A stretch of 64,000 nucleotides of DNA. Source: Burkholderiales bacterium (GTDB lineage Bacteria; Pseudomonadota; Gammaproteobacteria; Burkholderiales; Eutrophovitaceae). Numbering within the stretch: position 1 is the stretch's first letter; the number at the start of each line of letters is the position of its first letter. Location of the stretch: contig DATMAN010000038.1 in the NCBI GenBank assembly GCA_035560005.1, positions 4,009-68,008 of the forward strand, read 5' to 3'. Made by a program: the position numbers and the translations under genes. Below, piece by piece: positions 1-64,000 of this stretch. The notes under the pieces are model-generated. The model was not told the origin of the DNA. It saw only the letters and a program-made list of their open reading frames with translations, and did no database searches.

Positions 1-6
1 ACAAAG

Positions 7-30
7 AGCCGGCGCGAAAAGGCGCCGGCT
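7..30 (-). terminator. putative rho-independent terminator after the cyclase-family gene
   Basis: Perfect 9-bp GC stem AGCCGGCGC/GCGCCGGCT with a 6-nt loop. On the minus strand it is followed by CTCTTTGT at the window edge. Confidence 0.45.
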
Positions 31-53
31 TCATGCCCGGACTTTGTAAGCGA

Positions 54-1118
54 TCAGTAAGCCGCGACCGGATTGCCCGGCGAGCCGGTGGCGCCCACCA
101 GCTTGAGCGGCGCCCAGGCGAACAGGAACTCGTAGGCCTTGTCGGCGGAGAGGTCGTCGAGGTCCAGGTTCTCGAAGTTGGAGATGCCGCGGCGAACCAC
201 CAGATTCATGTGGCAGTAGGCAAACGACTCGGGCATGCCCTTGGAAAAGTCATAGGGCTCCAAGCCCCAGGTGTCGGACCCGATCATCGAGATCCTCTTC
301 GAGGCGAGATGGTCGCACACCTCCGGCGAGACGCCGGGCTCGCCCGAGCCGAACTCGGCGTTGTCCTTCATCAACTGCTCGTCGCTCTTGACCTTCTCGC
401 CCGCTGGCCGGCCGAGGTGATTGGTCTTCCACAGGCTGTTCCAGCCGGTGCGGAACAGCACTACGTCGCCTTGCGTTGCATCGCCGATGCCCTGACGCGA
501 AAGCGCGGCGCGATAGTCTTCCATGGTGATCGCATAGCCCTTGGGCAGGCGCTGCACGCCCTTCAGCGCGGCCACGTCGATCAGGATGCCGCGGGTGAAG
601 AAACCTCCGGCTTTCTCGGTGCCAAGCTTCTTGAAGCCCCGCGCTGTACCGACTTCCTGCGAGATATGGCCGTTGTAGAAGTAGTCGCCGTCCTTCCAGC
701 CCGGCACGCCCTTGATGCGGATGGTCGGGTGGGCAAGCCCGTCCCATTGCGTGCCGACCTGGCCGATCTCGGCGGTCACCAGCTCGTCATAGAAGGTCTG
801 GTCGAAGTTGTCGCCCGGCCAGTTGAGCGGGCCGTGGGTCGTGGTGCCCCCGCTCGGAATGCTGAGCGCGAAAGTGCGCCCGGGAACGAGCGGCATGTGG
901 TTGCTGTATGGGTGGCCGAGCAGCGCCATCTTCCCGCGCTTGACCAGCTTGGCGGCCGCGATGCGCTTTTGCTCGGTGATGTACTTGGCACCGCCCATTT
1001 CATCGTCTGCGCCCAGTTCGCTGGGCCACCACTTCTCGTCCACCGGATTGTTTCCCGCCAGGACGCCACCCGCGCCGAAAGCGACCGCAATCGCCAGCGC
1101 CAGTTCGAGCTTCTTCAT
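54..1118 (-). CDS. secreted putative cyclase-family (kynurenine formamidase-like) protein
   Basis: ORF 54..1268 trimmed to the internal Met (MKKLELALAIAVAFGAGG signal peptide), preceded by a GGGGGAGAAA SD. The GTQWDGLAHP region resembles the cyclase-family His motif. Confidence 0.6.
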   Translation of the reverse strand: MKKLELALAIAVAFGAGGVLAGNNPVDEKWWPSELGADDEMGGAKYITEQKRIAAAKLVKRGKMALLGHPYSNHMPLVPGRTFALSIPSGGTTTHGPLNWPGDNFDQTFYDELVTAEIGQVGTQWDGLAHPTIRIKGVPGWKDGDYFYNGHISQEVGTARGFKKLGTEKAGGFFTRGILIDVAALKGVQRLPKGYAITMEDYRAALSRQGIGDATQGDVVLFRTGWNSLWKTNHLGRPAGEKVKSDEQLMKDNAEFGSGEPGVSPEVCDHLASKRISMIGSDTWGLEPYDFSKGMPESFAYCHMNLVVRRGISNFENLDLDDLSADKAYEFLFAWAPLKLVGATGSPGNPVAAY

Positions 1119-1379
1119 TCGTTTCTCCCCCTGTGAGTTCGTTGCTTCAGGATTGGACCGGGATACGCCGGCAGCGCCGGCTCCCTTTATCGTTCTAGTC
1201 GCTGGCCCGGAAAGTTCAAGGATGATCGGTCGCCGCAAGCCGCTCCCAGTCGTGTCGCGACGCAGCAAGCCGATCGATCGGCCACACCGCAGCCGTGGCC
1301 GGCGCTTGCGCGCAGGAACCGCGTGGCCTAGGCTCGACCTAACGAATAGCGACCACCTGCCCCGACACCCGGAACAAGC

Positions 1380-1775
1380 ATGCGATCAGCATTTGTGTTG
1401 ACCTGGATGGCGTTGGCCATACTCCCCGCGTCCGCGCAGGACGACTACACGATCGAGTCCCTGGCGGCCATCGCCGATCATCACCGGGCGCAGTTCGACT
1501 CGGAATCCATTCGCAGGCAAGGCGACTTCGCGCGCTTCGAGGTGCGCGTGACCTGGAAGGATCCCGAGCAGCGTCCGACCGGAGCACCCGCGAGCCGCGT
1601 GGTGCGTTTTCTGGCCGATTGCGCGCAAGGCCTCCTGGCCCTGGCTGCGGTCTCCCTTTACGACGAATCCGGACGACTGCTCAAGAACGCGATCGTGCCG
1701 CCGGGCAGCTGGGAGTACTCGAAGCCGGAGGCGGGTTCGCGCGAGGCCCGCTGGCTGCAATCGGCGTGCGGATAG
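1380..1775 (+). CDS. secreted hypothetical protein
   Basis: 131-aa ORF with N-terminal signal peptide MRSAFVLTWMALAILPASA/QD. No family recognised. Confidence 0.5.
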   Translation: MRSAFVLTWMALAILPASAQDDYTIESLAAIADHHRAQFDSESIRRQGDFARFEVRVTWKDPEQRPTGAPASRVVRFLADCAQGLLALAAVSLYDESGRLLKNAIVPPGSWEYSKPEAGSREARWLQSACG

Positions 1776-1801
1776 GACACGGATCGATCGAGGAGGAAGC
1801 C

Positions 1802-2257
1802 ATGCGTCTCGGAGGTTTCAGCGTGGTCGCGTTCGGATGCTGCATTCCACTGGCTGGAGGCGCGGCGGATCTGCGCTTCATCAATCCCGATGGCCTGTTC
1901 AAGCCTTCCACCTTCACCCAGGTCGTGATCGCCGAAGGCGGCAAGACCGTCCACATCAGCGGTCAGACCGCGCGGGACGACCAGTCCAACGTGGTGGGCG
2001 CGGGCGACGTGAAGAGGCAGGCCGAGCAGGTGTTCGAGAACCTTCGCCTCGCGGTGCAGGCGGCGGGCGCCTCGATGGCGGACGTTGCCAAGATCACGAC
2101 CTTCGTCGTCAATCTCAAGCCGGAGGACCGCGTATGGATCGGCGAGATGGTGAAGAAGAACTTCCCGAAGCCTCCGGCGCACACCCTGGTCGGCGTGCAG
2201 GCACTCGCCGCTCCCGAGCTGCTGATCGAAATCGAGGCGTTGGCCGTGGTGGACTGA
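1802..2257 (+). CDS. RidA/YjgF/L-PSP family protein with signal-like N-terminus
   Basis: Trimmed to MRLGGFS after a GAGGAGGAAG SD. Contains VHISGQTARD, AEQVFENLRLAVQAAG and a C-terminal LLIEIEALAVVD typical of RidA. Confidence 0.75.
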   Translation: MRLGGFSVVAFGCCIPLAGGAADLRFINPDGLFKPSTFTQVVIAEGGKTVHISGQTARDDQSNVVGAGDVKRQAEQVFENLRLAVQAAGASMADVAKITTFVVNLKPEDRVWIGEMVKKNFPKPPAHTLVGVQALAAPELLIEIEALAVVD

Positions 2258-2282
2258 CTCGATACGCACGCTCAGCAGGCAG

Positions 2283-3056
2283 ATGCGGGGCAGCTTCAGC
2301 CAACGGTATGCGCTCGATCTCGGCATCGATGGGCCCGGCGCCCTTCGAGGCACGTTCCCGAATCCGGCCGGAGGGCTCAATCTCGCGCTGGTCGTCACGG
2401 CGCTGCTCCTCGGTCTGATCGTGGACCGGTATGGAGGGCTGACCGGCCAGCTTGCGGCCAGCGTGTGGATGTGGGCCGTTTTCTTCCGCCTCCTCGGCAC
2501 CAGTCCCCGCGGATGGCGCCTTCCCTTCTACGCTTGCCTGATCTGGAGTGCGGCGGGCGAGATCTTTCTCTCCCTGGTCTGGGGTCTGTACACCTATCGG
2601 CTGGAGAACATCCCCTTCTTCGTTCCGCCGGGGCACGTGCTCGTGCTGTGGCTCGGACTGACGGCCGCCTCGCGAGCCCCCAGATGGTTCGTTGCCGCGG
2701 TTCCGGCGATCGCGGCGCTCTATGCGCTGGCGGCATGGTGGTGCCGCTTCGACACGTTCAGCATCCTGCTCACCGGAATGTTTCTCCTGTGCATGTTCAG
2801 GCACGAAGGGCGGGTTCTTTACGCCGTCATGTTCGTTCTCTCGCTCCTGATGGAACTCTATGGCACGTGGATGGGCAACTGGGTATGGCACCGCGAGGTG
2901 CCGTACTTCGGCCTGACCAGCCTCAATCCGCCGCTTGCGGTCGGCGCCTTCTACTGCGTGCTCGACGTTCTGGTCGGGATGACGGCGCGCGGCCTAACCG
3001 GCCGGCCGCGGGCCTTCGCGGCGCAGTTGGCGGTCAGCGCATCGGGTGTGCGCTGA
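2283..3056 (+). CDS. polytopic membrane protein, unknown family
   Basis: 257-aa ORF with several hydrophobic helices. No motif recognised. Confidence 0.5.
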   Translation: MRGSFSQRYALDLGIDGPGALRGTFPNPAGGLNLALVVTALLLGLIVDRYGGLTGQLAASVWMWAVFFRLLGTSPRGWRLPFYACLIWSAAGEIFLSLVWGLYTYRLENIPFFVPPGHVLVLWLGLTAASRAPRWFVAAVPAIAALYALAAWWCRFDTFSILLTGMFLLCMFRHEGRVLYAVMFVLSLLMELYGTWMGNWVWHREVPYFGLTSLNPPLAVGAFYCVLDVLVGMTARGLTGRPRAFAAQLAVSASGVR

Positions 3057-4380
3057 ACCCAGACCGCTTGCTCTGGCCGCAAGCGCGGTCCCCGCACCCG
3101 ACCGGCACAGTAGCGCGGAAAGCGCGGCAGACGCCCAGCGTGTGCAGAAGGTTTCGCCATAACAGCAGGAAGGAGACCGCCGCAGCCAGCGCTGCGGCGT
3201 GGGCGAACGGCTGCGGCCAGATCGCGGCGGCGATGAGCAGCGCCAGCGCCGTGCAGTGTGCCATCCCTTGCTGCGCACACCAGCGGTCCGGCAGGATCCT
3301 CTTGAGGGTGGGAGGTATGGCGGTACCTCGGGCCGCCGCCTGCATGTGCAGCCAGGCAAGGAACGGGGCGATGCGACAGAGCATCCCATTCACCACGGAG
3401 ACGGCGAATCCGAAGATCGCGAGCGTTCCGAGCAGCGGGTCGTAGCTGCGCCACTGCGCGAGCGGCCAGATCCGCGCCGCAAACCACAGTGTGCTCGCAA
3501 CGAGCAGGCACCACATCCCGGCGCGCCAGAGCTGCAGCGTGGGATCGGCTGCGCGCCTGCGCCGTCGCGATTGCAGGACCAGCGTGTACAGGGCAAAGGC
3601 TGCAACCGAGAGCGCGAGCACGGTCTGGGCCGCCAGCGACCAGAGGGGTCCCCCCGCAATCATCGCCGCGGCCGCCGCTGCGAGCCCGAAGAACGTGATC
3701 CAGCAGAAAGCCCGTACCGCGCGCACCGAGTACTCCGGCGTGGTCTGGAACATGGGCACGACCTGGGTCGCCACGCCCGCCACCAGCAGCAACACCCAGC
3801 CGATGAGCCCCCACTGCAGATGCAGATTCGTCAGCTTCTCGAGCGGCATCGGCCAACCGAGCGCGAGCGCCAGGGCGAGCGTTGCCCCGAGCATCGTGGC
3901 GACGAACAGCGCGACGAGCGCGAGGCGCGCCGCGGTCACGACCGGCCCCGCCGACTTGGCTCTGCGCAGAGCGAGCAGGCACGCCGCGATTGCCATGCCG
4001 AATCCGGCGGCAAGCGCGGCCGCCCCCGTTGCGAGCAACCACGGCCGCAGCGCCAGGAATCCGCCCGCCAGCAGCGTCGCGCCGGCCGCGAGCGCGCCAT
4101 GCACCCACGCAGCGGTGGTCGATCCGCCCGGAAGCCGCGCGCCGGCCACGACTGCCAGCACCTGGACGAGCGCGCCCATCATCACCATGGCCAGAAAACC
4201 GATGGTCAGAAGATGCGTGATCGCGAGCAGCGCCGGCGTCCAGCGTGAAACGAATGCATCCGGCCCGGCCCAAAGCAGCACGAGGCAGGCTGCCAGACCG
4301 AAAGGCGGCGCGCTGACAAAAAAGCGAAATGGAACCCACAGCGGCGGCGCTTGGCCGAAGGAGAGCGAGGCGGATCTCAC
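3034..4380 (-). CDS. polytopic (about 12 TM) membrane protein, last gene of the hemerythrin operon
   Basis: 448-aa hydrophobic ORF. Its GTG start overlaps the DUF2249 stop (GTGA). Confidence 0.6.
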   Translation of the reverse strand: MRSASLSFGQAPPLWVPFRFFVSAPPFGLAACLVLLWAGPDAFVSRWTPALLAITHLLTIGFLAMVMMGALVQVLAVVAGARLPGGSTTAAWVHGALAAGATLLAGGFLALRPWLLATGAAALAAGFGMAIAACLLALRRAKSAGPVVTAARLALVALFVATMLGATLALALALGWPMPLEKLTNLHLQWGLIGWVLLLVAGVATQVVPMFQTTPEYSVRAVRAFCWITFFGLAAAAAAMIAGGPLWSLAAQTVLALSVAAFALYTLVLQSRRRRRAADPTLQLWRAGMWCLLVASTLWFAARIWPLAQWRSYDPLLGTLAIFGFAVSVVNGMLCRIAPFLAWLHMQAAARGTAIPPTLKRILPDRWCAQQGMAHCTALALLIAAAIWPQPFAHAAALAAAVSFLLLWRNLLHTLGVCRAFRATVPVGCGDRACGQSKRSGFSAHPMR

Positions 4381-4601
4381 GGTCGCCGCCAGATCAGAAC
4401 TTCGAACCAGCCTTGCTCGTTCAGCTCGGTCCTGTAGCCGTACTGGTTCTCGCGCAGAATGCGGTACAGCGGCCGCGGCTCGCGGTCGATCAGCATGAGC
4501 ACCTGCTCATCCGTGCCGAGCCGGGCGATCGCGCTCAGCACGCGTTCCAATGGTTCGGGCGGCTCCAGCCCGCGGCAGTCGAGCACTCTGGGCGGCTGCA
4601 T
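4377..4601 (-). CDS. DUF2249 (TusA/SirA-like fold) protein
   Basis: 74 aa. LDCRGLEPPEPLERVLSAI matches the DUF2249 signature remembered from NO-stress loci. Confidence 0.7.
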   Translation of the reverse strand: MQPPRVLDCRGLEPPEPLERVLSAIARLGTDEQVLMLIDREPRPLYRILRENQYGYRTELNEQGWFEVLIWRRP

Positions 4602-4608
4602 GCGTGGT

Positions 4609-5052
4609 TCAGTCTTCGACGGCCAGATCTTCCAGCTCCGCCCGCAATGCCTCGCTGCGCTCGCCGAGCGCTTCGTCCATCATCGGATAGAGCGCCTGCT
4701 CCTCCTTTATGTTGTGCTGCCGGAGCATGATGGCGAGCGTGTCGGAAAGCTCCAGGTAGGCCGCGGCATCGCGTCGTTCGAGCGTCTTCGCCAGGTCCAG
4801 CACCAGGTCGCGCATGTGCAGATGCTCGATGGACATGACCCGCGTCGGACCCATCTCCCCGCCGGTTTCTTCCTCGAAGGCGGGAAACAGGATCGTCTCC
4901 TCGGCCTCGAAGTGCCGTTCCAGCGCGCCACGGAACCGCGCGAAATGCGCCGCGCCGACCGTCCAGTCGCCCTGCGCGATCGCGGTCTCGGCATCCGCGA
5001 AGTGACGGTCGCAGGCACGGTGCATCTGCGTCATGAAATCACCGATCGCCAT
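4609..5052 (-). CDS. hemerythrin domain protein
   Basis: H/E-rich hemerythrin-type motifs (HFxAEE, EHLHMRD, QHNIKEE). Start uncertain: Met at 5052, alternatives at 5085 or 5034. Confidence 0.7.
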   Translation of the reverse strand: MAIGDFMTQMHRACDRHFADAETAIAQGDWTVGAAHFARFRGALERHFEAEETILFPAFEEETGGEMGPTRVMSIEHLHMRDLVLDLAKTLERRDAAAYLELSDTLAIMLRQHNIKEEQALYPMMDEALGERSEALRAELEDLAVED

Positions 5053-5112
5053 CCTCCGCTCCGGGCCGCCGCGAACACGCCCCATTCTGGAGACGGCGAA
5101 CCGGCGCCTTCC

Positions 5113-5126
5113 TTGATCCGTATCAA
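5113..5126. promoter_or_regulatory. FNR/Dnr-type box TTGATCCGTATCAA
   Basis: Perfect TTGAT-N4-ATCAA palindrome about 65 nt upstream of the hemerythrin start. Confidence 0.6.
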
Positions 5127-5746
5127 CGAGGCGCGGATGCGAGGCGCGCGAAGAACCAGACGCTCGCGAGCAAGGTCAGGGTGGCGGCGATGCTCAGCGT
5201 CATGCCCATCGACAGGGACGCCACCGCTCCGCTCGCCGCCGGTGCGGCCAGCGCCAACGAGATGGCGAATGCTGTGACCGCGCAGCCGGCGAGCAGCGCC
5301 CGGCCGTGCCGCGGGGCTGGGGATGCAGATCGGTTGCGCAGATACAGCCACCACCCGATCGCCGCCATGGCGTTGCCCGCGATCACATTGCCCAGCGTGA
5401 CCGCCGGTGCGTAGCTGTCGCGCGCGGCGGCGCCGAGAACCGCGAGAAACGCAGTGAGCACGATCAACGCGAGGGCGAGCCAGCGTGTCTCCTGTCCAGC
5501 CTCGCGGCGCAGCCAGCCAAGTGCCGCAATCAGCAGCACGACCACGGCGACAACCGACGCCGAGAGCCGGTGCGCGGCTCTCGCGATCGTGCGCGCCAGA
5601 CTTGGCACGCTCCGCGTCGCACACTCGGGCCGGAATGCGCAGTCACCCGCCGCGGCCGAGAGCCGCAGGTAGGCGCTGCTCGCCAGGATGGCGAATACCA
5701 GGGCGGTGGCGAGCAGAGCCAGTCTCGCGATCAGCGGCGAGGGCAT
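5123..5746 (-). CDS. membrane protein, unknown family
   Basis: ORF 5123..5788 trimmed to MPSPLIARLALL. Several TM helices. A Cys pair (CAFRPEC) followed by AHR is faintly reminiscent of a COX15 N-terminal half. Confidence 0.45.
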   Translation of the reverse strand: MPSPLIARLALLATALVFAILASSAYLRLSAAAGDCAFRPECATRSVPSLARTIARAAHRLSASVVAVVVLLIAALGWLRREAGQETRWLALALIVLTAFLAVLGAAARDSYAPAVTLGNVIAGNAMAAIGWWLYLRNRSASPAPRHGRALLAGCAVTAFAISLALAAPAASGAVASLSMGMTLSIAATLTLLASVWFFARLASAPR

Positions 5747-5835
5747 GTTTCGCAAACGTTTGTTATCACCAAGGCACCGGCAAAACAAAGGCGGCGATTC
5801 TTCTTGATCTTCCCGATGTCCTCGCGCCTCGTTGT

Positions 5836-6113
5836 TCTAGAACCTATCTCAAAATCCCCGGCGGCCGCGGCGGGGTTGCCGGGGATGCAGCGCGAGGCGC
5901 GGCGAGGGGACCATTGGCCAGAGCCAAGGACCCGAGCCGCAACGACGCGCTGCGCCCCAAGTGACCCCGCCCCGAAGGGTTGCGACGATAAGCGGCCGTC
6001 TGCGTCGTTGGCGCGCTCGGTCGTAGGCTCAGCTACTGTCCTTCGCGCGCCGCCTCGCATCCGACCGCTTCTCGTCGCAACGCGACCGCCGGGGGTTTTG
6101 AGATAGGTTCTAG
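5836..6113. repeat. 278-bp nested inverted-repeat element (MITE-like)
   Basis: Termini CTAGAACCTATCTCAAAATCCCCGGCGG (5837..5863) and CCGCCGGGGGTTTTGAGATAGGTTCTAG (6086..6113) are 27-bp inverted repeats with 1 mismatch. An inner inverted pair GTTGCGACGATAAGCGGCCG / CCGACCGCTTCTCGTCGCAAC is also present. The right end covers the ctaA stop codon. Confidence 0.6.
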
Positions 6114-7135
6114 CCTTTGCGCAGCGCGTGGGCAAACCAGAGACTGGCGCCGAAGACGAGCACTGCACCGCCCTGATGCGCGGCGGCCAGCGGCACCGGG
6201 ACGACGAGCAGCAGCGTGCCGATGCCGAGCGCCACCTGGAGCGCGAGCAGAACGAGCAGGGTATTGGCGGCCAGCCGGGCACGATGCGGGAGCGCCGCCC
6301 GTCGCGACGCAAACCACAGCGCGGGCACCAGAAGGATGAGCAGCCAGGCGATCAGCCGGTGGTTGAACTGCACTGTTGCCATGTTGTTGAACAGATTCGC
6401 CCACCAGGGCTCCAGCATGAAGATCTCCGGCGGCACGAAGTGCCCGTTCATCAGCGGAAAGGTGTTGTAGGCATGTCCGGCGCGGATGCCCGCGACGAAG
6501 CCGCCGGAGAGCACCATCAGGAAGATCAGCGCCGTGAGTCCTGAGGCATGGCGCGCGAGCCTGCGCCGCGCGGGTGTGAGTACGGCGCGCGCCGGACAGA
6601 GCAGGTCGAGGGCGGTCCAGAGCATCGCCCCGAAGATCAGGAAGGCGAGCCCTAGGTGCGCCACGAGGCGGTACTGGCTGACCCGCGGGTCGTCGACCAG
6701 TCCGCTCATCACCATGTACCAGCCCATCCCGCCCTGCAGAGCGCCCAGAATGAAAATGCCTCCCAGCTTCCAAGCGAGCGGCCGCTCTATCCTTCGGCGC
6801 GCGAGAAACCAGACAAAAGGCACGAAGAACACCACCCCGATGGCGCGCCCCAGCAACCGGTGGATGTACTCCCACCAGAAGATTCCCTTGAACTCGTCGA
6901 GCGACATGTCCCTGTTGACCTTGCGGTACTGAGGCGTGGCCTGGTATTCCTCGAACAGCTCCTCCCAGTCCGATTGCGAAAGCGGCGGGATGGTCCCGAC
7001 CAGCGGTTCCCACTCCACGATGGACAGTCCGGACCCGGTCAGGCGGGTCACGCCCCCCACTACCACCATCGCGAACACCAGCGCGCAGCAGGCGAGCAGC
7101 CAGGCCGCGATTTGACGGCGATCAAACTCGGTCAT
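6110..7135 (-). CDS. ctaA: haem A synthase (COX15/CtaA family)
   Basis: ORF trimmed to [14 protein letters not shown]. Contains [25 protein letters not shown] and NHRLIAW His motifs typical of COX15. Confidence 0.8.
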
Positions 7136-7221
7136 TGTCCGGCTCCGATAGGCCAGGCGAGGTCGCATTCTATTCAGACACTTGCGCCGATGACAGCCCC
7201 GGTCCCGATGTCGGACGTTTC

Positions 7222-7235
7222 TTGATTCCGATCAA
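7222..7235. promoter_or_regulatory. FNR/Dnr-type box TTGATTCCGATCAA
   Basis: Perfect TTGAT-N4-ATCAA in the divergent ctaA / HCO-operon intergenic region. Confidence 0.6.
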
Positions 7236-7322
7236 TTCTTTTGGCTATCCGTCCGCGTAGCCTGCTAGCCACAGTGCCCGAAAGGGCGGACGAATCTCGC
7301 CGTCGCGTAGAGGAGACCGACC

Positions 7323-7505
7323 ATGACCGATTCCACCAGAGCCACCTCGGCAGGGGGAGAAGAGTCCGGCCAGGAGCGGGTGCCCGTGATGCAGCAGATC
7401 CTGGACAACCCGTTCCTGCTGCTCTTCTTCGGCATCGCCATCCCGACCGTTTTCTACATCGTCTGGGGCGTGATGGAGATCGTCACGATCCCGATCGCCA
7501 AGTGA
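7323..7505 (+). CDS. small single-TM protein, candidate oxidase subunit IIa analogue
   Basis: 60 aa with a GAGGAG SD and C-terminal TM helix FLLLFFGIAIPTVFYIVWGVM. It occupies the same position as cbaD in ba3 operons (small-II-I). Confidence 0.5.
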   Translation: MTDSTRATSAGGEESGQERVPVMQQILDNPFLLLFFGIAIPTVFYIVWGVMEIVTIPIAK

Positions 7506-7533
7506 GCAACCGCAGCCTCGGGGAGGATCGCAC

Positions 7534-8082
7534 ATGAGCGCCATTCTGCCGCCGCCCAGCCGGGTCTGGTGGAAACAGCCGCTGGACCGCGTCGAGGGCA
7601 CCTGGATCGCGATCGCGTTCCTGTGGTGCCTGGTCATGTTCTTCATGATGCCGTACTGGCACGTGTTCGGAAAACAGAATCTGTCCAGCGAGGCCTACCG
7701 CACCACACCCGAGGCGTACAGCGCCAAGGCCCAGGCGATGGTAGACAAGTACACGGTGCGCACCGAGACCGAGCAGCAGATCCCGGTGGTGCATCCCCCC
7801 GCGGGCAGCGACGTCTACCTGATCGCGCGGCTGTGGTCGTGGTGGCCGATCCTCGAGCTGGAGAAGGGGCAGACCTACCGGCTGCACCTGTCGTCGATGG
7901 ATTACATGCACACGTTCTCGTTGCAACCGGAGAACATGAACATCCAGGTGATCCCCGGTTACGAAGGCGTGTACACCGTGACGCCCACGCGCGCCGGCAA
8001 ATACTCGGTGCTGTGCAACGAGTACTGCGGCATCGGCCATCACACGATGGTCTCCAATCTGTACGTCGTCGACAAGCCATAG
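7534..8082 (+). CDS. haem-copper oxidase-family subunit II with intact CuA site
   Basis: 182 aa, one N-terminal TM helix. CuA motif MHTF...CNEYCGIGHHTM fits H...CxExCGxxHxxM. Confidence 0.8.
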   Translation: MSAILPPPSRVWWKQPLDRVEGTWIAIAFLWCLVMFFMMPYWHVFGKQNLSSEAYRTTPEAYSAKAQAMVDKYTVRTETEQQIPVVHPPAGSDVYLIARLWSWWPILELEKGQTYRLHLSSMDYMHTFSLQPENMNIQVIPGYEGVYTVTPTRAGKYSVLCNEYCGIGHHTMVSNLYVVDKP

Positions 8083-8094
8083 CAGGGAGGGCAG

Positions 8095-9807
8095 ATGGCC
8101 ACCGTTTCCTTGTACCGAACCTGTCCGGACACCGGGCTGCAGTTCCACAAGTCCGCCGAGACGCTGATGAAGGCGCACGCGGTCGCGGCTGTGGTGTGGC
8201 TGCTCATCGGCGGGGTGCTCGCGCTGCTGGTCACGCTCACGCGCTGGCCGGCGGTGCGCCTGCTGGCCGCCGACCAGTTCTACATGACGCTCACCGCGCA
8301 CGGCATCGACATGCTCATCTTCTGGATCATCTTTTTCGAGATCGCGGTGCTGTACTTCTGCTCCTCCACCCTGCTGCGCAGCCGACTGGCCACGCCGCGC
8401 ATCGCCTGGCTCGGGTTCGCCCTGATGCTGATCGGCTCGATCGTGACCAACGTCGCGGTCTTTCAGGGCGCCTCCAGCGTGATGATGACCTCCTACGCGC
8501 CGATGCCGGCCCAGCCGCATTTCTATCTCGGGCTGATCCTGTTCGCGGTCGGCGCGCTGATCGGCTGCTTCGTCTTCCTCGGCACCCTGGTCGTGGCGCG
8601 CGCCGAGCGCACCTACGAGGGATCCATCCCGCTGGTGACTTTCGGCGCGCTCACCGCCGCCATCATCGCGATCTTCACCATCGCCTCCGGAGCGATCATC
8701 CTGATTCCGACTTTCCTCTGGTCCGTGGGTTACATCAGCCACATCGACCCGCTGATGTACAAGACCGTGTGGTGGGCTTTCGGGCACTCCTCGCAGCAGA
8801 TCAACGTTTCGGCGCACGTCGCCGTGTGGTATGCGATTGCGGCCATCGTGTTCGGCGCCAAGCCGATGTCGGAGAAGGTGAGTCGCAGCGCCTTCCTGCT
8901 CTACATCCTGTTCCTGCAACTGGCGAGCGCGCACCACGTCTTGGTCGATCCGGGCATCAGCTCCGAGTGGAAGGTCTTCAACACCAGCTACGCGATGTAC
9001 CTCGCGGTGCTGGCCAGCATGGTGCACGGGCTCACCGTCCCCGGTTCGATCGAGGTGGCCCAGCGGCAGAAGGGCTACAACCGTGGCCTGTTCGAGTGGA
9101 TCCGCAAGGCGCCGTGGGGCAACCCGGTGTTCTCGGGCATGTTCATCTCGCTTCTCGGTTTCGGCTTCCTGGGCGGAATTTCGGGCGTGATGATGGGAAC
9201 CGAGCAACTGAACATCATCATCCACAACACCGTCTACGTGCCAGGCCACTTCCACGCGACTGTGGTGGTGGGCACCACGCTGGCGTTCATGTCACTGACC
9301 TACTTCCTCATCCCGGTGCTGTTTCGCCGCCAGATGATCCTGCCGGGGCTCGCGAAGTGGCAGCCGTACATCTTCGGTATCGGCATGGCGCTGGTGGCGT
9401 TGTTTTTGATGGGTGCAGGAACATTGGGCGTGTCGCGACGGCACTGGGATATGGCGTTCACCGGCGCGGTGATGCCCTACGAGTATCCGGGCACGGCTTA
9501 CCTCATGATGGGCCTGATGGGTCTGTCGGGACTGCTGGCGATGGTGGGCGGGGCGATCTACATCTTCATCACGGTGGGATCGCTGTTGTGGGGCAAGCGT
9601 CTGGACGCGAAGGATGCCTACGGCGAGAAGATCAATCCGCTGCGCCTTCCGCCGGTGGCGGCCGCGATCGAGGGCCATGGCGGCCTCGGCATCCGCGGGT
9701 TCGCTGCGCCGGGCACCTTTGTCTTCGCGCTGGTGTTCCTGGTGGCGTTCGTCCTGTACTACTTCGTCAACTGGAAGTACCTGTCCCAGGTGTGGCTGAT
9801 CGGCTGA
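8095..9807 (+). CDS. haem-copper oxidase-superfamily subunit I, B-family-like, lacking the cross-linked Tyr (candidate eNOR/sNOR-type NO reductase)
   Basis: 570 aa. His69, His231, His280/281 and His385/387 mirror ba3 H72/H233/H282/H283/H384/H386. Helix VI reads WWAFGHSSQQ, so Gln235 (8797..8799) sits where ba3 has Tyr237. Confidence 0.8.
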   Translation: MATVSLYRTCPDTGLQFHKSAETLMKAHAVAAVVWLLIGGVLALLVTLTRWPAVRLLAADQFYMTLTAHGIDMLIFWIIFFEIAVLYFCSSTLLRSRLATPRIAWLGFALMLIGSIVTNVAVFQGASSVMMTSYAPMPAQPHFYLGLILFAVGALIGCFVFLGTLVVARAERTYEGSIPLVTFGALTAAIIAIFTIASGAIILIPTFLWSVGYISHIDPLMYKTVWWAFGHSSQQINVSAHVAVWYAIAAIVFGAKPMSEKVSRSAFLLYILFLQLASAHHVLVDPGISSEWKVFNTSYAMYLAVLASMVHGLTVPGSIEVAQRQKGYNRGLFEWIRKAPWGNPVFSGMFISLLGFGFLGGISGVMMGTEQLNIIIHNTVYVPGHFHATVVVGTTLAFMSLTYFLIPVLFRRQMILPGLAKWQPYIFGIGMALVALFLMGAGTLGVSRRHWDMAFTGAVMPYEYPGTAYLMMGLMGLSGLLAMVGGAIYIFITVGSLLWGKRLDAKDAYGEKINPLRLPPVAAAIEGHGGLGIRGFAAPGTFVFALVFLVAFVLYYFVNWKYLSQVWLIG

Positions 9808-9838
9808 GCCGGGGCGGAGGATCGGACGGGAGACGACT

Positions 9839-10690
9839 GTGAGAGCGGTGTTCGGTCTGTTCAAGCTGCGGATCGGCGTCGTCATCACCTGGACCGCGCT
9901 GGCCGCGGTATCGATGACCGCGGGACCGGCGCTGTCGGCGTGGCAGATGCTCGTGCTCGGGCTGTCGGTGCTGGTGGCCTCCGCGTCGGCCGGGGCGTTC
10001 AATCAGTACGTGGAGCACGATCTCGACCGGCGCATGTCGCGCACTCGCGACCGGCCGTTCGTGACCGGGCAACTGGTGCACGACGCGCGCTGGATGTGGG
10101 TGATCATGGCGTTGCTGGCCGCTTCGGTCGCCGCCGCGGCCTATGCGTTGAATGCGCTCACCGCGCTCTATGTCTTTCTCGGCGCCTTCTTCTACGCGAT
10201 CGTCTATACCGTGTGGCTCAAGCGCCGCACGTGGCTCAACATCGTGATCGGCGGGCTCGCGGGCAGCTTCGCGGTGCTCGCCGGCGCCGCGGCGGCGGGC
10301 GACGCCTTGGATCCGCAACCGCTGCTGCTCGCGATCGTGCTCTTCCTGTGGACGCCATCGCACTTCTGGAGCCTGGCGATCGCCTACCGCGAAGACTACG
10401 TCGCGGCCGGCGTGCCGATGCTTCCGGCGGTGATCGGCAATGTGCGCAGCGCGCGCGTGATCTTCGGAAACACCGCCGCGCTCGTCGCCGTCTCCCTGCT
10501 ACCGGTGTTCTACGGCGCCGGCTGGATCTACTTCGCCGGCGCGGCGCTGGGCGGCGGCTGGTTCCTGTACAAGAGCTACCGGCTGATGCGCAATCCCTAT
10601 CGGCGCGAGGCGATGAAGGCGTTCTTCGCTTCGCTCGCCCAGCTCGCGCTGCTGCTTTCCGCCGCCATGCTAGAAGCCGCGCTTCGCTGA
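9839..10690 (+). CDS. ctaB: protohaem IX farnesyltransferase (haem O synthase)
   Basis: 283 aa, GTG start. UbiA-type motifs NQYVEHDLDRRMSRTRDRP and LFLWTPSHFWSLA. Confidence 0.85.
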   Translation: MRAVFGLFKLRIGVVITWTALAAVSMTAGPALSAWQMLVLGLSVLVASASAGAFNQYVEHDLDRRMSRTRDRPFVTGQLVHDARWMWVIMALLAASVAAAAYALNALTALYVFLGAFFYAIVYTVWLKRRTWLNIVIGGLAGSFAVLAGAAAAGDALDPQPLLLAIVLFLWTPSHFWSLAIAYREDYVAAGVPMLPAVIGNVRSARVIFGNTAALVAVSLLPVFYGAGWIYFAGAALGGGWFLYKSYRLMRNPYRREAMKAFFASLAQLALLLSAAMLEAALR

Positions 10691-10693
10691 GGA

Positions 10694-10855
10694 CTCATGC
10701 GCTCACCGCGGAGGACGCGGGGAAATGCAGACCGGAGATTCACCACAAAGACCCAAAGAGAGCAAAGGTCACGAAGGAAACAACAAGAAGTCTTCGTGCT
10801 CCTTTGTGTCTTGGTGCCTTCGTGCCCTGCCTTCGGAGTGCCCTCAGTGTTCGGC
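10694..10855. repeat. palindromic repeat element, copy 1 (right outer arm degenerate)
   Basis: Starts 4 nt after the ctaB stop with GCGCTCACCGCGGAGGACGCGGGG. Inner CACAAAG/CACGAAG-type arms pair with TCTTCGTGCTCCTTTGTGTCTTGGTGCCTTCGTGCC. Confidence 0.6.
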
Positions 10856-10864
10856 TATCTCGAC

Positions 10865-11650
10865 ATGGCCTGGCGTTCATTGATCGCTGTGGTGCTGGCG
10901 GCGATGCCGGCGCTGGCGGCGGCGCAGGCCACGGCGCCGGACACGGACCAGGCGCTTGCGCTGAGCCAGGCGGCGATCGGCGCGCAGGTCGACGACTACG
11001 CGCTCGTGCGCAGCGACGGTGGCAGCGTGCGCCTGTCGGAGTTCAGGGGCAAACCACTGCTCGTGCAGTTCATCTACACCGGATGCTTCCAGGCCTGCCC
11101 GGTGTCGGTGAGGTACCTGCAGCGCGCGGTCGCCACGGCGCGCGCGGCGCTCGGGCCGGATGCGTTCTCCGTTCTCACCGTAGGCTTCAACCAGCCATTC
11201 GACACCCCGCAGGCGATGGCGGCGTTCGCTCGCGAGCACGCAATCGAGGATCGGCGCTGGTACTTTCTCGCAACCGATACCCGGACCATTGCCGCTTTCA
11301 CCCGCACCTTGGGCTTTACCTGGTATGCGACGCCCAAAGGCTTCGATCACGTCGCCCAAGTCACGGTGCTCGACGCGCGGGGCCGTGTCTATCGCCAGAT
11401 CTACGGCGAGCGCTTCGAGGCGCCACTGCTGGTCGAGCCGCTCAAGCAGCTCATCACCGGCGCGCCGGTCGCGCAAGGAGACTGGCGCGCCTGGCTCGAG
11501 AAGGTGCGGCTGTTCTGCACGGTCTACGACCGTTCCAGCGGCCGCTACCGGCTCGATTATTCGCTGTTCATCGAGATCTTCGCCGGCCTGACCATCGCGA
11601 GCACCGTCATCTTCGGGTTGCTTCGCGAGTGGCGCCGCCAGCGCCGCTGA
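10865..11650 (+). CDS. SCO1/SenC family copper chaperone
   Basis: ORF 10697..11650 trimmed to MAWRSLIAVVLAAMPALAAAQA. Thioredoxin-fold CxxxC (YTGCFQACP) and a C-terminal TM helix. The upstream part of the ORF is repeat-derived. Confidence 0.75.
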   Translation: MAWRSLIAVVLAAMPALAAAQATAPDTDQALALSQAAIGAQVDDYALVRSDGGSVRLSEFRGKPLLVQFIYTGCFQACPVSVRYLQRAVATARAALGPDAFSVLTVGFNQPFDTPQAMAAFAREHAIEDRRWYFLATDTRTIAAFTRTLGFTWYATPKGFDHVAQVTVLDARGRVYRQIYGERFEAPLLVEPLKQLITGAPVAQGDWRAWLEKVRLFCTVYDRSSGRYRLDYSLFIEIFAGLTIASTVIFGLLREWRRQRR

Positions 11651-11653
11651 TCT

Positions 11654-11800
11654 GAAAGCTCTCACCTCGGAGGACGCAGAGGAAAGGCAGGAGGCACAAA
11701 GAGACAAAGGAGACCGACACGAGGCTTGATTGCCGTTTCCTGCTTCGTGTTTCGCTTTTGAGGTGTGCTCCGCGTCCCCCGCGTCCTCTGCGGTGAGTGC
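11654..11800. repeat. palindromic repeat element, copy 2
   Basis: GAAAGCTCTCACCTCGGAGGACGCAGAGG ... CCGCGTCCTCTGCGGTGAGTGC. Begins 4 nt after the SCO1 stop. Confidence 0.7.
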
Positions 11801-11826
11801 TGAATCCGGTCTTCCCTGGGCTGGGC

Positions 11827-11840
11827 TTGATGCGAATCAA
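11827..11840. promoter_or_regulatory. FNR/Dnr-type box TTGATGCGAATCAA
   Basis: Perfect palindrome about 120 nt upstream of the cytochrome b-Fd-FNR gene. Confidence 0.55.
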
Positions 11841-11959
11841 ATGGGACCCGGGCATCCGCCGGTAGAGTGGTCCTGCGCGCGTTACGCGCGACCTATCGGC
11901 AGGCGAAGGAAGATGACTCCCGGCATTGCAGCGCCGCCCCGTCAGCAGGGGCGCAGCCG

Positions 11960-13846
11960 ATGACCCGCGGCATGCAGAAGGCGGGGCAGTGGCTGTTCCT
12001 GCGCGTGGAAGCCGGCTTCAACGCCTTCTTCGGCCAGGCCCTCAATCCGCTCTATCACCTGGGCGCGATCGGCTTCTTCCTGTTCTGGATCGCGCTCGCG
12101 AGCGGCTTGTACCTGTACGCATTTTTCGACACGGGCGTGACGGAAGCCTACGACTCGGTGGAAAAACTCACGCGCCAGTGGTACCTGGGCGGACTGATGC
12201 GCAGCCTGCACCGCTACGCCTCCGACGGCATGGTGCTGGTGATGATGCTGCACATGCTCCGGCACTTCGTGTTCGGTCGCTACCGCGATTTCCGCTGGTT
12301 CTCGTGGGCCACCGGGGTCGTGCTGCTGTGGCTCACCTACGCCTCGGGCATCAACGGCTATATGCTGCCCTGGGACCGTCTCGGCCAGTTCGTGGCCACC
12401 GCCACCGGCGAATGGCTCGACTGGTTCCCCATCTTCGCCGGCGAGGCAGCGCGCAACTTCGCCTTCCGCGGCAGCGTCAACGATCGCCTGTTCTCCCTGC
12501 TTTCGTTCCTGCATATCGGCATACCGCTCGCTGTGCTGATCCTCGCCTGGGTGCATACCCAGCGCGTTCCGCGGGCGCGCATCAACCCGCCGCGCGCGAT
12601 CTGGCTGCCGCTCGGGCTCGCGCTGGTCGTGCTCTCGCTCCTCAAGCCCGCGATGAGCCAGGGGCCGGCCGATCTCGCCGTGGTGCCCGCGACGCTGGCG
12701 CTCGACTGGTACTACCTGCCGCTCTATCCGCTGATCTACGAGTGGTCGCCCGGCGAAGTCTGGGCGCTGGCCTTCGGCGCGACGCTGCTGTTGTTTCTGG
12801 TGCCCTGGCTTCCGGCGCGCCGCGCGCGCGGCCATGAGCACCACGTCACCTTCCGTCCCGCCAATCTCTCCGCGACCGTGCGCGCGGGCGAGACGCTGCT
12901 GGAAGCCGGCTTGCGGCAGGGCATCGCGCTGCCTTACGACTGCCGTAACGGCGGCTGCGGCGTGTGCAAGGTGGCGATCGTGCACGGCCAGGTGGATCAC
13001 GGTCCCTACCAGAAGTCGGTGCTTTCCGACGAGGAGCGGGCGCGTGGAATGGCGCTGTTGTGCTGCGCGATCCCTCTTTCCGATCTGGACATCGAAGTGG
13101 AAACGGCCGCCTTGCCGAAGCGGGTGTGGGAGGCGACCGTCGTGCGCATGCAACGCGCGGCGCCCGAGGTCATGCTGCTGTGGCTGAGGCTCGATGGGTC
13201 TGAGCGCATCGAGTATCGCGCCGGGCAGTACATCAACATCCTTCTTCAGGACGGTGCCCGGCGCGCGTACTCCTTCGCCACGGCGCCCGGCGCCTCGGAT
13301 CTCATCGAACTGCACGTGCGGCGCATGCCCGGCGGGCGCTTCACCGGCTGGGTATTCGAGAAGATGCGGGTGGGCGACCGGCTGCGCTTCGAAGGACCGT
13401 TCGGAGCGTTCGTCCTCAACGAGGAAAGCCCGCGGCCGGTGATCTTCGTGGCCGGCGCCACCGGTTTCGCACCGGTGAAGAGCATGCTGGAAGACGCCTT
13501 CCGCAAGAACGTGCGCCGGCCGATGGTGCTCTACTGGGGCGTGCGCAGCCGGGAAGATCTCTACATGGCCGAACTTCCGGAACGCTGGGCACGCGAGCAC
13601 CCGAACTTCAGCTTCGTGCCGGTGCTCTCCGAGCCGAAGCCCGAAGACCACTGGCGCGGCCGCACGGGCCTGGTGCACGAGGCGATCCTGCAGGACTTCC
13701 CGACGCTGAAGGGTTACGAAGTGTATGCCTGCGGCTCGATGCAGATGGTCGAGGCGGCGCATCCCGAGTTCATCGCGCGCGGGCTGTCCGAGGATGCCTG
13801 CTTTTCCGACGCCTTTACCCCCGCGCCGGAGCCGGCGGCAACGTGA
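11960..13846 (+). CDS. fusion protein: di-haem cytochrome b + plant-type 2Fe-2S ferredoxin + FAD/NAD(P)H ferredoxin-reductase module
   Basis: N-terminus has the bc1-type cytochrome b pattern: HRYASDGMVLVMMLH and HIGIPLAVLILAWVH (His pairs 14 apart) and GYMLPWD. Middle has CRNGGCGVCK...LCC. C-terminus has RAYSFA (RxYS FAD motif) and VFVAGATGFAPV (NAD(P) binding). Confidence 0.75.
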   Translation: MTRGMQKAGQWLFLRVEAGFNAFFGQALNPLYHLGAIGFFLFWIALASGLYLYAFFDTGVTEAYDSVEKLTRQWYLGGLMRSLHRYASDGMVLVMMLHMLRHFVFGRYRDFRWFSWATGVVLLWLTYASGINGYMLPWDRLGQFVATATGEWLDWFPIFAGEAARNFAFRGSVNDRLFSLLSFLHIGIPLAVLILAWVHTQRVPRARINPPRAIWLPLGLALVVLSLLKPAMSQGPADLAVVPATLALDWYYLPLYPLIYEWSPGEVWALAFGATLLLFLVPWLPARRARGHEHHVTFRPANLSATVRAGETLLEAGLRQGIALPYDCRNGGCGVCKVAIVHGQVDHGPYQKSVLSDEERARGMALLCCAIPLSDLDIEVETAALPKRVWEATVVRMQRAAPEVMLLWLRLDGSERIEYRAGQYINILLQDGARRAYSFATAPGASDLIELHVRRMPGGRFTGWVFEKMRVGDRLRFEGPFGAFVLNEESPRPVIFVAGATGFAPVKSMLEDAFRKNVRRPMVLYWGVRSREDLYMAELPERWAREHPNFSFVPVLSEPKPEDHWRGRTGLVHEAILQDFPTLKGYEVYACGSMQMVEAAHPEFIARGLSEDACFSDAFTPAPEPAAT

Positions 13847-13858
13847 CCGGAGAATGAC

Positions 13859-14362
13859 ATGAACCCCATCGCCCGCGTCATCGGCCAGGTCGTGCTCTAC
13901 GGGCTGTTCGCCGCCGCGCTCGGCTATTTCTCCACCTCGCCCAACTACACGCATCTGGCACCCGACCAGGCCCTGGTCAAGGTCAGCTTCACGCACACCG
14001 CGCAGCACATCGGCGCGTGCCGCCGGCGCAGCGACGAAGAGCTGGCGAAGCTGCCGCCCAACATGCGCATCCGCGAGGAATGCCCGCGCGAGCGTGCGCC
14101 CACGCGCATCGAGCTGGAAATGGACGGCGCGCTGCTCTACAGCGACGTGTTGCAGCCTTCTGGACTGTCTCGCGACGGCGCGACGTCGGTGTACCGGCGC
14201 TTTCCGGTCCCGGCCGGCCGCCACCGCTTCGAAGCCAGGTTGTCGGACATCGCGAGCGGTGAGTTCAATCACCAGCGCGAAGAGTCGCTCGAGCTCGCGC
14301 CTGCCCAAATCCTGCTGGTCGACTTCGACGCGCGGGGCGAGGGGCTGGTTTTCAGACGCTGA
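13859..14362 (+). CDS. hypothetical protein with N-terminal TM anchor
   Basis: 167 aa, GGAGAA SD, TM helix VIGQVVLYGLFAAALGYF. Sits between the two cytochrome b genes. Confidence 0.5.
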   Translation: MNPIARVIGQVVLYGLFAAALGYFSTSPNYTHLAPDQALVKVSFTHTAQHIGACRRRSDEELAKLPPNMRIREECPRERAPTRIELEMDGALLYSDVLQPSGLSRDGATSVYRRFPVPAGRHRFEARLSDIASGEFNHQREESLELAPAQILLVDFDARGEGLVFRR

Positions 14363-14364
14363 CC

Positions 14365-15975
14365 ATGACCGCCGTTGCTCCCACCACCGCCGTTGCGATG
14401 CCGGCTGTGCGCCGCGCCGGCGAAACGCCGGGCCGTGCACAAATCCCCGCGCGCTCCCCGCAATGGTGGCGTGCGATGGAACGCGCAGTCGACGGCGTGA
14501 CCGGCGCGCGCCACAATCCGCTGCGAAACCTCGGCGCCCTCGGGTTCTACTTCTTCTGGATCGTTACCGCGAGCGGGGTCTATCTCTACGCTTTCTTCGA
14601 CACCAGCGTGACCGGTGCCTGGCAAAGCGTGGAGCGCATCACGCACGAGCAGTGGTACCTGGGCGGACTGATGCGCAGCCTGCACCGCTACGCCTCGGCC
14701 GGATTCTGCGTAGTCATGCTCGTGCATCTGTTGAAAGAGACGCTGTCGCGTCACTTCGGCGGCTTGCGTACATTCTCCTGGTTGACCGGCGTGCCGCTGA
14801 TCTGGCTCGCCTACGCCGCGGCGATCGGCGGCTACTGGCTGGTGTGGGACCGGCTCGCGCAGTTCTCCGCGACCGCGACCATGGAGTGGCTCGATGCGCT
14901 CGGCATCTTCGGGGAGCCGCTCGCGCGCAACTTCATCGCGCCCGACGCGGTCGACGACCGCCTCTTCTCGCTGCTGGTGTTCCTGCACATCGGCATTCCG
15001 CTGGCGCTGCTGCTCGGCATGTGGACGCACATCCAGCGCTTGAGCCACGCGGCAGTGTTGCCGTCGCGCCGGCTGGCGGCCTGCAGCTTCGCCGCGCTGC
15101 TGGCGGTGAGCGTGGTCCATCCGGCGCTCAGCCAGCCGCCCGCGGATCTCGCGCGCGTGCCTCGACAGCTCGGACTCGACTGGTTCTACATGTTCGTGCA
15201 TCCGCTCATGTATGAGACCTCCGCGGCCACCGTGTGGTGGCTGGCCGGCGCCGCGACCCTTCTGCTCGCGGCCCTGCCGCTCTTCGTGCGCGAGCCACGC
15301 GCACCGGCGGCGGTCGTCGATCCGCGCAACTGCAACGGTTGCGGGCGGTGCGTGGACGACTGCCCGTACGTGGCGATTACGCTCGTTCCCCATTCGATTA
15401 CCGGCGGACGGACATTGCAGGCGCTGGTCGATCCGGACCGCTGCGCGGCCTGTGGCATCTGTGTGGGCGCCTGTCCGTCTTCCACGCCGTTCCGTTCGGC
15501 GCGCGTGCTCGCCAGCGGAATCGAGCTGCCGCAGCTCACCGTGGATTCGCTGCGCGCGCGGCTGCGCGCCGCGCTCGCGCCCGCACCGGACCGCGCCCGC
15601 TACGTTGTCTTCGGTTGCGACTGCGCGGCCGAGGTCGCATCGCTGGCGAGCCGCGACGTCGCGGTCTTCGGCCTGCCGTGCGCCGGCATGCTGCCGCCGT
15701 CTTTCATTGCCTATGCCTTGCGGCTGGGCGCGCAGGGCGTGGTGGTGAGCACCTGCGGCGAAGGTGAGTGCGCCTACCGGCTCGGCGCCGAGTGGATCGA
15801 GCAGCGCATCAGCGCTCGGCGCGACCCGCGGCTGCGCCGCTCGGTGCCGCGCGATCGCGTGCGCCTGGTGCCGGCCGCGGGCGGCGAGTCCCGGCGCGTG
15901 GCCACGGAACTGGCGCTGCTGCGTGCGCATGCCGGCCAGCCGCAGCGCCTGGCGCGCCGAGGAGAAGCCGCATGA
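14365..15975 (+). CDS. fusion protein: di-haem cytochrome b + 2x[4Fe-4S] ferredoxin + MvhD/FlpD-like domain
   Basis: The cytochrome b domain is a paralogue of 11960..13846 (LHRYAS...MLVH, FLHIGIPLALLLGMWTH, GGYWLVWD). It is followed by CNGCGRCVDDCP and CAACGICVGACP, then VVFGCDC...LPCAGMLPPSFIAYALRLGAQGVVVSTCGEGECAYRLG resembling the MvhD delta-subunit domain. Start uncertain. Confidence 0.7.
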   Translation: MTAVAPTTAVAMPAVRRAGETPGRAQIPARSPQWWRAMERAVDGVTGARHNPLRNLGALGFYFFWIVTASGVYLYAFFDTSVTGAWQSVERITHEQWYLGGLMRSLHRYASAGFCVVMLVHLLKETLSRHFGGLRTFSWLTGVPLIWLAYAAAIGGYWLVWDRLAQFSATATMEWLDALGIFGEPLARNFIAPDAVDDRLFSLLVFLHIGIPLALLLGMWTHIQRLSHAAVLPSRRLAACSFAALLAVSVVHPALSQPPADLARVPRQLGLDWFYMFVHPLMYETSAATVWWLAGAATLLLAALPLFVREPRAPAAVVDPRNCNGCGRCVDDCPYVAITLVPHSITGGRTLQALVDPDRCAACGICVGACPSSTPFRSARVLASGIELPQLTVDSLRARLRAALAPAPDRARYVVFGCDCAAEVASLASRDVAVFGLPCAGMLPPSFIAYALRLGAQGVVVSTCGEGECAYRLGAEWIEQRISARRDPRLRRSVPRDRVRLVPAAGGESRRVATELALLRAHAGQPQRLARRGEAA

Positions 15976-17387
15976 AAATGCTTTCGCATTCCCCGGTCTC
16001 TCCAGCCTCCTGGAGCCTTCCCGGCGTTGACTACGCGCTCGCGGTCCCGCGCGACGCCCGCGCGCGGCTGGCCTTCGCCTGGCTGATGCTCGGTGTCGTC
16101 TCGCTGATCGCTGCGGGACTCTTCTCGGTGCTGCTGGTCGCTTCGCGCACGCCGTTGGTCCAGGGTTTCTTCCCGCTGGTCGATTTCTTTCACGTAGCGC
16201 TCGTGGTGCACGTCGACCTCTCGGTGCTGGTGTGGTTCAGCGCGTTTGCGGGCGTGTTCTGGAGTCTCAATTGCACCGTCGCCTGGCTGCCCGGTGGATG
16301 GACGGCGCTCGTGGTGTGCAGCGCGGGCGCGCTGGCGATGGCGGCCGCGGCCTTCGTTGGCGCGCCGCAGCCGATCATGAGCAACTACGTGCCGGTGCTG
16401 GACGGCGCGCTCTTCCTGGGAGGGCTCGCGGCCTTCGCCGTCGGCGCGGGTCTGCTCGTGCTGCGCGCAATGCGCGCGGTGCCGCGCGTGGGAACGGTGC
16501 TGGACGGGCAGGGCGCCTTGCGCTTTGCGCTCAACGCGGCGGCGGTGTCCGCCGCGATCGCACTCGGCGCGTTCTTCTGGTCCTGGCTGGAAGTGCCGGC
16601 GGCGCTCGAGGGCAAGGCCTACTACGAGCTGCTGTTCTGGGGCGGCGGCCATGTCCTGCAGTTCACGTGGACGCTGCTCATGTTCGCCGCGTGGCTGTGG
16701 CTCGCGTCCGAGTCGGGCTGCCCGCTGCCGCTCACGCCGCGCGTGGCGGTGCTGCTGTTCGGCATCGCGCTCGCCTCGGTGTTCGTCACGCCGATCATCT
16801 ATCTCGCCTGGGACGTCGCCTCGGTCGAGCACCATCGCCTGCTCACCTGGCTGATGCGTTTCGGCGGCGGGCTGACGATACTTCCCATCGGACTGGCGGT
16901 CATCTACGCGCTGTGGCGGGCAAGGGCGGGCACAGCGGGCCAGCAGGCGCTGCGTGCCGTGCTGGCGATGTCGGCCGTCCTGTTCGCCTTTGGCGGGCTG
17001 ATCGGGCTCACCATCGAGGGCTCGAACGTCAAGGTGCCCGCCCACTACCACGGCAGCATCGTCGGCGTCACCCTTGCCTTCATGGGCGTGGCTTACCTGT
17101 TGCTGCCGCGGCTGGGCTATTCGCGCGTGAACGCGCGCGCGGCGCGGGTCCAGGCCCGGCTCTACGGCGTGGGGCAGATGCTGCACATCACCGGCCTGGT
17201 CTGGTCGGGCGGCTACGGCGTGCAGCGCAAGGTAGCCGGCGCCGCGCAGGGGCTGGACGCGTTGGAGAAAGTGGCGGCGATGGGGCTGATGGGTTTCGGC
17301 GGACTGATCGCGGTGATCGGCGGAGTGATGTTCATCGTCATCGTGCTCAAGAGCGTTCTTCGCGGCCGCCAGCAAGCAGTCAACTGA
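15972..17387 (+). CDS. orphan, highly divergent haem-copper-oxidase subunit-I-like membrane protein
   Basis: ORF 15768..17387 trimmed to MKMLSH after a GGAGAAG SD, with an ATGA overlap on the upstream stop. About 12 TM helices. HCO-like His pattern: FFHVALVVH, FWGGGHVLQF (no Tyr), VEHHRL, FGGLIGL...PAHYH. Confidence 0.6.
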   Translation: MKMLSHSPVSPASWSLPGVDYALAVPRDARARLAFAWLMLGVVSLIAAGLFSVLLVASRTPLVQGFFPLVDFFHVALVVHVDLSVLVWFSAFAGVFWSLNCTVAWLPGGWTALVVCSAGALAMAAAAFVGAPQPIMSNYVPVLDGALFLGGLAAFAVGAGLLVLRAMRAVPRVGTVLDGQGALRFALNAAAVSAAIALGAFFWSWLEVPAALEGKAYYELLFWGGGHVLQFTWTLLMFAAWLWLASESGCPLPLTPRVAVLLFGIALASVFVTPIIYLAWDVASVEHHRLLTWLMRFGGGLTILPIGLAVIYALWRARAGTAGQQALRAVLAMSAVLFAFGGLIGLTIEGSNVKVPAHYHGSIVGVTLAFMGVAYLLLPRLGYSRVNARAARVQARLYGVGQMLHITGLVWSGGYGVQRKVAGAAQGLDALEKVAAMGLMGFGGLIAVIGGVMFIVIVLKSVLRGRQQAVN

Positions 17388-17576
17388 CGAGCTCTCACCG
17401 CGGAGGGCGCGGGGGGACACGGAAGAGGGAACCCTGTAAAGCACACCACCAGGGCACAAAGACACAAAGGAGCACGAAGAAAGCACATGAAGTTCTTCTT
17501 TGTGTATCTTCGTGGCTTCGTGCCTTTGTGGTGAATTCCCGATCTGTCCTTCCTCCGCGTCCTCAGCGGTGAGCAG
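17388..17576. repeat. palindromic repeat element, copy 3 (most complete long hairpin)
   Basis: CGAGCTCTCACCGCGGAGGGCGCGGGG...CACAAAGACACAAAGGAGCACGAAGAAAGCAC / TTCTTTGTGTATCTTCGTGGCTTCGTGCCTTTGTGGTG...CCTCCGCGTCCTCAGCGGTGAGCAG. Starts 1 nt after the stop codon. Confidence 0.75.
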
Positions 17577-17603
17577 CCGAGACGTTTTGGGGAGTGCAGG
17601 GGA

Positions 17604-18614
17604 ATGAATGTGGGCGCACTCGAACTGGTATGTCCAGCGGGAAACCTGGCCGCGCTGCAGGCGGCGGTGGACAATGGCGCGGACGCCGTGTACGTCGGCT
17701 TGCGCGACGGCACCAACGCGCGCAACTTCGCCGGTCTCAATTTCTCGCAGACCGAGCTCGAGCGCGCGGTGGCGCACGCGCACGCACGGGGCGCGAAAGT
17801 TTACGTCGCGATCAACACGTACGCCCAGCCCGACGCGGTCGAGCGCTGGTGCCGCGCGGTGGACTGCGCCGCCGACCTGGGCGCCGACGCGATCCTCGCC
17901 GCGGACATGGCGGTGCTCGACTATGCCGCGCGCAGCCGGCCGAGTCTGCACCGCCACCTGTCGGTGCAAGGCTCGGCCACGACCTACGAGGCGATCAATC
18001 TGTTCGTGCGCGAATTCGGCGTGAGCCGCGCGGTGCTGCCGCGGGTGCTGACTTTGGCGCAAGTCGCGCAGGTGGCGGCGAAGGCGCGCGCGGAGATCGA
18101 GGTTTTCGGATTCGGCAGCCTCTGCGTCATGGTCGAAGGGCGCTGCGCGCTCTCCTCCTATGTCACCGGCCAGTCGCCCAACACCGCGGGCGTGTGCTCC
18201 CCGGCCGCGGCGGTGCGCTGGCAGCAGGGTTCGCGGGGGCTGGAGTCGCGATTGAATGGCGTGCTGGTGGATTGCTACGCCGAGCACGAGCGCGCGGCTT
18301 ATCCCACCCTCTGCAAGGGCCGCTACGCGGTCGGCGAGCGCACCCGCTACGCCATCGAGGAACCGGCGAGCCTGAACACGCTGGAGCTGCTGCCCCGGCT
18401 CGCGGCCGCCGGCGTGAAAGCCGTGAAGATCGAAGGTCGCCAGCGCAGTGCCGCTTATGTCGCGGAAGTCACCCGGGTCTGGCGTGCGGCCATCGATGCC
18501 CTAGAGCGCGATCGGCAGCCATGGCGGCCGCGCGCCGACTGGCTCGCGCGCCTGGACGCGCTGGCCGAAGGCAGTCAGCACACCTTCGGCGCCTACGAGC
18601 GCCCCTGGAAATGA
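17604..18614 (+). CDS. ubiU: U32-family protein, O2-independent ubiquinone hydroxylation factor UbiU
   Basis: Peptidase U32 N-terminus [27 protein letters not shown]. Four-Cys region (CVMVEGRC...C...C). Followed by the ubiV and ubiT homologues. Confidence 0.7.
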
Positions 18615-18621
18615 GGTCAGC

Positions 18622-19515
18622 ATGAAGCTTGCGCTCGGACCGCTGCTCTACTACTGGCCGAAACAGCGCGTGCTGGAGTTCTACCGCGAGGTGGCAACTT
18701 CGCCCTGCGACATCGTCTATCTGGGCGAGGTTGTCTGCGCACGGCGGCACGAACTGCGGCTGCACGACTGGCTGGACATCGCGCACCGTCTCGCCGCTGC
18801 GGGCAAGGAGGTCGTGCTCAGCACCCAGGCGCTGCTGGAATCGGAATCGGACGTGAGATGGCAGCGCCGTATCGTCGCCAACGGCCGCTTCGCCGTCGAA
18901 GCCAACGACCTGTCCGCGGTCGCGCTGGCCACGCTGGCCGGCGTGCGCTTCGTGGCCGGACCGCACATCAACAGCTACAACGCCAGGACCCTCGAAATTC
19001 TGGCGCGCATGGGCGCCACGCGCTGGGTGATGCCGGTGGAGCTTTCCCGGGCGGCGCTGGAGCGCCTGCAGCGCGACCGCCCGCGCACACTGGAAACCGA
19101 GGTTTTCGTCCTGGGACGCCTGCCGCTGGCATTCTCCGCGCGCTGCTTCACCGCGCGCCACTACGAGCGCCGGCGCGATGATTGCGGTTTCGTCTGCCTC
19201 GAGCATCCGGACGGACTGCTGCTTTGCACGCAAGAAGGCAAGGCCTTCTTGCGGCTCAACGGCACGCAGACCCAGTCGGACGCGGTCTACAACCTGGTGC
19301 GCGAGCTGCCCGCGCTGCGCGCGCTGGAGGTGCATTCGGTCCGAGTCAGCCCCCGGGCTCAGCGCTGCGTGGAGTGGCTGCAGATCCTGCGCGACGCGAT
19401 CGATGGCCGGTTGCCCGCGACCGAAGCAGCGGCTCGCATCGAGTCGGCCGAGCCCGGCGGGACCTGCAACGGCTACTGGCACGCCCGCCCCGGCCTGCAG
19501 CGGGTGTGCATGTGA
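18622..19515 (+). CDS. ubiV: U32-family protein UbiV
   Basis: [13 protein letters not shown]... U32-like protein immediately after ubiU. Cys-rich [11 protein letters not shown]...CGFVC. Confidence 0.7.
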
Positions 19516-19964
19516 GCCCCCGGCGTCTGCCGGCGCTTCCCGCGCCCCTCGCGGCCCTTGCCGGCTTGCCGGGTGCGCTCGCGCTCGGCGTCGCGGTCAA
19601 CCTGGCGGCGGGCGCGCGCCTGCCCGAAGCCCTGGCACCGCTCATCGGCAAGACCGTCGCGTTGCGCGTGACCGATCTCGGGCTGGATCTGTGCGTTGCG
19701 ATCGGCGACCGCGGTTTTCGCGCGCGTCTCCGGCCGACCGCGCCGGACGCCACCATCTCGGCCTGTGCCGCCGACTTCGCCGCGCTCGCGCGGCGCAAGG
19801 TCGACCCGGATTCGCTGTTCTTTTCGCGCAGACTGGTCATCGAGGGCGACACCGAACTGGGTCTGGCCGTGAAGAACGCGCTCGACGCGCTGCCCCTTCC
19901 CCGGCTGCCCGACTTCGCTCCAGCCAGAGTGCTGGGTGCGTTGCGCGCCGGCCTGTTCGGCTGA
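19512..19964 (+). CDS. ubiT: SCP2-domain lipid-binding protein UbiT
   Basis: GTG start overlapping the ubiV stop (GTGA). The C-terminal [24 protein letters not shown] is an SCP2 signature. Confidence 0.65.
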
Positions 19965-20052
19965 GCACGGCCGCTTCACGCTCGCGATCCGGCCAGGGCG
20001 AGCCGGGCGCTCGTTGCCCGATCCCAGGCCCGAACAACCCGCAAGCTGACTA

Positions 20053-20066
20053 TTGATTTGCGTCAA
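20053..20066. promoter_or_regulatory. near-consensus FNR/Dnr-type box TTGATTTGCGTCAA
   Basis: One mismatch to TTGAT-N4-ATCAA, embedded in the longer palindrome CTGACT...AGTCAG. Lies 41 nt upstream of the MASE1 gene start. Confidence 0.4.
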
Positions 20067-20106
20067 GTCAGCGTTGCACTCCCCACGGCATAGTCGTGCA
20101 GGCAAG

Positions 20107-21039
20107 ATGGGTGAATCGATCGCACAGCCATCGCAGCTCAAGCTTGCGCAGTATGCCGGGATCCTGGCTTTCGGCACGGTAGCCTACTGGCTGCTGGGGC
20201 AGCTTGGCGTGCATATCGCGCATGTGCACGAGCCGTACGTCGGTCCGCTCGGGTTGGCGGCGGGTGTAGGGTTTGCGCTGCTCATCATCTTCGGTTACCG
20301 GTACTGGCCGGCGATCGCCATTGGGACGCTGGCAGTGGGGCTGCAACACGGTCTGCCCCCGCTCGTGGCGGGCGCGATCGCCGTGGCGAACGTGTTGAAT
20401 ACCCTTCTGGCGGTCTACCTGCTGCGCCGGTACGCCGACTTCGATCGCACCCTCGGGCGATTGCGCGATGCAATGGCTCTCGTCCTGATCTGCGCCTTTC
20501 TGGGCTGCGCGCTCGCCTGCGCCACCGCGGTCGCGGTGCTCTGGTTCGCCGGCATGGTCCCGCAGGACGAACTCGTGGCGGTGTGGCTGAACCGCTGGCT
20601 GGCGAGCGCGGCCGGAGTCTTGGTGGTCGCGCCGTATCTGCTGGCGCTTGCTGCGTCGCAAATATTCGGGCGCGGCTGGCGCTGGTACGCGGAGGCGGCT
20701 GCTCTGATCGTGGTGACCGCGCTGGTCGCCGCCGTGGCGTTTACCCCCCTGGTGTTTGCGGACGGACAGCGCTATCCGCTCGCCTTTGCACCGCTGCCGA
20801 CGGTCATGTGGGCCGCGCTGCGCTTCGCGGTCCCGGGTGCGGCAACCGCGAGTCTTCTCGTAGCGGCCATCAGCCTGGCCGGCACCCTGAGCGGGGCGGG
20901 GCCGTTCGCGCCATTGGCTCGCCAGGAGAGCCTGGCGCTGCTTGCTTCCTACAACGCTTGGGTGGCGATGAGCGGGCTCGTGATGGGCGCCGCGGTGGCC
21001 GAACTCGGCCGCAAGGCAGCGTCGGGGCGCCTCGGGTAG
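20107..21039 (+). CDS. stand-alone MASE1-like integral membrane sensor domain protein
   Basis: ORF trimmed to MGESIAQ. About 8 TM helices with a MASE1-like layout. No output domain before the stop. Confidence 0.5.
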   Translation: MGESIAQPSQLKLAQYAGILAFGTVAYWLLGQLGVHIAHVHEPYVGPLGLAAGVGFALLIIFGYRYWPAIAIGTLAVGLQHGLPPLVAGAIAVANVLNTLLAVYLLRRYADFDRTLGRLRDAMALVLICAFLGCALACATAVAVLWFAGMVPQDELVAVWLNRWLASAAGVLVVAPYLLALAASQIFGRGWRWYAEAAALIVVTALVAAVAFTPLVFADGQRYPLAFAPLPTVMWAALRFAVPGAATASLLVAAISLAGTLSGAGPFAPLARQESLALLASYNAWVAMSGLVMGAAVAELGRKAASGRLG

Positions 21040-21148
21040 CGCCGGGCGCGCGCTCGTGTCTTGATCTGGATTAAGCCGCGCCCTTCTGGCCGTGCTTAGC
21101 ATTTGCATTGTTGCCGCTCAAGCGCAGCCTAGGCGGCGGGGCGGGGGC

Positions 21149-21340
21149 ATGGACGAGACGATCGAATCGATCAAGGCCAGGGTCGTGGCCGGCAGGCGGG
21201 CAGAGACCTTGCAGGCAATCGAGGCCGCGCTGGCGCAGGGTCTCGATTCGATGACGATCATGAGCCGGGCGCTGATCCCGGCCATGTCCATCGTCGGAGA
21301 GAAGTACTCCAGCGGCGAGTTCTTTCTGCCGCAGAGATCG
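21149..21340 (+). pseudogene. remnant of a cobalamin-binding protein (N-terminal B12-binding cap helix bundle only)
   Basis: MDETIESIKARVVAGRRAETLQAIEAALAQGLDSMTIMSRALIPAMSIVGEKYSSGEFFLPQ matches the B12-binding_2 cap. The sequence diverges right after FLPQ and there is no Rossmann DxHxxG part. Confidence 0.45.
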
Positions 21341-21486
21341 CCCCTTGAACAAAGTCCCGCATCCCCCCTTCTCTGCCCGCACGGCGATTGGCTTGGTCGG
21401 GCATGAGCAACGCCATGCGATCGACATTCCGCCATCTTGGCGAAGGACGCTAGCGAACGTGAAGCCCGACAGCCTTGGTTCAGATT

Positions 21487-21673
21487 GAGGAAGTGCTAGA
21501 GGAAGAGCGAAGACATGCAGAAGTGCCGGAAGATCAGTATCAAGTGAACGGCGCTCGGAGAGGCAACCTGAACACGAAAAGCCGCGACATGAAGGGTTGC
21601 ACGCGTGATGTGTTGTCGGTGCCTTCTTGTTCTTCGTCGTGCCTTCGTGTCTTCGTGTTTCGCTCGTTTCTGC
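21487..21673. repeat. palindromic repeat element, copy 4 (left arm degenerate)
   Basis: Right arm GGTGCCTTCTTGTTCTTCGTCGTGCCTTCGTGTCTTCGTGTTTCGCTCG. Left arm GAAGAGCGAAGACATGCAGAAGTGCCGGAAGA only loosely complementary. Confidence 0.5.
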
Positions 21674-21711
21674 TGATGGCTCGTTGCGATCTTGCAGGCG
21701 AGCGACCGGCC

Positions 21712-21921
21712 TCAGCCTGGACGCGAGCCGAAGTGGTTGATGAGATAGAAAGTCGCAAGGGCGAGGGTGAGGATGATCGCGAAGTAGATGAGATCGCGAT
21801 GCTGAAAGCGGGCGCCGCGCGCCTGTTCGATGCGGTTGAGGATCCAGTCCGCCGCGAAGTACAGCGCCACGCCGATGAGCGTGAAGTAGAGCGCTTCCAT
21901 CATTTTGAGCGAGCCGGGCAC
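21712..21921 (-). CDS. small two-TM membrane protein (hypothetical)
   Basis: 69-aa ORF with two hydrophobic helices (ALYFTLIGVALYFAADWIL, LIYFAIILTLALATFYLI). No homology recognised. Confidence 0.35.
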   Translation of the reverse strand: MPGSLKMMEALYFTLIGVALYFAADWILNRIEQARGARFQHRDLIYFAIILTLALATFYLINHFGSRPG

Positions 21922-22209
21922 CCGGCAGAGTATTCGCCCCGGGGCAGGGGTTGAGAGGCGCTTTCGCGAAGCACCGCACCGGGTCGGCGGAAAACCCGGT
22001 CAGGCGTCCCGCATAAGCTCGGCTCGCCCAGTATTTGGGCAACCTGCAGTTCTTGCGATCGCAGTGGGTGCCGACACCAACCCGGCAGCATCGTGACGGT
22101 CAGCAACGGTCAGCGCTGGATGCATACCCGAGCGCGTGAGGGGGGTGTGGCCGAGTCATTCGCGATCTCCTCTGAAGGCGAAAGTTACGCGAGCGGGTAG
22201 GTGCGAGTC

Positions 22210-22223
22210 TTGACCTCCATCAA
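22210..22223. promoter_or_regulatory. near-consensus FNR-type box TTGACCTCCATCAA
   Basis: One mismatch. Upstream of nrdD. Confidence 0.4.
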
Positions 22224-22253
22224 GTCGTTGAGCGCCCGCGTCGGCCGCCAGAT

Positions 22254-22267
22254 TTGATGTAGATCAA
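22254..22267. promoter_or_regulatory. FNR-type box TTGATGTAGATCAA
   Basis: Perfect palindrome about 100 nt upstream of the nrdD start. Confidence 0.6.
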
Positions 22268-22367
22268 GAGAATCGAAGGAAGCGGCGGTCGACCGCGCCC
22301 CGGCGTTGTGTCCCCACAACGGGTTGCGCTAGGTTTTGCGCACGTCCACAAAAGGTAGGAGGTGTGC

Positions 22368-24404
22368 GTGAGCGCAGCGGGCGGCACCCTGGCCTTGCAT
22401 CCGGCGATGCCGACAAGAGTGGTCAAGCGGGACGGCTCGATCGTCGCGTTCGACGAAGGGCGTATCCGCGCCGCGATCCGTCGCGCGGGGCAGGCGACCG
22501 GGGAATTCGGGCCGGAGGAGGCCGCGCGCCTGAGCGCGCTGGTCGTGAAGGTGCTGGCGCATCGATTCGGCGGCCGCGAGGCCGGCATCGAAGCGATCCA
22601 GGACGTGGTCGAGCAGACGCTGATCGCGGCCGATCACTTCAAGACCGCGAGAGCCTACATCGTCTATCGCGAGCAGCATCGCAAGCTGCGCGAGGACCGC
22701 AGGACGCTGGTGGACGTGGCGTCCTCGGTCAACGAGTACCTCGAACGCCGCGACTGGCGCATCAACGCCAACGCCAACCAGGGCTACTCGCTGGGCGGCC
22801 TGATCCTGAACGTTTCCGGCAAGGTGGTGGCCAACTACTGGCTCAATCACGTCTATCCCCCCGAGGTCGGCGAGGCGCACCGCGAAGGCGACATCCACAT
22901 CCACGATCTGGACATGCTCGCCGGTTACTGTGCCGGATGGTCGCTGCGCACGCTGCTCGCCGAAGGGCTCAACGGCGTGCCGGGCAAGGTCGAGGCTTCG
23001 CCGCCCAGACACATGTCGAGTGCCGTCGGCCAGATCGTGAACTTTCTCGGCACGCTGCAGAACGAATGGGCCGGCGCGCAGGCGTTCAGTTCCTTCGATA
23101 CCTATATGGCGCCCTTCGTGCGCAAGGACGGCCTGCGCTACCACGAGGTCAAGCAGTGCATCCAGGAGCTGATCTACAACCTGAACGTGCCTTCGCGCTG
23201 GGGCACGCAGACCCCGTTCACCAATCTGACTTTCGACTGGACCTGCCCCGAGGATCTGCGCGAACAGGTACCGGTGATCGGCGGCCAGGAGATGCCGTTC
23301 GCCTACGGTGAGCTGCAGGCCGAGATGGATCTCATCAATCGCGCCTATATCGAAGTCATGATGACGGGCGACGTGAAAGGACGGGTCTTCACCTTTCCGA
23401 TCCCCACCTACAACATGACCCGCGACTTCCCGTGGGATCACCCCAACGCGGATCTTCTGTTCGAGATGACGGCCAAGTACGGGTTGCCGTACTTTCAGAA
23501 CTTCATCAACTCGGACCTGCGGCCCAACATGATCCGCTCGATGTGCTGCCGGCTGCAGCTCGACCTGAGGGAGCTGTTGAAGCGGGGCAACGGGCTATTC
23601 GGTTCCGCCGAGCAGACGGGCTCGCTGGGCGTGGTGACCATCAACTGCGCGCGGCTGGGCTACCTGCATGCCGGCGACGAAGCGGCGCTGCTCGCGCGGG
23701 CGGACGAGCTGCTCGATCTGGCCAGGACCAGCCTGGAAATCAAACGCAAGGTGATCCAGCGCCACATGGACGACGGGTTGTTCCCCTACACAAAGCGCTA
23801 TCTCGGCACGCTTCGCAATCACTTCTCGACCGTGGGCGTGAACGGCATCAACGAGATGATCCGGAACTTCACCCGGGACGGGTATGACATCACCGATCCG
23901 CGCGGCCACGCACTCGCCTGCCGCCTGCTCGATCACATCCGCACCCGGCTGCTCGAGTTTCAGGAACAAACCGGACACATGTACAACCTCGAGGCCACGC
24001 CGGCCGAGGGCACGACCTACCGCTTCGCCAAGGAAGACCGCAAGCGCTGGCCGGAAATCCTGCAGGCCGGCACGTCCGACGCGCCCTACTACACCAACTC
24101 CTCGCAACTGCCGGTGGGGTTCACCGACGATCCGTTCGAGGCGCTGGAGCGCCAGGAAGAACTGCAGCGCAAGTACACCGGGGGCACGGTGCTGCACCTG
24201 TACATGACCGAGAAGATCAGCTCGGCGCAGGCCTGCAAGCGGCTGGTGAAAAGGGTGCTGGAGCACTTCAGCCTTCCCTACATCACCGTGACACCGACGT
24301 TCTCCATCTGCCCGAAGCACGGCTACCTCGCCGGCGAACACGAGTTCTGCCCGAAGTGCGACGAGATCCTGCTGGCCCGCAAGCGCGCCTCGCTCGCTGC
24401 TTGA
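22368..24404 (+). CDS. nrdD: anaerobic ribonucleoside-triphosphate reductase, large N-terminal part (ends before the glycyl-radical domain)
   Basis: AGGAGG SD 5 nt before GTG 22368 (alternative ATG 22407). ATP-cone VVKRDGSIVAFDEGRIRAAI. Class III core motifs. Zn-ribbon ICPKHGYLAGEHEFCPKC, then a stop 13 codons later with no RVxGY motif. Confidence 0.8.
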   Translation: MSAAGGTLALHPAMPTRVVKRDGSIVAFDEGRIRAAIRRAGQATGEFGPEEAARLSALVVKVLAHRFGGREAGIEAIQDVVEQTLIAADHFKTARAYIVYREQHRKLREDRRTLVDVASSVNEYLERRDWRINANANQGYSLGGLILNVSGKVVANYWLNHVYPPEVGEAHREGDIHIHDLDMLAGYCAGWSLRTLLAEGLNGVPGKVEASPPRHMSSAVGQIVNFLGTLQNEWAGAQAFSSFDTYMAPFVRKDGLRYHEVKQCIQELIYNLNVPSRWGTQTPFTNLTFDWTCPEDLREQVPVIGGQEMPFAYGELQAEMDLINRAYIEVMMTGDVKGRVFTFPIPTYNMTRDFPWDHPNADLLFEMTAKYGLPYFQNFINSDLRPNMIRSMCCRLQLDLRELLKRGNGLFGSAEQTGSLGVVTINCARLGYLHAGDEAALLARADELLDLARTSLEIKRKVIQRHMDDGLFPYTKRYLGTLRNHFSTVGVNGINEMIRNFTRDGYDITDPRGHALACRLLDHIRTRLLEFQEQTGHMYNLEATPAEGTTYRFAKEDRKRWPEILQAGTSDAPYYTNSSQLPVGFTDDPFEALERQEELQRKYTGGTVLHLYMTEKISSAQACKRLVKRVLEHFSLPYITVTPTFSICPKHGYLAGEHEFCPKCDEILLARKRASLAA

Positions 24405-24410
24405 CAGGTA

Positions 24411-24617
24411 CGAAAGCGCTCATCGCGGAGGACGCAGAGGACGCAAAGGAAGAACGAAATCGAGAATGATTTCAGGGTTCAGCCGAACGTGATGATTGGT
24501 TCTGCCGGAATGCATCCGCTCGGGATCTGCCGCACCGCACGGCGCGACGCAGCCATCTCATATCTCTTTCGCGTTGCTTTACTCCGCGTCCTCTGCGACC
24601 TCCGCGGTGGAAGCTCG
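24411..24617. repeat. palindromic repeat element, copy 5
   Basis: CGAAAGCGCTCATCGCGGAGGACGCAGAGGACGCAAAGGAAGAACGAAATCGAG ... CTTTACTCCGCGTCCTCTGCGACCTCCGCGGTGGAAGC. Starts 7 nt after the nrdD-N stop. Confidence 0.75.
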
Positions 24618-24628
24618 AAGGAGAAGAC

Positions 24629-26497
24629 ATGAAGCTGCTGCTGATCAATCCGAGATACCCGGAAAGCTTCTGGAGCTTCCGCTGGGCGGTGAACGAGGTG
24701 CTGCCGGACAAGCGCGCGGTGAACCCGCCGCTCGGGCTCGCCACGCTCGCGGCGCTCACCCCGGCACACTGGGAAGTGAACATCGTCGATGAAAACGTGG
24801 AAACGGTTCCGCTCGCACCCGATGCCGATGTCGTGGGCGTGTGCGGAATGGGCGTGCAGTTCGCGCGCCAGTGCGAACTGCTGCGTTACTATCGCAAGGC
24901 GGGATACCGCACGGTCGCCGGCGGCAGCTTCGCTTCGTTGTGCCCCGAGCGTTATGCCGAAGTCGCGGACAGCGTCGTGGCGGGCGAGGCCGAGTACATC
25001 TGGAAGCAGTACTGCGCCGATCTGGAGCGCGGCAGGCCGGAACCGCTGTACCGCGAGACCGGGACGGTGTCGCTCGCCGATTCGCCGGTGCCGCGCTTCG
25101 ATCTGCTCAAGCTCGACCGCTACACGACCGCGACCCTGCAGTTCTCGCGCGGCTGCCCGTACCTGTGCGAGTTCTGCGACATCATCGTCATGTTCGGCCG
25201 CAAGCCGCGCCACAAGAGCGTCGAGCAGGTGGGGCGCGAACTGGACGCGTTGCGCGGCGCGGGCGCGCGCAACGCCTTCTTCGTCGACGACAACCTGATC
25301 GGGCATCGGGCCGTGGCCAGGGAACTGCTGCGCTTCCTGGCGGACTACCAGCGCCGGCATGGCTACCCGTTCAGTTTCGGCACCGAGGTATCGCTTAACC
25401 TCGCCCAGGACAAGGAGCTGCTCGATCTGTTCCGCCAAGCGCGTTTCAGCTGGGTATTCGTCGGCATCGAGTCTTCCGATCCCGAGACGCTGAAGCGGAC
25501 CCGCAAGACGCAGAACACGCACGAAGACGTGCTGACGTCGGTGCGCCGCATCTACGAGCATGGCATCGACGTACTGGCCGGCTTCATCGTCGGCTTCGAC
25601 ACCGACACGGTGGCGACCTTCGAGCATCAGACGCGCTTCATCGTCGAGTCCGGCGTCCAGGCGGCGATGGTCGGTTTGCTCACCGCGTTGCCCAAGACGC
25701 CGCTCTACGAGCGGCTGGAGAAAGCAGGGCGCCTGCGCGCGGCGGTCGCCGGTACCGACAACACCAAGCCGGCGACCAACGTCGTGCCCGAGCGCATGAG
25801 CTACGAGGAAATGGTCGGGGGCTACGAGGCCATGTACCGGCAGTTGACGAGCGATGCGGCCATCGCCGCTCGCATCCGCAACAAGTTCCGCTACATGCGC
25901 CTGCCGGTGTACGGCGGGGAATACTCGACAGCCGAACGGCTGCGCATCGTCTGGCGGCTGATGGTGAGGGGCGTGCTGCCCGGCGGGTGGCCGCGGACAT
26001 GGCACTTCCTGCGTTCGCTGCCGTTCGGCTCGCCGCGCTCGCTGCCGCTGGCGATCGTGGACTGGATCTGCGGCCTGTCCATGCGCGACTACGTGGACCG
26101 GCATTTCCCCGTTGCCCGCGAGGAGGCAGGCAAGGCATTGCGCCTGTTCGATGCGTTCCGGCGGCGGGTGGAGCGGCACGCGCAGGGCGTGCGGCTCGCC
26201 CTGTCGTTGAAAACGGTCGCGCCCGCGGTCTCGGTGAGCCTGCGCGGGGCGCTGCCTGGCGCCTTCTTCCGCGGTGCGGCACGCCATCTGGAGCGGCTGC
26301 TCGGAAGGACCGCCGCCACCGTAACGCTGCGGATCGAGGCGCTGCGCGAGCAGGAGCTGCCGCACCTCGACCGGCTGCTGGCACGGCTTGCCCGCTACGG
26401 TGACCGCGTCTCGGTCGTGGTGAGCGAGCGCATGCGTGGTGTCGTTCGCATCGATTCGTCGGTATTCCGGCTCGTTCTCTTGCCGGAATCTACGTAA
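24629..26497 (+). CDS. B12-binding-domain radical SAM protein with long C-terminal extension (DUF4070-like)
   Basis: AAGGAG SD. N-terminal B12-binding-like domain (MKLLLINPRYP...GLATLAALTP). Radical SAM CPYLCEFC. 622 aa. Confidence 0.75.
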   Translation: MKLLLINPRYPESFWSFRWAVNEVLPDKRAVNPPLGLATLAALTPAHWEVNIVDENVETVPLAPDADVVGVCGMGVQFARQCELLRYYRKAGYRTVAGGSFASLCPERYAEVADSVVAGEAEYIWKQYCADLERGRPEPLYRETGTVSLADSPVPRFDLLKLDRYTTATLQFSRGCPYLCEFCDIIVMFGRKPRHKSVEQVGRELDALRGAGARNAFFVDDNLIGHRAVARELLRFLADYQRRHGYPFSFGTEVSLNLAQDKELLDLFRQARFSWVFVGIESSDPETLKRTRKTQNTHEDVLTSVRRIYEHGIDVLAGFIVGFDTDTVATFEHQTRFIVESGVQAAMVGLLTALPKTPLYERLEKAGRLRAAVAGTDNTKPATNVVPERMSYEEMVGGYEAMYRQLTSDAAIAARIRNKFRYMRLPVYGGEYSTAERLRIVWRLMVRGVLPGGWPRTWHFLRSLPFGSPRSLPLAIVDWICGLSMRDYVDRHFPVAREEAGKALRLFDAFRRRVERHAQGVRLALSLKTVAPAVSVSLRGALPGAFFRGAARHLERLLGRTAATVTLRIEALREQELPHLDRLLARLARYGDRVSVVVSERMRGVVRIDSSVFRLVLLPEST

Positions 26498-26712
26498 CGA
26501 AATTGAACCACGGAGGACACGGAGGACACGGAGGAAGAACGAGAAAGGTGACAAGAGAGTGTCAGAAGGTGCGTTGACTGAATTGGCCCTCGATGCGAAG
26601 TGGGTTGGGGACAGATCGACCACGTGAGTTTGCACCCGCTGCTTGCATGGGCGTTACTCCAAGTTCCTGTTTTTCTCCGTGTCCTCCGTGTCCACCGTGG
26701 TTCATATTTTTC
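26498..26712. repeat. palindromic repeat element, copy 6 (GGACAC-type arms)
   Basis: Left GAAATTGAACCACGGAGGACACGGAGGACACGGAGGAAGAACGAG. Right CTGTTTTTCTCCGTGTCCTCCGTGTCCACCGTGGTTCATATTTTTC. About 45-bp near-perfect inverted arms. Starts 1 nt after the radical SAM stop. Confidence 0.8.
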
Positions 26713-26726
26713 TGAAAGGAGAAGCG

Positions 26727-26897
26727 ATGAGCGTACAGGTACAGAAGATCGAGCTGCGGGCAGAGGAGCGCCAGCGCTGCGAAGTGTGGACGCGCGTGAT
26801 GGGCTATCACCGGCCGGTGGCGTCGTTCAACATCGGCAAGAAGGCCGAGCACCGCGAGCGCAAGTTCTTCCGCGAGTCGCGCGCCGATGGAAGATAA
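26727..26897 (+). CDS. nrdD: detached NrdD C-terminal glycyl-radical domain (56 aa)
   Basis: AAAGGAGAAG SD then ATG. CEVWTRVMGYHRPVASFNIGKKAEHRERKFF matches the class III RNR glycyl-radical tail (RVxGY, Gly codon 26802..26804). Overlaps the nrdG start by 11 nt. Confidence 0.7.
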   Translation: MSVQVQKIELRAEERQRCEVWTRVMGYHRPVASFNIGKKAEHRERKFFRESRADGR

Positions 26898-27645
26898 GCG
26901 GGCCGAGCGCCGGGCCGGCGGCTATCCGCTCGCGCCGGCGCGGGCGGCTCCAGGCGTGCTGCGCGTCGGCGGCTTCGTCGGCCTGTCGGTGTCCGATTTT
27001 CCGGGCGAGCTGGCCGCGGTGGTGTTCTGCCAGGGATGTCCCTGGCGCTGCCGTTATTGTCACAACCCGCATCTGCAGCCGCGCCGAGGAGAGGGAGAAC
27101 TGAGCTGGGACGGCCTCCGGGAAAAGATGGCCGGGCGCCGCGGATTGCTCGATGCGGTGGTGTTCAGCGGCGGAGAGCCCACAGCGCAGCTCACGCTGGA
27201 GGACGCAGTCCGCGAAATGCGCGCGCTGGGCTTGAAGATCGGGCTGCACACCGCGGGTCCGTACCCCTCGCGGCTGGAGCGGCTGCTGCCTCACCTGGAC
27301 TGGGTGGGGCTTGACGTGAAGGCGCCGTTCGATCGCTACGATTCCCTCACCGGCGCCCGCAAATCTTCCCTGCGCGCACTCGACAGCCTGTGTGCGGTGA
27401 TCGACTCGGGGGTCGCCTGCGAAGTGCGGACCACGGTCCACCCCGACCTGATGGCGCCGGAGGAGCTGCTGCGGCTGGCGCGCTCGCTCGCCCGACTGGG
27501 CGTGAGGCGCTACGTGATCCAGGAATTTCGCGCGCAGGGTTGCGCCGACCGGCACTTGCTGCAACCGCGCCGCTCGCCCTGGCTGGCGAGCGTGCAAGCG
27601 CGGATCGCGGCGTTGTTCGACACTCTCGAGCTCAGGCCGGCCTGA
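26887..27645 (+). CDS. nrdG: anaerobic ribonucleotide reductase activating protein (radical SAM)
   Basis: VVFCQGCPWRCRYCHNP cluster, VVFSGGEPT, GLHTAG. Confidence 0.8.
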   Translation: MEDKRAERRAGGYPLAPARAAPGVLRVGGFVGLSVSDFPGELAAVVFCQGCPWRCRYCHNPHLQPRRGEGELSWDGLREKMAGRRGLLDAVVFSGGEPTAQLTLEDAVREMRALGLKIGLHTAGPYPSRLERLLPHLDWVGLDVKAPFDRYDSLTGARKSSLRALDSLCAVIDSGVACEVRTTVHPDLMAPEELLRLARSLARLGVRRYVIQEFRAQGCADRHLLQPRRSPWLASVQARIAALFDTLELRPA

Positions 27646-27721
27646 CGCGCGACGGGTGCGCCGGTAAGATTTCCGCAATGCCCTTGCGGCGCTGCCGACC
27701 TGCGCGACCGCCGCCCCTGCC

Positions 27722-28879
27722 GTGACTTCGAGCCGATTCGCACTGTTCAATCTGGGCTTCCGGCCGTTCTACCTGTTGGCGGCGCTGCTGGCCGTGCTCG
27801 GCGTTCCGGTCTGGGTGGCGCAGTGGTACGCAGTCATTCCGCAGCCGGGCCAGTTCGGCGGCATGGCCTGGCACGCACACGAGATGGTGTTCGGTTTCGC
27901 CGCTGCGGTGATCACCGGATTCCTGTTCACGGCGGCGCGCAACTGGACCGGGCTGCCCACGCCGACCGGCGCTGCGCTGGCCGCGCTGGCGGCCCTCTGG
28001 CTCGCCGGCCGGCTGGCGATGCTGACCGGACCCGGTGTGCTGGCGGCGCTGGTGGACTGCGCGTTTCTCCCGCTCGTCGCACTCAGCCTGTGGTTTCCGT
28101 TGAAGCGCAGCGGCAATCGCAATCTGTTCTTCGTCGGCCTGTTGCTGCTGTTCGCGGCTGCCAATCTCCTGTTCCATCTCGCACGCCTCGGGGTGCTGGC
28201 GCTGCCCCCGACGGTCCCCGCGCGCGGCGCGCTGTTCCTGGTCGTGTTGATCGTTTCGATCATGTCGGGCCGGGTGACGCCGAGCTTCACGAAGAATGCG
28301 ATGCCTTCGGCCAACGTTCGCCGGGTGGCAGCACTCGACGCCGCGGCCATCGGCGTGCTCGCGACGGCGCTCGCCGCGGAACTCGCGGGGACGCCGGCCT
28401 GGCTGCTCGCGCCCCTTGCCGGCGCGGCGGCGGCCTTGCATGCAGTGAGACTCGTGCTCTGGGACCCGCTCTCGACTTTGCGCAGCCCGATCCTGTGGAT
28501 CCTGCATTTGTCTTACGCGTGGATCCCGCTGGGCATGATTCTGCTCGCGGTTTCGGCGATCTATCCTGAGATCCCGGCTGGCCTGTTCCTGCATGCCCTG
28601 GGTACCGGAGCGGTGGGCGGATCGATCATCGGCATGATCACGCGCACCGCACGCGGACACACCGCGCGCCCCTTGCAGGCAGGAGGACGCGAGACGCTGG
28701 CGTACGTGCTGGTGCACGTGGCCGCGGCTCTTCGGGTGTTCGGGCCGCTCGCGCTGCCGGCGCAGTACGGCGCGGTCTTGATTGGCGCCGCCACGGCCTG
28801 GAGCCTCGCCTTCGTGCTGTATCTGATCGTCTACCTCCCGATCCTTTCGCTGCCTCGCCTCGACGGCAGACCCGGCTAG
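27722..28879 (+). CDS. nnrS: NnrS family haem/copper membrane protein
   Basis: GTG start. FRPFYLLAA, WHAHEMVFGFAAAVITGFLFTAARNWTG. Confidence 0.8.
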   Translation: MTSSRFALFNLGFRPFYLLAALLAVLGVPVWVAQWYAVIPQPGQFGGMAWHAHEMVFGFAAAVITGFLFTAARNWTGLPTPTGAALAALAALWLAGRLAMLTGPGVLAALVDCAFLPLVALSLWFPLKRSGNRNLFFVGLLLLFAAANLLFHLARLGVLALPPTVPARGALFLVVLIVSIMSGRVTPSFTKNAMPSANVRRVAALDAAAIGVLATALAAELAGTPAWLLAPLAGAAAALHAVRLVLWDPLSTLRSPILWILHLSYAWIPLGMILLAVSAIYPEIPAGLFLHALGTGAVGGSIIGMITRTARGHTARPLQAGGRETLAYVLVHVAAALRVFGPLALPAQYGAVLIGAATAWSLAFVLYLIVYLPILSLPRLDGRPG

Positions 28880-28882
28880 CCT

Positions 28883-29086
28883 AACGAAAACGCCCACCGC
28901 GGAGGACGCAAAGGACGCGGAGGAAGGCAAATCAGAAAATGACCACCAAGAGCGTCAGGGAAACGAGATGATCGGTTGTTTGTGTGCTTTCTTGGGGTTC
29001 CTGGCGGCTTTCGCGGTTCGTCCAAAGTCGTTTCTTTTTGTATTTCCTCTGCATCCTTTACGTCCTCCGCGGTGGGAGCAGATTTT
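28883..29086. repeat. palindromic repeat element, copy 7
   Basis: AACGAAAACGCCCACCGCGGAGGACGCAAAGGACGCGGAGGAAGGCAAATCAG ... GTATTTCCTCTGCATCCTTTACGTCCTCCGCGGTGGGAGCAGATTTT. Starts 4 nt after the nnrS stop. Confidence 0.8.
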
Positions 29087-29093
29087 GGAAACC

Positions 29094-29107
29094 TTAATCC
29101 GGATCAA
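29094..29107. promoter_or_regulatory. FNR-like half-degenerate box TTAATCCGGATCAA
   Basis: One mismatch. About 270 nt upstream of pqqA, so the assignment is weak. Confidence 0.3.
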
Positions 29108-29375
29108 GAAATCGGGAAAAAACGGGCACCCGCCTCGAAATCCATGAAAGTCATGAGGCGACTTTCATCAATTTCCCGATGCGCGATCGCGCAAGTTCGC
29201 GTCGCGGCCTGCCCGCGGGCGCAAACATAATCGAGCCGAACGTTGACCGCGCGGGGAGTCTCTGGGGCGCCTCTCCGCTTCCCGTGCGGCACAGCGTTCC
29301 GGCACTCGCCGGTGGGCGGCGACCGCGTCTGCCGCGCCCACGACGCCGTCGAAACGCTGTCCCAAGGAGGAAGAC

Positions 29376-29453
29376 ATGAAACAGTGGACCGACCCGGCGT
29401 ACTGCGATATTCGCCTGGGCTTCGAAGTCACGGCGTACGTGTACGTCCGCTAG
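29376..29453 (+). CDS. pqqA: PQQ precursor peptide PqqA
   Basis: Not in the ORF track. AAGGAGGAAG SD then MKQWTDPAYCDIRLGFEVTAYVYVR, with the conserved E-V-T-x-Y cross-link pair and high similarity to the remembered Pseudomonas/Klebsiella PqqA. Confidence 0.8.
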   Translation: MKQWTDPAYCDIRLGFEVTAYVYVR

Positions 29454-29464
29454 TCGCGTGCCGA

Positions 29465-29494
29465 GCGGGGGCGGGCGATCCGCTCCCGCCCCGC
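29465..29494 (+). promoter_or_regulatory. GC-rich hairpin between pqqA and pqqD
   Basis: GGGGCGGG (29468..29475) pairs with CCCGCCCC (29485..29492). Position matches the processing/attenuation hairpins described after pqqA in other pqq operons. Confidence 0.4.
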
Positions 29495-29511
29495 CGAAGG
29501 AAGCATCGATC

Positions 29512-29805
29512 ATGAATTGCGCCAATGCGTTCGGGGCTCACGAGCGCCCGGTCATCAACCCGCTGTTCCTGTTGCGCTGGGAACACACCCAGCAGGCCTA
29601 CGTGCTGCTCTACCCGGAGGGTGTCGTGAAGCTCAACGACACCGCCGGCGAAATCCTCAAGCGCTGCGACGGCCGGCACACCGTCGGCGAGCTGGTCGAA
29701 GAGATCACGCGCGAGTTTGCGGCCGATCCCGCCCGGATCGGCGAATCGGTGCAGAAATTCCTGGAGGTGTCCCATGCCAAAGGATGGATCCGTCGTCAGG
29801 CTTGA
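29512..29805 (+). CDS. pqqD: PqqA-binding chaperone PqqD
   Basis: ORF trimmed to MNCANAF after a GAAGGAAG SD. LLRWEHTQQAYVLLYPEGVVKLNDTAGEILKRCDG is a PqqD signature. Confidence 0.75.
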   Translation: MNCANAFGAHERPVINPLFLLRWEHTQQAYVLLYPEGVVKLNDTAGEILKRCDGRHTVGELVEEITREFAADPARIGESVQKFLEVSHAKGWIRRQA

Positions 29806-30916
29806 CGGGCAGGGCAAGCCGCTGTGGCTGGTGCTGGAGCTGACCTACCGCTGTCCGCTCGCCTGCCCTTGGTGCAGCAACCCGGTGGACTACCCCCGTT
29901 ACGGCGACGAGCTCACCACGGAAGAGTGGAAGCGTGTGCTGCGTGAAGGCCGAGAGCTGGGGGCGTTGCAACTCGGCTTTACCGGCGGCGAGCCGATGCT
30001 GCGCAAGGACCTGGAAGCGCTGGTCGAAGAGGCGCATGGCCTGGGCTACTACACCAACCTGATCACGTCCGGGATCGGGCTATCCGAGGCACGGCTCGCG
30101 GCCCTGAAGCGCGCGGGCCTGAATCAGATCCAGCTCTCCATCCAGTCGAGCCGGCGCGACCTCACCGACGAGCTGGTCGGTACGCGCGCCTTCGACCACA
30201 AGCTGACAGTGGCGCGGCTCATCAAGGCCTACGGGTTTCCGATGGTGCTCAACGTTCCGGTGTTCCGGCAGAACGTGGACCTCACCGCCGAGATCCTGCA
30301 AATGGCCGAGGACATCGGCGCGGACTATCTCGAGTTCGCCAACATCCAGTACTACAACTGGGCGATGGTGAACCGCGACGAGCTGCTGCCTTCGCTCGGG
30401 CAGCTCAAACGCGCCGAGGCCATCGTGCAGGAGGCGCGCGAGCGGCTCGACGGAAAGATGACCATCTACTTCGTCATCCCCGACTACTACGAAGAGCGCC
30501 CGAAGGCCTGCATGAACGGCTGGGGTTCGATTCACCTGACCATAGCGCCCGATGGCACGGCGCTGCCGTGCCAGGAAGCGCGCGTGATCACGGGGCTGGA
30601 ATTTCCGACCGTGCGCGAGAAGAGTCTCGCGTGGTTGTGGAACGAGTCGCCGGCCTTCAGCAAGTTCCGCGGAGAAGACTGGATGAAGGAACCCTGCCGC
30701 AGTTGCAGCGAGAAGGAGAAAGACTTCGGCGGCTGCCGCTGCCAGGCGCTGCTGCTCACGGGGGACGCGGCCAACACCGATCCCGCGTGCGCGAAGTCGC
30801 CGCACCATTATCTGATCGTCGAGGCGGTGGCGCGGGCCAGCGACCCGGGCCGTGCGCACCAGCCGCTGGTGATGCGGCGGGCGAGCCGCGAGGAACCGGA
30901 GATCGCGCCGGGATGA
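29774..30916 (+). CDS. pqqE: radical SAM PqqA peptide cyclase PqqE
   Basis: GGAGG SD. LELTYRCPLACPWCSNP radical SAM cluster plus a SPASM-type Cys-rich C-terminus (CRSC...CRCQ). Confidence 0.85.
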   Translation: MPKDGSVVRLDGQGKPLWLVLELTYRCPLACPWCSNPVDYPRYGDELTTEEWKRVLREGRELGALQLGFTGGEPMLRKDLEALVEEAHGLGYYTNLITSGIGLSEARLAALKRAGLNQIQLSIQSSRRDLTDELVGTRAFDHKLTVARLIKAYGFPMVLNVPVFRQNVDLTAEILQMAEDIGADYLEFANIQYYNWAMVNRDELLPSLGQLKRAEAIVQEARERLDGKMTIYFVIPDYYEERPKACMNGWGSIHLTIAPDGTALPCQEARVITGLEFPTVREKSLAWLWNESPAFSKFRGEDWMKEPCRSCSEKEKDFGGCRCQALLLTGDAANTDPACAKSPHHYLIVEAVARASDPGRAHQPLVMRRASREEPEIAPG

Positions 30917-31020
30917 GAAATCTGCTCGACAGCGCATTCGGCACGATCCTGGCCGGCATCGCGCTGACTGTGGCGCTTTGGCTTCTCGCCCGCTGGCTGG
31001 TGCACGCACCTTTCTGGTGA
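30913..31020 (+). CDS. 35-aa single-TM peptide translationally coupled to pqqE (hypothetical)
   Basis: ATGA overlap with the pqqE stop. MRNLLDSAFGTILAGIALTVALWLLARWLVHAPFW. Confidence 0.3.
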   Translation: MRNLLDSAFGTILAGIALTVALWLLARWLVHAPFW

Positions 31021-31243
31021 AGGAAAAGCAGAAGGACGAAACACGAAGACCCGAAGAAAGCGCGGGGGTAACGACTCATATAGGAGGCCACGCTTCGCAA
31101 CGACATGAGGGATGCACGTTCCAGCACGAACACCTGAAGACACAGACTGTGACAGCTTGGGGATATGAACGCCCCACGCTGACAGTCTTCTTTTCAACCT
31201 TGCTGGGTTTTCTTCGTGTCTTCGTGTTTCGCTCTGGATCTTT
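31021..31243. repeat. palindromic repeat element, copy 8 (CACGAAG-type arms)
   Basis: AGCAGAAGGACGAAACACGAAGACCCGAAGAAAGC ... GGGTTTTCTTCGTGTCTTCGTGTTTCGCTCTGG. Starts right after the stop at 31020. Confidence 0.75.
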
Positions 31244-31249
31244 GGGTAT

Positions 31250-31753
31250 ATGGAAGCTCAAGCGTTGGATCTGCTGCTGCGCTGGCTGCATTTCTTCGCC
31301 GGCATCGTCTGGATGGGTCACAACTACTCGACCCTGATCCAGCGGCCGAGCTACCAGCCGCTGGCGGCCTCCGACCTGACGGACGCCGCCAGCCCGCGCT
31401 TCATGAGCCTGCTCGCGCGCGAGCACGCCATCTTCCGCTGGGCTTCCGTGGTGACCTGGGCGAGCGGCGTGCTCATGCTCTGGCGGCGCGGCTGGATCGT
31501 GGACGCGGTGACGCTCGCCGGCTACCACGCGGTGATCGGCATCGGACTGTGGATCGGCACGCTGATGATGCTCAACGTGTGGCTCGTGCTCTGGCCGCAC
31601 CAGAAGAAGGTGTTGGGCTTCGTGCCCGCGCCGCTGGAAGAGCGGCTGCGCGCCTCGCGCGTGACTTTTCTCTCGGCGCGGGTCAATACCGTGCTGTCCA
31701 TTCCGCTGCTGTTCTTCATGGCCTCGGCGCAGCACGGCGCGTTTCTCTTCTGA
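31250..31753 (+). CDS. four-TM membrane protein resembling the PuuD/urate-hydroxylase N-terminal membrane domain
   Basis: LLLRWLHFFAGIVWMGHNY resembles the LLRWxHxxAGIxWIG motif. 167 aa. Confidence 0.45.
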   Translation: MEAQALDLLLRWLHFFAGIVWMGHNYSTLIQRPSYQPLAASDLTDAASPRFMSLLAREHAIFRWASVVTWASGVLMLWRRGWIVDAVTLAGYHAVIGIGLWIGTLMMLNVWLVLWPHQKKVLGFVPAPLEERLRASRVTFLSARVNTVLSIPLLFFMASAQHGAFLF

Positions 31754-31762
31754 AGCTCGCGT

Positions 31763-32872
31763 GTGCCCAAGCGCTTGATGACGAATCTGTTCCAACGGCG
31801 CCTGCAGGCCACACCATCGCGCGCGGGCGCGGCGAACCTGGCCGCCGCCGGGGGGCAGTTGCCGGCCGAGGTGCTGGAGCGCACCGCGCGCGACCTGACC
31901 GACTGGCGGCACAGCGCGCGCAGCGTGCTGGCGTTGCCGTTCACGGGCCGCGAGTTCATGGATCTCCTGGCCGAGGCGGTCGCGGCCCTGCGGACGCTGC
32001 TCGCGGTACCGGCGAACTATCGCGTGCTGTTTCTGCAGGGCGGGGCTTCGGCGCAGTTCGCCCTGGTGCCGATGAACCTGCTGCGCGGCCGGACGATGGC
32101 CTGCTACGCCGACACCGGCTATTGGTCGCGGCGCGCGATCGCCGAGGCGCAGCGCTACTGCGAAGTCGAAGTGCTGCCGCCGCATCGTGCGCCGGCGATC
32201 GCTTCGCGCGGCGCCTACCTGCACCTTACTTCGAACGAGACGGCGGATGGACGGCAGTACCGCGAGTTTCCCGACGCCGGCGCGCTCCCCCTCGTGGCGG
32301 ACATGACCTCGGATTTCCTCACGCGGCCGATCGACGTGTCGCGCTTCGGGCTGATCTACGCCAGCGCGCAGAAGAACATCGGGGCGGCCGGGCTCACCGT
32401 CGTCATCGTGCGCCAGGATTTGCTGGGCAGCGCCCATCCGGCAACGCCCACGGTCTTCGATTACCTGGCGCAGGCGCACAACGATTCGCTCTACAACACC
32501 CCGCCGATGTTCGCCGTGTATCTCGCCGGCCTGGTGTTCAAGTGGCTGCTGGCGCAGGGTGGGCTGGAGGCGATGCAGGCGGCAGTACAGCGCAAGAGCG
32601 CGCAGCTCTACGAAGTGATCGACCGCTCGGGCGGGTTCTACCGCTGCACGGTCGCCGCGCAGGACCGGTCGCAGATCAACGTCTGCTTCTGGCTCGCCGA
32701 GGATTCGCTGACGCCGATCTTTCTGCGCGAGGCGGAGGAGGAAGGCTTCCTGCATCTCGCGGGGCATCCGCGCGTAGGCGGCATCCGCGCGAGTCTGTAC
32801 AACGCGGTGAGCGAAGAAACCGCCTGCGCGCTGGCGAGCTTCATGAGCGAATTCGCCCGGCGCCATGGATGA
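31763..32872 (+). CDS. serC: phosphoserine aminotransferase
   Basis: Class V aminotransferase motifs FLQGGASAQF, IYASAQKNIGAAGLTVVIV (PLP Lys), GGIRASLYNA. Start uncertain. Confidence 0.75.
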   Translation: MPKRLMTNLFQRRLQATPSRAGAANLAAAGGQLPAEVLERTARDLTDWRHSARSVLALPFTGREFMDLLAEAVAALRTLLAVPANYRVLFLQGGASAQFALVPMNLLRGRTMACYADTGYWSRRAIAEAQRYCEVEVLPPHRAPAIASRGAYLHLTSNETADGRQYREFPDAGALPLVADMTSDFLTRPIDVSRFGLIYASAQKNIGAAGLTVVIVRQDLLGSAHPATPTVFDYLAQAHNDSLYNTPPMFAVYLAGLVFKWLLAQGGLEAMQAAVQRKSAQLYEVIDRSGGFYRCTVAAQDRSQINVCFWLAEDSLTPIFLREAEEEGFLHLAGHPRVGGIRASLYNAVSEETACALASFMSEFARRHG

Positions 32873-33713
32873 GACGCACATCGAGGTGATGGGCATGCGC
32901 CTGTCCGGGCGCATGGGCATGGCCGCCGGGCTCGACCGCTACGGCGAGATCGCGCATCGCGCGGGCAGGCTCGGCCTGGCGTTCGTCGAGACCGGCACCG
33001 TGACGCCGCGTCCGGAGCCGGGACGCAACCGCGGGATCGACGTTCTGGTCGCCAGCCTGCTTCGCCGGGGCTGGCACCGGCCGCACTTGCGCGTCCAGCG
33101 CTGCCGGCTCGGCATCAGCATCGCCAGGAACTCCTCGACGCCACTGGCGGAAGCGGCGCGCGATTACGCCTTCTGTCTGCACAAGGGCTGGCCCTTCGCG
33201 GATTACTTCACGCTCAATCTGGGCTCGGTGCTGATCGCGGCGCGCGAGACGCCGCATATCCTGCCGGTGTTGCTCGCCAAGGTGAAGGAAGCGCAGTTGC
33301 GGCTCGCGGCGCGCACCGGCCGTCAAGTGCCGATCGCCGTCAAGGCGGTGCTGCACGAGGACACGATGGAGGAACTGGCGCGACTGGTCGGGCATCTGGC
33401 CGCGCTGGAGTTCGAAGGCCTCCTCGCCGCCACGCCCGACCCCGAGCCCGGAGAAACGACCGTCAGGCCAGGCGTCCTGATTGGCGAGCTGGCGCGCCTG
33501 AAGAGCGCGCGCATGGCCATCCTGTCGGTCGGAGGAATTCGCTCGGCCGATGAGGCCTGCGCGCGCATCGAGGCGGGCGCGAGCCTGCTGCAGATGCACC
33601 GCGGCCTGATCGACATCGGACCCGGGCTCGCGTGGTCGATTCGCTGTCAGCTGGCCGAAAGGACCGGACGGTCGTTCGCGCGACCCTTGAGCGGCGGATG
33701 GGCGAAGGGCTGA
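32865..33713 (+). CDS. dihydroorotate dehydrogenase-like protein with degenerate catalytic loop
   Basis: MGMAAGLDRYGE, AFVETGTVTPRPEPGRN and SVGGIRSADEACARIEAGASLLQM resemble class 2 PyrD. The N-terminal membrane helix and the SSPNT/Ser catalytic loop are not recognisable. Confidence 0.5.
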   Translation: MDETHIEVMGMRLSGRMGMAAGLDRYGEIAHRAGRLGLAFVETGTVTPRPEPGRNRGIDVLVASLLRRGWHRPHLRVQRCRLGISIARNSSTPLAEAARDYAFCLHKGWPFADYFTLNLGSVLIAARETPHILPVLLAKVKEAQLRLAARTGRQVPIAVKAVLHEDTMEELARLVGHLAALEFEGLLAATPDPEPGETTVRPGVLIGELARLKSARMAILSVGGIRSADEACARIEAGASLLQMHRGLIDIGPGLAWSIRCQLAERTGRSFARPLSGGWAKG

Positions 33714-33817
33714 CGCGCCACGAGGCGATTCATGGCATCGCCTTCGTGCTGCTGAACCACCTCAACGATCCGCTGACCGGAGCAGATTCGTCCCGGCGCG
33801 AGGCAGGCAACGCCTGA
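33671..33817 (+). pseudogene. possible C-terminal remnant of a DUF1841-like gene
   Basis: The frame of ORF 33632..33817 reads LERRMGEGLTRHEAIHGIAFVLLNHLND, resembling the RHEAIH C-terminus of DUF1841 proteins. Overlaps the 3' end of the DHODH-like ORF. Confidence 0.25.
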
Positions 33818-33832
33818 TGGCGCCGGGGCCGT

Positions 33833-34342
33833 TCAGGAATTCGCCTTCAGGTACGCAATGATCTTGCGGCGCACCTCGGGGTCCGGCTGCTTGTAGAACA
33901 TGTACACACCGGGCACCCAGGCCTGCGGATCGGTGATCCAGACGTTGAGCGCGGCCTCGTTCCACTGCATGCCTTTGAGCGTCTTCATGAACGTGGGCGA
34001 ATAGCTGAAGCCGGGGGCGGTCCCGGCTATGCGGCCGACCACGCCGCGCAGATTCGGTCCGAACGGCGGCGCGAAGGCGACGCGCGGCGCCTCGTCGTTC
34101 CAGGCGATCGATGTGTGCGGGACGTCCGTTACCGTCGTCGCGCCATGCCGGTTCGCGGCCAGCAACACCGGCTGCCGCTGCGTGGGCTCAAAGCGTTTCC
34201 CGCTCTGCACCGTGATGCTGCCGTGACAGATCTGGCACTGGGTCCGGTACAGGTTCTCGCCTTCCGCCACGTCGTCCGCAATGGCGATACTCGCGCTGCC
34301 CAGCCCGGCAAGCAGCGCTGCGCATGCGCTCTTCGAGATCAT
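33833..34342 (-). CDS. periplasmic mono-haem c-type cytochrome
   Basis: ORF trimmed to MISKSACAALLAGLGSASIAIA (signal peptide). Haem motif CQICHG. C-terminal KIIAYLK typical of class I cytochromes c. Confidence 0.7.
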   Translation of the reverse strand: MISKSACAALLAGLGSASIAIADDVAEGENLYRTQCQICHGSITVQSGKRFEPTQRQPVLLAANRHGATTVTDVPHTSIAWNDEAPRVAFAPPFGPNLRGVVGRIAGTAPGFSYSPTFMKTLKGMQWNEAALNVWITDPQAWVPGVYMFYKQPDPEVRRKIIAYLKANS

Positions 34343-34405
34343 GTCCACCTCACTCTTCAGGGACAAGGCAAGCTTCACCTTAGTCCCGCGGGCGGCCGGA
34401 AATCC

Positions 34406-34419
34406 TTGACCCAAATCAA
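34406..34419. promoter_or_regulatory. near-consensus FNR/Dnr-type box TTGACCCAAATCAA
   Basis: One mismatch. About 70 nt upstream of the cytochrome c start. Confidence 0.45.
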
Positions 34420-34448
34420 ACGGCGCGGCGCTGCGCCCCCCAGGGCGA

Positions 34449-35078
34449 TCAACGCTCGGAAGCGGCGAGCTTCAGGGCCAGTCCGGCAAAGATGGCCCCG
34501 GCCACGCGATTGATCACGATCTGCGCGCGGCGCGAGCGCGCGAGCCAGCTCCCGATCGCGCCCGCCGCGAGGGCGATCGAGCCGAACACGATCAGCGTGG
34601 CCACGATGAAACCCGCTCCGAGGCTGATGAGCTGGAGCGCGAGCGCCCCTCGCTTCGGATCCGCGAACTGCGGGAGGAAGGCCAGGAAGAAGATCGAGAC
34701 CTTGGGATTCGTCACGTTCATGACGATGCCGCGGCGGTAGAGCCGCCAGCCCGCGACCGCGGCTTCGACCTCGGCCCGAATCGGCGAGGCTGACGCGCGA
34801 AACGCCTGCCAGGCGAGATACAACAGGTAACCCGCACCCACCAGCTTGAGCGCGGTGAACGCCACGGCGGACGTCTGGAAGATGGCGGCCACCCCGACCA
34901 CCACCGCGCCGGTGTGCACGACGAGCCCGGTGCAGAGCCCGAGCGTGATCAGCAGACCGGCCCTGCGTCCGCGCAACGCCGACTGCGTCAGCACAAAGAT
35001 GTTGTCCGGGCCCGGCGCGAGCGCCAGCACAACGCTGGCGGCGAAGAAGGTGAGATAGGACTCGATCGGGATCGACAT
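34449..35078 (-). CDS. LysE/RhtB family amino-acid exporter
   Basis: LALAPGPDNIFVL, NPKVSIFFLAFLPQF. 209 aa, 6 TM helices. Confidence 0.75.
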   Translation of the reverse strand: MSIPIESYLTFFAASVVLALAPGPDNIFVLTQSALRGRRAGLLITLGLCTGLVVHTGAVVVGVAAIFQTSAVAFTALKLVGAGYLLYLAWQAFRASASPIRAEVEAAVAGWRLYRRGIVMNVTNPKVSIFFLAFLPQFADPKRGALALQLISLGAGFIVATLIVFGSIALAAGAIGSWLARSRRAQIVINRVAGAIFAGLALKLAASER

Positions 35079-35156
35079 GCGCGTGAACTCCGCTCCCGTC
35101 CATCTTAACTCCGAAGGATCCCCGCGTGTGCCAGTGCCGGCGGTCCGATCCCCGTG

Positions 35157-36833
35157 TCAGTGGCTCGTGCCCGAGGACCGGGTGATCTTGTTCCAGACGT
35201 TGTATTTGCCCACGGGTTTTCGCATCGGCAGGCGCTTGACTTCCTCGAGCGTGGCCGCGTCGTACACCACGAGCGCGCCGTCCTCTTCCCACACGCTGGC
35301 GAGGGCATAGCGCCCGTCTCGGGTGAACTCGACATGCGCCACGGTCCTGCCCGGGGCGGGCCGCAGGGTCTTCACCACCTGCAGCGTGCGCTTGTCGATC
35401 ACTTGCAGCGCATCGCGGTTCGGGCTGTTGAAGGAATCGGTCCAGGCGTAAGGCGTGTTCTCGTGGCTGCGCAGGAAAAAGCCCGGTCCGAGCGTCTCGA
35501 TTTGCCTGACGGTCTTCCAGGTCTTCATGTCGATCACGCTGATCACGCCGGCCTTGAGGTTGGGCGTTGCCATGACCCAGCGCCCGTCCAGCTCCCAGGA
35601 GATTCCCGACCCCAGGTGCGGCAGCCCCGGCAGCTCGACCTCCGCGATCTTGCGGCGCACGTCGAGGTTGACCACCTGGCCCTTGCCGCCGTCGCGCGCC
35701 GCGCCGATGACATACGCGTAGCTCGGATCGAAGAAGAAATCGTCGAGGATCTCTTCCAGTACTGCACGGCGCGCAGTGAACTGGCCGGGCGCCGCCAGCC
35801 CTTCGTTCATGCGGTAGTCGTGCACCAGGCCCTCGTACACCGGCTCTGCTTCGGGGTCGTAGGACATTTCCCAGATCTCGGGAATGTCCTTGAGCGCCAG
35901 GATGAAACTCTTCCGGGGCTTGGCGTCGTACACCGCGCCCACACGCGAAGGGCGGCCGTCCCTGTCCTGAACCGGGATGACGCGGACGACGGACAGATCG
36001 GCCGCTTCGAGGATCACGAGCGTGCGAGGCAGGTAGTTGCCCACGGCCACGTATCGGCCGTCGCCGGAGACCGCTGCATTGCGTGTGTTGATCCCGGCGC
36101 GTACCTCCGCGACCATCGCCAGGCTCCAAAGGTCGTACTTCGAGATCCAGCCGTCGCGCGAGACGAAATAGACGTAGCGTCCATCCGGAGAAAACTTCGG
36201 CCCTCCGTGCAGGGCATAGCGCGTGGGGAATCGGGCGAGCGGTTCCAGCCGGTCGCCATCCAGGATCGTCGCGTGATGGTCGCCGGCCTCGACCACAACG
36301 AACAGGTTCAGCGGATCGGCATCGTAGACGGGCTGCGCGGGCAGGCTTCCGGCGGCGCGGTGAATGACGCGTGAGGCTTCGATCTGGGCCCGGTCCCAGA
36401 TCGGCATCCGCGCAAGCGGCGTAAAGATGTACTCGACAAGCGACTGGATCTGCGCGGCCGAGAGTTCTGTTTCGAAGCCGGGCATTTGCGTGGCGTGCCG
36501 TCCTTTCGCGACGAGCTGTTCGGCCGCCGCTCGCTTGAGCCGTTCGAGGTTCTCGGGCAGCAGAGCCGGCCCTGTCGCTCCGAGACGGTCCGCGCCGTGG
36601 CACGCGGCGCAGTGTTCCCTGTACAGCGCCTGCGCCTCCTGCGCCATGGCTGTGCCGGCAAGGGCCAGAAGAGCGAAACAAGAAGGCAAGAGCAACACGA
36701 GCACAAGACAGCGGCGCCCAGGGACGCCTTGATGATTCCTCTTTTCGTTCCTCGCAATGCTTCGGAGACATCCCCCCGGGTTTTTCTTTCGGATCCTGTT
36801 TTTCTTCGTGTCTTCGTGCTTCGTTCTGGTCAT
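35157..36833 (-). CDS. nirN: cytochrome cd1-like dihydro-haem d1 dehydrogenase NirN
   Basis: CAACHG haem c motif followed by a cd1-type beta-propeller. Last gene of the nir cluster. ATG 36833 overlaps the nirJ stop (ATGA). The first roughly 55 codons are repeat-derived. Confidence 0.7.
   Translation of the reverse strand: MTRTKHEDTKKNRIRKKNPGGCLRSIARNEKRNHQGVPGRRCLVLVLLLPSCFALLALAGTAMAQEAQALYREHCAACHGADRLGATGPALLPENLERLKRAAAEQLVAKGRHATQMPGFETELSAAQIQSLVEYIFTPLARMPIWDRAQIEASRVIHRAAGSLPAQPVYDADPLNLFVVVEAGDHHATILDGDRLEPLARFPTRYALHGGPKFSPDGRYVYFVSRDGWISKYDLWSLAMVAEVRAGINTRNAAVSGDGRYVAVGNYLPRTLVILEAADLSVVRVIPVQDRDGRPSRVGAVYDAKPRKSFILALKDIPEIWEMSYDPEAEPVYEGLVHDYRMNEGLAAPGQFTARRAVLEEILDDFFFDPSYAYVIGAARDGGKGQVVNLDVRRKIAEVELPGLPHLGSGISWELDGRWVMATPNLKAGVISVIDMKTWKTVRQIETLGPGFFLRSHENTPYAWTDSFNSPNRDALQVIDKRTLQVVKTLRPAPGRTVAHVEFTRDGRYALASVWEEDGALVVYDAATLEEVKRLPMRKPVGKYNVWNKITRSSGTSH
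36665..36829. repeat. palindromic repeat element, copy 9 (degraded), inside the nirN 5' coding region
   Basis: Right arm CCTGTTTTTCTTCGTGTCTTCGTGCTTCGTTCTGG. Left arm CCAGAAGAGCGAAACAAGAAGGCAAGAGCAACACGAGCACAAG, about 70 percent complementary. Confidence 0.55.
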
Positions 36834-38041
36834 TGTGATCCCTCGGGGGCCGTGCGGCGCGCGCGCGAGTAGGGCGTGAGGACGAGGCGCGGAGAGGCAT
36901 CGGCGATGCCCAGTTCTTCGTCGGTCAGGTAGCAAGCCGGATCCTCCGCCCACGGATCGCCGGTGAGCTGCCAGGCACGGGTGCGCGTGTTGCCGTTGCA
37001 CACGTCGAGAAAGCGGCATTGCGCGCAGCGGCCTCGAACCGGGCGCGGACGCTGCCTGAGCCCGCGCATCAGGGGATCGGAAACGTCGTTCCACAGTTCG
37101 GAGAAAGGACGTTCGCGCACGTTGCCGATGGTGTATTCCCACCACATCGTGTCGGGATGGACATTGCCGAGGTTGTCGATGTTGGCGATGCCGATCCCGG
37201 AACTGTTGCCACCCCATTCGCCGAGCTTCGCGCGCAGGTGGGCCACGCGTCCCGGGTGATGTTTCACGGCCCATCGCAGCAACCAGATCGCGTCGGCGTC
37301 GTTGTTGCCGGTGACGAACTCGGTCGGCAGGCCGCGCCGCAGATGGTCGCAGGCGGTGCGCAGGAGCAGGTCGATCGCCCAGCGGGTGGTCAGATGCAGC
37401 GCGTCGCGCGCGCGGTTCACGTTGCCGCGCCCGGCGTAGTTGAGGTGCGACATATAGAATTTGAAGACGCGCTCGCGCTCGATCAGTTCGAGCAGGTGCG
37501 GCAGGTCCTGGGCGTTGTCCTGGGTGAGCGTGAAGCGCACCCCCACCTTCAGCCCCGCGTCGCGCACCAGGCGGATCCCTCGGAGTGCCGCGTCGTAGCC
37601 GCCCGGCATGCGGCGGAAGCGGTCGTGAGTGTCGCGCATGCCGTCCAGGCTCACGCCCACGTAGTCGAATCCGGCGGCGGCGATGTCTCCAGCGTTGTGC
37701 TCGTTGATCAGCGTGCCGTTGGTGGACAGCCCGACGTAGAAGCCCATGTCTTTCGCGCGCCGCGCGATGGAGAAGATGTCCGGGTGCAGCAGGGGCTCGC
37801 CGCCGGAGAGGATCAGCACCGGCGCGCCGGAGCGCTTCAGGTCATCCATCACCGCGAAGATCTCCGGCGTGGCGAGCTCTCCCGGGAAGTCGTGGTCGGC
37901 CGAGATCGAGTAACAGTGCCGGCAGGCGAGATTGCAGCGCCGCAGCAGGTTCCAGATGACGACCGGCCCACTCGGCCGCGCTCCCGTGCCCAACGGCGTC
38001 GGATTTTCGATTTCCCTCAAATACTGCGTCAGTCGGAACAT
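36830..38041 (-). CDS. nirJ: radical SAM haem d1 biosynthesis protein NirJ
   Basis: LLRRCNLACRHCY cluster, SGGEPLL, C-terminal CAQCRFLDVCNG. Confidence 0.85.
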   Translation of the reverse strand: MFRLTQYLREIENPTPLGTGARPSGPVVIWNLLRRCNLACRHCYSISADHDFPGELATPEIFAVMDDLKRSGAPVLILSGGEPLLHPDIFSIARRAKDMGFYVGLSTNGTLINEHNAGDIAAAGFDYVGVSLDGMRDTHDRFRRMPGGYDAALRGIRLVRDAGLKVGVRFTLTQDNAQDLPHLLELIERERVFKFYMSHLNYAGRGNVNRARDALHLTTRWAIDLLLRTACDHLRRGLPTEFVTGNNDADAIWLLRWAVKHHPGRVAHLRAKLGEWGGNSSGIGIANIDNLGNVHPDTMWWEYTIGNVRERPFSELWNDVSDPLMRGLRQRPRPVRGRCAQCRFLDVCNGNTRTRAWQLTGDPWAEDPACYLTDEELGIADASPRLVLTPYSRARRTAPEGSQ

Positions 38042-38093
38042 CCGCTCATGTCTCCTTGGATTCCCGCGGGAAAGCGCTCACCGCGCTTTATCC

Positions 38094-38582
38094 TCAAGTG
38101 AGCCGCAGGCCGGTCTTCTTGAGAATCCGGCTGCTGTAGAGCACTTCGTACCCGCGGCTGGCACTGCCGAGCAGCTCGGCGATCCGCCGCACCTTCTCCT
38201 CGACTTGCGCCCGATCGTGCCCGTGCACCATCGCGAAAAGGTTGTACGGCCAAAGCGGAGGCTGGCGCCGTCGCAGGTAGCAGTGGCTGACCAGCCCGCT
38301 CAGCGCAAGACGCTCGCCGAGATCGTCCACCACGGCATCGTCCACGTCCCACACCGACATGCCGTTGGCGACATAGCCGATGGCGTAGTGATTGGGAATC
38401 GCGCCGATGCGCCGGATCACGCCGAGCCGGAGCATGCGCTTCATGCGCTCCATCACTTCCTCCGCGCTGATTCCGATCAGCTCGGCGACATCGTGGTAGG
38501 GGCGCGGGGTGAGGGGAAGACCGGACTGCGTCGCACGCACGATCGCCCTGTCCAAGGCATCAAGCTGGATGTCCGGGGCCAT
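38094..38582 (-). CDS. nirH: sirohaem decarboxylase subunit NirH (Lrp/AsnC-like)
   Basis: LDALDRAIVRATQSGLPLTPRPY. Position after nirG. Confidence 0.75.
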   Translation of the reverse strand: MAPDIQLDALDRAIVRATQSGLPLTPRPYHDVAELIGISAEEVMERMKRMLRLGVIRRIGAIPNHYAIGYVANGMSVWDVDDAVVDDLGERLALSGLVSHCYLRRRQPPLWPYNLFAMVHGHDRAQVEEKVRRIAELLGSASRGYEVLYSSRILKKTGLRLT

Positions 38583-38597
38583 GGTCGGGTTCTCCGG

Positions 38598-39056
38598 CTA
38601 GAGCGGCAGGTCGAGCGCGACGAAGTATTCGCGCAGCTTGTGGAACTCGAACACGGGATGGCCGCAGTCGCGCTCGATCTCGAACAGCACGCGGGTAACG
38701 GTCGCCGGGTTCCCGGCCGCGACGACGAACCACATGTTCAGCGCGTGCTCGCGCCGATAATTGTGCGCGACCTCCGGATAGGCGTTGACGATCCGGGCCA
38801 CCCGTTCGTAATCGTCTTCCGGAACCTGGATCGCCGCGAGGGTGTAGGCGCCTCCCAGGCGCTCGGCCTGGTAGAGGGGGCCGAACCGCGTCAGGGCGCC
38901 CTCGACGAGAAGGCGTTTGAGGCGCGCGATCAGCGTGTCCTGCGAAATGCCCAGTTCGCGCGCGACTTCGAGATAGGGTTGCTCGCAGATCGGAAAGCCT
39001 TGCTGAAGCCGATTCACGATCGCGCGATCCAGGGTATCGAGCGCTGGCTCAGGCAT
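38598..39056 (-). CDS. nirG: sirohaem decarboxylase subunit NirG
   Basis: ORF trimmed to MPEPALDTLDRAIVNRLQQGFPICEQPY. Start overlaps the nirDL stop. Confidence 0.75.
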   Translation of the reverse strand: MPEPALDTLDRAIVNRLQQGFPICEQPYLEVARELGISQDTLIARLKRLLVEGALTRFGPLYQAERLGGAYTLAAIQVPEDDYERVARIVNAYPEVAHNYRREHALNMWFVVAAGNPATVTRVLFEIERDCGHPVFEFHKLREYFVALDLPL

Positions 39057-40035
39057 CGGCGAGGACTTCGAGCGGCGCGTAGCGCGCGGCGGTCTGCTTG
39101 AAACTGCGCCGGCTGAAGAGTACTTGGCAGGGGAAGGACTCGAGGCCGGCGGCCCTGCGCAGCCCGGCCAGGCGCTCGCGCACCTGCGCTTCCTCGCGCC
39201 CGTGCAGCATGCAGTACAGGTTGTAGTTCCAGCGCTCGGCGCGCGCGCGCCGGTAGCACAGGCTGACCCGCGGGTCGGCAGCCAGCCGCAGTCCGAAGCC
39301 GCGAGCCGCCGCGTCCGGCACATCCCACACCACCATCGCGTTGGCTCTGAAGCCCAGCGGCCGATGTCTCACGATCACGCCGAATCGACGGATCAGCCCC
39401 TGCACCTGCCAGCGCTGCAGCGTCTCCAGGACCCGCTTTTCAGACAGCCCGCAGCAGTCGGCCAGCGCGGCATAGGGACGCGGGACGAGCAGCAGCCCTT
39501 CTTCCACTGCGGCCACCAGGCATTGTTCACCGCGATCCAGCGCGACGCGCGCGGCCAGGGCCGGCGCGGCGCCTCCCTGGGTGTGCCCGTCGCGCAGGTC
39601 GAAACCCAGATCGATGCGATACTCCTCGAGCAATGGCAGCGACAACAGCGGTCCACATTGCGCCTGCCGCTCGATCGCTGCGAGGGTGCGTGCCAGCCTC
39701 CCGGAATCCGCAGCGGTGACCACGAACCAGAGGTTGAACGCGTGATCCCGTTCGTAATTGTGGTTCACCTCGGGGAAGCGGTTGACGGCCTGCGCCACGC
39801 GCTCCAGCGCCTCCGGAGGCACCGCAGCCGCCACGAGCGTGCTGGCGCCGATCGTGTTCGGGGCGAACACCGCGCCGATCCGGCCGACCACACCGGCCAG
39901 CTCCAGCCGGGCGAGCTTGGCGAGCACCCAATGCTCGCTCTGCCCGAGCCGCTGCGCGATCTCCAGGTACGGGCGCTCGCACAGCGGGAAGCCGCGCTGG
40001 AAGTCGTTGAGCAGCCGGAACCCTGCCGCGTCCAT
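39049..40035 (-). CDS. nirD: fused sirohaem decarboxylase NirD-NirL
   Basis: Two tandem Lrp/AsnC-like modules (FRLLNDFQRGFPLCERPY and LVAAVEEGLLLVPRPY). ATG lies 1 nt downstream of the nirF stop (no overlap). Confidence 0.75.
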   Translation of the reverse strand: MDAAGFRLLNDFQRGFPLCERPYLEIAQRLGQSEHWVLAKLARLELAGVVGRIGAVFAPNTIGASTLVAAAVPPEALERVAQAVNRFPEVNHNYERDHAFNLWFVVTAADSGRLARTLAAIERQAQCGPLLSLPLLEEYRIDLGFDLRDGHTQGGAAPALAARVALDRGEQCLVAAVEEGLLLVPRPYAALADCCGLSEKRVLETLQRWQVQGLIRRFGVIVRHRPLGFRANAMVVWDVPDAAARGFGLRLAADPRVSLCYRRARAERWNYNLYCMLHGREEAQVRERLAGLRRAAGLESFPCQVLFSRRSFKQTAARYAPLEVLADA

Positions 40036-40036
40036 T

Positions 40037-41260
40037 TCAGAACCCGATGCGCGCCGCGCGCGCCGTGAAGAAAATGCCGCTCGGTTTGTCGGCCGGGACT
40101 TCGGCAACGCGTTGCAGGCTTGCCGTGTCGTAGACCACGACGCGGTCGTCGTCGCGCGCCGAGATCCACACCGCCTCGCCGCGCGGGGTGAACTCCATGT
40201 GCAGCACCGCCCGCCCCGGTTCGAGCGTGCGCGCCACGCAGCCGCACTCGGTGTCGATGACTTGCACGCGCCCGTTATCGGGGAAGGCGAAGCTCACCCA
40301 CACCTGGCGCGCATCGGGCCGCGCCACCACGAACACGGGCTGGCCGGCCACGGCGATGCGCCCGGTCTCCTGCCAGCTTTCGGTGTCGACAACGAGGACT
40401 TCGTGGCGCCCGATCGCCGGCACGAAGGCACGGCAGCCGGCGACTGCCCAACCGCGCAGATGCGGCATCTTGTAGACCGGGAGTTTCTCTTCGCCCTGGC
40501 GATAGCCCTGCAGGATCCGCCGCACGCCGCGCTCGGGATGCCACAAATCCAGCAGCGCCAGACCGTCTTCGCCGTACAGGCCCGCGACGTACCAGCGGCC
40601 GTCGGGCGTCACCAGTCCGTCGTAGGGCTGCAGGCCGGCCGCGAACTTCTGCACGCCGGGCCGGCGCGGATTCGAGGCGTCCACCAGCCAGATCTCCCCG
40701 GCGTCGAACAGGCTGAAGACAAACCGGCCGCCGGGCGCATCGGCCAGTCCGACCACCTTCGAGCGCTGCTGCGCATCACCGAACTCGGCGGGAATGTCGG
40801 CCAGCAGCTCCAGCGTGTCCGCGGAGAACAGCTTCACGCCTCCGGGCGCGTAGTTCTGCGCGGCGACCACGCGGCCGTCCTGTGAGATGGCCCCGCCGAT
40901 GCTGTTGCCGGCCTGCAGGATGCGTGCGTCGATGCGCGCGCCGAGCAGATCGACTTTGGTGAGCCCGCCGTCGCGCCCGAACACGAAGGCGTAGCGCCCG
41001 TCGCGCGAATACACCGCCGAGGCGTGCGACAGATCCCCCAGACCCTCGACGCGTGCGATGGCGGTGCGCGCGCTGGTATCGAGCACCCGGACGCTGCCCG
41101 CGGCTCGCTCGATCACGATCCCCAGATCGCCCGTGCCTCGCAACTGCGCCTGCGCGGCGGGCGCAACCAGCGAAGCGGCGAGCGCAAACCCCGAGACGGA
41201 AAGGCGAAGCACGAAGGCACGAAGGCACGAAGGCAGTTCGGGTGACAAGAAAGCCCTCAT
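40037..41260 (-). CDS. nirF: haem d1 biosynthesis protein NirF (cd1-like propeller)
   Basis: LRGTGDLGIVIERAAGSVRVLD...GLGDLSHASAVYSRDGRYAFVFGRDGGLTKVDLL closely resembles NirF. Both the ATG at 41260 and the alternative GTG at 41212 lie inside repeat copy 10. Confidence 0.75.
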   Translation of the reverse strand: MRAFLSPELPSCLRAFVLRLSVSGFALAASLVAPAAQAQLRGTGDLGIVIERAAGSVRVLDTSARTAIARVEGLGDLSHASAVYSRDGRYAFVFGRDGGLTKVDLLGARIDARILQAGNSIGGAISQDGRVVAAQNYAPGGVKLFSADTLELLADIPAEFGDAQQRSKVVGLADAPGGRFVFSLFDAGEIWLVDASNPRRPGVQKFAAGLQPYDGLVTPDGRWYVAGLYGEDGLALLDLWHPERGVRRILQGYRQGEEKLPVYKMPHLRGWAVAGCRAFVPAIGRHEVLVVDTESWQETGRIAVAGQPVFVVARPDARQVWVSFAFPDNGRVQVIDTECGCVARTLEPGRAVLHMEFTPRGEAVWISARDDDRVVVYDTASLQRVAEVPADKPSGIFFTARAARIGF

Positions 41261-41402
41261 CCGTCTGCACCGCTGGCCAAACGCCGCTGCCGCAGCACAA
41301 CTGCGGAAAAGTCTCTCGGTAATCTTCACGCCTATTCCGGCTCCTGGTTTTGCACTTCTTCGTGCCTTCGTGTTCTCGTGCTTCGCTCTTGTGTTTCTTC
41401 TG
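41193..41402. repeat. palindromic repeat element, copy 10
   Basis: Left arm contains 3x CACGAAGG (41210..41233). Right arm CTTCTTCGTGCCTTCGTGTTCTCGTGCTTCGCTCTTGTGTTTCTTCTG. The arms overlap the nirF start and the nirC 3' end. Confidence 0.8.
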
Positions 41403-41745
41403 AATCCAGGCCGCGCATCAGCGCCTCGGTCAGCCACCGCGCTTCGCGCTCGCTGAGGAAAGTCCGCCAGCCCGGCATCGCCGTGCCCGGGCGGCCATCG
41501 AGGATGATCCGCGTGAGATTTTCCGGCGGCTTGCCGCGCAGGCTCGATGGATCGAGCGCCGGCCCGAGCCCGCCGGTCAGGCGCAAGCCGTGGCAGGCGC
41601 CACAGTCGTGGCGGATGAGATGGGCCAGTTCCTGCCTGCGCGCCAGGCTCGGTTCTGCCGGGTCGACCGCGCAGGCTGCCTGCGCCGCAAGCGCCAGCGA
41701 GGCGGCGAGGGCGAGTCCGGAACCGCTGTGAATCGTTTGCCGCAC
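41332..41745 (-). CDS. nirC: small mono-haem cytochrome c (NirC / c55X-like)
   Basis: CGACHG motif. Position between nirM and nirF. Start placed at the GTG giving signal peptide MRQTIHSGSGLALAASLALAAQA (uncertain). The last 23 codons are repeat-derived. Confidence 0.55.
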   Translation of the reverse strand: MRQTIHSGSGLALAASLALAAQAACAVDPAEPSLARRQELAHLIRHDCGACHGLRLTGGLGPALDPSSLRGKPPENLTRIILDGRPGTAMPGWRTFLSEREARWLTEALMRGLDSEETQERSTRTRRHEEVQNQEPE

Positions 41746-41923
41746 GAACAGTTTGAAAATGGCCACCAGAGAACTTTGCCTGCACCGAGCAGCGGATGTT
41801 TTGAGGCAGGTCAAATCGGCTCGTGTGCAGCAAAAAAACGGGGGCAGAGCCCCCGCGAAACTGGAGTGCACCAAATACAGGTCAGATCAATGATGTGCCG
41901 CTGTCTCTTCGTGCCTGCCGGTG

Positions 41924-42253
41924 CTATTGCGCCATGATCCACTGCACCAGCAGCTTGACTTCGGAATCGCTCAGCTTGCCCTTGTGCGGCGGCATCGGGA
42001 TCGCGCCCCACACTCCGCTGCCGCCGTCGATCACCTTCTTTTCCAGCGCCGCCTGCGCGTCCTTGTTGCCTTTGTATTTCTTCGCCACGTCCTTGTAGGA
42101 AGGGCCGACCAGCTTCTTGTCCATTGCGTGGCAGGCCATGCAGCCCTTGGCGTCGGCGAGCTTTCCGGCGTCGTTGGCCGACGCCTGTCCGGCCAGGAAG
42201 AAGACGATCGCCGCGGCGACCGCGATCAGGATGTCGATCGGACCGAGCTTCAT
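41924..42253 (-). CDS. nirM: cytochrome c551/c552 (NirM)
   Basis: GAGGAG SD. GCMACHAMDKKLVGPSYKDVAKKY...GVWGAIPMPP is the classic c551 pattern. Directly downstream of nirS. Confidence 0.8.
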   Translation of the reverse strand: MKLGPIDILIAVAAAIVFFLAGQASANDAGKLADAKGCMACHAMDKKLVGPSYKDVAKKYKGNKDAQAALEKKVIDGGSGVWGAIPMPPHKGKLSDSEVKLLVQWIMAQ

Positions 42254-42264
42254 GTTTCCGCTCC

Positions 42265-44082
<1,818 letters not shown>

Positions 44083-44088
44083 TCATCC

Positions 44089-44102
44089 TTGATTCAAATC
44101 AA
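44089..44102. promoter_or_regulatory. FNR/Dnr box TTGATTCAAATCAA in the nirS-nirE divergent region
   Basis: Perfect palindrome about 85 nt upstream of the nirS ATG. Confidence 0.7.
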
Positions 44103-44164
44103 GCCGAGGGGTGCTGCCGCGCGGTTACAGTGCGATCAACGAGGCACCGGCGGTGGACCAGCGG

Positions 44165-45067
44165 ATGACCATTCACGACGGAGGATTGCCCGACCCCGGG
44201 AAGGCGGACGCGGTGTCATCGCCTTCGCCTTTTCCGACCGCTTCGCTCGGCTTTGCGAGCCGCGGGCGTCGTTCGTCCGGCTGCGTGCTGCTGGTCGGTG
44301 CCGGCCCCGGCGACCCGGAGCTGCTGACCCTGAAGGCGCTGCGCGCCATCCGGCGGGCCGACGTCGTTCTCTACGATCATCTCGTGGCGAAAGAGATCGT
44401 GGCGTTGGCGCGTGCCGATGCGCAGCTCATCTACGTCGGCAAGGAGTCCGGCCGCCACACCCTTCCGCAGCCGCGCATCAACGAGTTGCTGGTGCAGTTC
44501 GCGTCCGCCGGAAAATGCGTCGTGCGGCTCAAGGGGGGCGATCCGTTCATCTTCGGCCGTGGCGGCGAGGAGCTCGAGCAACTGGCAGCGCTGGGCATCG
44601 ACTTCCAGGTGGTACCCGGTGTGACCTCGGCCTGCGGCGTGTCCTGTTACGCGGGGATCCCGTTGACGCACCGCGACCATGCACAGTCGGTCGTTTTCGT
44701 CACCGGCCACCTGCAGGACGGCAGCGTCAACCTCGACTGGCTGGCGCTGGCGCGCCCGCGCCAGACCGTGGTGATCTACATGGGGCTCGCCGGCCTGGAG
44801 GCGATCTGCGCGCAGCTTGCGGCCCACGGGCTTCCCGGCTCGACCCCTGCCGCAGCGATCGAACGCGGCACCACCGCGCATCAGCGCGTGGTGTCGGGCG
44901 ATCTGCGCACGTTGCCGCGGCGGGTCGCGGCAGCGGAATTGCGCCCGCCGGTGCTGATCGTCGTGGGCGAAGTCGTGAAGTTGCGCGAGCAGCTCGCGTG
45001 GTACGGCGACAGCGGGCAACCGGTGCCCGAGTCGTCCCCGGAAGATCGGCTGACGCGGGTGGCCTAG
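44165..45067 (+). CDS. nirE: uroporphyrinogen-III C-methyltransferase (SUMT) for haem d1
   Basis: [36 protein letters not shown]. Start uncertain (GTG 44111 or ATG 44165). Confidence 0.8.
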
Positions 45068-45194
45068 AATCCGGCCTGCGGTCGTTCGCGCCGGATCGAC
45101 TCCGCCGAGGAGGACCATGCGCGCGATTCCGGTTGCGCGCGGATCGCCGCATAATGACAGACGGACCGCGCGGGCTCGAAGCGTTGGAAGCAGC

Positions 45195-45887
45195 ATGCTG
45201 ACCGTTCCGATCAAGACTCAGGCTTTCCTGAACAATCTTCCGCTGTTCCGGGAGCTGGGCGCGGAAGAGATCGATCGCATCGCGTCTGGGACGCGCGAAG
45301 TGCGCGTCAAGCGCGGCGACGTGCTGTTTCAGAAGGGTGACCCCTGCCGCGGTTTCCACATCGTTGTCTACGGCCAGGTCAAACTTCTCTTCGTCACGCC
45401 GCAGGGCGACGAGAAGGTGATCGAGATCATGGGTCCCGGGCAGAGCTTCGGTGAGGCGGTGATGTTCCTCGAAAAGCCCTACGTCGTGACCGGTCAGGCG
45501 CTGACCGACTCGATGCTGCTGCACGTGGCCAAGGAAGTGGTGTTCGAGGAGATCGAGCGCGACCCGAAGTTCGCGCGGCGGGTGATCGCGGGGCTGAGCC
45601 GCCGGCTGCATCAGCTGGTGAGCGACGTAGAGGCCTACTCCCTGCGCTCGGCCGCGCAGCGCGTGATCGGCTATCTGCTGCGCCCCGATCACGAGCACGG
45701 CGATTCTGAACGATCGCTGGCGGTGACATTGCCTGCGAGCAAGTCGGTCATCGCTTCGCGGCTCAACATCACCCCAGAACATTTCTCGCGCGTACTGCAC
45801 GAGCTGACCGAGGCGCGCCTCATAGTGGTGGATGGCCGCACGGTGCGCATTCTCGACGTCGACCGGCTGCGCGCCTACGACGGCTAG
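45195..45887 (+). CDS. dnr: Crp/Fnr-family regulator without N-terminal Cys cluster (Dnr/NnrR type)
   Basis: cNMP-like domain LPLFRELGAEEIDRIA and a C-terminal HTH ITPEHFSRVLHEL carrying the E--SR recognition motif. No Fe-S Cys motif. Confidence 0.7.
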   Translation: MLTVPIKTQAFLNNLPLFRELGAEEIDRIASGTREVRVKRGDVLFQKGDPCRGFHIVVYGQVKLLFVTPQGDEKVIEIMGPGQSFGEAVMFLEKPYVVTGQALTDSMLLHVAKEVVFEEIERDPKFARRVIAGLSRRLHQLVSDVEAYSLRSAAQRVIGYLLRPDHEHGDSERSLAVTLPASKSVIASRLNITPEHFSRVLHELTEARLIVVDGRTVRILDVDRLRAYDG

Positions 45888-46115
45888 CCGCGCCGTTCAC
45901 GCGCTGACTGGCGCGCGGCAATCTGCCGCTCGTGTTGAGCCGGGCGCCAGCCCCCGCTATCCTCCGCTTTTCGCTGCCGGTGCGGCTGCGCGCGGACGGG
46001 AATTTTTCCCGGTTGCAGGGACCGGGCGCAAACTTTGGTGGCGTGTGCGCTTCTAATGGAATCGATACCTGCGATATCCGGTCGAGCCCTGAACTGACAA
46101 AGGAGGAGAGAATCG

Positions 46116-47204
46116 ATGACGATCGTCACTGCCAAGCGCCCGTGGAGTCCTGGCGCGTTACTCGCTCTTGCGTGTCTGGCGTGTATGCCCGCGCTCGCCG
46201 CGGACGGCGGCAGGGGAATGGCTTACGTCAGTAACCAGAATGGTGATGTGACCGTCATCGATCTGGACACGCTGGAAACGGTTACGGAATTCAAGGTCGG
46301 TGCGGAGGGACCGCGCGGGATCGGAGTCACCGCGGACGGCAAGTTGCTGGTCACCGCCAACGGAGAAGCCGGCGATATCTCGGTCATCGACCGGGCGAGC
46401 GGCAGGCTCCTCAAGCGCATCCCGATCGGCAAGAACCCGGAGTTCGTCCGCATTCGCGGCAATTATGCGTTCGTCTCCTTCGAACCGGCGGCCGTCGGCG
46501 GCCCGCCGCCCAAGCCCGGCTCGGAAGAGGCAAGGGCGCTGGCCGAAGCGCGCGAAGAAGAAGATGCCGAGCCCGCCAAGATTGCCGTGGTGGACCTGAA
46601 GAAAGGCAAGGTGATTCGCGCGATCACGGGCGGGATGGAAACCGAGGGCATCGAGTTCTCCGCCGACGGCAAGCTGATCATCGTCACCAACGAGGCCGAC
46701 GAGAATCTCTCGGTGCACGAGATCGCCACCGGCAGGCTGGTGAAGAAGATCAGCACCAAGGAATACGGCAACCGGCCGCGCGGCATCAAGATGATCCCGG
46801 ACGGCAGCGGCTACGTCGCCAGCCTGGAGTTTTCCAACAAGCTGGTCGTGCTCGACAAGGATTTCGACGTCGTGAAAGTGGTGCCGACCGGCGAGGTGCC
46901 CTACGGGCTGGCTTTCGATCGCAGCGGCGAGCGCCTGTTCGTCGCCCTGGCCAAAGGCAAGGCCCTCCAGGTGTTCGATGCGAAAACCTTCGAGCCGATC
47001 AGGAACGTTCCCACCGGCGATCGCTGCTGGCATTTCACGTTCACCCCGGACGACAGCCACATTCTGGTGGCTTGCGGGCGCTCGAACGAAGTGGTCGTGA
47101 TCGACGCGAAAACCCTGGAGCCGGTCAAGCGCATCGCGGACAAGAAGATGCCGTGGGGCATTGTGACTTATCCCAAGGCGATCGGCAGCCTCGATGTGCC
47201 CTGA
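46116..47204 (+). CDS. secreted YVTN-type beta-propeller repeat protein
   Basis: Signal peptide. Repeated AYVSNQNGDVTVIDL / LLVTANGEAGDISVID / LIIVTNEADENLSVHE units. Confidence 0.65.
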   Translation: MTIVTAKRPWSPGALLALACLACMPALAADGGRGMAYVSNQNGDVTVIDLDTLETVTEFKVGAEGPRGIGVTADGKLLVTANGEAGDISVIDRASGRLLKRIPIGKNPEFVRIRGNYAFVSFEPAAVGGPPPKPGSEEARALAEAREEEDAEPAKIAVVDLKKGKVIRAITGGMETEGIEFSADGKLIIVTNEADENLSVHEIATGRLVKKISTKEYGNRPRGIKMIPDGSGYVASLEFSNKLVVLDKDFDVVKVVPTGEVPYGLAFDRSGERLFVALAKGKALQVFDAKTFEPIRNVPTGDRCWHFTFTPDDSHILVACGRSNEVVVIDAKTLEPVKRIADKKMPWGIVTYPKAIGSLDVP

Positions 47205-47226
47205 GCGCCAGCTTGCCGTGATTCGC

Positions 47227-47260
47227 AAAGAGCCTCGGCTGCGAGGCTCTTTTCGTTTTC
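47227..47260 (+). terminator. rho-independent terminator
   Basis: AAAGAGCCTCG-GCTG-CGAGGCTCTTT stem-loop followed by TCGTTTTC. Confidence 0.7.
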
Positions 47261-47324
47261 ACAGTAGCGGGACGCGAAGATCGCGGAGGAGCGCAACGCG
47301 TACAAACCTTCTGGAGGAGGAAAA

Positions 47325-47747
47325 ATGGCGAAAAGGGCATTCATCAATCCGGCGAACGTGCGCAGGATCGGCGCGTTCTCTCATGCCGCGGCCACCCAGG
47401 GCGGCGTCACGGTTCATGTCAGCGGCCAGATCGCCCTCGACAAGGACGGCAGCCTCGTCGGCAAGGGCGATCTGCGCGCGCAGACGCAGCAGGTGTTCGA
47501 GAACATCCGCATCATCCTCGAGGAAGCCGGCGGCAGCTTCAACGACGTGGTGAAGCTCACTCACTACGTCGTCGGGCTCAAGCCGGAGAACAGGGCGCTC
47601 ATCACCGAGGTGCGCAACAAGTACGTGAATCAGGCCAATCCGCCGGCCAGCACCATGATCGGAATCGACGCGCTGGTCATGGATGGGCTGCTGATCGAAG
47701 TCGAAGCGCTCGCCGTCATCGACGAAGCCCGGGCCAGGCTGGCCTGA
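47325..47747 (+). CDS. RidA/YjgF family protein (second paralogue)
   Basis: VHVSGQIALDKDG, QTQQVFENIRIILEEAGG, LLIEVEALAVI. Confidence 0.75.
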   Translation: MAKRAFINPANVRRIGAFSHAAATQGGVTVHVSGQIALDKDGSLVGKGDLRAQTQQVFENIRIILEEAGGSFNDVVKLTHYVVGLKPENRALITEVRNKYVNQANPPASTMIGIDALVMDGLLIEVEALAVIDEARARLA

Positions 47748-47776
47748 GCGATAACGGTTTCGGACAGCAGGCGATA

Positions 47777-47815
47777 CCGACACTCGACGCAGAGGCGTCG
47801 GGGTGTCGAATTTCT
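47777..47815 (+). terminator. possible bidirectional terminator hairpin
   Basis: CCGACACTCGACGC-AGAG-GCGTCGGGGTGTCG followed by AATTTCT. Lies between the convergent ridA-like gene and egtB. Confidence 0.4.
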
Positions 47816-47828
47816 CCGGGACCGTAGA

Positions 47829-49127
47829 TCAGAGATCGCGGGCGAGGCGCACGCCGGAGAACTGCCAGCGTGCGGCCGCGGGAAAGAAGTTGCGATAGGT
47901 CGCGCGGATGTGATCGTCGGGCGTGGCACAGGAGCCGCCGCGCAGCACGTACTGGTTCACCATGAACTTGCCGTTGTATTCGCCGATCGCCCCGGCGGGC
48001 GCCCGATATCCCGGATAGGGCGCATAGCTCGACTGCGTCCACTCCCACGCGTCGCCGAAGATCTGCTGCAGCCCGGGACCGGTCGCTGGGCGTGGATGCA
48101 ACGCCTCGGCGCCGGCGAGGTTGCCGGTCACCGGGAGCGAACCGGCGGCGTGCTCCCACTCGGCTTCGGTGGGCAGGCGTGCGCCGGCCCAGCGGGCGCA
48201 GGCATCGGCTTCGAAATACGAGACATGAGCCACGGGCAGGTCCGGATCGAGTGGGCGCACGCCGTTCAGCGTGAACTCGGTCCAAGCCGCGCCTTCGCGC
48301 ATCCAGTACATCGGGTGCTCCACGGCATTGGCCTGCACCCAATCCCAGCCTTCGGACAGCCATAGCAGCGGATTGCCGTAACCGCCGTCTTCGACGAACC
48401 TCAAGTACTCGCCGTTCGTCACCAGACGCGAGGCGAGCCGGTAAGGATGCAGATACTGCTTGTGGCGCGGCAGCTCGTTGTCGAAGCAGAAACCGTTGCC
48501 GTCGTGGCCGATTTCGACGACTCCGCCTTCGAACTCCAGCCACTCCAAGGGCGCAGCGCGCGCCGGCGAGGCGCTCGTGCGCCGGAGGTAGGCGGGCTTC
48601 AGCGGATTCATCGAGAGTAGATGCTTCACGTCCGTGAGAATCAGTTCCTGGTGCTGCTGCTCGTGATTCAGGCCGAGCGTGGTCAGCAGGCGCAACTCAC
48701 GGTCCTCGCCCCGCGCCGCGAGCAACGCCGCCATGCGCGCGTCGACGTCCGCGCGATAGGCGTGCACTTCGTGGAGCGCCGGGCGGGTCAGCAATCCGCG
48801 CTGAGGGCGCGGATGTTTTTCGCCCACGCCGTTGTAGTAGGAGTTGAACAGTACCCGGAAGGCCGGATTGAACGGCCGGAACGGACGCTCGTACTTCTCG
48901 AGGATGAACGTCTCGAAAAACCACGTCGTGTGCGCGAGATGCCACTTGACCGGGCTCGCGTCGGGCATCGACTGCACGCAGCAATCCTCCTCGGACAGCG
49001 GCTCGGCGAGCGCGAGCGTTCGGGCCCGCACCGCGGCGAAGTCCGCATCCGCTCCGGCGCGCGCCCGCTTCGGCGGCGGATTCCGCGACCGGTCGCGGGC
49101 TGGATCGGGTCTGCCTGGATCGTTCAT
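47829..49127 (-). CDS. egtB: ergothioneine biosynthesis sulfoxide synthase EgtB
   Basis: DinB-like N-terminus (VKWHLAHTTWFFETF, NHEQQHQEL) plus an FGE-sulfatase C-terminal domain (GDAWEWT, RGGSCATP). Confidence 0.8.
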   Translation of the reverse strand: MNDPGRPDPARDRSRNPPPKRARAGADADFAAVRARTLALAEPLSEEDCCVQSMPDASPVKWHLAHTTWFFETFILEKYERPFRPFNPAFRVLFNSYYNGVGEKHPRPQRGLLTRPALHEVHAYRADVDARMAALLAARGEDRELRLLTTLGLNHEQQHQELILTDVKHLLSMNPLKPAYLRRTSASPARAAPLEWLEFEGGVVEIGHDGNGFCFDNELPRHKQYLHPYRLASRLVTNGEYLRFVEDGGYGNPLLWLSEGWDWVQANAVEHPMYWMREGAAWTEFTLNGVRPLDPDLPVAHVSYFEADACARWAGARLPTEAEWEHAAGSLPVTGNLAGAEALHPRPATGPGLQQIFGDAWEWTQSSYAPYPGYRAPAGAIGEYNGKFMVNQYVLRGGSCATPDDHIRATYRNFFPAAARWQFSGVRLARDL

Positions 49128-49162
49128 GTCGCTGTCCGTTTTGGAGAAGACGGCCCCGCCCC

Positions 49163-50218
49163 TCACGCCCGTGCGTAACACACTGCGTACCACTGCTTTT
49201 CGTCGGTCCACGCGATGAGGTCGCGAAACCCGGCCCGCGTCAGCATCACCTCGAAGTCGCGCAAGCGGTACTTGTAGCTGTTTTCGGTGTGAATGCGTTC
49301 GCCCCGCTCGAAGTCGCGCCCCCCGCCCGGCCAGGTGACCGAAACGCCGCGCTTGGCCTCGAGGTGCATTTCCACGCGCGACGCAGGCTCGTTGAAGAAC
49401 GCCACGTGCCGCCAGTCCCTGAAGTCGAAATCCGAACCGAGCAGCGCGTTGACGTGTTCGAGTACGTTGAGATTGAACGCCGCCGTCACGCCGAGGGCGT
49501 CATCGTAGGCCGCATCCAGCACCGCCTTGTCCTTGACCAGATCGACGCTGATCAGAATGGCGCCGTCCTCGTCGCACTGCGACCGCACCGCCGCGAGAAA
49601 CGCATGCGCCTGTTCCGGCGTGAAGTTCCCGATCGACGAACCGGGGTAGAAGAACAGCCGCTTGCGGGCCCGAACCGCGTCGGGCAGGGAGAACGGCCCC
49701 GACAGATCCAGCGCGAGCGCCAGCATTTCCATTCCGGAGAACAGGTACCGCATGCTGTTCAGCGCCTCGCGCAGGTATTCGGTCGAGAGGTCGACCGCCA
49801 CGTACTGCGCGGGCTGCAACACGCCGAACAGCCGCTTTGCCTTTTCGCAATTGCCGGCGCCGAGGTCGATCAGCGTTGCGCCGCGGCCCGTGATCCTGCC
49901 GATCTGCTGGGCGTAACGCGAAAAGATGCCGGTCTCCACCCGCGTGAGGTAATACTCCGGAAGCCGCGTGATCGCTTCGAACAGCCTGGAGCCCAGCGGA
50001 TCGTAGAAGTACTTCGAAGGAATGAAGGGCGCGCTCGCGAGCAGCGCGGCATGGAGCTCTACTCGCGCGCCGGGGTAGCCTCCCGGCACGCTCGGATGCC
50101 GATAATCTCGCGGCGCGGCGGCGGCCGCTGCGCCGGGGTCATCGCCCGGGACATGGCGCTGCTCGTGCTGCGCCGCGATGCGGCGCACTCCTCCCAGCCA
50201 TTTTCTTGTGTTCGTCAT
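49163..50218 (-). CDS. egtD: L-histidine N-alpha-methyltransferase EgtD
   Basis: IPSKYFYDPLGSRLFEAITRLPEYYLTR, LIDLGAGN, FFYPGSSIGNF, IHTENSYKY. Confidence 0.8.
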   Translation of the reverse strand: MTNTRKWLGGVRRIAAQHEQRHVPGDDPGAAAAAAPRDYRHPSVPGGYPGARVELHAALLASAPFIPSKYFYDPLGSRLFEAITRLPEYYLTRVETGIFSRYAQQIGRITGRGATLIDLGAGNCEKAKRLFGVLQPAQYVAVDLSTEYLREALNSMRYLFSGMEMLALALDLSGPFSLPDAVRARKRLFFYPGSSIGNFTPEQAHAFLAAVRSQCDEDGAILISVDLVKDKAVLDAAYDDALGVTAAFNLNVLEHVNALLGSDFDFRDWRHVAFFNEPASRVEMHLEAKRGVSVTWPGGGRDFERGERIHTENSYKYRLRDFEVMLTRAGFRDLIAWTDEKQWYAVCYARA

Positions 50219-50437
50219 GGGGGCTCCCGAAGCAAATCGCTGGTGCGAGGCTGCCTGCCGATACATGGTAGACCTTCGGGGTCGCGCTGTGTTCGCGTTC
50301 TGCCTTTTCACGCGGGATGTTTTCGGGCCCGGCTTCGATTGCGGCTCGGCTCATGATCGGGCCCGCCACATGGCGGACCAATACGGCAAGCGGCGCAGCG
50401 ATAAACTACGCCACCTGGCGTATTTCGCTTCCGGACG

Positions 50438-51009
50438 GTGCCGCGTATGGTGACGCAGATACGGAATGCCCTGCCTTCCGGCAAGACCGTCGACGTGATC
50501 CTGAGCGCGCTCTACGATCTGTACCGCCATCGCGATGCGGGGACTTTCCCTGCGCGCCTCACCACCGTACTGGCGCGCGTGGTGGCCTGCGATACCGCCG
50601 CCTATGTGCGCATCGATCCCGCCGCCGGCGCGTTGGCGAAGTGGGTCGCCGAGCAGCTGGCCGAAATCTCCCCGGCCCGGCCGGCGATCCGCCGGTCACC
50701 AGCCGCGAGGCGCTCAAGGACTATCTGCGGAGCGAGCCGAGGGTGTTTACCGACGCCCGCGAGTGGATCGAACTGCTGGTGGCCGAAGACGACAAGGTTG
50801 CGGCGCTCATGACGTTCAGCGGCACGCAGCGCGGCCCGATGGGCCCGTTGCCGCCGGGCCGGGTGCTCAAAGGCCCGTTACCTTTGCATCTATCGGCCGC
50901 AGTCCGGGCAGATCGCCGAAGCCTGCGCGGAGTGGGACAATCTGAGCGCGCTGATCGAGTTGGGTCATTACCGGCAGCCGGACTGATCGAAGGCCGCTTC
51001 GCGGCTTGA
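50438..51009 (+). pseudogene. frameshifted gene fragments (regulator-like N-terminus followed by a SnoaL/ester-cyclase-like fragment)
   Basis: Frame of 50438 reads ILSALYDLYRHRDAGTFPARL...DTAAYVRID, then breaks. Frame of 50317 then reads EALKDYLRSEPRVFTDAREWIELLVAEDDKVAALMTFSGTQRGPMGPLPP. No single intact ORF. Confidence 0.35.
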
Positions 51010-51141
51010 GCACGATGGAGGAGTACCGGATCTTCGCGCCGGGCAAACCGCCCACGCCGTTCGGCCCCCAGGGACTCCGGCCCAGGCGGCCGGGCTATCC
51101 TATCGGGTCTCATGTTATCGGTCGGGCAGGTGCGCGCTCCA

Positions 51142-51609
51142 ATGAATCCCAATGAAACCGCCAGGCAGTCTGCGTTCGAGTGCAACGTGGATCGTGCAGC
51201 AGTCATCGATCGCTACTGCGAGGCCTGGTCTGAACCGGACCCGCATCGCCGCGCGGAATTGCTCGCGTCGGTATGGGCTCCAAACGCGACCTATACCGAC
51301 CCAACGGTGCATGCTGCCGGCGTGGAGGAACTCCTGTCGCACATCGCCAGGGTGCAGGCGCGTCGGCCGGGCGCGAAGGTCGTTCGTACCAGCGAACTCG
51401 ACGAACATCACCGCGTCGTGCGCTTTGCCTGGCATGTCCTCCAGGCCGATGGCACGGCCCTGCCGGAAGGCCTGGACATCGCGTTCGTTTCGGCGGACGG
51501 CACGAAGATTGAACGCATCATCGGCTTCTTCGGCCCGCTCGGGGCGCACGGTAGCGTGACTCGCGCGCCGCTGGCCGCCGAATGCCGGCCCTCTGAGGAT
51601 TTCGAGTGA
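51142..51609 (+). CDS. SnoaL-like / NTF2-fold protein
   Basis: ORF trimmed to MNPNET. VIDRYCEAWSEPDPHRRAELLASVWAPNATYTDP. Confidence 0.55.
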   Translation: MNPNETARQSAFECNVDRAAVIDRYCEAWSEPDPHRRAELLASVWAPNATYTDPTVHAAGVEELLSHIARVQARRPGAKVVRTSELDEHHRVVRFAWHVLQADGTALPEGLDIAFVSADGTKIERIIGFFGPLGAHGSVTRAPLAAECRPSEDFE

Positions 51610-52106
51610 CGCGCACGACTGCGCACAGAGTGGCAAAGCGGGAGGATCTGCCTCAGATCGTCGAGATCTACAACTCGACGATCCCATCGCGCCAGGTCAC
51701 CGCGGACATCGAGCCGGTATCCGTGGAAAGCCGGATCGCTTGGTTCAACGACCACCAGGCGGACCGTCGACCGCTCTGGGTGGTCGAGGTGGACGGCCAC
51801 GTTGCCGCGTGGTTGAGCTTTTCCTCGTTCTACGGGCGCCCGGCGTACGACAGGACGGCGGAGATCAGCCTCTACGTTCACGAGGCGCACCGAAGACAGG
51901 GCCGCGGCACGCTTCTTCTCTGCGAAGCGATCGCTCATGCGCCATCGCTCGGGCTCCACAACCTGCTGGGATTCATCTTCGCGCACAACGCGCCCAGCCT
52001 CGTTTTGTTTGCGAAATTCGGTTTTGAGCGCTGGGGCCTGTTGCCGAGGGTGGCGGTACTGGACGGCATCGAACGCGACGTCGTCATTGCGGGGCGCCAC
52101 GTATGA
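51606..52106 (+). CDS. GNAT N-acetyltransferase (phosphinothricin acetyltransferase-like)
   Basis: IVEIYNSTI...TADIEPVSVESRIAWF, YVHEAHRRQGRGTLL acetyl-CoA motif, LGFIFAHNAPSLVLFAKFGFERWG. Confidence 0.7.
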   Translation: MTRTTAHRVAKREDLPQIVEIYNSTIPSRQVTADIEPVSVESRIAWFNDHQADRRPLWVVEVDGHVAAWLSFSSFYGRPAYDRTAEISLYVHEAHRRQGRGTLLLCEAIAHAPSLGLHNLLGFIFAHNAPSLVLFAKFGFERWGLLPRVAVLDGIERDVVIAGRHV

Positions 52107-52278
52107 CGCGTCCGGTCCGCGTGGCGCCTGGCAGACCGCCGGTCCCGGCTTGAATGGGCGCACGTCGAGCGGCAAGATCAGGGAATGCCCGCTTGTCGCC
52201 GGTTCGCGACAGCGAGCGGCGATGGCGCGCGAAATTCTTGCGGCATTTCCGCTCGCGGTTTTGTATGCTTGAGTTGTC

Positions 52279-52863
52279 TTGCGCAGCGGAGTTTTTCCTA
52301 TGCCGACTCCAAGCCAGAAGCACTCGACGCAGCACTGGATCGTCTATGTGCTGCCGGTCCGGACGCTGAACGAAGCGGCGAATCTCGCGGGACGTTTCCG
52401 GGAAGGAAAAGCGTTTCGCCTCTACGTCCTCGACCGGAAGCGGCTGGTGTTTCCGGCCGGCCTGCTGATCCTGTTGATCAGCGCGCTGTGCGCCGCGGCG
52501 CCTGTGGTGTTTTTCGGCGACCTGCACCGGCATCTCGCGCTGCCGGCGGTCCTTTTGGCTCCATTCGTGCTCGTCGGCTCGCTGTTTGTCCAGGCGTACG
52601 TTTTCTTCTCATGGCTCGAGAACCGGGCGCTGGCGCGCGCGCTCGGACGTCGCGCCAGGCCGCCGCAGAGTGCATTCGCGTCATGGTTCTGGAACACGAC
52701 GGGCGTGGACCTTGGCACGGCGCCCCGGATTCCATGGATCCTCGTGGCGCTCTTCATCCTCTCGCCCCTGGCGATGCTCGCGTCCTTTGCGGCGGACGTG
52801 GCGGCGATCCTGGTCGGTCTGGCCATCCTGGCGCCATTCGTCTACTCGTACTTCGACCGATAG
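52279..52863 (+). CDS. membrane protein, unknown family
   Basis: 194-aa ORF with four hydrophobic helices. Alternative start at 52300. Confidence 0.45.
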   Translation: MRSGVFPMPTPSQKHSTQHWIVYVLPVRTLNEAANLAGRFREGKAFRLYVLDRKRLVFPAGLLILLISALCAAAPVVFFGDLHRHLALPAVLLAPFVLVGSLFVQAYVFFSWLENRALARALGRRARPPQSAFASWFWNTTGVDLGTAPRIPWILVALFILSPLAMLASFAADVAAILVGLAILAPFVYSYFDR

Positions 52864-53051
52864 CCCGATTGCGCCAAGAGCGATCATCCGCGAGCGCAGC
52901 GCTCCGGCGTGCTCGCCGCGCGGGGATCGATGCGCACTCGCGGCGATTGCCGCGGCCCTGCGCCGCGCCTAGAATCTCGACGCCCCGGCGCATCGATCGA
53001 TAATCCACGAGGCCGCGGCCCAGGGCGCGCAGTCGCGCGAGGGGGGAATCG

Positions 53052-53828
53052 TTGACCACACCCAAGGTCGTCGCCGTCACCGGCGGCGCTCAGGGACTCG
53101 GGGAGGCGGTATGCCGGCGCATGGCCGCGCGCGGCTGGATCGTCGCCGTGGTCGACGTCAATGCCGGGCAAGCCGCCGCGGTCGCCGCAGACTGTGGCCG
53201 TGCCGGCCGTGCGGGGCTGCCGATCGTAGTCGATCTCGCCACACGCGATGGTCCGGCCGAGATGATCGACGAGACGGTGCGCGCGGCAGGGCGCATCGAC
53301 GCGCTGGTCAATGGCGCCGTCGCGGCGCCCGCGGAAGCGTTTCTCGAGATGAGCGCCGAAGCCTGGGAGCGCGCGTTGCTTGTCAATGTCCGCGCCGTTG
53401 CGCTGGCCATGGCCGCCGCAGCTCGCGAAATGCGCAAGACCGGCGGCGGGCGCATCGTCAACATCACCTCGGCGGCCGCGCGCATGGCGCTGCCCGACTA
53501 CGCGGCTTACGCCGCGACCAAGGCCGCGGTCGATTCTCTCACGCGCAGCGCCGCCGTGGCGCTGGCCGGACACGGCATCCTCGTGAACAGCCTGTCTCCC
53601 GGCATGATGGACACGCCGCTGCAGCTGCGCACCGAGGAGATCTTCTGCCGGCTCGAGGGGCGCGAGGATCTGGAGTGCTTCCGCGCGGAGCGCACGGCCC
53701 GCATCCCGCTCGGCCGGCGCAGCACGCCGGAGGAGATGGCCGCGACGGTCGAGTGGATGCTGTGCGACGCGCCGGAGTACATGACCGCGGCCCGGCTCAA
53801 CGTGAGCGGCGGACTGGACAAGGACTGA
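53052..53828 (+). CDS. SDR-family oxidoreductase
   Basis: VTGGAQGLG Rossmann motif and YAATKAAV catalytic Tyr-Lys. TTG/alternative start. Confidence 0.75.
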   Translation: MTTPKVVAVTGGAQGLGEAVCRRMAARGWIVAVVDVNAGQAAAVAADCGRAGRAGLPIVVDLATRDGPAEMIDETVRAAGRIDALVNGAVAAPAEAFLEMSAEAWERALLVNVRAVALAMAAAAREMRKTGGGRIVNITSAAARMALPDYAAYAATKAAVDSLTRSAAVALAGHGILVNSLSPGMMDTPLQLRTEEIFCRLEGREDLECFRAERTARIPLGRRSTPEEMAATVEWMLCDAPEYMTAARLNVSGGLDKD

Positions 53829-53850
53829 ACGTGCGCGAGGCAACCGACCG

Positions 53851-55017
53851 ATGAGCAAGCGACGCGACTGCAGAGTGACCCGGATCGACACCTACATCGT
53901 GGGCGCCAGGTGGTGCAACTGGGTGTTCGCTCATGTGTTCACCGACGAGGGCCTGGACGGCATCGGCGAAGGCACCTGCGAGTTTCAGCCGCAGGCGGTG
54001 GAAGCGGCCATCCGGCAGCTCGCGCACAGGGTGGTCGTCGGCCAGTCGGCGTTTCGCATCGAGTGGTTGTGGCAGGAGATGTTCCGCAACGAGTTCGCGC
54101 GCGGCGGGCCGATCCTCAATTCGGCCATCGGCGCCATCGAGATGGCGCTGTGGGACATCGTCGGCAAGGCGCTGGACCGCCCGGTGTACGACCTGCTGGG
54201 CGGGATGGTGCGCGATCGCATTCCGGCCTATGCCAATGCCTGGTATGGGGCGGGCGCGAGCCTCGCGGAGATCGGCCGCGCGGCGACCGAAGTCGCGCGC
54301 AAGGGTTATCGCGGACTGAAGCTCGATCCGTTCGCCAATGCCGGCCGCGATCCGGACGCGAAGCTGATCGGCTCGGCGGTGGAGATGGTGGCTTGCACGC
54401 GCGACGCGGTCGGCCCGGAGGTCGACGTTCTGATCGATTGTCACGGCCGCTTCAGCCCCGGCTCGGCGATTGCCATCGCGCAGGCGCTGGAGCCCTGCCG
54501 GATCTACTGGATGGAAGAGCCCTGCGACCCGGAGAACGTTCAAGCGCTGGCCAAGGTCGGGCGCTCGATCCGCACCCGCCTCGCCACCGGAGAGCGCTGC
54601 TACACGAAGTACCACCTGCAAGCGCTGCTCGCCACCAACGAAGTCAGCGTGCTGCAGCCGGACCCGATTCACGTGGGCGGCATCCTGGAAGCAAAGAAAA
54701 TCGCCGCGATCGCCGACGCGGCCTATATCCCGGTGTCCTTCCACAATCCGTTCGGCCCAGTGGCCACCGCCGCCGCGCTGCAGCTCGATGCCTGCACCAC
54801 CAACTTCGTCATGCAGGAGTCGTTCTGCGAGTTTTCGCCACCGTGGCGTTTCGAGCTGGTCGAGCACCCGCCGCGTCCCAGGAACGGCGGTTACGATCTG
54901 TCGCCGCTGCCGGGCCTGGGCGTCGGCCGCTTCGTGCCCGAGGCGGCGATGAGCCATCCCTTCGATCCCAGCGCGTTCCTGCCGATGTGGAAGGGCGACT
55001 GGCGAAGGAGTCTGTAG
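53851..55017 (+). CDS. enolase-superfamily (mandelate racemase/muconate lactonising, sugar-acid dehydratase-like) enzyme
   Basis: GIGEGT, AIEMALWDIVGKALDRPVYDLLGG, YWMEEP, LATGER. Confidence 0.75.
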   Translation: MSKRRDCRVTRIDTYIVGARWCNWVFAHVFTDEGLDGIGEGTCEFQPQAVEAAIRQLAHRVVVGQSAFRIEWLWQEMFRNEFARGGPILNSAIGAIEMALWDIVGKALDRPVYDLLGGMVRDRIPAYANAWYGAGASLAEIGRAATEVARKGYRGLKLDPFANAGRDPDAKLIGSAVEMVACTRDAVGPEVDVLIDCHGRFSPGSAIAIAQALEPCRIYWMEEPCDPENVQALAKVGRSIRTRLATGERCYTKYHLQALLATNEVSVLQPDPIHVGGILEAKKIAAIADAAYIPVSFHNPFGPVATAAALQLDACTTNFVMQESFCEFSPPWRFELVEHPPRPRNGGYDLSPLPGLGVGRFVPEAAMSHPFDPSAFLPMWKGDWRRSL

Positions 55018-55641
55018 CGGAGCTCAGGCGACCGGCGGGCCGGGTGAGGGGTGAGAAGGGGAGGGAAAGGGTGCGACACAACTGCGCACGAGTCATCACG
55101 TCCCGCACCTCCGACGACGTCGGCCTTCAAGTATTTCGGCCGTTCGGAAGGAGCCGCATCGACCCCTGTCAAATGCCGGCTTGCAGGGCAGCAGAAGACG
55201 CTTCCGGGTCCTCCATCTTGCGCCAGAGCGGATGAAGGCGTCGGGGTCCCGCATCCGAGTTGTGGCCGATACCACAGTAAGTGGCGGCCCTTGCCCGTGA
55301 CGGGCAGGAATGGTCAGAGACAACTTCGAACGGAACCCCTCATGCTGCCGTCGGGTCCGTCTGCATCGGGACGGTGAGAACCGCCCCCTGGTCACCAGCT
55401 CCGCGACCCATCATCACCGGGACCCCGAGCCCACTTGAAAGTATAGGCGCTTCATCGCAGGGCGGTACCGGGATTTTTGGTGACCGAATGCACAGTGCCG
55501 CAACCCGCCGGCCATTTCCGGCGAGGTGCGCGTTACGCCCAAAGCGGGCACCAACTCACTGCGACATCGAAGATCTCAACGCGGCGGCGCGGAGGGGGCA
55601 TCCTCTGCACCTTGTTGTTGGGGGCGGCTCTTTGGAACGTT

Positions 55642-56949
55642 TCAGAGCCGTCCGCTGCGCTTGATGTCGATGTAGCTGTTCACCAGCGCAATCGGCAGCC
55701 GCTCGGGCTCGACGTCCACGCACACCGCACCGCCGCGCTCCAGGCTCCGGAAGATCAGCTCGCGCCGGCGCAGGTAATCGGCCGTGGCCGCGTGCGTGAG
55801 GGCGCGCTCGAAGGTGTCTGCGCGCGTGGCGAGCGCGCGGGACAGAATGCTCTCGCGCAGAGAGGCGAACAGGACCAGGTGGCGCGAATGCAGGAGCTTG
55901 AGCGCCGGCGCGAGCGCCTCGTCGTCCTCGTCGCGCAGGTTGGACAGCATCACCACGAGCGCGCGCTTGCGCGTGCGCTGCATGAGATCGACCGCCGCCT
56001 TGTAGTAATCGGTGGGCGCGAGCGTCGGGTGCAGGTCGTAGACGCGGTTCAGGATCAGGTTGATGGTCGCGCGCGACTTGCGCGGCGCGATCCAGCGCGG
56101 CTCCGCCGACATGGTCAGCAGTCCCACTGCGTCCCCCTGACGCAGGCTCACGTAGGCGAGCAGCAGCGCGGCGTTCACCACGTGGTCGAAGTGAGAAAGC
56201 GCGTCGTCCTTCGCCGCCATGCGCCGGCCGCAGTCGAGCATCAGCACCACCTGCTGATCGCGCTCGTCCTGGTACTCGCGGGAAATCAGCCGGGCCATGC
56301 GCACGCTCGCCTTCCAGTCGATCTGCCGGGGCGAGTCGCCCTCGCGATATTCGCGCAGTTGATGGAAATCGAGCCCTTCGCCGCGCCGCCGGCGTTGCAG
56401 CAGGCCGATCTGCGACAGCCGATGGTCGGTGGCGAGGATCGCGAAGTGGGTCAGCTCCGCGAAGTTCGGATAGACGCGCGCGGCCCGCGGTTCTCCGATC
56501 AGCACGTGGCGCTGCCACAACCGCAGGGGTGAGTCGACGCGTGCCTCGATTCGCCCGAACTGCATGTCGCCGCGCAGGACCGGGCGGAAGCGGTACCTGA
56601 TCTCGGCCCAGCCTCGCGCGGGGACCGTGACCCTTCGTGGCAATCCCTCGACCTCCGCGCCCGATGGATGGTGATCGTGCACCGCGACACCGAGCGCCCG
56701 AGCACCGCCGTTGGCCAGACGCAAGGACACCTCGTGGCCCACGCCGAGGGGCAGCGAAGCCGGCATTACGCGGCGTCCGAGCAGCGGTGGCAGGCGCCGC
56801 GCGGCCATGGCGTCGCCGAGAACCCCCGTCCCCAGCAGAGCGCAGGCCGCGAACCAAGCCGGCAGCGCCACCGGCCAGATCGAGGCCGCGATGCCGCCTG
56901 CGGTGAGGGCACCCGTCAGCCAGAGCAGTCGCGGAGCCGGAATCAGCAT
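55642..56949 (-). CDS. DUF58 (vWA-like) protein
   Basis: ORF trimmed to MLIPAPRLLWLTG. GEGLDFHQLREYREGDSPRQIDWKASVR is the DUF58 signature. Confidence 0.7.
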   Translation of the reverse strand: MLIPAPRLLWLTGALTAGGIAASIWPVALPAWFAACALLGTGVLGDAMAARRLPPLLGRRVMPASLPLGVGHEVSLRLANGGARALGVAVHDHHPSGAEVEGLPRRVTVPARGWAEIRYRFRPVLRGDMQFGRIEARVDSPLRLWQRHVLIGEPRAARVYPNFAELTHFAILATDHRLSQIGLLQRRRRGEGLDFHQLREYREGDSPRQIDWKASVRMARLISREYQDERDQQVVLMLDCGRRMAAKDDALSHFDHVVNAALLLAYVSLRQGDAVGLLTMSAEPRWIAPRKSRATINLILNRVYDLHPTLAPTDYYKAAVDLMQRTRKRALVVMLSNLRDEDDEALAPALKLLHSRHLVLFASLRESILSRALATRADTFERALTHAATADYLRRRELIFRSLERGGAVCVDVEPERLPIALVNSYIDIKRSGRL

Positions 56950-56964
56950 CTGAACTTGCCGGCG

Positions 56965-57040
56965 CTGCTCACTGTGTGTTCTTCGCGTCTTGTTGCCTTT
57001 GTGGTGACATCCGATCTCCGCTTTGTCTTCGGCGCTCGCA
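56965..57040. repeat. half-copy/remnant of the palindromic repeat family, copy 11
   Basis: TTCTTCGCGTCTTGTTGCCTTTGTGGTGACATCCGATCTCCGC parallels the right half of copy 3 (CTTCGTGCCTTTGTGGTGAATTCCCGATCTGTCC). Confidence 0.5.
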
Positions 57041-57043
57041 GCG

Positions 57044-58024
57044 CTAGACCCGGGGTGCCTCGACTTTTTCCAGCAGGCCCTTGAGCAGCGTGTCGCTGGT
57101 GTGGCCTTCGATTTCCATTTCCGGCGCGGGGGTGACGCGATGACGCAGGGCGGGCAGCACCATGCGCTTGACGTCGTCGGGCGTGACGTAGCTGCGTCCC
57201 GCCGCGAGCGCCGCGGCGCGCGCCGCCCGCGCCAGCGCGATGCCGCCGCGCGGTCCGGCTCCGGCGGCCACACCGTTCCAGGCGCGCGTCGCGCGCACGA
57301 TGCGCACCAGGTAGTCCATCACCTGATCGTCGATCCGCACCGCCGCCGCCATGCGCTGCAACCAGATCACGTGCTCGGGCTGGATCAGCGCGCGCACCGC
57401 CTCCACGTTGAGCCGTTCGCCGACCTGGCTCAGCGCCACGCGCCTGACCATCGCGATCTCCTCGTCGACCGGGGGATAGTCGATGCGCACCTTGAGCAGA
57501 AAGCGGTCGAGCTGTGCTTCGGGCAGCGCGTAGGTGCCTTCCTGCTCGATCGGGTTCTGTGTGGCGAGCACCATGAACGGCGGCTCCAGCGCGTGCGACA
57601 CGCCCTCGATCGTGACCTGCCCTTCCTGCATGACCTCGAGCAGCGCGGCCTGCGTCTTGGCCGGTGCGCGGTTGATCTCGTCGGCGAGCAGCAGATGGGT
57701 GAAGACCGGGCCGCGCCGGGTGGTGAACTGGCCGGTCTTCTGGTCGTAGAGGGTGTGGCCGGTCACGTCCGCCGGCATCAGGTCGGGCGTGAACTGGATG
57801 CGCGCGAAGCGCCCGCCGAAAGTCCTGGCGAGGGCGCGTACGAGCAGCGTCTTGCCCAGTCCGGGCACGCCCTCGATCAGCACGTGCCCGGCCGCGAACA
57901 GCGCCGCGAGCACCTGTTCCACGACCTCGGACTGTCCGACCATCGCGCGGCCGATCTCCTCCTGGATCACGCGCGTGGTGTCGGCGGCTTTCTTCCACTG
58001 CTCGTCGGGTATCGAGGTCGTCAT
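57044..58024 (-). CDS. MoxR-family AAA+ ATPase
   Basis: Walker A GVPGLGKT. LLADEINRAPAKTQAALLEVMQE. ATGA overlap with the upstream stop. Confidence 0.85.
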   Translation of the reverse strand: MTTSIPDEQWKKAADTTRVIQEEIGRAMVGQSEVVEQVLAALFAAGHVLIEGVPGLGKTLLVRALARTFGGRFARIQFTPDLMPADVTGHTLYDQKTGQFTTRRGPVFTHLLLADEINRAPAKTQAALLEVMQEGQVTIEGVSHALEPPFMVLATQNPIEQEGTYALPEAQLDRFLLKVRIDYPPVDEEIAMVRRVALSQVGERLNVEAVRALIQPEHVIWLQRMAAAVRIDDQVMDYLVRIVRATRAWNGVAAGAGPRGGIALARAARAAALAAGRSYVTPDDVKRMVLPALRHRVTPAPEMEIEGHTSDTLLKGLLEKVEAPRV

Positions 58025-59193
58025 CCCGTTCTCCGTGTCGGTCGCCGGCTCAAGGTGCGCCGGGCCAGTTTTTCGTGAATGTCCTGGTAGAGGCGGATCG
58101 TGTGCAGAAAATCGGCCATTCGCACGCTGCCGGGCGCGCGGAGCAGGCGACGCGCCTGCTCGGGTTCGAGCCCGAACAGTTGGACCAGGCGCGCTTCGCG
58201 CTGCGCTTCCGGTGTGGCGAGCAGATCGGGATGCGCGCGGGTCACGCGGCGCAGGCAGGCTTCGCGCGCCGCTTCCAGCAACCCCGCGCCGCCGCCGCTG
58301 GACCAGAGGAAGCGGCCGCTCGCGCGCAGGTGATCGAGCAAGCGCCTGCGCTGGCGCTCGGGATCGGCTTGTGCCGGGCCCAAGCGCGGGGCGACCCGCC
58401 AGAGCCAGAGCAGCAGCAGCGCGGTCCCCGCGCTCAAGGCAGGCCAGGCATGGGTGCGCAGCCACCCGGCAAGCGACAACGCCCGCGGGTTGTGGAAGAA
58501 GAGCACCTCGCGACTCTCCGGATGCAATTGCACGAGGCGCCACAGGAACTCGGCGTGGTCGTGCTCGCCGATGAAACGGTTGGTGATGCCGGTGAGGTCG
58601 TTCGCCACGGTGACCAGGCCGCGCCCGCGCTCGATCAGCAGCAGGGTCGTGGCGTAGTCCCCGCCGAAGCTCGCCAGTGCCGTCTCGGCGTCGACCGAAA
58701 ACGACTGGACCATGCGAACGGTCACCGGCGATCCGCCTTGCGGCAGCGCGATCTCCACGGTCTGCGACACGGCCCCCTCTACGTTTTCTCCGGGCTCGGG
58801 AACCTCGATCGCGCTGCGTTTCACGCCCAGCGCGTCGAGCAGCGGATCGGGCTCGTGCACCGGCTCGGCTTCCACGATCAAATGCCCGCCCTGCTCGACC
58901 CAGCGTAGCAGCTCCGCGCGCGGCCACAGTGCGATCGCCTGGCGTGCCTGCGGCAATACCAAGGTGGCCGATGGCGGCAGCGCGCGCAGTTCCGGCAGCG
59001 CCTTCACGGCCTGCGCTTGAATGCCCATGCGCTGCAGCAGCCGCTGCGCCGCGAGATAGCGGTTGGTGCGTGCCTCGCCCTGGAAACCGACGCGCACTTT
59101 CGCGGTCGTGCGCTCGAAGTTGGCCAAGAACCAGGCTGTCGCCGACAGGCCCAGCACGACCACGAGCAGCGCGATCAGAATCCGCCGGCTCAC
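58021..59193 (-). CDS. DUF4350-like membrane-anchored protein
   Basis: N-terminal TM helix ILIALLVVVLGLSATAWFL. Position between DUF4129 and MoxR as in the remembered conserved module. GTGA overlap. Confidence 0.5.
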   Translation of the reverse strand: MSRRILIALLVVVLGLSATAWFLANFERTTAKVRVGFQGEARTNRYLAAQRLLQRMGIQAQAVKALPELRALPPSATLVLPQARQAIALWPRAELLRWVEQGGHLIVEAEPVHEPDPLLDALGVKRSAIEVPEPGENVEGAVSQTVEIALPQGGSPVTVRMVQSFSVDAETALASFGGDYATTLLLIERGRGLVTVANDLTGITNRFIGEHDHAEFLWRLVQLHPESREVLFFHNPRALSLAGWLRTHAWPALSAGTALLLLWLWRVAPRLGPAQADPERQRRRLLDHLRASGRFLWSSGGGAGLLEAAREACLRRVTRAHPDLLATPEAQREARLVQLFGLEPEQARRLLRAPGSVRMADFLHTIRLYQDIHEKLARRTLSRRPTRRTG

Positions 59194-60650
59194 GACGGTG
59201 CCTGCGGGGAAAAATGGTCGCGCCAGCCCTCACACAAGCTTTGCAGCAGCGCCGCCTCCGGCGTACGGGCGGCATAGGCCGCGCTCTGCCAGACGCGGAC
59301 CAGCTCCGCAAAGTAGCCAAAGGCCGTGGGCGTCAGCGCCCCATGGGCGGCGCGCATGCAATCCGCTTCCGTGTGGCCGGCGGCCAGTGCCACATGATGA
59401 CGATGCACGAGCGCGGACAGCGCGCCGCGGTACAGCAGCGACAAAGCCTCACGCGGGCGGCCTTCCTGCGCCAGGCGCGCGGCGCTGCCTGCGACGTCCG
59501 CGGGCAGCGATTGCGGTGCGAGCTCCAGTCCGAAGAGCGCGGCCGGGGGCCGGTAGGCTTCGGCGCGCAGGCGCGGCTCGGGAATGAAGCGTGGCAGGTA
59601 AAACAGCGCCAGCAGCAGCGCGACCGCGGCGAAGATCCAGAGCGCGTGTTGCGCGACGGCGCCGAACAACCAGCCCAGATTCGCCCAGAACGGGTTCCAG
59701 CGCCGCTGCTTGCGCCGCTCTTCACCCAAGTAGCGCCAGCCTGTGATTTCGCGGTACTGCGAGAACTCCGGGCTTTCGAGCACTGCCACGATTTCTTCCT
59801 GTGCGGATCTTTCGGCCGCGTGCGCCGGTGTCGGCCCCACAATCGCCGGGCCCGCGATCAGCGCCGTAGCCAGAACCAGGCAAGCGGCGCGCGCGCCGAG
59901 CCGCAACCGCTCCTCCAGGCGGCGCAACTGCAGCTCGATGTCCCAGCCTTCCAGGATCGCGCGCCGGTTCAGATACAGCGAGAATCCGGCGCTGACGTAG
60001 AACGGTTCGATCAGACACACAGCGGCGAAGTAGTAGAGCGCGTCGGAGAGTGTCCAGCCGCCAAACGCTTCCCAGAAAGCGAGCTGCTCCGGTTCGGCTT
60101 GGTCGGGACCGAGTTCGCTGATCGACGGTTCGAGCATGCGCATCAGTGCGTAGAGGGCGAACATCGCGACCCATTCCAGGTGCACGCACACCACGGTCAG
60201 CCATACTGCGTAGCCGCGCATGCGACCGCCGAGCGCGCGCCGCCTGCGCTGGCCCGCGACGCCGGTCTGTTTTTCGAGCTGCCAAACCGGCAGCGCGAAC
60301 GAGCGCGCGAGATCGAACCGGTAGAGCGTGAGCGCCGCCAGCAGGCCCGGGTGCAACCAGTCGCGCGCCGCGGCGAGCGCGGCGCGCACGCCCGGCGGCT
60401 CGCCGAACACCGCCCGGCTCGCCACGTGCAGCACCGCGCGGTCGAACAGCGGCTTGAGCCACCACAGCGCGAGCACCGCGTGAAGCGGCTTGGAAAAAAG
60501 GAGCAGCGCAATCGCGGCGGCCGGCAAGTAAAGCGCGAGCCACACGCTCCAGATAGGACGCCACCACTTGCGCCCCATCTGGAAACCGAGGTCCAGCGCT
60601 TCCCATCCTGCGCGCGGCCGCAGCGCGACCTCCAGGTGCTCAAGTCGCAC
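59190..60650 (-). CDS. DUF4129-like membrane protein
   Basis: Multi-TM N-terminus. C-terminal LLYRGALSALVHRH...HTEADC region resembling DUF4129. Confidence 0.5.
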   Translation of the reverse strand: MRLEHLEVALRPRAGWEALDLGFQMGRKWWRPIWSVWLALYLPAAAIALLLFSKPLHAVLALWWLKPLFDRAVLHVASRAVFGEPPGVRAALAAARDWLHPGLLAALTLYRFDLARSFALPVWQLEKQTGVAGQRRRRALGGRMRGYAVWLTVVCVHLEWVAMFALYALMRMLEPSISELGPDQAEPEQLAFWEAFGGWTLSDALYYFAAVCLIEPFYVSAGFSLYLNRRAILEGWDIELQLRRLEERLRLGARAACLVLATALIAGPAIVGPTPAHAAERSAQEEIVAVLESPEFSQYREITGWRYLGEERRKQRRWNPFWANLGWLFGAVAQHALWIFAAVALLLALFYLPRFIPEPRLRAEAYRPPAALFGLELAPQSLPADVAGSAARLAQEGRPREALSLLYRGALSALVHRHHVALAAGHTEADCMRAAHGALTPTAFGYFAELVRVWQSAAYAARTPEAALLQSLCEGWRDHFSPQAPS

Positions 60651-61623
60651 GGGCGCGCCCCGCCAGGCTGAAATAGGCCAGCACGAGCGCCCACAGCGCA
60701 GCGCCGACCAAGTACTTGGTGGACGGCGAAAACGTCGTGAGCGGTGACCAGAATCCCTCGACGAAGGCGGCCATGACGAACATCAGCGCCGCACCGTAGA
60801 CGAGGCGCGCCGCCGGCCTGGCCGCCTCGACCAGTGCGGTCCTGCGCGAACGAAGTCCCGGAGCGATCACGGCGCCGCCGAGCTTCAGCCCCGCCGCGCC
60901 CGCGATGACGATCGCCGTCAGCTCCAGCGCGCTGTGCCCGGATACGAAAGACCAGAAAGGCTCTCCGTAACCGATCCCGGTCAGGTAGGCTGCGACCGCA
61001 CCGATCAGCGCGCCGTTGTAGAGCAAAAAGAACACCGTGCCCATGCCGAACAGCACGCCGGTGGCGAACACCTGGAAGCCGATCTTGACGTTGTTCCAGA
61101 TGTAGAACGCGAACATCATCACGTTGTCCTCGCCCTCGCGCATGCCGAGACGCTGGTTCTTCGGATCGTACATTTCCTGGAAGGCGGAGATGTGCTCCGG
61201 CTCGACCAGATAAATGATGAAGTCCGGCTTACTCAGCACGACCCCGAACAGCAACGCGAGCGAGCCCATGAACAGCACCGCCGCGGCGAGGATCACCCGC
61301 CATTGCGCCCGCACCAGTCGCGGGAATCCGGCGGCCAGGAACATCCATAGCCGCGCCGATTGGCCGCCGCGCGCCCCGTAGAGCACATGATGCCCGCGCA
61401 GCGCCAGCCGGTTCAGATGCTCGACGAGATCGGGGCTGTACCGGCGCTCGCGGGCCAGCGCCAGCCACTGGCACAGCCGACGATATGCCGCCGGGACTTC
61501 GGCGTCCTGCAACGCATCGGCAGCTTCGCCCTGTCTGCCGCGCAGCTTCTCGCGCCGGTCGAGCCACTGCTCGAAGCGCGTCCACTGCGGCCCGTAGCGC
61601 TCCTCGAACAGCGCCTGTTTCAT
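60640..61623 (-). CDS. SpoIIM-like (DUF95) membrane protein
   Basis: Soluble N-terminus then about 6 TM helices with the NNVKIGFQVFATG and SGHSALELTAIVIAGAAG motifs. Confidence 0.6.
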   Translation of the reverse strand: MKQALFEERYGPQWTRFEQWLDRREKLRGRQGEAADALQDAEVPAAYRRLCQWLALARERRYSPDLVEHLNRLALRGHHVLYGARGGQSARLWMFLAAGFPRLVRAQWRVILAAAVLFMGSLALLFGVVLSKPDFIIYLVEPEHISAFQEMYDPKNQRLGMREGEDNVMMFAFYIWNNVKIGFQVFATGVLFGMGTVFFLLYNGALIGAVAAYLTGIGYGEPFWSFVSGHSALELTAIVIAGAAGLKLGGAVIAPGLRSRRTALVEAARPAARLVYGAALMFVMAAFVEGFWSPLTTFSPSTKYLVGAALWALVLAYFSLAGRARAT

Positions 61624-62303
61624 CTGCGGCCCACCAGGTGATTGGCCACACCGATCAGATAGGTTACCGCCCGCTCGGCGTGCCGGGCGCCGGTCAGCGT
61701 GGGGACGAGCCCGGCCAGTTCCTGCGCGCGCTCGGGCGTGAGACCGCCGGCACGCTCGGCGAAGTCGAGCACTGCGCGCTGCTCGGCGATGGATAAGGCG
61801 CGGCCGGGCACGAGCGGCTCGGCGTGCGGAATCTGTAGAGCGCGCGGCCGTTCTTCGCGATAGACCACCAGCGTGTCGGCCGCGAGGTCGCCGAGACGCT
61901 TGAAGTCACGGCTCGTGACCATGGACAGGAAGCCGAGAAAATAGAGGAAGGGCAGGAAATCCGCAGCGCGCAGGAGGTTGCGCGTCAACGCGGCCGGCCA
62001 GCGCACCGGCGTGCCGTCGTCGCTCAGGACCCTGATGCCGAGCATGCGCTTGCCCGGCGTCGCGCCGCTGCACGCGACTTCGAACCACGCCGGGTAGAGC
62101 CACTCGAGAAAGAAGGCGGCGAGCAGCATGATGGCCGCGCCGAACTTCTGCAGCGCGCCGGCGACCATGCCGATGATCAGCAACAGCACCGCGCGCAGGA
62201 TGAGATCAACGCTCCAGGCGAGCGCGCGGGGAACCGGTCCCGCGAGCCGCAGTGTCAGTTCAATGCCTTCGGGCGTGGCAATGCGGCGCGCGGTGTCCAG
62301 CAC
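61620..62303 (-). CDS. RDD family membrane protein
   Basis: ALAWSVDLILRAVLL and GATPGKRMLGIRV motifs. GTG start. Confidence 0.65.
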   Translation of the reverse strand: MLDTARRIATPEGIELTLRLAGPVPRALAWSVDLILRAVLLLIIGMVAGALQKFGAAIMLLAAFFLEWLYPAWFEVACSGATPGKRMLGIRVLSDDGTPVRWPAALTRNLLRAADFLPFLYFLGFLSMVTSRDFKRLGDLAADTLVVYREERPRALQIPHAEPLVPGRALSIAEQRAVLDFAERAGGLTPERAQELAGLVPTLTGARHAERAVTYLIGVANHLVGRR

Positions 62304-62315
62304 AGCCTGGCGAAC

Positions 62316-63104
62316 TCAGCCTGCGTAGAAGATGTCCCGGTAAGCGGTGTAGACCGAGGCGAGCAGGACGGGCCCCAGCAGCAGCCAGCCGAGGAGCAAC
62401 GGGACGGAAGCCAGGATCCCCAGCACGAACATCACCGCGCCCCATACCAGAAACGGAAGGATATTTTTCAGGCAGGCGAAGAAGCTGGCCTTCAGGGCCG
62501 CGCCCACCTCGAAGTTGTTGAGCGTGATGAGCGGCGTGGAAAACCAGATCGCCATGTAGATCGGGATGCTCAATCCGACCATGATCAGCATGGCGATCAG
62601 CACGCCGGCCATGCCCGTGCGGATCTGTTCGGGCGAAGGCTCGCTGCCCCCCGTCATGATGCTCATCATGCTGAAGCCGAAAATCACTGCGAGCACCAGG
62701 AAGATCACGATGAACGCGACCAGCGTGAAGACGCCGACCGCGACGAGTTTGCCGGTATGGGTCTTGAAGCCGGCGAACAGGTGCCCGACTTCCAGGCGTT
62801 CGCCTGTGCGCTGCGCCTCGCAGCCGAGCATGATCCCGCCGTAGAACACCGGGGTGAGCAGCGCCAGCAGCAGCGAACCGAGGAACGGAATGAAGCTCAG
62901 CACGAGGACGATCACGACAAAGACAAGGAACAGCCCGATCCAGGTGCCGCGCTGCCGCCTGTTCAGTTCCCATGCCTGGCCGATCCACGACCATCCGTTG
63001 CCGGCCGAGACGCCCCGGCCCTCGGGAATGAAGCTGCCATCGGGCGTGCGGATGGTGACGTCGGCAACATGCGCTTTCGGTGCCGCGTAAGGGTCGGTTG
63101 CCAT
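62316..63104 (-). CDS. polytopic membrane protein (BPSS1780/DUF2189-like)
   Basis: ORF trimmed to MATDPYAAPKA. Six hydrophobic helices. Confidence 0.5.
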   Translation of the reverse strand: MATDPYAAPKAHVADVTIRTPDGSFIPEGRGVSAGNGWSWIGQAWELNRRQRGTWIGLFLVFVVIVLVLSFIPFLGSLLLALLTPVFYGGIMLGCEAQRTGERLEVGHLFAGFKTHTGKLVAVGVFTLVAFIVIFLVLAVIFGFSMMSIMTGGSEPSPEQIRTGMAGVLIAMLIMVGLSIPIYMAIWFSTPLITLNNFEVGAALKASFFACLKNILPFLVWGAVMFVLGILASVPLLLGWLLLGPVLLASVYTAYRDIFYAG

Positions 63105-63260
63105 GCGTTGCTCCTCGCGAGAGTCAGCTCGGCTGACGGGCTGCCATCCTAAGTGAGCGCGGCGATGCCGCGCAAGCATCGCCGGCGACAGTCCCGCGCG
63201 CATCAATCCGGTGTCATGGCAGCGGAAGCAAGGCCAAAGGAGAAGCGCGACCCCGAGGCT

Positions 63261-63410
63261 TTACGCTTTTCCGGAGACAGCTCGGCCGTCGACATCCCAC
63301 AAGGACACTGCCGCGCCGGACTCGAGGCACTTGCCGGCGATGGCGAGTCCGAGTCCGCGCGCCGCTCCGGTCACGATCGCAACACGGTTGTGGAGGTCGA
63401 TCCTGTTCAT
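63261..63410 (-). pseudogene. truncated SDR N-terminal fragment (49 codons)
   Basis: Minus-strand MNRIDLHNRVAIVTGAARGLGLAIAGKCLESGAAVSLWDVDGRAVSGKA then TAA. Only the Rossmann TGxxxGxG part of an SDR is present. Confidence 0.4.
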
Positions 63411-64000
63411 CAGAACTTTCCGTACTTCAGGTAGGCTTCCTGCGGGTCCATCCCGCCCAGAATCGCGGTGCGCACCTTGTTCTCGGTGCGGACCACTTCT
63501 TCGGTCCTGGCGACGACTTCGCGAGCGGCTTTCCCGGGGATGACCACGACGCCGTCGCGGTCGCCGAGGATGTAGTCGCCGGAACAGACCGTGACCTCGC
63601 CGATCGTCACCGGCTCGCCGAGCCGGTCGGGTATCCAGCGCCCAACGATGTCGACTGGCGTGGTGAAGCTGCAGAACACGGGGAAACCGAGTTGCAGGAT
63701 GAACTCGACGTCGCGGCAGCCGCCGTCGACTACGTAGCCGCGCACCCCCTTGCGGTGCAGGGTCTCGGCGGACAACTCACCCATCAGCGCGACCCTGTGC
63801 GTGTTGGGCTGACACACCAGCACCTTGCCGGCGGGCGCTTTCGACAGCAGCCCGGTCCATTGCACCAGCGTGTCGTGCGCTTCCCGCGTCTGGTCGATGT
63901 GGCCGCTGACCGTGTACACCTCGCCAGCCACCTTCTTCGCCGGATCGAGCGCCTTGATCGCCGGCGGGAGCACGCAGCGCCCGTGCCCCATCGCCCGCAG
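63410..64000 (-). CDS. RraA-family protein (HMG/CHA aldolase-like), 5' end may run off the window
   Basis: ALMGELSAETLHRKGVRGYVVDGGCRD and GDYILGDRDGVVVIP are RraA-family signatures. Confidence 0.65.
   Translation of the reverse strand: MRAMGHGRCVLPPAIKALDPAKKVAGEVYTVSGHIDQTREAHDTLVQWTGLLSKAPAGKVLVCQPNTHRVALMGELSAETLHRKGVRGYVVDGGCRDVEFILQLGFPVFCSFTTPVDIVGRWIPDRLGEPVTIGEVTVCSGDYILGDRDGVVVIPGKAAREVVARTEEVVRTENKVRTAILGGMDPQEAYLKYGKF

Follow-up and report, generated by a model that had tools for sequence, protein, structure and literature searches.

The 64,000-nucleotide stretch of DNA analysed here (the window) contains a haem-copper oxidoreductase operon with its own cofactor-assembly genes, flanked by a divergent haem A synthase gene and followed by an accessory gene module:

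6110-7168, minus strand: ctaA, haem A synthase (PF02628, E 2.2e-115), divergent from the eNOR operon
7222-7235: perfect FNR/Dnr-type box TTGATTCCGATCAA between ctaA and the eNOR operon
7323-7505, plus strand: small single-helix ORF (60 aa), positional analogue of ba3 subunit IIa
7534-8082, plus strand: subunit II, CuA cupredoxin (PF00116, COX2) with the CuA motif CNEYCGIGHHTM
8095-9807, plus strand: subunit I, catalytic, 570 aa, eNOR type (PF00115, 228.7 bits)
8797-8799, plus strand: Gln235 codon CAG, at the site of the cross-linked Tyr237 of ba3
9839-10690, plus strand: ctaB, haem O synthase (TIGR01473, 261.9 bits, above the cut-off of 210.3)
10697-11650, plus strand: SCO1/SenC copper chaperone (PF02630)
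11827-11840: second perfect FNR box, upstream of the accessory module
11867-13846, plus strand: dihaem cytochrome b fused to 2Fe-2S, FAD and NAD(P)H-binding domains (PF00033, PF00111, PF00970, PF00175)
13859-14362, plus strand: 167-aa ORF, hydrophobic near its N-terminus, with Cys54 and Cys75 invariant
14365-15975, plus strand: dihaem cytochrome b fused to two [4Fe-4S] motifs and an MvhD/FlpD-like domain (PF00033, Fer4 families, PF02662)
15969-17387, plus strand: HCO2, divergent haem-copper-like paralogue (Pfam COX1, only 32.9 bits)

A preliminary description of this DNA had placed a small transmembrane protein ahead of a CuA subunit II and subunit I, with ctaB and SCO1/SenC in the same operon and ctaA divergent. 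This layout holds throughout, and the full CuA motif described for subunit II is present. Third-position GC of the operon ORFs is 0.82-0.91. Among 53 informative related loci, SCO recurs in 51 and ctaB in 49; ctaA is found in 17 of the 66 related loci with at least 3.5 kb of upstream sequence. The 60-aa protein, whose ATG is preceded by GAGGAG at 7 nt, occurs in 76 of 80 related loci, and its invariant residues include P30, F31, L33-F35, G37, P41, Y45, W48 and G49. SCO1/SenC has an invariant C130-x3-C134 pair and H218; in an alignment of relatives, conservation starts only past about residue 80, and the true start is probably Met57 at 10865.

Active-site residues and family placement

Both large subunits have their best PDB matches in ba3: subunit II in ba3 subunit II (E 4e-14) and subunit I in ba3 subunit I (E 4e-46), with no eNOR structure returned by the PDB sequence search with subunit I. 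The CuA ligands of subunit II (H126, C161, E163, C165, H169 and M172) are invariant in 83 sequences, as is E21, which corresponds to Glu15 at the mouth of the K channel in ba3 subunit II. In subunit I, phmmer alignment to the PDB sets H231 on ba3 H233 and Q235 on ba3 Y237, the other ligands being H69, H280/H281 and H385/H387. The near-ba3 numbering of the ligand histidines (69, 231, 280/281, 385/387) noted at the outset is therefore real: these residues align to the ba3 ligands and are conserved. Across all 86 family members, H69, H231, Q234, Q235, N237, Y246, H280, H281, S308, H311 and H385 are invariant, while H387 is kept in 85 and is Lys in one.

Oxygen reductases of the B family carry a His-Tyr cross-linked cofactor, with the motif H-x3-Y in helix VI. 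Helix VI of subunit I reads GHSSQQ and lacks this motif. The codons from 8770 (tgg tgg gct ttc ggg, then cac tcc tcg cag cag) put His231 at 8785-8787 and Gln235 at 8797-8799, so the substitution of Gln for the cross-linked Tyr holds at the level of the codon (CAG), of the alignment to ba3 Y237 and of the family (86 of 86 sequences). Since Gln is invariant in 86 sequences, a pseudogene or a sequencing error at codon 235 can be ruled out. The K-channel analogues, which the preliminary description had named as a check, also lie at ba3 positions: S308, H311, T314 and Y246 correspond to ba3 S309, T312, T315 and Y248, with S308, H311 and Y246 invariant and T314 conserved at 95%.

These residues decide the family. 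Published signatures separate the two families at the Tyr site, where eNOR has Gln and sNOR has Asn (PMC8756737, Table A4, after Hemp and Gennis 2008); eNORs have K-channel-like conserved residues resembling those of the B family, including a Ser309 equivalent, whereas sNORs lack this equivalent and carry a conserved Glu at another point of the channel region (PMC11214002). Because subunit I has Gln235 instead of Asn and keeps the Ser309 equivalent as invariant S308, we assign it to eNOR and not to sNOR. The eNOR family, in which Gln replaces the essential Tyr of oxygen reductases, has been described before, and this operon is an unremarkable member of it. Of the eNOR/sNOR-type nitric oxide reductase first proposed for this locus, the eNOR half is thus retained on Gln235 and S308 and the sNOR half is dropped, and the activity is a prediction from sequence.

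In a neighbour-joining tree of Gln-bearing and Tyr-bearing subunit I sequences, the Gln-bearing ones are monophyletic (bootstrap 86/100) and lie outside the Tyr-bearing B family; a position inside those oxidases had been named beforehand as evidence against a nitric oxide reductase. The sister group of this clade retains Tyr, and canonical B-family proteins are only 24-30% identical. The clade takes in a haloarchaeal (Natrarchaeobius) protein, Thermomicrobium roseum and Thermus plasmid genes; in a Thermus plasmid gene the low-spin ligand His is replaced by Lys, a change known from some eNORs (Murali et al., PMC11214002). Kinship with the characterised R. marinus eNOR is suggested by the Gln signature together with statements in the literature. 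The Deinococcus, Methylobacterium and Geobacillus plasmid matches considered as sNOR references all proved to be Tyr-bearing B-family oxidases.

[quoted passage not shown] The present enzyme has a CuA cupredoxin as subunit II, its closest relatives belong to the B family, and its helix VI His+4 is Gln, not Glu. As reported previously for this window, no cNOR or qNOR gene was found; a Pfam scan of all sizeable ORFs detected no other NOR gene, the only other PF00115-like ORF being the paralogue at 15969-17387. The eNOR need not be the sole or main NOR of the cell: Accumulibacter has norZ as well as an eNOR-type enzyme (PMC6446978).

Regulation and the downstream module

The perfect FNR/Dnr box claimed for the shared promoter region is indeed present (7222-7235). 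Together with a TAGCCT -10-like hexamer at 7258-7263, it would fit class II promoter geometry, with the box centre about 41.5 bp from the inferred start. The window has 12 FNR boxes with at most one mismatch where 0.43 would be expected, and such a box lies upstream of 31 of 74 related operons, compared with 1.7% of random 260-bp windows. Expression of the eNOR may thus be governed through this box by a low-oxygen or NO-responsive regulator of the Crp/Fnr type. The window also holds nirS and haem d1 genes (35157-45067), NnrS, nrdDG and ubiUV; of 80 related loci, 10 have a nirS orthologue no more than 10 kb away. Since haem A synthesis requires O2, and the promoter looks FNR-activated, the eNOR may work only under microoxic conditions.

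The module almost always follows the eNOR operon, its genes each being linked to it in 38-52 of the 53 informative loci. The FAD/NAD(P)H cytochrome b fusion (38 loci) fits the description of 'Cytbc1-like protein 1' in the F. straubiae eNOR operon (10.64898/2026.01.22.701106). The 167-aa ORF (52 loci) has no Pfam or NCBIfam match. The second cytochrome b fusion (51 loci) has invariant H107, H121, H208 and H222 and two CxxCxxCxxxC motifs. In both fusions the extra domains and motifs lie in the cytoplasmic tail. HCO2 (50 loci) aligns with the eNOR profile in hhalign (probability 99.7%, E 1.3e-25) and has a gap opposite H280/H281: its haem ligands are kept, and the His-His pair of the CuB/FeB site is missing. 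It retains two haem sites, one distal His and one Gln, and H81, H228, Q231, H359, H361, R420 and K421 are invariant. The top PDB fold match of its AlphaFold2 model (pLDDT 78.8) is ba3 (3s8f_A). Because the His-His pair is absent and the eNOR/ba3 type is nearest, HCO2 was rejected as a norB; it corresponds to the 'eNOR scaffold protein' of a 2026 preprint (10.64898/2026.01.22.701106).

That preprint had already noted the accessory module and proposed a supercomplex with quinol:NAD+ oxidoreductase (10.64898/2026.01.22.701106). The linkage of the module is observed, and its joint function is speculation, raised partly by the preprint. A tentative and on balance doubtful idea is that the beta- and gammaproteobacterial eNOR and the four module proteins form one membrane supercomplex through which NO reduction would be coupled to the pool of NAD(P)(H) or of quinol; HCO2 would then be no inert scaffold but a subunit with haem only, either catalytic or conducting electrons. 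Electron flow in such a complex could be NAD(P)H-driven towards NO, or run in reverse to NAD+.

Proposed nitric oxide reduction and competing explanations

We consider it likely that this operon specifies a nitric oxide reductase of the eNOR family, built from three subunits, along with the genes for assembling its cofactors. Gene content, motifs and their conservation, clade placement, box conservation and synteny are observed. Family membership and context make reduction of NO to N2O the most likely reaction; this activity is inferred, and so are the haem type, the nature of the non-haem metal, the uptake of protons and the regulator. By homology to related enzymes, a periplasmic donor, either cytochrome c or a cupredoxin, would reduce CuA of subunit II, and electrons would pass to a low-spin haem on His69/His387 and on to a binuclear site comprising a high-spin haem on His385 and a metal on His231, His280 and His281. 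There, two NO and two electrons would yield N2O. Since two electrons suffice, the redox-active His-Tyr cofactor of oxygen reductases would not be needed, and its place may be filled by Gln235, flanked by invariant Gln234 and Asn237. Protons may be drawn from the cytoplasm along a K-channel-like chain (subunit II Glu21, then Thr314, Tyr246, His311 and Ser308), a step that could be electrogenic; if so, the NO step would be energy-conserving, unlike that of cNOR. The a-type haem would be supplied by ctaB and ctaA, and copper, at least for CuA, by SCO. Characterised NORs use iron as the non-haem metal; the SCO gene hints at copper here.

Alternatively, the main role may be other than respiratory NO reduction: low-rate NO detoxification or signalling, or a function that depends on assembly with the cytochrome b fusions and HCO2 into something larger, such as a complex linking NO reduction to NAD(P)(H) or quinol pools. 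The downstream linkage (50-52 of 53 loci for the module apart from the FAD/NAD(P)H fusion), the module's own FNR box and the supercomplex proposed in the preprint (10.64898/2026.01.22.701106) are consistent with this, as is a turnover of R. marinus eNOR below that of some qNORs (PMC11214002). However, the module is missing at the Thermus, T. roseum and haloarchaeal loci for eNOR, and the isolated R. marinus enzyme is active by itself (PMC11214002), which makes such a role improbable.

A B-family (ba3-like) terminal oxygen reductase, one that either dispenses with the cross-linked Tyr or recruits a Tyr of another helix, appears less probable still. Its appeal lies in ba3 being the nearest solved structure for both subunits, in the CuA subunit, haem A genes, SCO and K-channel-like residues typical of oxidases, and in the database names of relatives (cytochrome c oxidase subunit I). 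C-family oxidases have their active-site Tyr at a helix VII position. A Tyr migrated in this way can be ruled out here because residue 274 is Leu; the compensating Tyr that the preliminary description had weighed against a nitric oxide reductase is therefore missing from helix VII, but helix VIII does contain an invariant, eNOR-specific Tyr299. Set against an oxygen reductase are the Gln in 86 of 86 sequences, the position outside the Tyr-bearing clades, and the FNR box and anaerobic gene island. Furthermore, none of a range of electron donors enabled R. marinus eNOR to reduce O2, and the structural models of that study show no migrated Tyr (PMC11214002). An sNOR, the senC-associated nitric oxide reductase candidate of ammonia oxidisers, would account for the SCO/SenC gene and the absent Tyr but is scarcely credible given Gln235 and invariant S308 where sNORs have Asn (PMC8756737, Table A4) and no Ser309 equivalent (PMC11214002), and the senC link first taken as a hint of sNOR is not diagnostic, SCO being standard in eNOR operons (51 of 53 loci).

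Close relatives of this eNOR occur in at least 584 species genomes, mostly of Burkholderiales, and the protein search scored no fewer than 8000 relatives. The public names of this protein and of the named relatives listed are 'cytochrome c oxidase' or 'cbb3-type oxidase'; with eNOR relatives mislabelled as oxidases, genome-based denitrification inventories miss a nitric oxide reductase in many nirS-carrying Burkholderiales, and N2O producers may be misjudged. Among the close relatives are those of three mesophiles in culture, Noviherbaspirillum sp. ST 5-3, Curvibacter sp. PAE-UM and Piscinibacter caeni MQ-18, which makes a genetic study of the eNOR and its accessory module practical. For this locus the outcome is a correct re-labelling and not a discovery, the operon type having already been called eNOR in Accumulibacter and Gallionellaceae/Ferrigenium.

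Comparison with known systems

Thermus thermophilus ba3 (B family; 1EHK, 3S8F) shares with this locus the IIa-like/II/I layout, the six His ligands, the CuA site and counterparts of K-path Ser309, Thr315 and Tyr248 and of subunit II Glu15, but here Gln stands in place of Tyr237, His in place of Thr312 and Val in place of Tyr244, next to His241. The sNOR (norSY-senC) of ammonia oxidisers is likewise B-family-derived and Tyr-less, with a CuA subunit and senC in its cluster; it differs in having Asn, no Ser309 equivalent and another putative proton path (PMC8756737, PMC11214002).

A query with the Defluviimonas protein gave at least 120 matches at 80% identity or more, and no Magnetospirillum name among the matches listed. 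The M. magnetotacticum operon presumably has the order found here, from a small ORF through subunits II and I to haem O synthase. The 'cytochrome a1-like' haemoprotein of this alphaproteobacterium (Tanimura and Fukumori 2000) is listed as an eNOR; its spectra match those of the R. marinus enzyme, and it lacks cytochrome c oxidase activity (PMC11214002).

Among the organisms reported to have an eNOR are Ca. Accumulibacter and Gallionellaceae KS (PMC11214002). Compared by description, the operons of Ferrigenium straubiae KS (10.64898/2026.01.22.701106) and Ca. Accumulibacter ('ba3' in PMC6446978, re-read as eNOR in PMC11214002) have the gene set found here: small ORF, subunits II and I, haem O synthase, Sco1, cytochrome b-FeS/FAD/NADH, hypothetical ORF, COX1-like 'scaffold' and cytochrome b-FeS. 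FNR motifs lie upstream in Accumulibacter according to the literature, as here, and the F. straubiae eNOR proteins were detected under denitrifying conditions (10.64898/2026.01.22.701106). The eNOR operon of F. straubiae has the gene order found here (10.64898/2026.01.22.701106). The accessory gene order differs; in F. straubiae a PerM gene is inserted and ctaA lies elsewhere, whereas here ctaA is adjacent and divergent.

The characterised eNOR of R. marinus DSM 4252 reduces NO but not O2, and has haem As in both sites; ctaA is present in many eNOR operons (Murali et al. 2024, PMC11214002). By description rather than alignment, it resembles the enzyme studied here in the eNOR signature Gln (per the literature), the CuA subunit II, the K-channel-like residues, the association with ctaA and haem A and the setting in a nirS-carrying denitrifier. 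R. marinus is a thermophile of the Bacteroidota, whereas the present genome is mesophilic, of 65% GC and betaproteobacterium-like, and the proteobacterial clade has His241 and the downstream accessory module in addition.

The operon and its catalytic subunit

The open reading frame (ORF) list and profile scans bore out the gene layout of the preliminary description, which had placed a small transmembrane protein, a CuA subunit II, subunit I, ctaB and SCO1/SenC in one operon with a divergent ctaA:

6110-7168 (-), ctaA (ORF list and profile scans)
7323-7505 (+), 60-aa one-helix ORF (ORF list)
7534-8082 (+), CuA subunit II with CNEYCGIGHHTM (profile scans)
8095-9807 (+), subunit I, 570 aa (PF00115, 228.7 bits)
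9839-10690 (+), ctaB (TIGR01473, score above its cut-off)
10697-11650 (+), SCO1/SenC protein (profile scans)

GC content at third codon positions is 0.82-0.91, so all these ORFs are real genes. Subunit II keeps all CuA ligands as well as Glu21, the counterpart of Glu15 at the K-channel mouth in subunit II of ba3, the Thermus thermophilus B-family O2 reductase. The SCO protein keeps CxxxC and His218; its true start is probably Met57 (position 10865), as the first 56 codons are Arg-rich and unconserved. Of 80 related loci, 76 have the small ORF, 79 subunit II, 72 ctaB and 69 SCO, and 10 have a nirS orthologue within 10 kb; ctaA was close by in only 17 of the 66 loci with enough upstream sequence.

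Among solved structures, ba3 comes closest to subunit I (E 4e-46) and to subunit II (E 4e-14) alike. The codons from 8770 (tgg tgg gct ttc ggg cac tcc tcg cag cag) place His231 at 8785-8787 and Gln235 at 8797-8799, exactly where the latter had been reported. In the alignment to ba3, H231 corresponds to H233, Q235 to the cross-linked Y237, H280/H281 to H282/H283 and H385/H387 to H384/H386, while the K-path counterparts are S308 (S309), H311 (T312), T314 (T315) and Y246 (Y248).

Relatives and family assignment

A search of about 15 billion proteins, with one representative per 50%-identity cluster, returned 1490 relatives of subunit I at E < 1e-3 and 211 at E < 1e-30, which fall into three groups by helix VI motif. 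The Gln-Gln group, GH-x-x-Q-Q-(I/V)-N, contains our protein along with P0121 (54% identity), P0129 from the haloarchaeon Natrarchaeobius (about 40%) and three plasmid members, from Defluviimonas (63%), Thermomicrobium roseum (45%) and T. thermophilus (47%). In a sister group, the Gln-Tyr one (GH-x-x-Q-Y-(V/I)-N), the Tyr is retained, and some members are archaeal (Hodarchaeales, Thermoproteota); this clade fits the placement of a "K family" of oxygen reductases beside eNOR (FIND preprint, 10.1101/592808). The canonical B family, GHP(I/L)VYFW, is 24-30% identical to our protein. In a neighbour-joining tree with 100 bootstraps, the Gln-Gln group was monophyletic (86/100), its proteobacterial part had 100/100 support, and the Tyr-bearing B family was distant. 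Invariant among the 86 Gln-Gln clade members are H69, H231, Q234, Q235, N237, Y246, H280, H281, S308, H311, E320, H385, R448 and R449; H387 is replaced in the Thermus gene only, by Lys.

That gene, on T. thermophilus plasmid pTthSNM6-6b (locus L082, 7319-9680), reads GHFK at the second low-spin haem His and adjoins genes for a multicopper oxidase, cytochrome P460, cytochrome c, an Rrf2-family regulator and a DUF542 protein, by its genes an NO-handling neighbourhood. A separate haem-copper group about 30% identical to our protein (P0189, P0190, P0224; one member from a Dehalococcoidia genome) carries Tyr at the first His of the His-His pair (FLYH), Tyr at the high-spin haem proximal ligand (AYLH/GYFH) and FHVYHY in helix VI.

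At the Tyr site, oxygen reductases carry Tyr, sNOR and CuA-NOR (bNOR) Asn, eNOR Gln, gNOR Asp, and cNOR and qNOR Glu (PMC8756737, Table A4, after Hemp and Gennis 2008). The B-type K-channel, including the Ser309 equivalent, is kept in eNOR, whereas sNOR is without that Ser; some eNORs ligate the low-spin haem by His and Lys, and many eNOR operons carry ctaA (Murali et al. 2024, PMC11214002). The eNOR of Rhodothermus marinus reduces NO and not O2 and has haem As at both sites (PMC11214002). Every sequence-level character supports the assignment of subunit I to eNOR, with the characterised R. marinus enzyme compared by description only. The evidence best supports reading the enzyme as an NO reductase with two haems, fed by CuA, in which Gln235, together with Gln234 and Asn237, would replace the Tyr cofactor; this cofactor would be dispensable because NO reduction is a two-electron reaction, and protons may enter through a K-like path.

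In a rival reading, the function of subunit I may depend on the genes downstream of the operon. A second rival, an oxygen reductase, is disfavoured by the invariant Gln, by the clade placement and by R. marinus eNOR, which shows no oxidase activity. It keeps one loose end: Tyr299 (8989-8991; N-T-S-Y motif, helix VIII) is invariant in 86/86 eNOR-clade sequences, whereas neither the B family nor the sister clade that retains the active-site Tyr has it. Of the earlier proposal of an eNOR- or sNOR-type enzyme, the eNOR part stands on all sequence-level characters, and the sNOR part falls on both of its own, being excluded by the signature residues of subunit I.

The accessory module and its putative low-oxygen surroundings

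Directly 3' of the eNOR operon, and with its own FNR box, lies a four-gene accessory module, counted here across the 53 related loci whose downstream sequence reaches 8.5 kb or more:

11867-13846 (+), cytochrome b fused to 2Fe-2S, FAD and NAD(P)H domains (38/53 loci)
13859-14362 (+), 167-aa ORF (52/53 loci)
14365-15975 (+), cytochrome b fused to two [4Fe-4S] motifs and an MvhD/FlpD-like domain (51/53 loci)
15969-17387 (+), HCO2, a second haem-copper-like protein (50/53 loci)

The ten-gene cluster is the same around a more distant HCO2 relative. The module was not found at the Thermus and T. roseum eNOR loci, and the Defluviimonas locus has a partial one (cytochrome b/FeS gene, small ORF and hemerythrin gene) without HCO2. 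Both cytochrome b fusions are dihaem proteins with cytoplasmic redox tails; they share a DW(Y/F)Y motif that recalls PEWY of the bc1 Qo site. They have been called unusual, with a quinol:NAD+ oxidoreductase supercomplex suggested (10.64898/2026.01.22.701106); the counts show that they are the rule, not the exception, within this eNOR subclade.

HCO2, the "eNOR scaffold protein" of unknown function in the same preprint (10.64898/2026.01.22.701106), belongs to a family of at least 5980 proteins and had no NCBIfam match and no PDB sequence match. In hhalign it aligns with eNOR over 437 columns at 28% identity (probability 99.7%, E 1.3e-25), a clear relationship, that of a very divergent eNOR paralogue. 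The structure model is moderate to good (pLDDT 78.8, pTM 0.85), with ba3 (3s8f_A) as its best match (E 1.2e-7). Both haem sites of HCO2, low-spin and high-spin, keep their ligands (H81, H361 and H359), and H228 remains as the one distal His; Gln231 and the Arg-Lys pair are likewise retained. The CuB/FeB His-His pair is not conserved, falling in an alignment gap, so HCO2 has no CuB/FeB site.

The perfect FNR/Dnr box proposed for the shared ctaA/operon promoter region was found as TTGATTCCGATCAA at 7222-7235, and a TAGCCT hexamer at 7258-7263 stands where an FNR promoter, if of class II, would have its -10 element. Chance would give 0.43 FNR-type boxes of one mismatch or none in the window; 12 were counted, and 100 shuffles never yielded more than 3:

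5113, perfect box, hemerythrin operon
7222, perfect box, ctaA/eNOR
11827-11840, perfect box, accessory module
22254, perfect box, nrdD
44089, perfect box, nirS/nirE
7112, 20053, 21061, 22210, 29094, 34406 and 56359, one-mismatch boxes

Of 74 related operons, 31 have a box of this quality (at most one mismatch) in the 260 bp upstream, as do 1.7% of random windows; tolerating two mismatches raises the shares to 78% and 9%. A Crp/Fnr-family regulator gene (45117-45887) sits beside nirS. With the hemerythrin operon, eNOR, the accessory module, nrdD and nirS/nirE, the first 45 kb has the look of a single regulon island for low oxygen and NO.

In the stretch 3034-5788 (-), the hemerythrin operon, headed by an FNR box, also encodes a DUF2249 protein and a membrane protein of 448 aa that matched no family; adjoining this operon is a 221-aa, half-size CtaA-like ORF (5123-5788; weak COX15 match, E 5.6e-5) that recurs in 16 of 80 related loci. 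Directly after the accessory module come ubiU and ubiV (17604-19515, +; NCBIfam equivalogs above cut-offs). These genes serve O2-independent ubiquinone synthesis, whereas haem A synthesis is O2-dependent, making them odd neighbours for an enzyme with a putative need of haem A. An 84-aa ORF (26643-26897, +), apart from the full nrdD (22362-24404) and directly before a radical-SAM activase gene, matches only the NrdD C-terminal end (Pfam profile positions 531-562), which we take to be the glycyl-radical region, and may be a spare-part protein. A 362-aa beta-propeller gene (46116-47204, +) adjoins the nirS cluster and Crp/Fnr regulator; it resembles the model for lactonase-type clade III N2O reductase (74.8 bits, cut-off 700) and that for hydrazine synthase beta, both weakly and far below threshold. 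At 47829-50311 (-), EgtB-like (DinB and FGE-sulfatase domains) and EgtD-like (histidine methyltransferase) genes together look like an ergothioneine synthesis pair.

Distribution and prior recognition

In a scan of one genome per species, at least 584 genomes carry a subunit I 72-85% identical to ours, chiefly metagenome-assembled genomes of Burkholderiales and other Gammaproteobacteria; it is found in cultured bacteria too, among them Noviherbaspirillum sp. ST 5-3, Curvibacter sp. PAE-UM and Piscinibacter caeni MQ-18. Source names for these relatives are "cytochrome c oxidase subunit I" or "cbb3-type". The value of the locus lies in annotation correction and in cultured relatives for experiments, and its remaining novelty in the unexplained accessory module.

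Many Ca. Accumulibacter strains have and express eNOR, and in Gallionellaceae KS it is expressed during denitrification (PMC11214002). An Accumulibacter paper cited by Murali et al. named the enzyme ba3 and noted FNR motifs upstream (PMC6446978). Ferrigenium straubiae has the same operon, earlier misread as a second coxAB, and its proteins are present in the denitrifying proteome (10.64898/2026.01.22.701106). The locus is of a known, recently characterised kind, already covered by these three papers.

Follow-up and report, generated by a model that had tools for sequence, protein, structure and literature searches.

Bacterial MITEs such as the Correia elements of Neisseria, ERIC, RUP and BOX are intergenic, ORF-less sequences of 100-200 nt with terminal inverted repeats, which are co-transcribed with their neighbours and adopt long hairpin folds; RNase III acts on Correia RNA. 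REPs and REPINs are high-copy intergenic palindromes, and the associated RAYT (TnpA-REP) gene is flanked by inverted repeats (PMC2817692, PMC3733652). The REP unit is composed of a 6-13-bp stem plus a GTAG/CGTC tag (PMC3733652). These palindromes mostly lie between co-directional genes, and their inverted unit pairs form a long hairpin. Intervening sequences (IVSs) of 23S rRNA, encountered in Coxiella and Leptospira, display terminal inverted repeats forming a ~28-bp stem around little sequence or one small ORF (S23p in some); they reside inside a host transcript, are thought to be selfish and horizontally moved, and their stem keeps the host RNA functional. The free-standing homing endonuclease genes seg and mob of phage T4 are small nuclease genes located between conserved co-directional genes and expressed by read-through. 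Integron attC sites, finally, are imperfect palindromes with a variable centre, situated directly 3' of a stop codon.

The sequence analysed here (hereafter the window) is a stretch of 64,000 nucleotides from a Burkholderiales bacterium. Palindromic elements or their remnants had been announced at eleven positions by the original prediction, and all eleven carried one as described: seven intact elements (E2, E3, E5, E6, E7, E8 and E10) and four remnants or half copies. They are listed below with window coordinates; none was assigned a strand. Fold z-scores refer to dinucleotide shuffles.

E1, 10697..10850: remnant between ctaB (UbiA family) and an SCO1-like gene; canonical type-A left terminus (22 bits, nhmmer; exact 17-mer at 10702), inner units CACAAAG/CACGAAG, right arm decayed; z = -0.8.
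E2, 11656..11802: intact type-A element after the stop (11650) of the SCO1-like gene; termini paired at 11661+/11781-, 32-33 bits apiece; z = -5.9.
E3, 17390..17576: intact long rod hairpin between a COX1-like gene (stop 17387) and a U32 peptidase gene; outer units of type A, inner units CACAAAG/CACGAAG; MFE -104 kcal/mol, z = -7.8.
E4, 21487..21668: remnant whose right arm, of CTTCGTG type, is well preserved (21619-21668; tandem 8-mers 21637-21662, unit cluster present) and whose purine left arm is decayed; z = 0.0.
E5, 24414..24615: intact type-A element filling the spacer between nrdD and a B12-radical-SAM gene (upstream stop 24404, next ATG 24629); arms 24421-24451 / 24579-24609, 84% complementary; z = -4.3.
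E6, 26502..26706: intact, of CACGGAGGA type, adjoining the radical-SAM stop (26497) and located upstream of a small nrdD-like ORF and nrdG; arms 26504-26536 / 26672-26704, 94% complementary, with three 9-mers at 100%; z = -8.7.
E7, 28888..29080: intact, of type A, following nnrS (stop 28879) and preceding an FNR-like box and pqqA; arms of 46 nt, 80% complementary; z = -7.9.
E8, 31029..31236: intact CACGAAGA-type element after a small ORF (stop 31020) downstream of pqqE; arms 31037-31059 / 31209-31231, 96% complementary; z = -5.7.
E9, 36665..36830: remnant between nirJ (36830-38041, minus strand) and nirN; CTTCGTG-type arm retained (tandem 8-mers 36803-36824), purine arm decayed; z = 0.2.
E10, 41193..41400: intact, of CACGAAGG type, flanked by two minus-strand genes (cytochrome c and nirF); arms of 40 nt, 80% complementary, with four 8-mers; z = -8.8 (plus strand) versus -4.9 (minus strand).
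E11, 56965..57012: a pyrimidine arm of right type standing alone (...CCTTTGTGGTGA), with a minus-strand gene on each side; it resembles the inner arm of E3; z = -0.9.

The constituent motifs were more frequent than expected by chance. Ten matches to the 17-mer CTCACCGCGGAGGACGC were found in the window with up to three mismatches, versus 1.05 expected, and none of 100 shuffled sequences reached ten. Clusters of at least two purine-type units numbered eight on the plus strand and nine on the reverse complement, versus ~1.0 and ~1.6 in shuffles. Inverted arms of 23-46 nt with 80-96% complementarity were detected at E5, E6, E7, E8 and E10, while E2 and E3 were detected as paired termini. Intact copies displayed z-scores from -4.3 to -8.8; those of the decayed or half copies E1, E4, E9 and E11 were near zero.

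Members of the family consist of two inverted arms of 25-55 nt (predicted stems of ~25-55 bp) around a non-conserved core, intact window elements being 147-208 nt long. The 5' arms were 68-81% purine and the 3' arms complementary and pyrimidine-rich. Their composition of tandem 8-9-mers was borne out (for example in the repeated units of E6 and E10), with unit types GCRGAGGAC, CACGGAGGA, CACGAAGG, CACCAAGG and GCAGAGGC. The typical ends initially quoted apply to the five type-A copies (E1, E2, E3, E5 and E7) and to none of the others. Cores of 73-144 nt gave no protein match and were indeed poorer in GC (0.48-0.58 versus 0.666 for the window); they were generally unrelated between copies, as had been proposed, except for those of E1 and E3, which resemble each other. 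The expected proximity to stop codons was found at E1-E8, which begin 1-7 nt past the stop of the upstream plus-strand gene, and the elements lie within housekeeping operons (cta/sco, nrdD-nrdG, nnrS, pqq and nir). Many copies were surrounded by A-rich 5' and T-rich 3' flanks, and compact, nearly core-less hairpins of 85-105 nt were also encountered.

The family recurs with the same termini in many genomes and several phyla, and its sites show both insertion polymorphism and replacement of one resident element by another. The termini AGCNCTCACCGC[R]GAGGACGC... were common to many betaproteobacterial MAGs, in paired form at no fewer than 20 Betaproteobacteria/Burkholderiales MAG loci, and looser versions occurred in MAGs labelled Acidobacteria, Planctomycetota, Binatia and Bacteroidota. 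Locus L113 harbored ~8 elements in 8 kb. Other small selfish genes (HepT/MntA, RelB/ParE-like) were seen beside or between elements, and in L113 one antitoxin-like ORF lay between two complete elements.

Polymorphism between relatives, a check suggested in the original prediction, took the form of presence/absence differences and of replacement of the resident type. A 235-nt CACGAAGG-type element directly followed the trpC stop in L203 (trpC-porin spacer) and was absent in L176, L201 and L202. At the trpG-trpD junction, L203 and L113 carried different arm types despite 89% nucleotide identity in trpD. Orthologous spacers of the window and of L123-L126 likewise carried different element types. 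An element was also present in the E5 spacer of L123 and L124; at the E7 site, relatives lacking nnrS (L124, L126) had none; in the E8 spacer, L124 and L126 displayed CACGGAGGA-type elements, and L123 had just a stretch rich in purines and similar to a left arm, perhaps a half element. The elements also fragment metagenome assemblies, contigs ending in them. A consistent target site duplication was not seen in the flanks of ~19 copies inspected by eye.

In other genomes the same arms enclosed exactly one gene, encoding a 125-aa GxxExxY protein (TIGR04256 / Pfam PDDEXK_3, PF13366; PD-(D/E)XK nuclease fold). The enclosure was exact to the base: a GGAGGA-containing arm runs into the ATG and the stop into the second arm, as in L186 (CTCTCACCGCGGAGGACGCAGAGGACGCGGAGGAAAAAC-ATG...TAG-TTTTTCCTCCGCGTCCTCTGCGTCCTCCGCGGTGAGAG). 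Within the 5' arm, the GGAGGA unit closest to the gene lay ~5 nt upstream of the ATG, a Shine-Dalgarno-like placement, and the 3' arm began directly after the stop (within 0-6 nt in beta-proteobacterial loci). A terminus model derived from ORF-less copies only, including those of the window, scored the arms of L186 at 40.9 and 43.7 bits. Such cassettes sit at the trpD-trpC junction (L176, L201, L202 and L203) or between other operon genes; the same architecture was displayed by L113 and L049 (minus-strand operon) and by the acidobacterial loci L021, L204, L209 and L214. Like the ORF-less elements, they occupy spacers between co-directional genes and adjoin the upstream stop codon.

The GxxExxY protein matched TIGR04256 with E = 1e-41, residues D67, E77 and K79 were invariant, and its structure model (pLDDT 87.6) had Cas4 and lambda exonuclease as nearest folds; judged from sequence and model, the nuclease looks functional. 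Amino-acid identity was 71-90% where third-codon identity was just 40-52%, and purifying selection on the gene is evident. The gene at the trp locus displayed long vertical inheritance, which is as compatible with fixation or domestication as with active selfishness. A tblastn search of all 64 kb of the window returned no GxxExxY gene (best E = 2.8); the window copies are thus ORF-less. An ORF-bearing version was not found for arm types CACGAAGG, CACGGAGGA and CACCAAGG, which represent half of the window's copies. Literature searches returned no description of hairpin elements paired with a GxxExxY gene. PD-(D/E)XK nucleases cut DNA but are not known to transpose unaided. Taken with these reservations, it appears rather likely that the eleven sequences belong to a mobile palindromic family that is dispersed and tied to GxxExxY cassettes, either as miniatures without an ORF or as what decay has left of them.

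Arms were conserved beyond the neutral expectation, far above synonymous sites: orthologous arms were 78-92% identical versus 52-59% for trpD third positions. The proposed arm-to-arm covariation was supported between subfamilies by duplex energies, own-type arms pairing at about -50 to -70 kcal/mol and clearly different types mostly at -20 to -45, with intermediate energies for cross-pairing of the related types A and A'. Within type A, the pattern was mainly one of sequence conservation and covariation was modest. In this main type, eight of nine unit positions were nearly invariant while one purine position varied freely, and pairs at this variable site were uncompensated (GC 12, GU 8, AU 5, AC 7). 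Almost all arm positions were conserved as sequence and not as pairs. The outermost bases covaried among orthologous GxxExxY cassettes (TAAACGC/GCGTTTA, TAACCGC/GCGGTTA, TCACCGC/GCGGTGA), a sign that pairing is kept up there.

Compared with the systems above, the family shared with MITEs its short length, lack of coding capacity and terminal inverted repeats, as well as many dispersed copies (11 in 64 kb and dozens of other loci) with presence/absence differences. It displayed, however, no sequence relation to Correia, ERIC, RUP or BOX, and neither TA nor any other duplicated target was noticed in the flanks inspected; it ends in tandem units whose conservation extends across phyla, and the longer form with the same termini lacks a DDE transposase, encoding GxxExxY instead of a known transposase. 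A REP assignment was rejected: the arms are tandem direct 8-9-mers and not a 20-40-nt palindrome with an unpaired GTAG or CGTC tag, and the repeat-flanked gene encodes a TIGR04256/PF13366 PD-(D/E)XK nuclease and not a Y1 HUH transposase, no Y1 match being found among ~30 window ORFs scanned against Pfam. Unlike RAYT genes, GxxExxY genes can be numerous and not single-copy. Of the suggested MITE, REP or Correia-like nature, the mobile family stands on its dispersed termini, polymorphism, half-elements and ORF-bearing form; the defining features of REP, Correia and attC fail. Membership of the 23S rRNA IVSs was ruled out, since all copies lie between protein-coding genes and the window has no rRNA; the host here is an mRNA spacer and not rRNA helix 9, 25 or 45, the protein is a PD-(D/E)XK GxxExxY and not the four-helix-bundle S23p, and the arms are tandem 8-9-mers in many copies per genome, with predicted stems of 25-45 bp. 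Copying by break and repair is plausible as for seg and mob, but these encode GIY-YIG or HNH nucleases, lack bracketing inverted arms and are not accompanied by ORF-less derivatives scattered over hundreds of unrelated places.

The elements might alternatively be structured RNA modules selected by the host (punctuation, RNase III sites, 3'-end stabilisers or weak terminators), spread by selection operon by operon and merely used by GxxExxY. This would account for the intercistronic placement directly past stop codons, the long stems with very low z-scores, the flanking A-rich and T-rich tracts, the covarying outer pairs of orthologues and one core subfamily that folds as a single rod with eight pairs changed on both sides. 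Sense transcripts had a slight folding advantage over antisense ones (12 of 17 cases), but this difference was not significant (p = 0.16) and at E10 it is the antisense strand that folds better. With Rfam, nothing in the entire window reached gathering score, and the part from 10 to 42 kb gave no match at E <= 5. With, in addition, arm sequences nearly invariant across phyla, an uncompensated variable site, arm types swapped at one site between close relatives, common half-elements and decayed copies, and the element missing from the same spacer in more distant relatives, the RNA-selected origin considered in the original prediction is disfavoured and we regard it as unlikely. Intrinsic (rho-independent) terminators comprise a short GC-rich stem, a 3-8-nt loop and a U-tract directly after; this candidate was discarded, a scan giving 10 sites versus 13.3 in shuffles. 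Within the elements it picked out just minor sub-hairpins, where E6 and E7 end, and the cores of whole elements measure 70-140 nt.

ORF-less copies were far commoner than ORF-bearing ones in every locus read, which would suit an independent REP/MITE-like hairpin family moved by another enzyme, GxxExxY being a secondary invader homing into the loops and not the parent of the miniatures. Several arm types without known ORF partner, the nearly core-less hairpins and the HepT/MntA and RelB/ParE-like genes near elements point the same way. Yet the arm abutting both the ATG, with GGAGGA as Shine-Dalgarno sequence, and the stop in beta-proteobacterial loci argues for a co-adapted unit instead of random loop insertion; in the loci scanned, no ORF other than GxxExxY had a single arm fitted base for base at each end, and no RAYT or transposase adjoined any element among the part of the ORFs scanned. 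This order of events thus seems quite improbable. As for integron attC sites or a CALIN-type array, suggested by the imperfect palindromes with variable centres directly past stops, by toxin-antitoxin genes between some copies and by some L113 and L049 ends (GCTCAAC...GTTGAGC, compare RYYYAAC/GTTRRRY), in all window copies the AAC/GTT triplets of the R boxes give way to ACC/GGT or other bases, the ends reading CTCACC...GGTGAG or being of other types; the critical column over 34 elements was C:G in 24 and A:T in 3. Stems of 25-55 bp are much longer and lack R/L box spacing, the separated genes are not cassettes but large syntenic housekeeping genes (nrdD-nrdG, pqqADE, nir, trpGDC) found with or without element in relatives, and no integrase appeared among ORFs scanned against Pfam or with precomputed Pfam hits. 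An attC origin is extremely improbable.

Within the preferred reading, that of a mobile family tied to GxxExxY cassettes, copies without an ORF would not be autonomous, needing a GxxExxY nuclease encoded in another part of the genome. This nuclease may recognise the arm units or a hairpin/cruciform, and its breaks would be repaired from other element copies, which could explain both arm homogenisation and the swapping of resident elements; first insertion into an empty site would need a further step. In the operon transcript the arms presumably pair and loop out the insert, bringing the upstream stop and downstream start near each other and hiding the internal Shine-Dalgarno sequence, so that the insert would be tolerated. 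By analogy with 23S rRNA IVSs, the looped insert is a likely RNase III substrate, and RNase III processing or operon punctuation would be a reasonable consequence of a predicted stem of 25-45 bp in an mRNA.

More tentatively, and with the balance tilted against it, GxxExxY (PDDEXK_3) nucleases and tandem-unit hairpin arms may constitute an unrecognised cross-phylum class of selfish elements, in which the nuclease reads 8-9-nt units (eight fixed bases plus a free purine) and drives copying and replacement by break-induced repair, the eleven window copies being non-autonomous progeny. Elements of this class would settle just 3' of stops because their hairpin loops them out of the operon mRNA. 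By analogy, the class would be a nuclease-based counterpart of REP-RAYT and a relative of the rRNA IVSs in protein-coding operons.

The elements give rise to spurious ORFs and odd peptides (LRVLRVLRGE, for example) and can change gene ends, the cytochrome c reading frame extending into the arm of E10. They probably affect the expression of denitrification, PQQ, ribonucleotide-reductase and tryptophan operons. If the link with GxxExxY holds, it would provide the first functional context for a very large orphan family (19,607 clusters at 50% identity, E <= 1e-3) whose function is listed as unknown, and would point to a compact nuclease recognising repeat units or hairpins. It would also offer a model for the entry of selfish genes into essential operons without breakage, with bearing on the origin of rRNA intervening sequences.

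The palindromic family with tandem-unit arms foreseen by the original prediction was confirmed in the window. Its 17-mer terminus occurred ten times at up to three mismatches against 1.05 expected, clusters of tandem purine-type units numbered 8 and 9 compared with 1.0 and 1.6 in shuffles, and Tandem Repeats Finder reported the 8- and 9-mers at the predicted places. Inverted arms were 23-46 nt long and displayed 80-96 % complementarity. Seven of the eleven elements and remnants (E2, E3, E5, E6, E7, E8 and E10) folded with z = -4.3 to -8.8 relative to dinucleotide shuffles; E1, E4, E9 and E11 showed z near 0 against such shuffles and were decayed or half copies. Gapless hairpin detection was too strict and undercounted the elements because the tandem units shift register.

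Elements were 147-208 nt long, with 5' arms of 68-81 % purine and cores of 73-144 nt. Since the element is palindromic, a purine arm stands 5' on either strand. E1 to E8 started 1-7 nt past the upstream stop codon, as predicted, and the distance to the next start codon was variable (14 to >270 nt). The cores had been described as unrelated and lower in GC: their GC was indeed 0.48-0.58 in a window of 66.6 %, and they were mutually unrelated with the exception of E1 and E3. Reading E1-E3 as a nested insertion (a CACGAAG-type element inside a type A element) was dropped, a subfamily with long composite arms being simpler; also dropped were cores as remnants of a gene for the GxxExxY protein (TIGR04256, Pfam PDDEXK_3), the similarity search giving no match. 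Outer arm units at 26508-26522, 26686-26700 and 28890-28909 could also form small local hairpins whose loop holds the GAGGA/TCCTC block, for example CCGTG-TCCAC-CGTGG or CGCG-GAGGA-CGCG; these were limited to unit types containing CGCG or CACGG...CGTG.

Arms were typed by the duplex energy of every left arm against every right arm, giving the following subfamilies.

Arm types and their units
Type A: unit GCRGAGGAC
Type A': unit CACGGAGGA
Type B: unit CACGAAGG/A
Further types: GCAGAGGC; CACCAAGG

Own-type pairs reached about -50 to -70 kcal/mol and clearly different types mostly -20 to -45, related A/A' pairs being intermediate; both arms of one copy therefore always belonged to the same type. 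To that extent the predicted covariation of arms held. Across 34 distinct type A elements, drawn from many genomes, each 9-mer kept the block GAGGACGC essentially invariant and the remaining purine of the unit (columns 15, 24 and 33) was G or A per arm, with little or no association between arms (pair counts at column 15: GC 12, GU 8, AU 5, AC 7). Overall pairing was 87.9 % versus 85.6 % after shuffling and the covariation score 0.147 versus 0.109, neither value being reached in 500 shuffles. The type A signal is thus mainly sequence conservation with modest covariation, mostly at the outermost bases. These outermost bases also co-changed in orthologous cassettes (TAAACGC/GCGTTTA, TAACCGC/GCGGTTA, TCACCGC/GCGGTGA).

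The window belongs to an uncultured betaproteobacterium whose closest named relatives were Burkholderiales MAGs; its gene content comprised respiratory and anaerobic functions.

Genes of the window
+ strand: ctaB, SCO1-like, cytochrome b / COX1-like, U32 peptidases, nrdD, B12-radical-SAM, nrdG, nnrS, pqqA-D-E
Minus strand, nir cluster: nirS, cytochrome c genes, nirF, nirDL/GH-like genes, nirJ, nirN
29376-30916: pqqA (25 aa, TIGR02107), pqqD and pqqE

E7 was placed between nnrS and an FNR/Dnr-like box (CTTAATCCGGATCAAG, about 29093-29108) that was kept in the related loci L123, L124 and L126. On the - strand, a cytochrome c gene (41332-41874) runs on into the E10 arm (overlap 41332-41400) and only then meets a stop, so that its last ~20 codons are element-derived. 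A separate, unrelated element of 277 bp (5837-6113), just downstream of ctaA, carried 33-nt terminal inverted repeats (CTAGAACCTATCTCAAAATCCCCGGCGGCCGCG) of 94 % complementarity; ORFs across it had no Pfam match and no copy was found in the 203 loci compared. The ARAGORN call of a 'tRNA-???' with a two-base anticodon at 15505-15596 (-), within a coding region, is probably a false positive.

Comparison of orthologous sites uncovered turnover. Relatives of the window with 79-86 % protein identity displayed other types, possible half elements or none in the corresponding spacers.

Orthologous spacers in the window and in the related loci L123, L124 and L126
nrdD / radical-SAM spacer: window, type A; L123, GCAGAGGC five times; L124, degenerate; L126, -
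radical-SAM / nrdG spacer: window, CACGGAGGA; L123, left arm only; L124, degenerate; L126, CACGAAGG four times
After nnrS: window, type A; L123, CACCAAGG; L124 and L126, without nnrS and without element
After pqqE: window, CACGAAGA; L123, purine-rich remnant resembling a left arm; L124, CACGGAGGA; L126, CACGGAGGA

The nrdD / radical-SAM spacer of more distant relatives contained no element, and querying metagenomes with the radical-SAM protein mostly brought up sequences of 52-71 % identity whose gene contexts differed and lacked an element; the element is not universal at this site. At the trp locus, L203 displayed a 235-nt CACGAAGG-type element directly after the trpC stop, absent in three loci with otherwise alignable spacers (L176, L201 and L202), which represents an insertion polymorphism. 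L203 and L113 shared 89 % nucleotide identity in trpD and homologous flanks of the trpG/trpD spacer, one carrying a CACCAAGG-type and the other a type A element, hence a replacement at one site. Orthologous arms of this spacer were 78-92 % identical, third positions of trpD 52-59 %, and cores were unalignable. One core subfamily, folding as a single long rod, was encountered at different sites in different genomes.

A form with the same arms around a gene was found outside the window, which itself contained no GxxExxY gene. In L049, the two termini enclosed a 125-aa ORF of a - strand operon encoding a GxxExxY protein (NCBIfam TIGR04256, E about 1e-41). The cleanest case was L186, where the stop of an MR_MLE gene was followed by CTCTCACCGCGGAGGACGCAGAGGACGCGGAGGAAAAAC, ATG...TAG, TTTTTCCTCCGCGTCCTCTGCGTCCTCCGCGGTGAGAG and the next gene; its arms were perfectly complementary, GGAGGA stood 5 nt ahead of the ATG, and the arms scored among the top (40.9 and 43.7 bits) with a terminus profile trained on ORF-less copies only, window copies included. 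The same layout occurred between trpD and trpC in L176, L201, L202, L203 and L113, and related arms surrounded acidobacterial GxxExxY genes (L021, L204, L209 and L214). Two to three tandem right arms, about 110 nt apart, followed the gene in L021 (3100-3240) and L209 (about 1930-2180). In the set of loci scanned for paired arms, no ORF other than GxxExxY was bracketed base-for-base by single arms; a RelB-like antitoxin ORF of L113 lay between two complete elements, not single arms, and L113 also displayed an arm-core-arm-ORF-arm chimera. Toxin-antitoxin-type genes (RelB/ParE-like, RHH antitoxin-like, HepT/MntA) were located between or beside ORF-less elements, a hint that element sites attract further selfish genes.

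Toxin-antitoxin-type genes near elements
L113: 3494-4306 and 6362-7504
L049: 113-829

GxxExxY proteins displayed invariant D67, E77 and K79 (the PD-(D/E)XK signature) and an invariant GxxExxY motif, and the AlphaFold model was confident (pLDDT 87.6). The nearest solved folds were Cas4 and lambda-exonuclease-type nucleases, a weak and generic similarity (E = 6e-3, TM about 0.5); sequence search of the PDB gave no relative, PADLOC only a marginal Cas4 match (E = 0.009) and PHROGs none. The family comprised 19,607 clusters (50 % identity, E <= 1e-3), its members were mostly on very short contigs, and its representatives included tandem two-domain proteins of 265-295 aa (P0361-P0366 etc.). The only survey listing GxxExxY recorded its function as unknown and noted multiple horizontal transfers (PMC3424549). 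At the trp locus, GxxExxY showed 71-90 % amino-acid and 40-52 % third-codon identity, values that follow those of trpD. Selection on the gene is thus purifying, and its residence at this locus is old.

A scan with the exact terminus, using one genome per species, recovered it in at least 120 stretches, many being chance matches in high-GC genomes, e.g. of actinomycetes; true elements were separated from chance 17-mer matches by pairing and profile. As the mobile-family reading had implied, copies extended beyond the window region, to many Betaproteobacteria/Burkholderiales, Sulfuricella and Alcaligenaceae MAGs; this dispersal, the turnover and the insertion polymorphism support that reading. 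Looser versions appeared in MAGs that bear the labels Planctomycetota, Binatia, Acidobacteria and Saprospirales; single contigs among these may be mis-binned. L113 harbored about eight elements within 8 kb, between housekeeping genes (trpG, trpD and trpC; porin; valS). Only five viral contigs carried the terminus and the full-length cassette had no blastn match in PLSDB plasmids; the element is thus a feature of neither phages nor plasmids. Logan contigs L001 and L002, from the organism of the window, begin and end within E6 and E7; short-read assemblies thus break at elements.

Among known systems, the elements come closest to ORF-containing 23S rRNA IVSs, to REP/REPIN-RAYT and to MITEs of the Correia kind. 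Of the proposed MITE/REP-like label, the generic MITE description applied, except that no consistent target duplication and no known transposase were found; the elements did not fit the definitions of REP (PMC3733652), of attC or of 23S rRNA IVSs. Integron attC sites, considered for the AAC/GTT-like ends of L113 and L049, were dropped on R-box and synteny tests. In 12 of 17 elements the sense transcript had the better fold, but the difference from antisense (mean -2.75 kcal/mol) was not significant (Wilcoxon p = 0.16); Rfam gave no match even at E <= 5, and whole elements were not terminator-like by terminator criteria. Eight of nine unit positions were near-invariant across phyla and one was uncompensated, a pattern that looks more like a sequence recognised by a protein, or like arms copied again and again from a master or from one another, than like selection on RNA pairing alone. 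Literature on the 9-mer GGAGGACGC yielded primers and unrelated matches only, and searches outside subscription journals (GxxExxY, PDDEXK_3, IVS protein, MITE/Betaproteobacteria) brought up no account of these arms or their link to GxxExxY.

The observations establish a palindromic family that is dispersed and turning over, a form in which the same arms enclose an ORF, and a conserved nuclease. Window copies would be non-autonomous. The nuclease may act on the arms or on a hairpin/cruciform, other copies serving as repair template; such break repair would explain why arms are homogenised, why one element replaces another at an occupied site and how chimeras like that of L113 arise. A first insertion into an empty site would need a further step. 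At the RNA level, pairing of the arms may hide the internal SD, a case comparable to fold-back inhibition in IS10, and the insert would be looped out from between the stop codon ahead of it and the start codon that follows. By analogy, the resulting stem would be a plausible RNase III substrate; RNase III action was shown on the Coxiella IVS (PMC4990558). The GxxExxY cassette link and the turnover evidence extend the original prediction to a MITE/REPIN-like system whose partner protein is unexpected and whose architecture resembles that of an IVS.

Follow-up and report, generated by a model that had tools for sequence, protein, structure and literature searches.

What do four co-directional genes that encode two cytochrome b redox fusions, a small membrane protein and a haem-copper oxidase (HCO)-like subunit contribute to a Burkholderiales bacterium? 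The genes lie within the 64,000 nucleotide stretch analysed here (the window), and the first-pass annotation had suggested that they could form a self-contained membrane chain ending in an orphan HCO-like subunit with a binuclear centre. Comparison with related loci showed a conserved unit in which the genes of an sNOR-type enzyme come first and the four-gene module forms the downstream half. The features on which this rests are as follows, in window coordinates, with the module genes named g1 to g4 from 5' to 3'.

4609..5085, minus strand: hemerythrin-domain protein, with a perfect FNR-type box at 5113-5126
6110..7168, minus strand: haem A synthase CtaA, divergent from the operon (Pfam COX15-CtaA, 386 bits)
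7323..7505, plus strand: small single-TM ORF, 60 aa, at the position of ba3 subunit IIa
7534..8082, plus strand: subunit II, NorS-like (Pfam COX2), with a complete CuA motif, H...CNEYCGIGHHTM, read directly
8095..9807, plus strand: B-family-like HCO subunit I without the cross-link Tyr (GHSSQQ; Pfam COX1, 229 bits)
9839..10690, plus strand: haem O synthase CtaB (TIGR01473, 262 bits, above cut-off)
10865..11650, plus strand: SCO1/SenC copper chaperone (Pfam SCO1-SenC)
11661..11797, no strand: MITE-like repeat (inverted ends of 19 nt) that separates the SCO gene from the box
11827-11840, no strand: FNR/Dnr-type box TTGAT-N4-ATCAA, TTGATgcgaATCAA, read directly
11960..13846, plus strand: g1, 6-TM di-haem cytochrome b, plant-type 2Fe-2S ferredoxin and FAD/NAD(P)H reductase, 628 aa (Pfam)
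13859..14362, plus strand: g2, one TM helix and a beta-sandwich domain, 167 aa (AF2 model, pLDDT 92.8)
14365..15975, plus strand: g3, 6-TM di-haem cytochrome b, two 4Fe-4S motifs and an MvhD/FlpD-like Cys domain, 536 aa (Pfam)
15972..17387, plus strand: g4, HCO subunit-I-like, 12-TM, 471 aa (Pfam COX1, AF2 model, Foldseek)
17394..17573, no strand: MITE-like repeat of the same family as the 11661..11797 copy, directly 3' of g4
45117..45887, plus strand: Crp/FNR-family regulator adjoining the nirS cluster (Pfam cNMP_binding, HTH_Crp_2)

Organization of the locus

The four module genes are closely packed, with 12 nt between g1 and g2, 2 nt between g2 and g3, and a 4-nt ATGA overlap between g3 and g4 that had already been noticed. 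The box reported to precede them is present, its centre lying about 126 nt 5' of the g1 start codon, and about 30 related loci have equivalent FNR-type boxes 5' of the first module gene. Across the window, 12 boxes with no more than one mismatch were observed against 0.43 expected by chance, and a perfect box at 7222-7235 lies between CtaA and the sNOR-type operon. The Crp/FNR-family regulator is a candidate binder of these boxes. The denitrification setting proposed earlier was borne out by the nirS cluster, NnrS and this regulator; a hemerythrin and an anaerobic RNR are also encoded. The repeat copies said to bracket the module are real and MITE-like, each ending in 19-nt inverted repeats. 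In other lineages hemerythrin genes recur within or beside the module, and in the window UbiU, UbiV and UbiT lie directly 3' of it.

The cytochrome b fusions and g2

Pfam confirmed all of the domain calls of the first-pass annotation, with a borderline score for g4 given below. The four parts of g1 scored 82 bits (Cytochrome_B), 62 bits (Fer2), 51 bits (FAD_binding_6) and 84 bits (NAD_binding_1); BenC/MmoC-type reductases were matched in NCBIfam below their cut-offs, and the closest solved cytochrome b was b6 (E 1.7e-23). Haem ligands H84/H98 and H186/H200 and the motifs GYMLPWD, RAYSFA and GATGFAP can be read directly from the g1 sequence, and the haem ligands and Cys motif are kept across its relatives. 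In g3, Pfam found Cytochrome_B (65 bits), two Fer4 motifs and FlpD (48 bits); its two CxxCxxCxxxCP motifs were read directly, and every Cys motif is kept among g3 relatives. The two cytochrome b domains are paralogous, as had been suggested, sharing 55% identity (E 6e-91), and both keep a PEWY-like motif (ALDWYYLP and GLDWFYMF). Homology with the bc1 and b6f topology places the C-terminal domains of both proteins in the cytoplasm. Neither a Rieske nor a cytochrome c gene was found in the loci listed gene by gene, so a bc-type Q cycle is unlikely. Since tblastn matched the fusion proteins full-length in single hits across dozens of species, and dN/dS for the module was 0.1-0.35, indicating purifying selection, the fusions are genuine and not artefacts.

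The g2 protein matched no family in Pfam or NCBIfam, and Foldseek with its model returned generic Ig-like matches only. Its family comprises 1763 clusters, every one named 'hypothetical', in which H46, C54, M69 and C75 are invariant and H122 is kept in at least 90% of sequences.

A divergent subunit I paralogue

The Pfam COX1 match to g4 (34.4 bits, E 1.5e-8) covered the whole profile and fell 0.4 bits under the gathering score, and a sequence-profile search matched no PDB chain. The subunit I fold claimed for g4 was upheld by its AF2 model (pTM 0.85), for which the top Foldseek match was Thermus thermophilus ba3 subunit I (PDB 3s8f; TM-score 0.70, E 2e-8). Comparison of g4 with the subunit I at 8095-9807 (BLASTP E 1e-17; hhalign probability 99.4%) indicates that it is a divergent paralogue of its sNOR-type neighbour. 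The predicted placement of the histidines also holds on the model, with H80 in helix II, H227 in helix VI, H358/H360 in helix X and H287/H288 in a loop just past helix VII, the usual place of CuB ligands. The helix VI motif is GGGHVLQF, and F231 occupies the Tyr position, in agreement with the reported absence of a helix-VI Tyr.

Conservation divides these residues. Among 82 close relatives H80, H227, H358, H360, R419 and K420 are invariant, which leaves both haem sites and the helix-VI His intact, and in 151 wider representatives the same six, together with W223, G226 and Q230, are nearly so. R419/K420 align with the cox1 RR pair, which itself matches the RR of ba3, a pair that we take to be the haem-propionate arginines; Q230 falls at the position of ba3 V236, where the neighbouring sNOR-type subunit I likewise has Gln. 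The six-His pattern attributed to g4 thus stands in the window sequence but not across the family, where the helix-VII pair varies: H288 is His in 29 of the 82 close relatives, H287 in 49 of the 151 family representatives, and 86 of those 151 have no His in the segment. Since the pair is not kept family-wide, the canonical binuclear centre proposed for g4 is doubtful, and a classical NO- or O2-reducing centre of this kind is not a property of the family.

The upstream operon and conservation of the unit

Description of g4 as an orphan does not survive inspection of the window, because about 4-8 kb upstream on the same strand (7534-9807) it also encodes a subunit II with CuA and a subunit I of canonical appearance. 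This subunit I matches ba3 (E 5e-47) with Gln aligned to Tyr237 and shares 70% identity, as well as its motifs, with the syntenic subunit I of Ca. Methylomirabilis; by inference it is of the sNOR (NorY) type. Related loci have genes of 51-59 aa at the place of the 60 aa ORF. For the SCO1/SenC gene the longest ORF begins at 10697, within a repeat copy (10702), and relatives align from residue 90 on only; the true start is likely M57.

Nor is the module self-contained: it is a conserved extension of the upstream CuA-containing operon. The check for co-occurrence suggested earlier found it syntenic in many genomes. Among 42 fully flanked loci of relatives, g2 was present in 41 (sometimes duplicated), the sNOR-type subunit I in 40, g3 in 38 and the g1 fusion in 35, while UbiUVT linkage was seen in two. 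A g3-g2-g4 set lies 3' of sNOR-type genes in Ca. Methylomirabilis, Sulfuricaulis and one further metagenome contig, with nirS and NosR-like genes beside it and two NIR_SIR genes 3' of g4.

Genes g1, g2 and g3 were found only in the sNOR-type setting, never beside aa3-linked relatives of g4. Those remote relatives adjoin aa3-type or caa3-like operons with CtaA, CtaB and Surf1, some of them lacking cytochrome b genes in the vicinity. Whichever lineage was examined, aa3-type clusters with Surf1 and CtaG among them, the g4-family genes adjoined CtaA and/or CtaB. The family also includes a g4-UbiA (CtaB) fusion, several g4-TM-TPR fusions in which the TPR part weakly matches the CcmH/CycH TPR family, and a natural fusion of cytochrome b to g4, known from just two metagenome contigs.

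Relation to known systems

The closest described system is sNOR (norSY-senC-orf1), which derives from the B family and is a putative NO reductase known from ammonia oxidisers and Ca. Methylomirabilis (PMC11214002, PMC4940428, PMC6094997). The genes directly 5' of the module (CuA subunit II, tyrosine-less B-family-like subunit I, SenC/SCO) match this type, and g4 resembles its subunit I as a paralogue with the same Gln at the ba3 V236 position, but g4 has no CuA partner of its own, carries Phe at the Tyr position and lacks a conserved His pair. In the accessible published descriptions of sNOR, neither the cytochrome b fusions, nor g2, nor a second gene resembling subunit I is mentioned, and, as the first-pass annotation had supposed, our literature search found no publication describing the module architecture. 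With ba3 subunit I (3s8f), g4 has in common the 12-helix fold and aligned haem ligands and haem-propionate Arg pair; it differs in having Phe for Tyr237, in the family-wide loss of one or both helix-VII His, and in having no subunit II. Within the HCO superfamily, gNOR and NOD, families whose metal-B site is altered, are precedents in which an active-site His is replaced and a new catalytic role has been proposed (PMC11214002). Their replacement is a specific conserved residue, whereas the g4-family positions vary among H, F, Y, R and I, a pattern that points to site loss rather than remodelling.

Cytochrome b-anchored oxidoreductases have been discussed previously, together with 'subfamily H', a group of large cytochrome b-domain proteins of acknowledged unknown function (PMC5600118). 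Like g1 and g3, the NAD(P)/FeS oxidoreductases of this kind use a bc-type di-haem cytochrome b to anchor cytoplasmic flavin/FeS modules; in g1 and g3 the modules are covalently fused, form a paralogous pair, lack a Rieske protein and are tied to an HCO operon. In Hmp, NorVW and the NOX/ferric-reductase enzymes electrons pass from an FNR-like NAD(P)H/FAD module to a haem handling NO or O2, and in NOX and FRE enzymes the path runs via two transmembrane b haems. Their haem domains are unrelated to those described here, and g1 has an added 2Fe-2S ferredoxin and a bc-type cytochrome b, so that the likeness is one of logic only.

Possible function of the unit

The domains, the g4 fold and paralogy, the ligand conservation, the synteny, the purifying selection and the recurring boxes are shown above; from here on we infer whether the proteins form a complex, which way electrons flow, and what the substrate and the types of cofactor are. 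Our best explanation, which is tentative, sees the four genes as the accessory half of a single conserved unit, under FNR/Dnr control, that is built around the sNOR-type haem-copper enzyme and switched on under anoxic, NO-generating conditions. Cytoplasmic reductant would enter from NAD(P)H through the NAD(P)H-FAD-2Fe2S reductase of g1, and from a ferredoxin-like or protein partner through the two 4Fe-4S clusters and MvhD-like domain of g3. The b haems would carry electrons across the membrane, and within a membrane complex either the g4 haems or the neighbouring sNOR would receive them and reduce NO, or trace O2; g2 would be a membrane-anchored partner. In this scheme g4 would be a diverged duplicate of the sNOR-type subunit I that retains low-spin and high-spin haem binding but not the Tyr, and of the three CuB histidines the family as a whole keeps one; its haem is probably O or A, because CtaA and CtaB are linked. 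In favour of such an accessory chain are the domain architecture, the fold and paralogy of g4 with its nearly invariant residues, the synteny, the recurrent boxes, the denitrification genes of the window, the dN/dS values and the cytochrome b-g4 fusion. Against it stand the unconserved CuB site, the remote g4 relatives that have no cytochrome b fusion close by, the CtaB and TPR fusions of g4, and the membrane potential that would be wasted if electrons from NAD(P)H moved outward.

The strongest alternative, which we nevertheless regard as unlikely, is that the module serves oxidase biogenesis or haem handling. Here g4 would be a non-enzymatic factor, a subunit-I mimic receiving or holding haem O/A from CtaB and CtaA, and in the sNOR setting g1, g3 and g2 would supply maturation reductant under anoxia, for instance for haem A formation or Cu(II) reduction. 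Possible analogues are CcoG, an FeS protein, and CcoH, which has a single TM helix, both of them acting in cbb3 assembly, and eukaryotic Cox15, which needs ferredoxin and ferredoxin reductase. The neighbouring CtaA and/or CtaB, the one or two SCO genes that the unit always holds and the unconserved CuB His pair agree with this, and the CtaB and TPR fusions of g4 suit it at least as well as a catalytic role. CtaA/CtaB linkage would, however, be equally expected of any user of haem O or A, a complete subunit I fold is not known from any assembly factor, and the full set of redox-cofactor ligands and the active-site-pocket residues (W223, G226, H227, Q230, R419, K420) are nearly invariant over deep divergence, a pattern more typical of enzymes than of chaperones.

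The same invariance bears on a rather improbable reading in which the cytochrome b fusions serve the upstream sNOR and g4 and g2 are extra, non-catalytic subunits of an sNOR supercomplex, since an inert subunit would have no need of all the haem ligands kept in g4. The fusions would then replace a missing cytochrome c or cupredoxin donor, or link to the quinone pool via the Qo-like xDWY/F motif. Restriction of g1, g2 and g3 to the sNOR-type setting, the unit's lack of a c-type cytochrome gene, the PEWY-like motifs and the adjoining UbiUVT genes all favour it; yet the UbiUVT linkage is rare among the flanked loci, and CuA is periplasmic, where the b haems have no known route barring a Rieske or c-type carrier. 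Flow in the opposite direction, with the cytochromes b oxidising quinol on their periplasmic side and electrons passing through the cytoplasmic FeS domains to a cytoplasmic reductase in a NarI/HdrE-type redox loop, seems very unlikely. Cytoplasmic FeS subunits anchored by a di-haem cytochrome b are a well-established arrangement, and the paired NIR_SIR proteins encoded 3' of g4 in three loci are candidate reductases, but no NIR_SIR gene lies in or beside the unit in the window (ORFs of at least 100 aa scanned) or in three Burkholderiales-type loci listed gene by gene, and the end acceptor of g1 would be NAD(P)+, strongly uphill from quinol.

The module is real and uncharacterised, and it adjoins a putative nitric-oxide reductase in hundreds of bacterial species; it is therefore probably an undescribed part of NO handling in denitrifiers. 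If the accessory chain proposed here is true, it would be a membrane counterpart, in logic, to the NAD(P)H-driven NO detoxification of flavohaemoglobin or NorVW type.

Organization and reality of the module genes

The module consists of four open reading frames, g1 to g4, with high third-position G+C content, separated by gaps of 12 nt and 2 nt and then joined by a 4-nt ATGA overlap. ORF reading together with a Pfam profile search bore out the layout and domain calls of the first-pass annotation, which are as follows.

11960-13846, + strand: g1, 628 aa, Pfam Cytochrome_B, Fer2, FAD_binding_6 and NAD_binding_1
13859-14362, + strand: g2, 167 aa, no Pfam family
14365-15975, + strand: g3, 536 aa, Pfam Cytochrome_B, two Fer4 motifs and FlpD
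15972-17387, + strand: g4, 471 aa, Pfam COX1, with a match spanning the full length

Comparison with three relatives gave dN/dS values of 0.1-0.35 for all four genes, and in dozens of species the g1 and g3 fusions each gave one match over their full length. The module genes are real, constrained genes, and the concern that the fusions might be frameshift or assembly artefacts is ruled out by their full-length occurrence in so many species and by the purifying selection acting on them. In two of the related loci that were compared, L001 (5877-7813 and 8408-10008) and L081 (903-2788), g1, and in L001 also g3, is present as two overlapping ORFs, broken where the domains join, which reflects either frameshift errors in the two MAGs or a natural splitting of the fusions.

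g4 is a diverged subunit I of the haem-copper oxidoreductases

The COX1 match of g4 reached 34.4 bits (E value 1.5e-8) against a Pfam gathering score of 34.8, and there was no NCBIfam match. A profile built from g4 relatives retrieved nothing from the PDB sequences at E values up to 1; the kinship of g4 with the solved haem-copper oxidoreductases (HCOs) came to light only by profile-profile and fold comparison. Alignment with the other subunit I encoded in the window, a 570 aa protein upstream of the module, covered the whole length at 27% identity by BLASTP (E value 1e-17), and profile-profile comparison (hhalign) of the two gave a probability of 99.4% and an E value of 3.7e-21. The AF2 model of g4 (pLDDT 78, pTM 0.85, 13 long helices) has the 12-TM subunit I fold; its best Foldseek match was the ba3 oxidase subunit I (E value 2e-8, TM-score 0.70), and the top 50 matches were all HCO subunit I chains. 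The subunit I identity first proposed for g4 thus falls just under the Pfam gathering score, but homology is secured by the hhalign comparison with the upstream subunit I. The paralogy to the window's own subunit I, the distance from solved oxidases and the ba3-like fold together show g4 to be a duplicate, and a strongly diverged one, of a subunit I of the B-family or sNOR type.

The conserved histidines had been expected on helices II, VI, VII and X, and the model places them accordingly, with H80 on helix II, H227 on helix VI, H358 and H360 at the start of helix X, and H287 and H288 in the loop just after helix VII, the site of the CuB His pair in known oxidases. H80, H360 and H358 align with the low-spin (helices II and X) and high-spin (helix X) haem ligands of the window's subunit I. 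Among 82 close relatives of g4, residues H80, H227, H358, H360, H405, R419 and K420 are invariant and H287 is His in 80, while H288 is His in only 29 and is otherwise Y, R, I or Q. Across 151 representatives of the whole family, taken at the 50% identity level, the nearly invariant residues include the haem ligands, H227, W223, G226, Q230, E219, R419 and K420; position 287 is His in only 49, and 86 have no His whatsoever in the segment of the helix-VII pair. The six-His pattern described in the first-pass annotation is present in the window's g4 itself, H287 and H288 included, but the helix-VII pair is degenerate across the family, and the binuclear centre read from the pattern needs correction.

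HCO oxygen reductases carry a cross-linked Tyr on helix VI (helix VII in the C family). At the helix-VI position g4 has a Phe (F231), and the helix-VII residue Y277, although it does not vary among the 82 close relatives, is Tyr in only 85 of the 151 representatives. Q230 occupies the position of ba3 V236, where the neighboring sNOR-type subunit I also has a Gln. The invariant Y139 aligns with ba3 Y136, not with the ligand-channel residue Y133. For electron entry, g4 has neither a COX2 nor a cytochrome c gene as its own partner. Judged from these alignments, the g4 family keeps two haem sites and a conserved distal pocket, and the canonical three-His metal-B (CuB/FeB) site is not a property of the family.

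The cytochrome b fusions and g2

In g1, H84/H98 and H186/H200 form two pairs spaced 14 residues apart on helices B and D, with equivalents present in g3, and the four haem-ligand His of both proteins are conserved (52 sequences each), with the Pfam Cytochrome_B matches over cut-off. Both proteins have two further helices with a PEWY-like xDWY/F motif. Among solved structures, cytochrome b6 comes closest to the haem domain of g1 (E value 1.7e-23). By homology to the bc1/b6f topology, the six helices place the C-terminal domains of g1 and g3 in the cytoplasm, by the inner haem. The two cytochrome b domains are 55% identical to each other, and one stretch of 53 nt (g1 12176-12228, g3 14650-14702) is 96% identical at the DNA level, far exceeding the protein identity, which suggests recent gene conversion between g1 and g3.

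The reductase half of g1 has conserved 2Fe-2S cysteines and RxYS (FAD) and GxGxxP (NAD(P)) motifs, with all three Pfam domains over their cut-offs. It resembles the Fer2-FNR modules of the BenC, MmoC and NqrF type but falls under every equivalog cut-off, and was thus assigned to no named enzyme family. g3 has two complete 4Fe-4S motifs and a FlpD match of 47.8 bits (cut-off 22.3) in which four Cys are conserved; no Hdr or Mvh gene lies near g3 in the window or in the loci listed gene by gene. Those loci also contain no Rieske protein and no c-type cytochrome (c1/f), and a conventional bc-type Q cycle is unlikely for lack of these partners. The closest published relatives of the g1/g3 arrangement are the large cytochrome b-domain proteins of 'subfamily H', whose function is undescribed, and the cytochrome b-anchored NAD(P)/FeS oxidoreductases (PMC5600118).

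The g2 model (pLDDT 92.8) consists of one TM helix and a beta-sandwich, and in its size and single TM helix g2 resembles the ba3 subunit II. A cryptic cupredoxin subunit II was considered but is not supported, since Foldseek gave no significant cupredoxin match and returned only generic Ig-like/CBM sandwiches (best E value 1e-3, TM-score <0.4). Four residues, H46, C54, M69 and C75, never vary in the g2 alignment, and at least 90% of its sequences share H122, a pattern that hints at a metal or disulfide site.

A probable sNOR-type enzyme upstream and an anaerobic neighborhood

The genes flanking the module on both sides are listed here.

Divergent from the upstream operon: haem A synthase CtaA
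7323-7505, + strand: small single-TM ORF, 60 aa, preceding subunit II
7534-8082, + strand: subunit II with a complete CuA motif
8095-9807, + strand: subunit I, 570 aa
+ strand, directly upstream of the module: haem O synthase CtaB, then the SCO1/SenC copper chaperone
17604-19964, directly after the module: UbiU and UbiV (two peptidase U32 genes) and a UbiT-like SCP2 protein

The 570 aa subunit I matches that of Thermus ba3 with an E value of 5e-47 and has a Gln (GHSSQQ) at the position of the cross-linked Tyr237, with the His pair and the HxH motif intact. It is 70% identical to the syntenic subunit I of Ca. Methylomirabilis, the GHSSQQ, HH and HFH motifs being common to both. The sNOR type (norS, norY, senC) has been described previously (PMC11214002, PMC4940428, PMC6967387), one sNOR and one gNOR have been reported from Ca. 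Methylomirabilis (PMC6094997), and in gNOR a His is replaced (PMC11214002). The upstream operon combines a B-family-related subunit I lacking the Tyr with a CuA subunit II and an adjacent SCO1-SenC gene. Because this Gln-for-Tyr relative of ba3 fits the published description of sNOR, and because of the Methylomirabilis match, we infer that the upstream enzyme is of the sNOR type. Genes of 51-59 aa occupy the position of the 60 aa ORF in six related loci (L001, L082, L083, L084, L088 and L089), and the product of this ORF is probably a small subunit of the sNOR-type enzyme that resembles subunit IIa.

UbiU, UbiV and UbiT act in O2-independent ubiquinone biosynthesis. Their membership in the unit is ruled out, as they are linked to it in only 2 of 42 loci. 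Beyond them lie genes for a MASE1 protein, NrdD, two radical-SAM proteins and NnrS, and further on a nirS cluster with a Crp/FNR-family regulator, so that the denitrifying, anaerobic context proposed on first reading is borne out by the content of the window. Three stretches of this anaerobic island (24629-26497, 29717-30916 and 31250-33713) code for a B12-binding, DUF4070-containing radical-SAM protein and one of the radical-SAM/SPASM type, for a small protein that matches Urate_ox_N weakly, and for proteins resembling a class-V aminotransferase and DHO_dh.

Regulatory boxes and repeats

The TTGAT-N4-ATCAA box reported before g1 is present at 11827-11840 and reads TTGATgcgaATCAA. Allowing at most one mismatch, the window contains 12 boxes of this type (five perfect, seven with one mismatch), compared with 0.43 expected by chance. 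The perfect boxes, and the regulator gene of the window, are located as follows.

5113: before a hemerythrin gene
7222: between ctaA and the sNOR-type oxidase operon
11827: before g1
22254: before nrdD
44089: between nirS and nirE
45117-45887: Crp/FNR-family regulator gene, by the nirS cluster

FNR-type boxes recur in the related loci, upstream of whichever module gene is first and in the ctaA/cox2 intergenic region. These matches point to a dense regulon of FNR/Dnr-type boxes in the window, and control of the module and the sNOR unit by FNR/Dnr is part of the best-supported overall reading, which is itself a tentative one.

A family of short intergenic MITE/REP-like elements has 19-nt inverted ends, CCGCGTCCTCNGCGGTGAG, of which seven were found against 0.37 expected by chance. 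The elements lie at these sites.

10702-10720: after ctaB
11661-11797: after sco
17394-17573: after g4
24419-24437: after nrdD
28893-28911: after nnrS

The MITE-like elements at 11661-11797 and 17394-17573 flank the module and account for the bracketing repeats seen earlier. Because a repeat copy extends the apparent SCO ORF upstream, its true start is probably M57 (~10865).

Distribution of the g4 family and its gene neighborhoods

A search with g4 returned 7024 clusters at 90% identity, whose source names were 'cbb3-type cytochrome c oxidase subunit I', 'cytochrome c oxidase subunit I' or 'hypothetical'. A g4-family profile run against 1.84 billion representatives found 1692 proteins at E values up to 1e-3 and 767 at E values up to 1e-30, numbers that mark a discrete family, set apart from the ordinary oxidases. 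Scanning one genome per species confirmed at least 597 g4 loci. Those listed are mostly from Burkholderiales and Gammaproteobacteria (Thiogranum, Acidiferrobacteraceae, Thiohalobacter, Competibacteraceae), and the listed carriers include an isolate, Quisquiliibacterium transsilvanicum DSM 29781. A tblastn search of plasmid records with g4 found nothing.

Synteny was counted in 42 loci with full flanks, among which g2 was present in 41, the sNOR-type subunit I and SCO in 40 each, g3 in 38 and g1 in 35. The commonest order is cox2-cox1-ctaB-sco-g1-g2-g3-g4, with variants in which the order is g3-g2-g4-g1, g2 is duplicated, g1 is divergent upstream, or g3 is lost. The co-occurrence of the four genes therefore extends to many other genomes, while their description as an orphan, self-contained set does not hold, given the sNOR-type subunit I in 40 of the 42 loci and directly upstream in the window. 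In L084 (a 5.7-Mb genome), L085 (Ca. Methylomirabilis), L088 (Sulfuricaulis) and L089 (a metagenome contig) the sNOR-type genes are followed by SCO, g3, g2 and g4, with a hemerythrin gene between g3 and g2 in the last three, and the L088 and L089 clusters adjoin NosR-like and nirS genes.

Two NIR_SIR (sirohaem nitrite/sulfite reductase-like) genes follow g4 in L085 (6557-8894), L088 (11604-14038) and L089 (11677-14014); in L088 and L089 a NosR-like gene and then nirS come after this pair, and L085 ends inside an FMN_bind gene. In the cytoplasm, the NIR_SIR proteins may be partners of the FeS domains in g3.

Relatives of g4 also occur in other settings. In a Thermodesulfovibrionales genome one comes after a COX2(cytochrome c)-COX1-CtaB operon and cytochrome b is absent, and on two other contigs one stands alone beside an aa3-type cluster with CtaA, CtaB, Surf1 and CtaG. 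Cytochrome b is fused to g4 on two contigs, one family representative (P0355) is a g4-UbiA (CtaB) fusion, and g4-TM-TPR fusions occur in four separate 50% clusters (P0251, P0283, P0333 and P0372). These last four have an extra TM helix and a C-terminal TPR region with a weak match to the CcmH/CycH TPR family.

Possible function of the module

The reading that we favor, while giving it somewhat less than an even chance, is that the module forms the accessory half of an FNR/Dnr-controlled sNOR unit and carries electrons to g4 or to the sNOR. Reductant would enter in the cytoplasm through g1, from NAD(P)H to FAD to the 2Fe-2S cluster, with a second cytoplasmic entry through the FeS clusters of g3. 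Electrons would then cross the membrane through the b haems of g1 and g3 and pass either to g4, first to its low-spin haem and from there to its high-spin haem, or to the neighboring sNOR, and NO or trace O2 would be turned over at either one. As a hypothesis drawn from the encoded domains, a path from NAD(P)H through FAD/FeS and haems b to g4 seems reasonable. Coupling of the parts is favored by the cytochrome b-g4 fusion, the strict linkage of g2, g3 and g4 in the sNOR context, and the NO-related neighbors. The opposite direction, with electrons flowing inward to a cytoplasmic reductase, is improbable; for g1, outward flow is the only thermodynamically sensible direction, since transfer from quinol to NAD(P)+ would be strongly uphill.

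The degenerate metal-B site of the g4 family, the relatives that stand alone next to aa3 operons, and the fusions to CtaB or TPR domains count against classical catalysis by g4. They speak for the main rival, in which g4 would serve in biogenesis or the handling of haem, with the redox fusions aiding maturation when oxygen is absent; we regard this as unlikely overall. That the g1 and g3 fusions feed the sNOR itself, with g4 and g2 as passive subunits, seems to us quite unlikely; the association with sNOR-type genes agrees with it.

Implications

The searchable literature yielded no account of g2, of either cytochrome b fusion or of the g4 family, and as much of the literature is unsearchable this is absence of evidence only. 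Each domain of the module falls into a known family, and the enzyme type to which the unit is anchored, though uncharacterized, is likewise known. sNOR is a predicted NO reductase among those thought to be behind a large share of environmental N2O, its function and donors being unproven (PMC11214002, PMC6967387). In hundreds of species of Burkholderiales and Gammaproteobacteria, and in Ca. Methylomirabilis, sNOR-type genes are accompanied by a conserved, regulated module, and a model of sNOR physiology in such organisms would be incomplete if the module were ignored. Annotations give the module proteins no other names than 'cbb3-type cytochrome c oxidase subunit I' or 'hypothetical', and therefore genome-based denitrification inventories could miscount them. 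The g4 family, with at least 767 clusters at 50% identity, keeps the oxidase haem scaffold while losing the metal-B ligands, a natural experiment on that scaffold without copper, and the fusions would be a new link between cytoplasmic NAD(P)H and a bc-type cytochrome b.

It is rather doubtful, but of interest to consider, that g4 is an unrecognized metal-B-less branch of the HCOs within a new type of NAD(P)H-driven NO/O2 reductase, or alternatively that the set is an anoxic maturation system for haem A/O. If the former were true, g4 would be a haem-only gas handler, wired in the sNOR context to cytoplasmic NAD(P)H through cytochrome b-flavin/FeS fusions, and the whole would amount to a new type of NO (or O2) reductase, embedded in the membrane and driven by NAD(P)H. 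If the latter were true, the module would bear on how denitrifiers make haem-A enzymes without O2.
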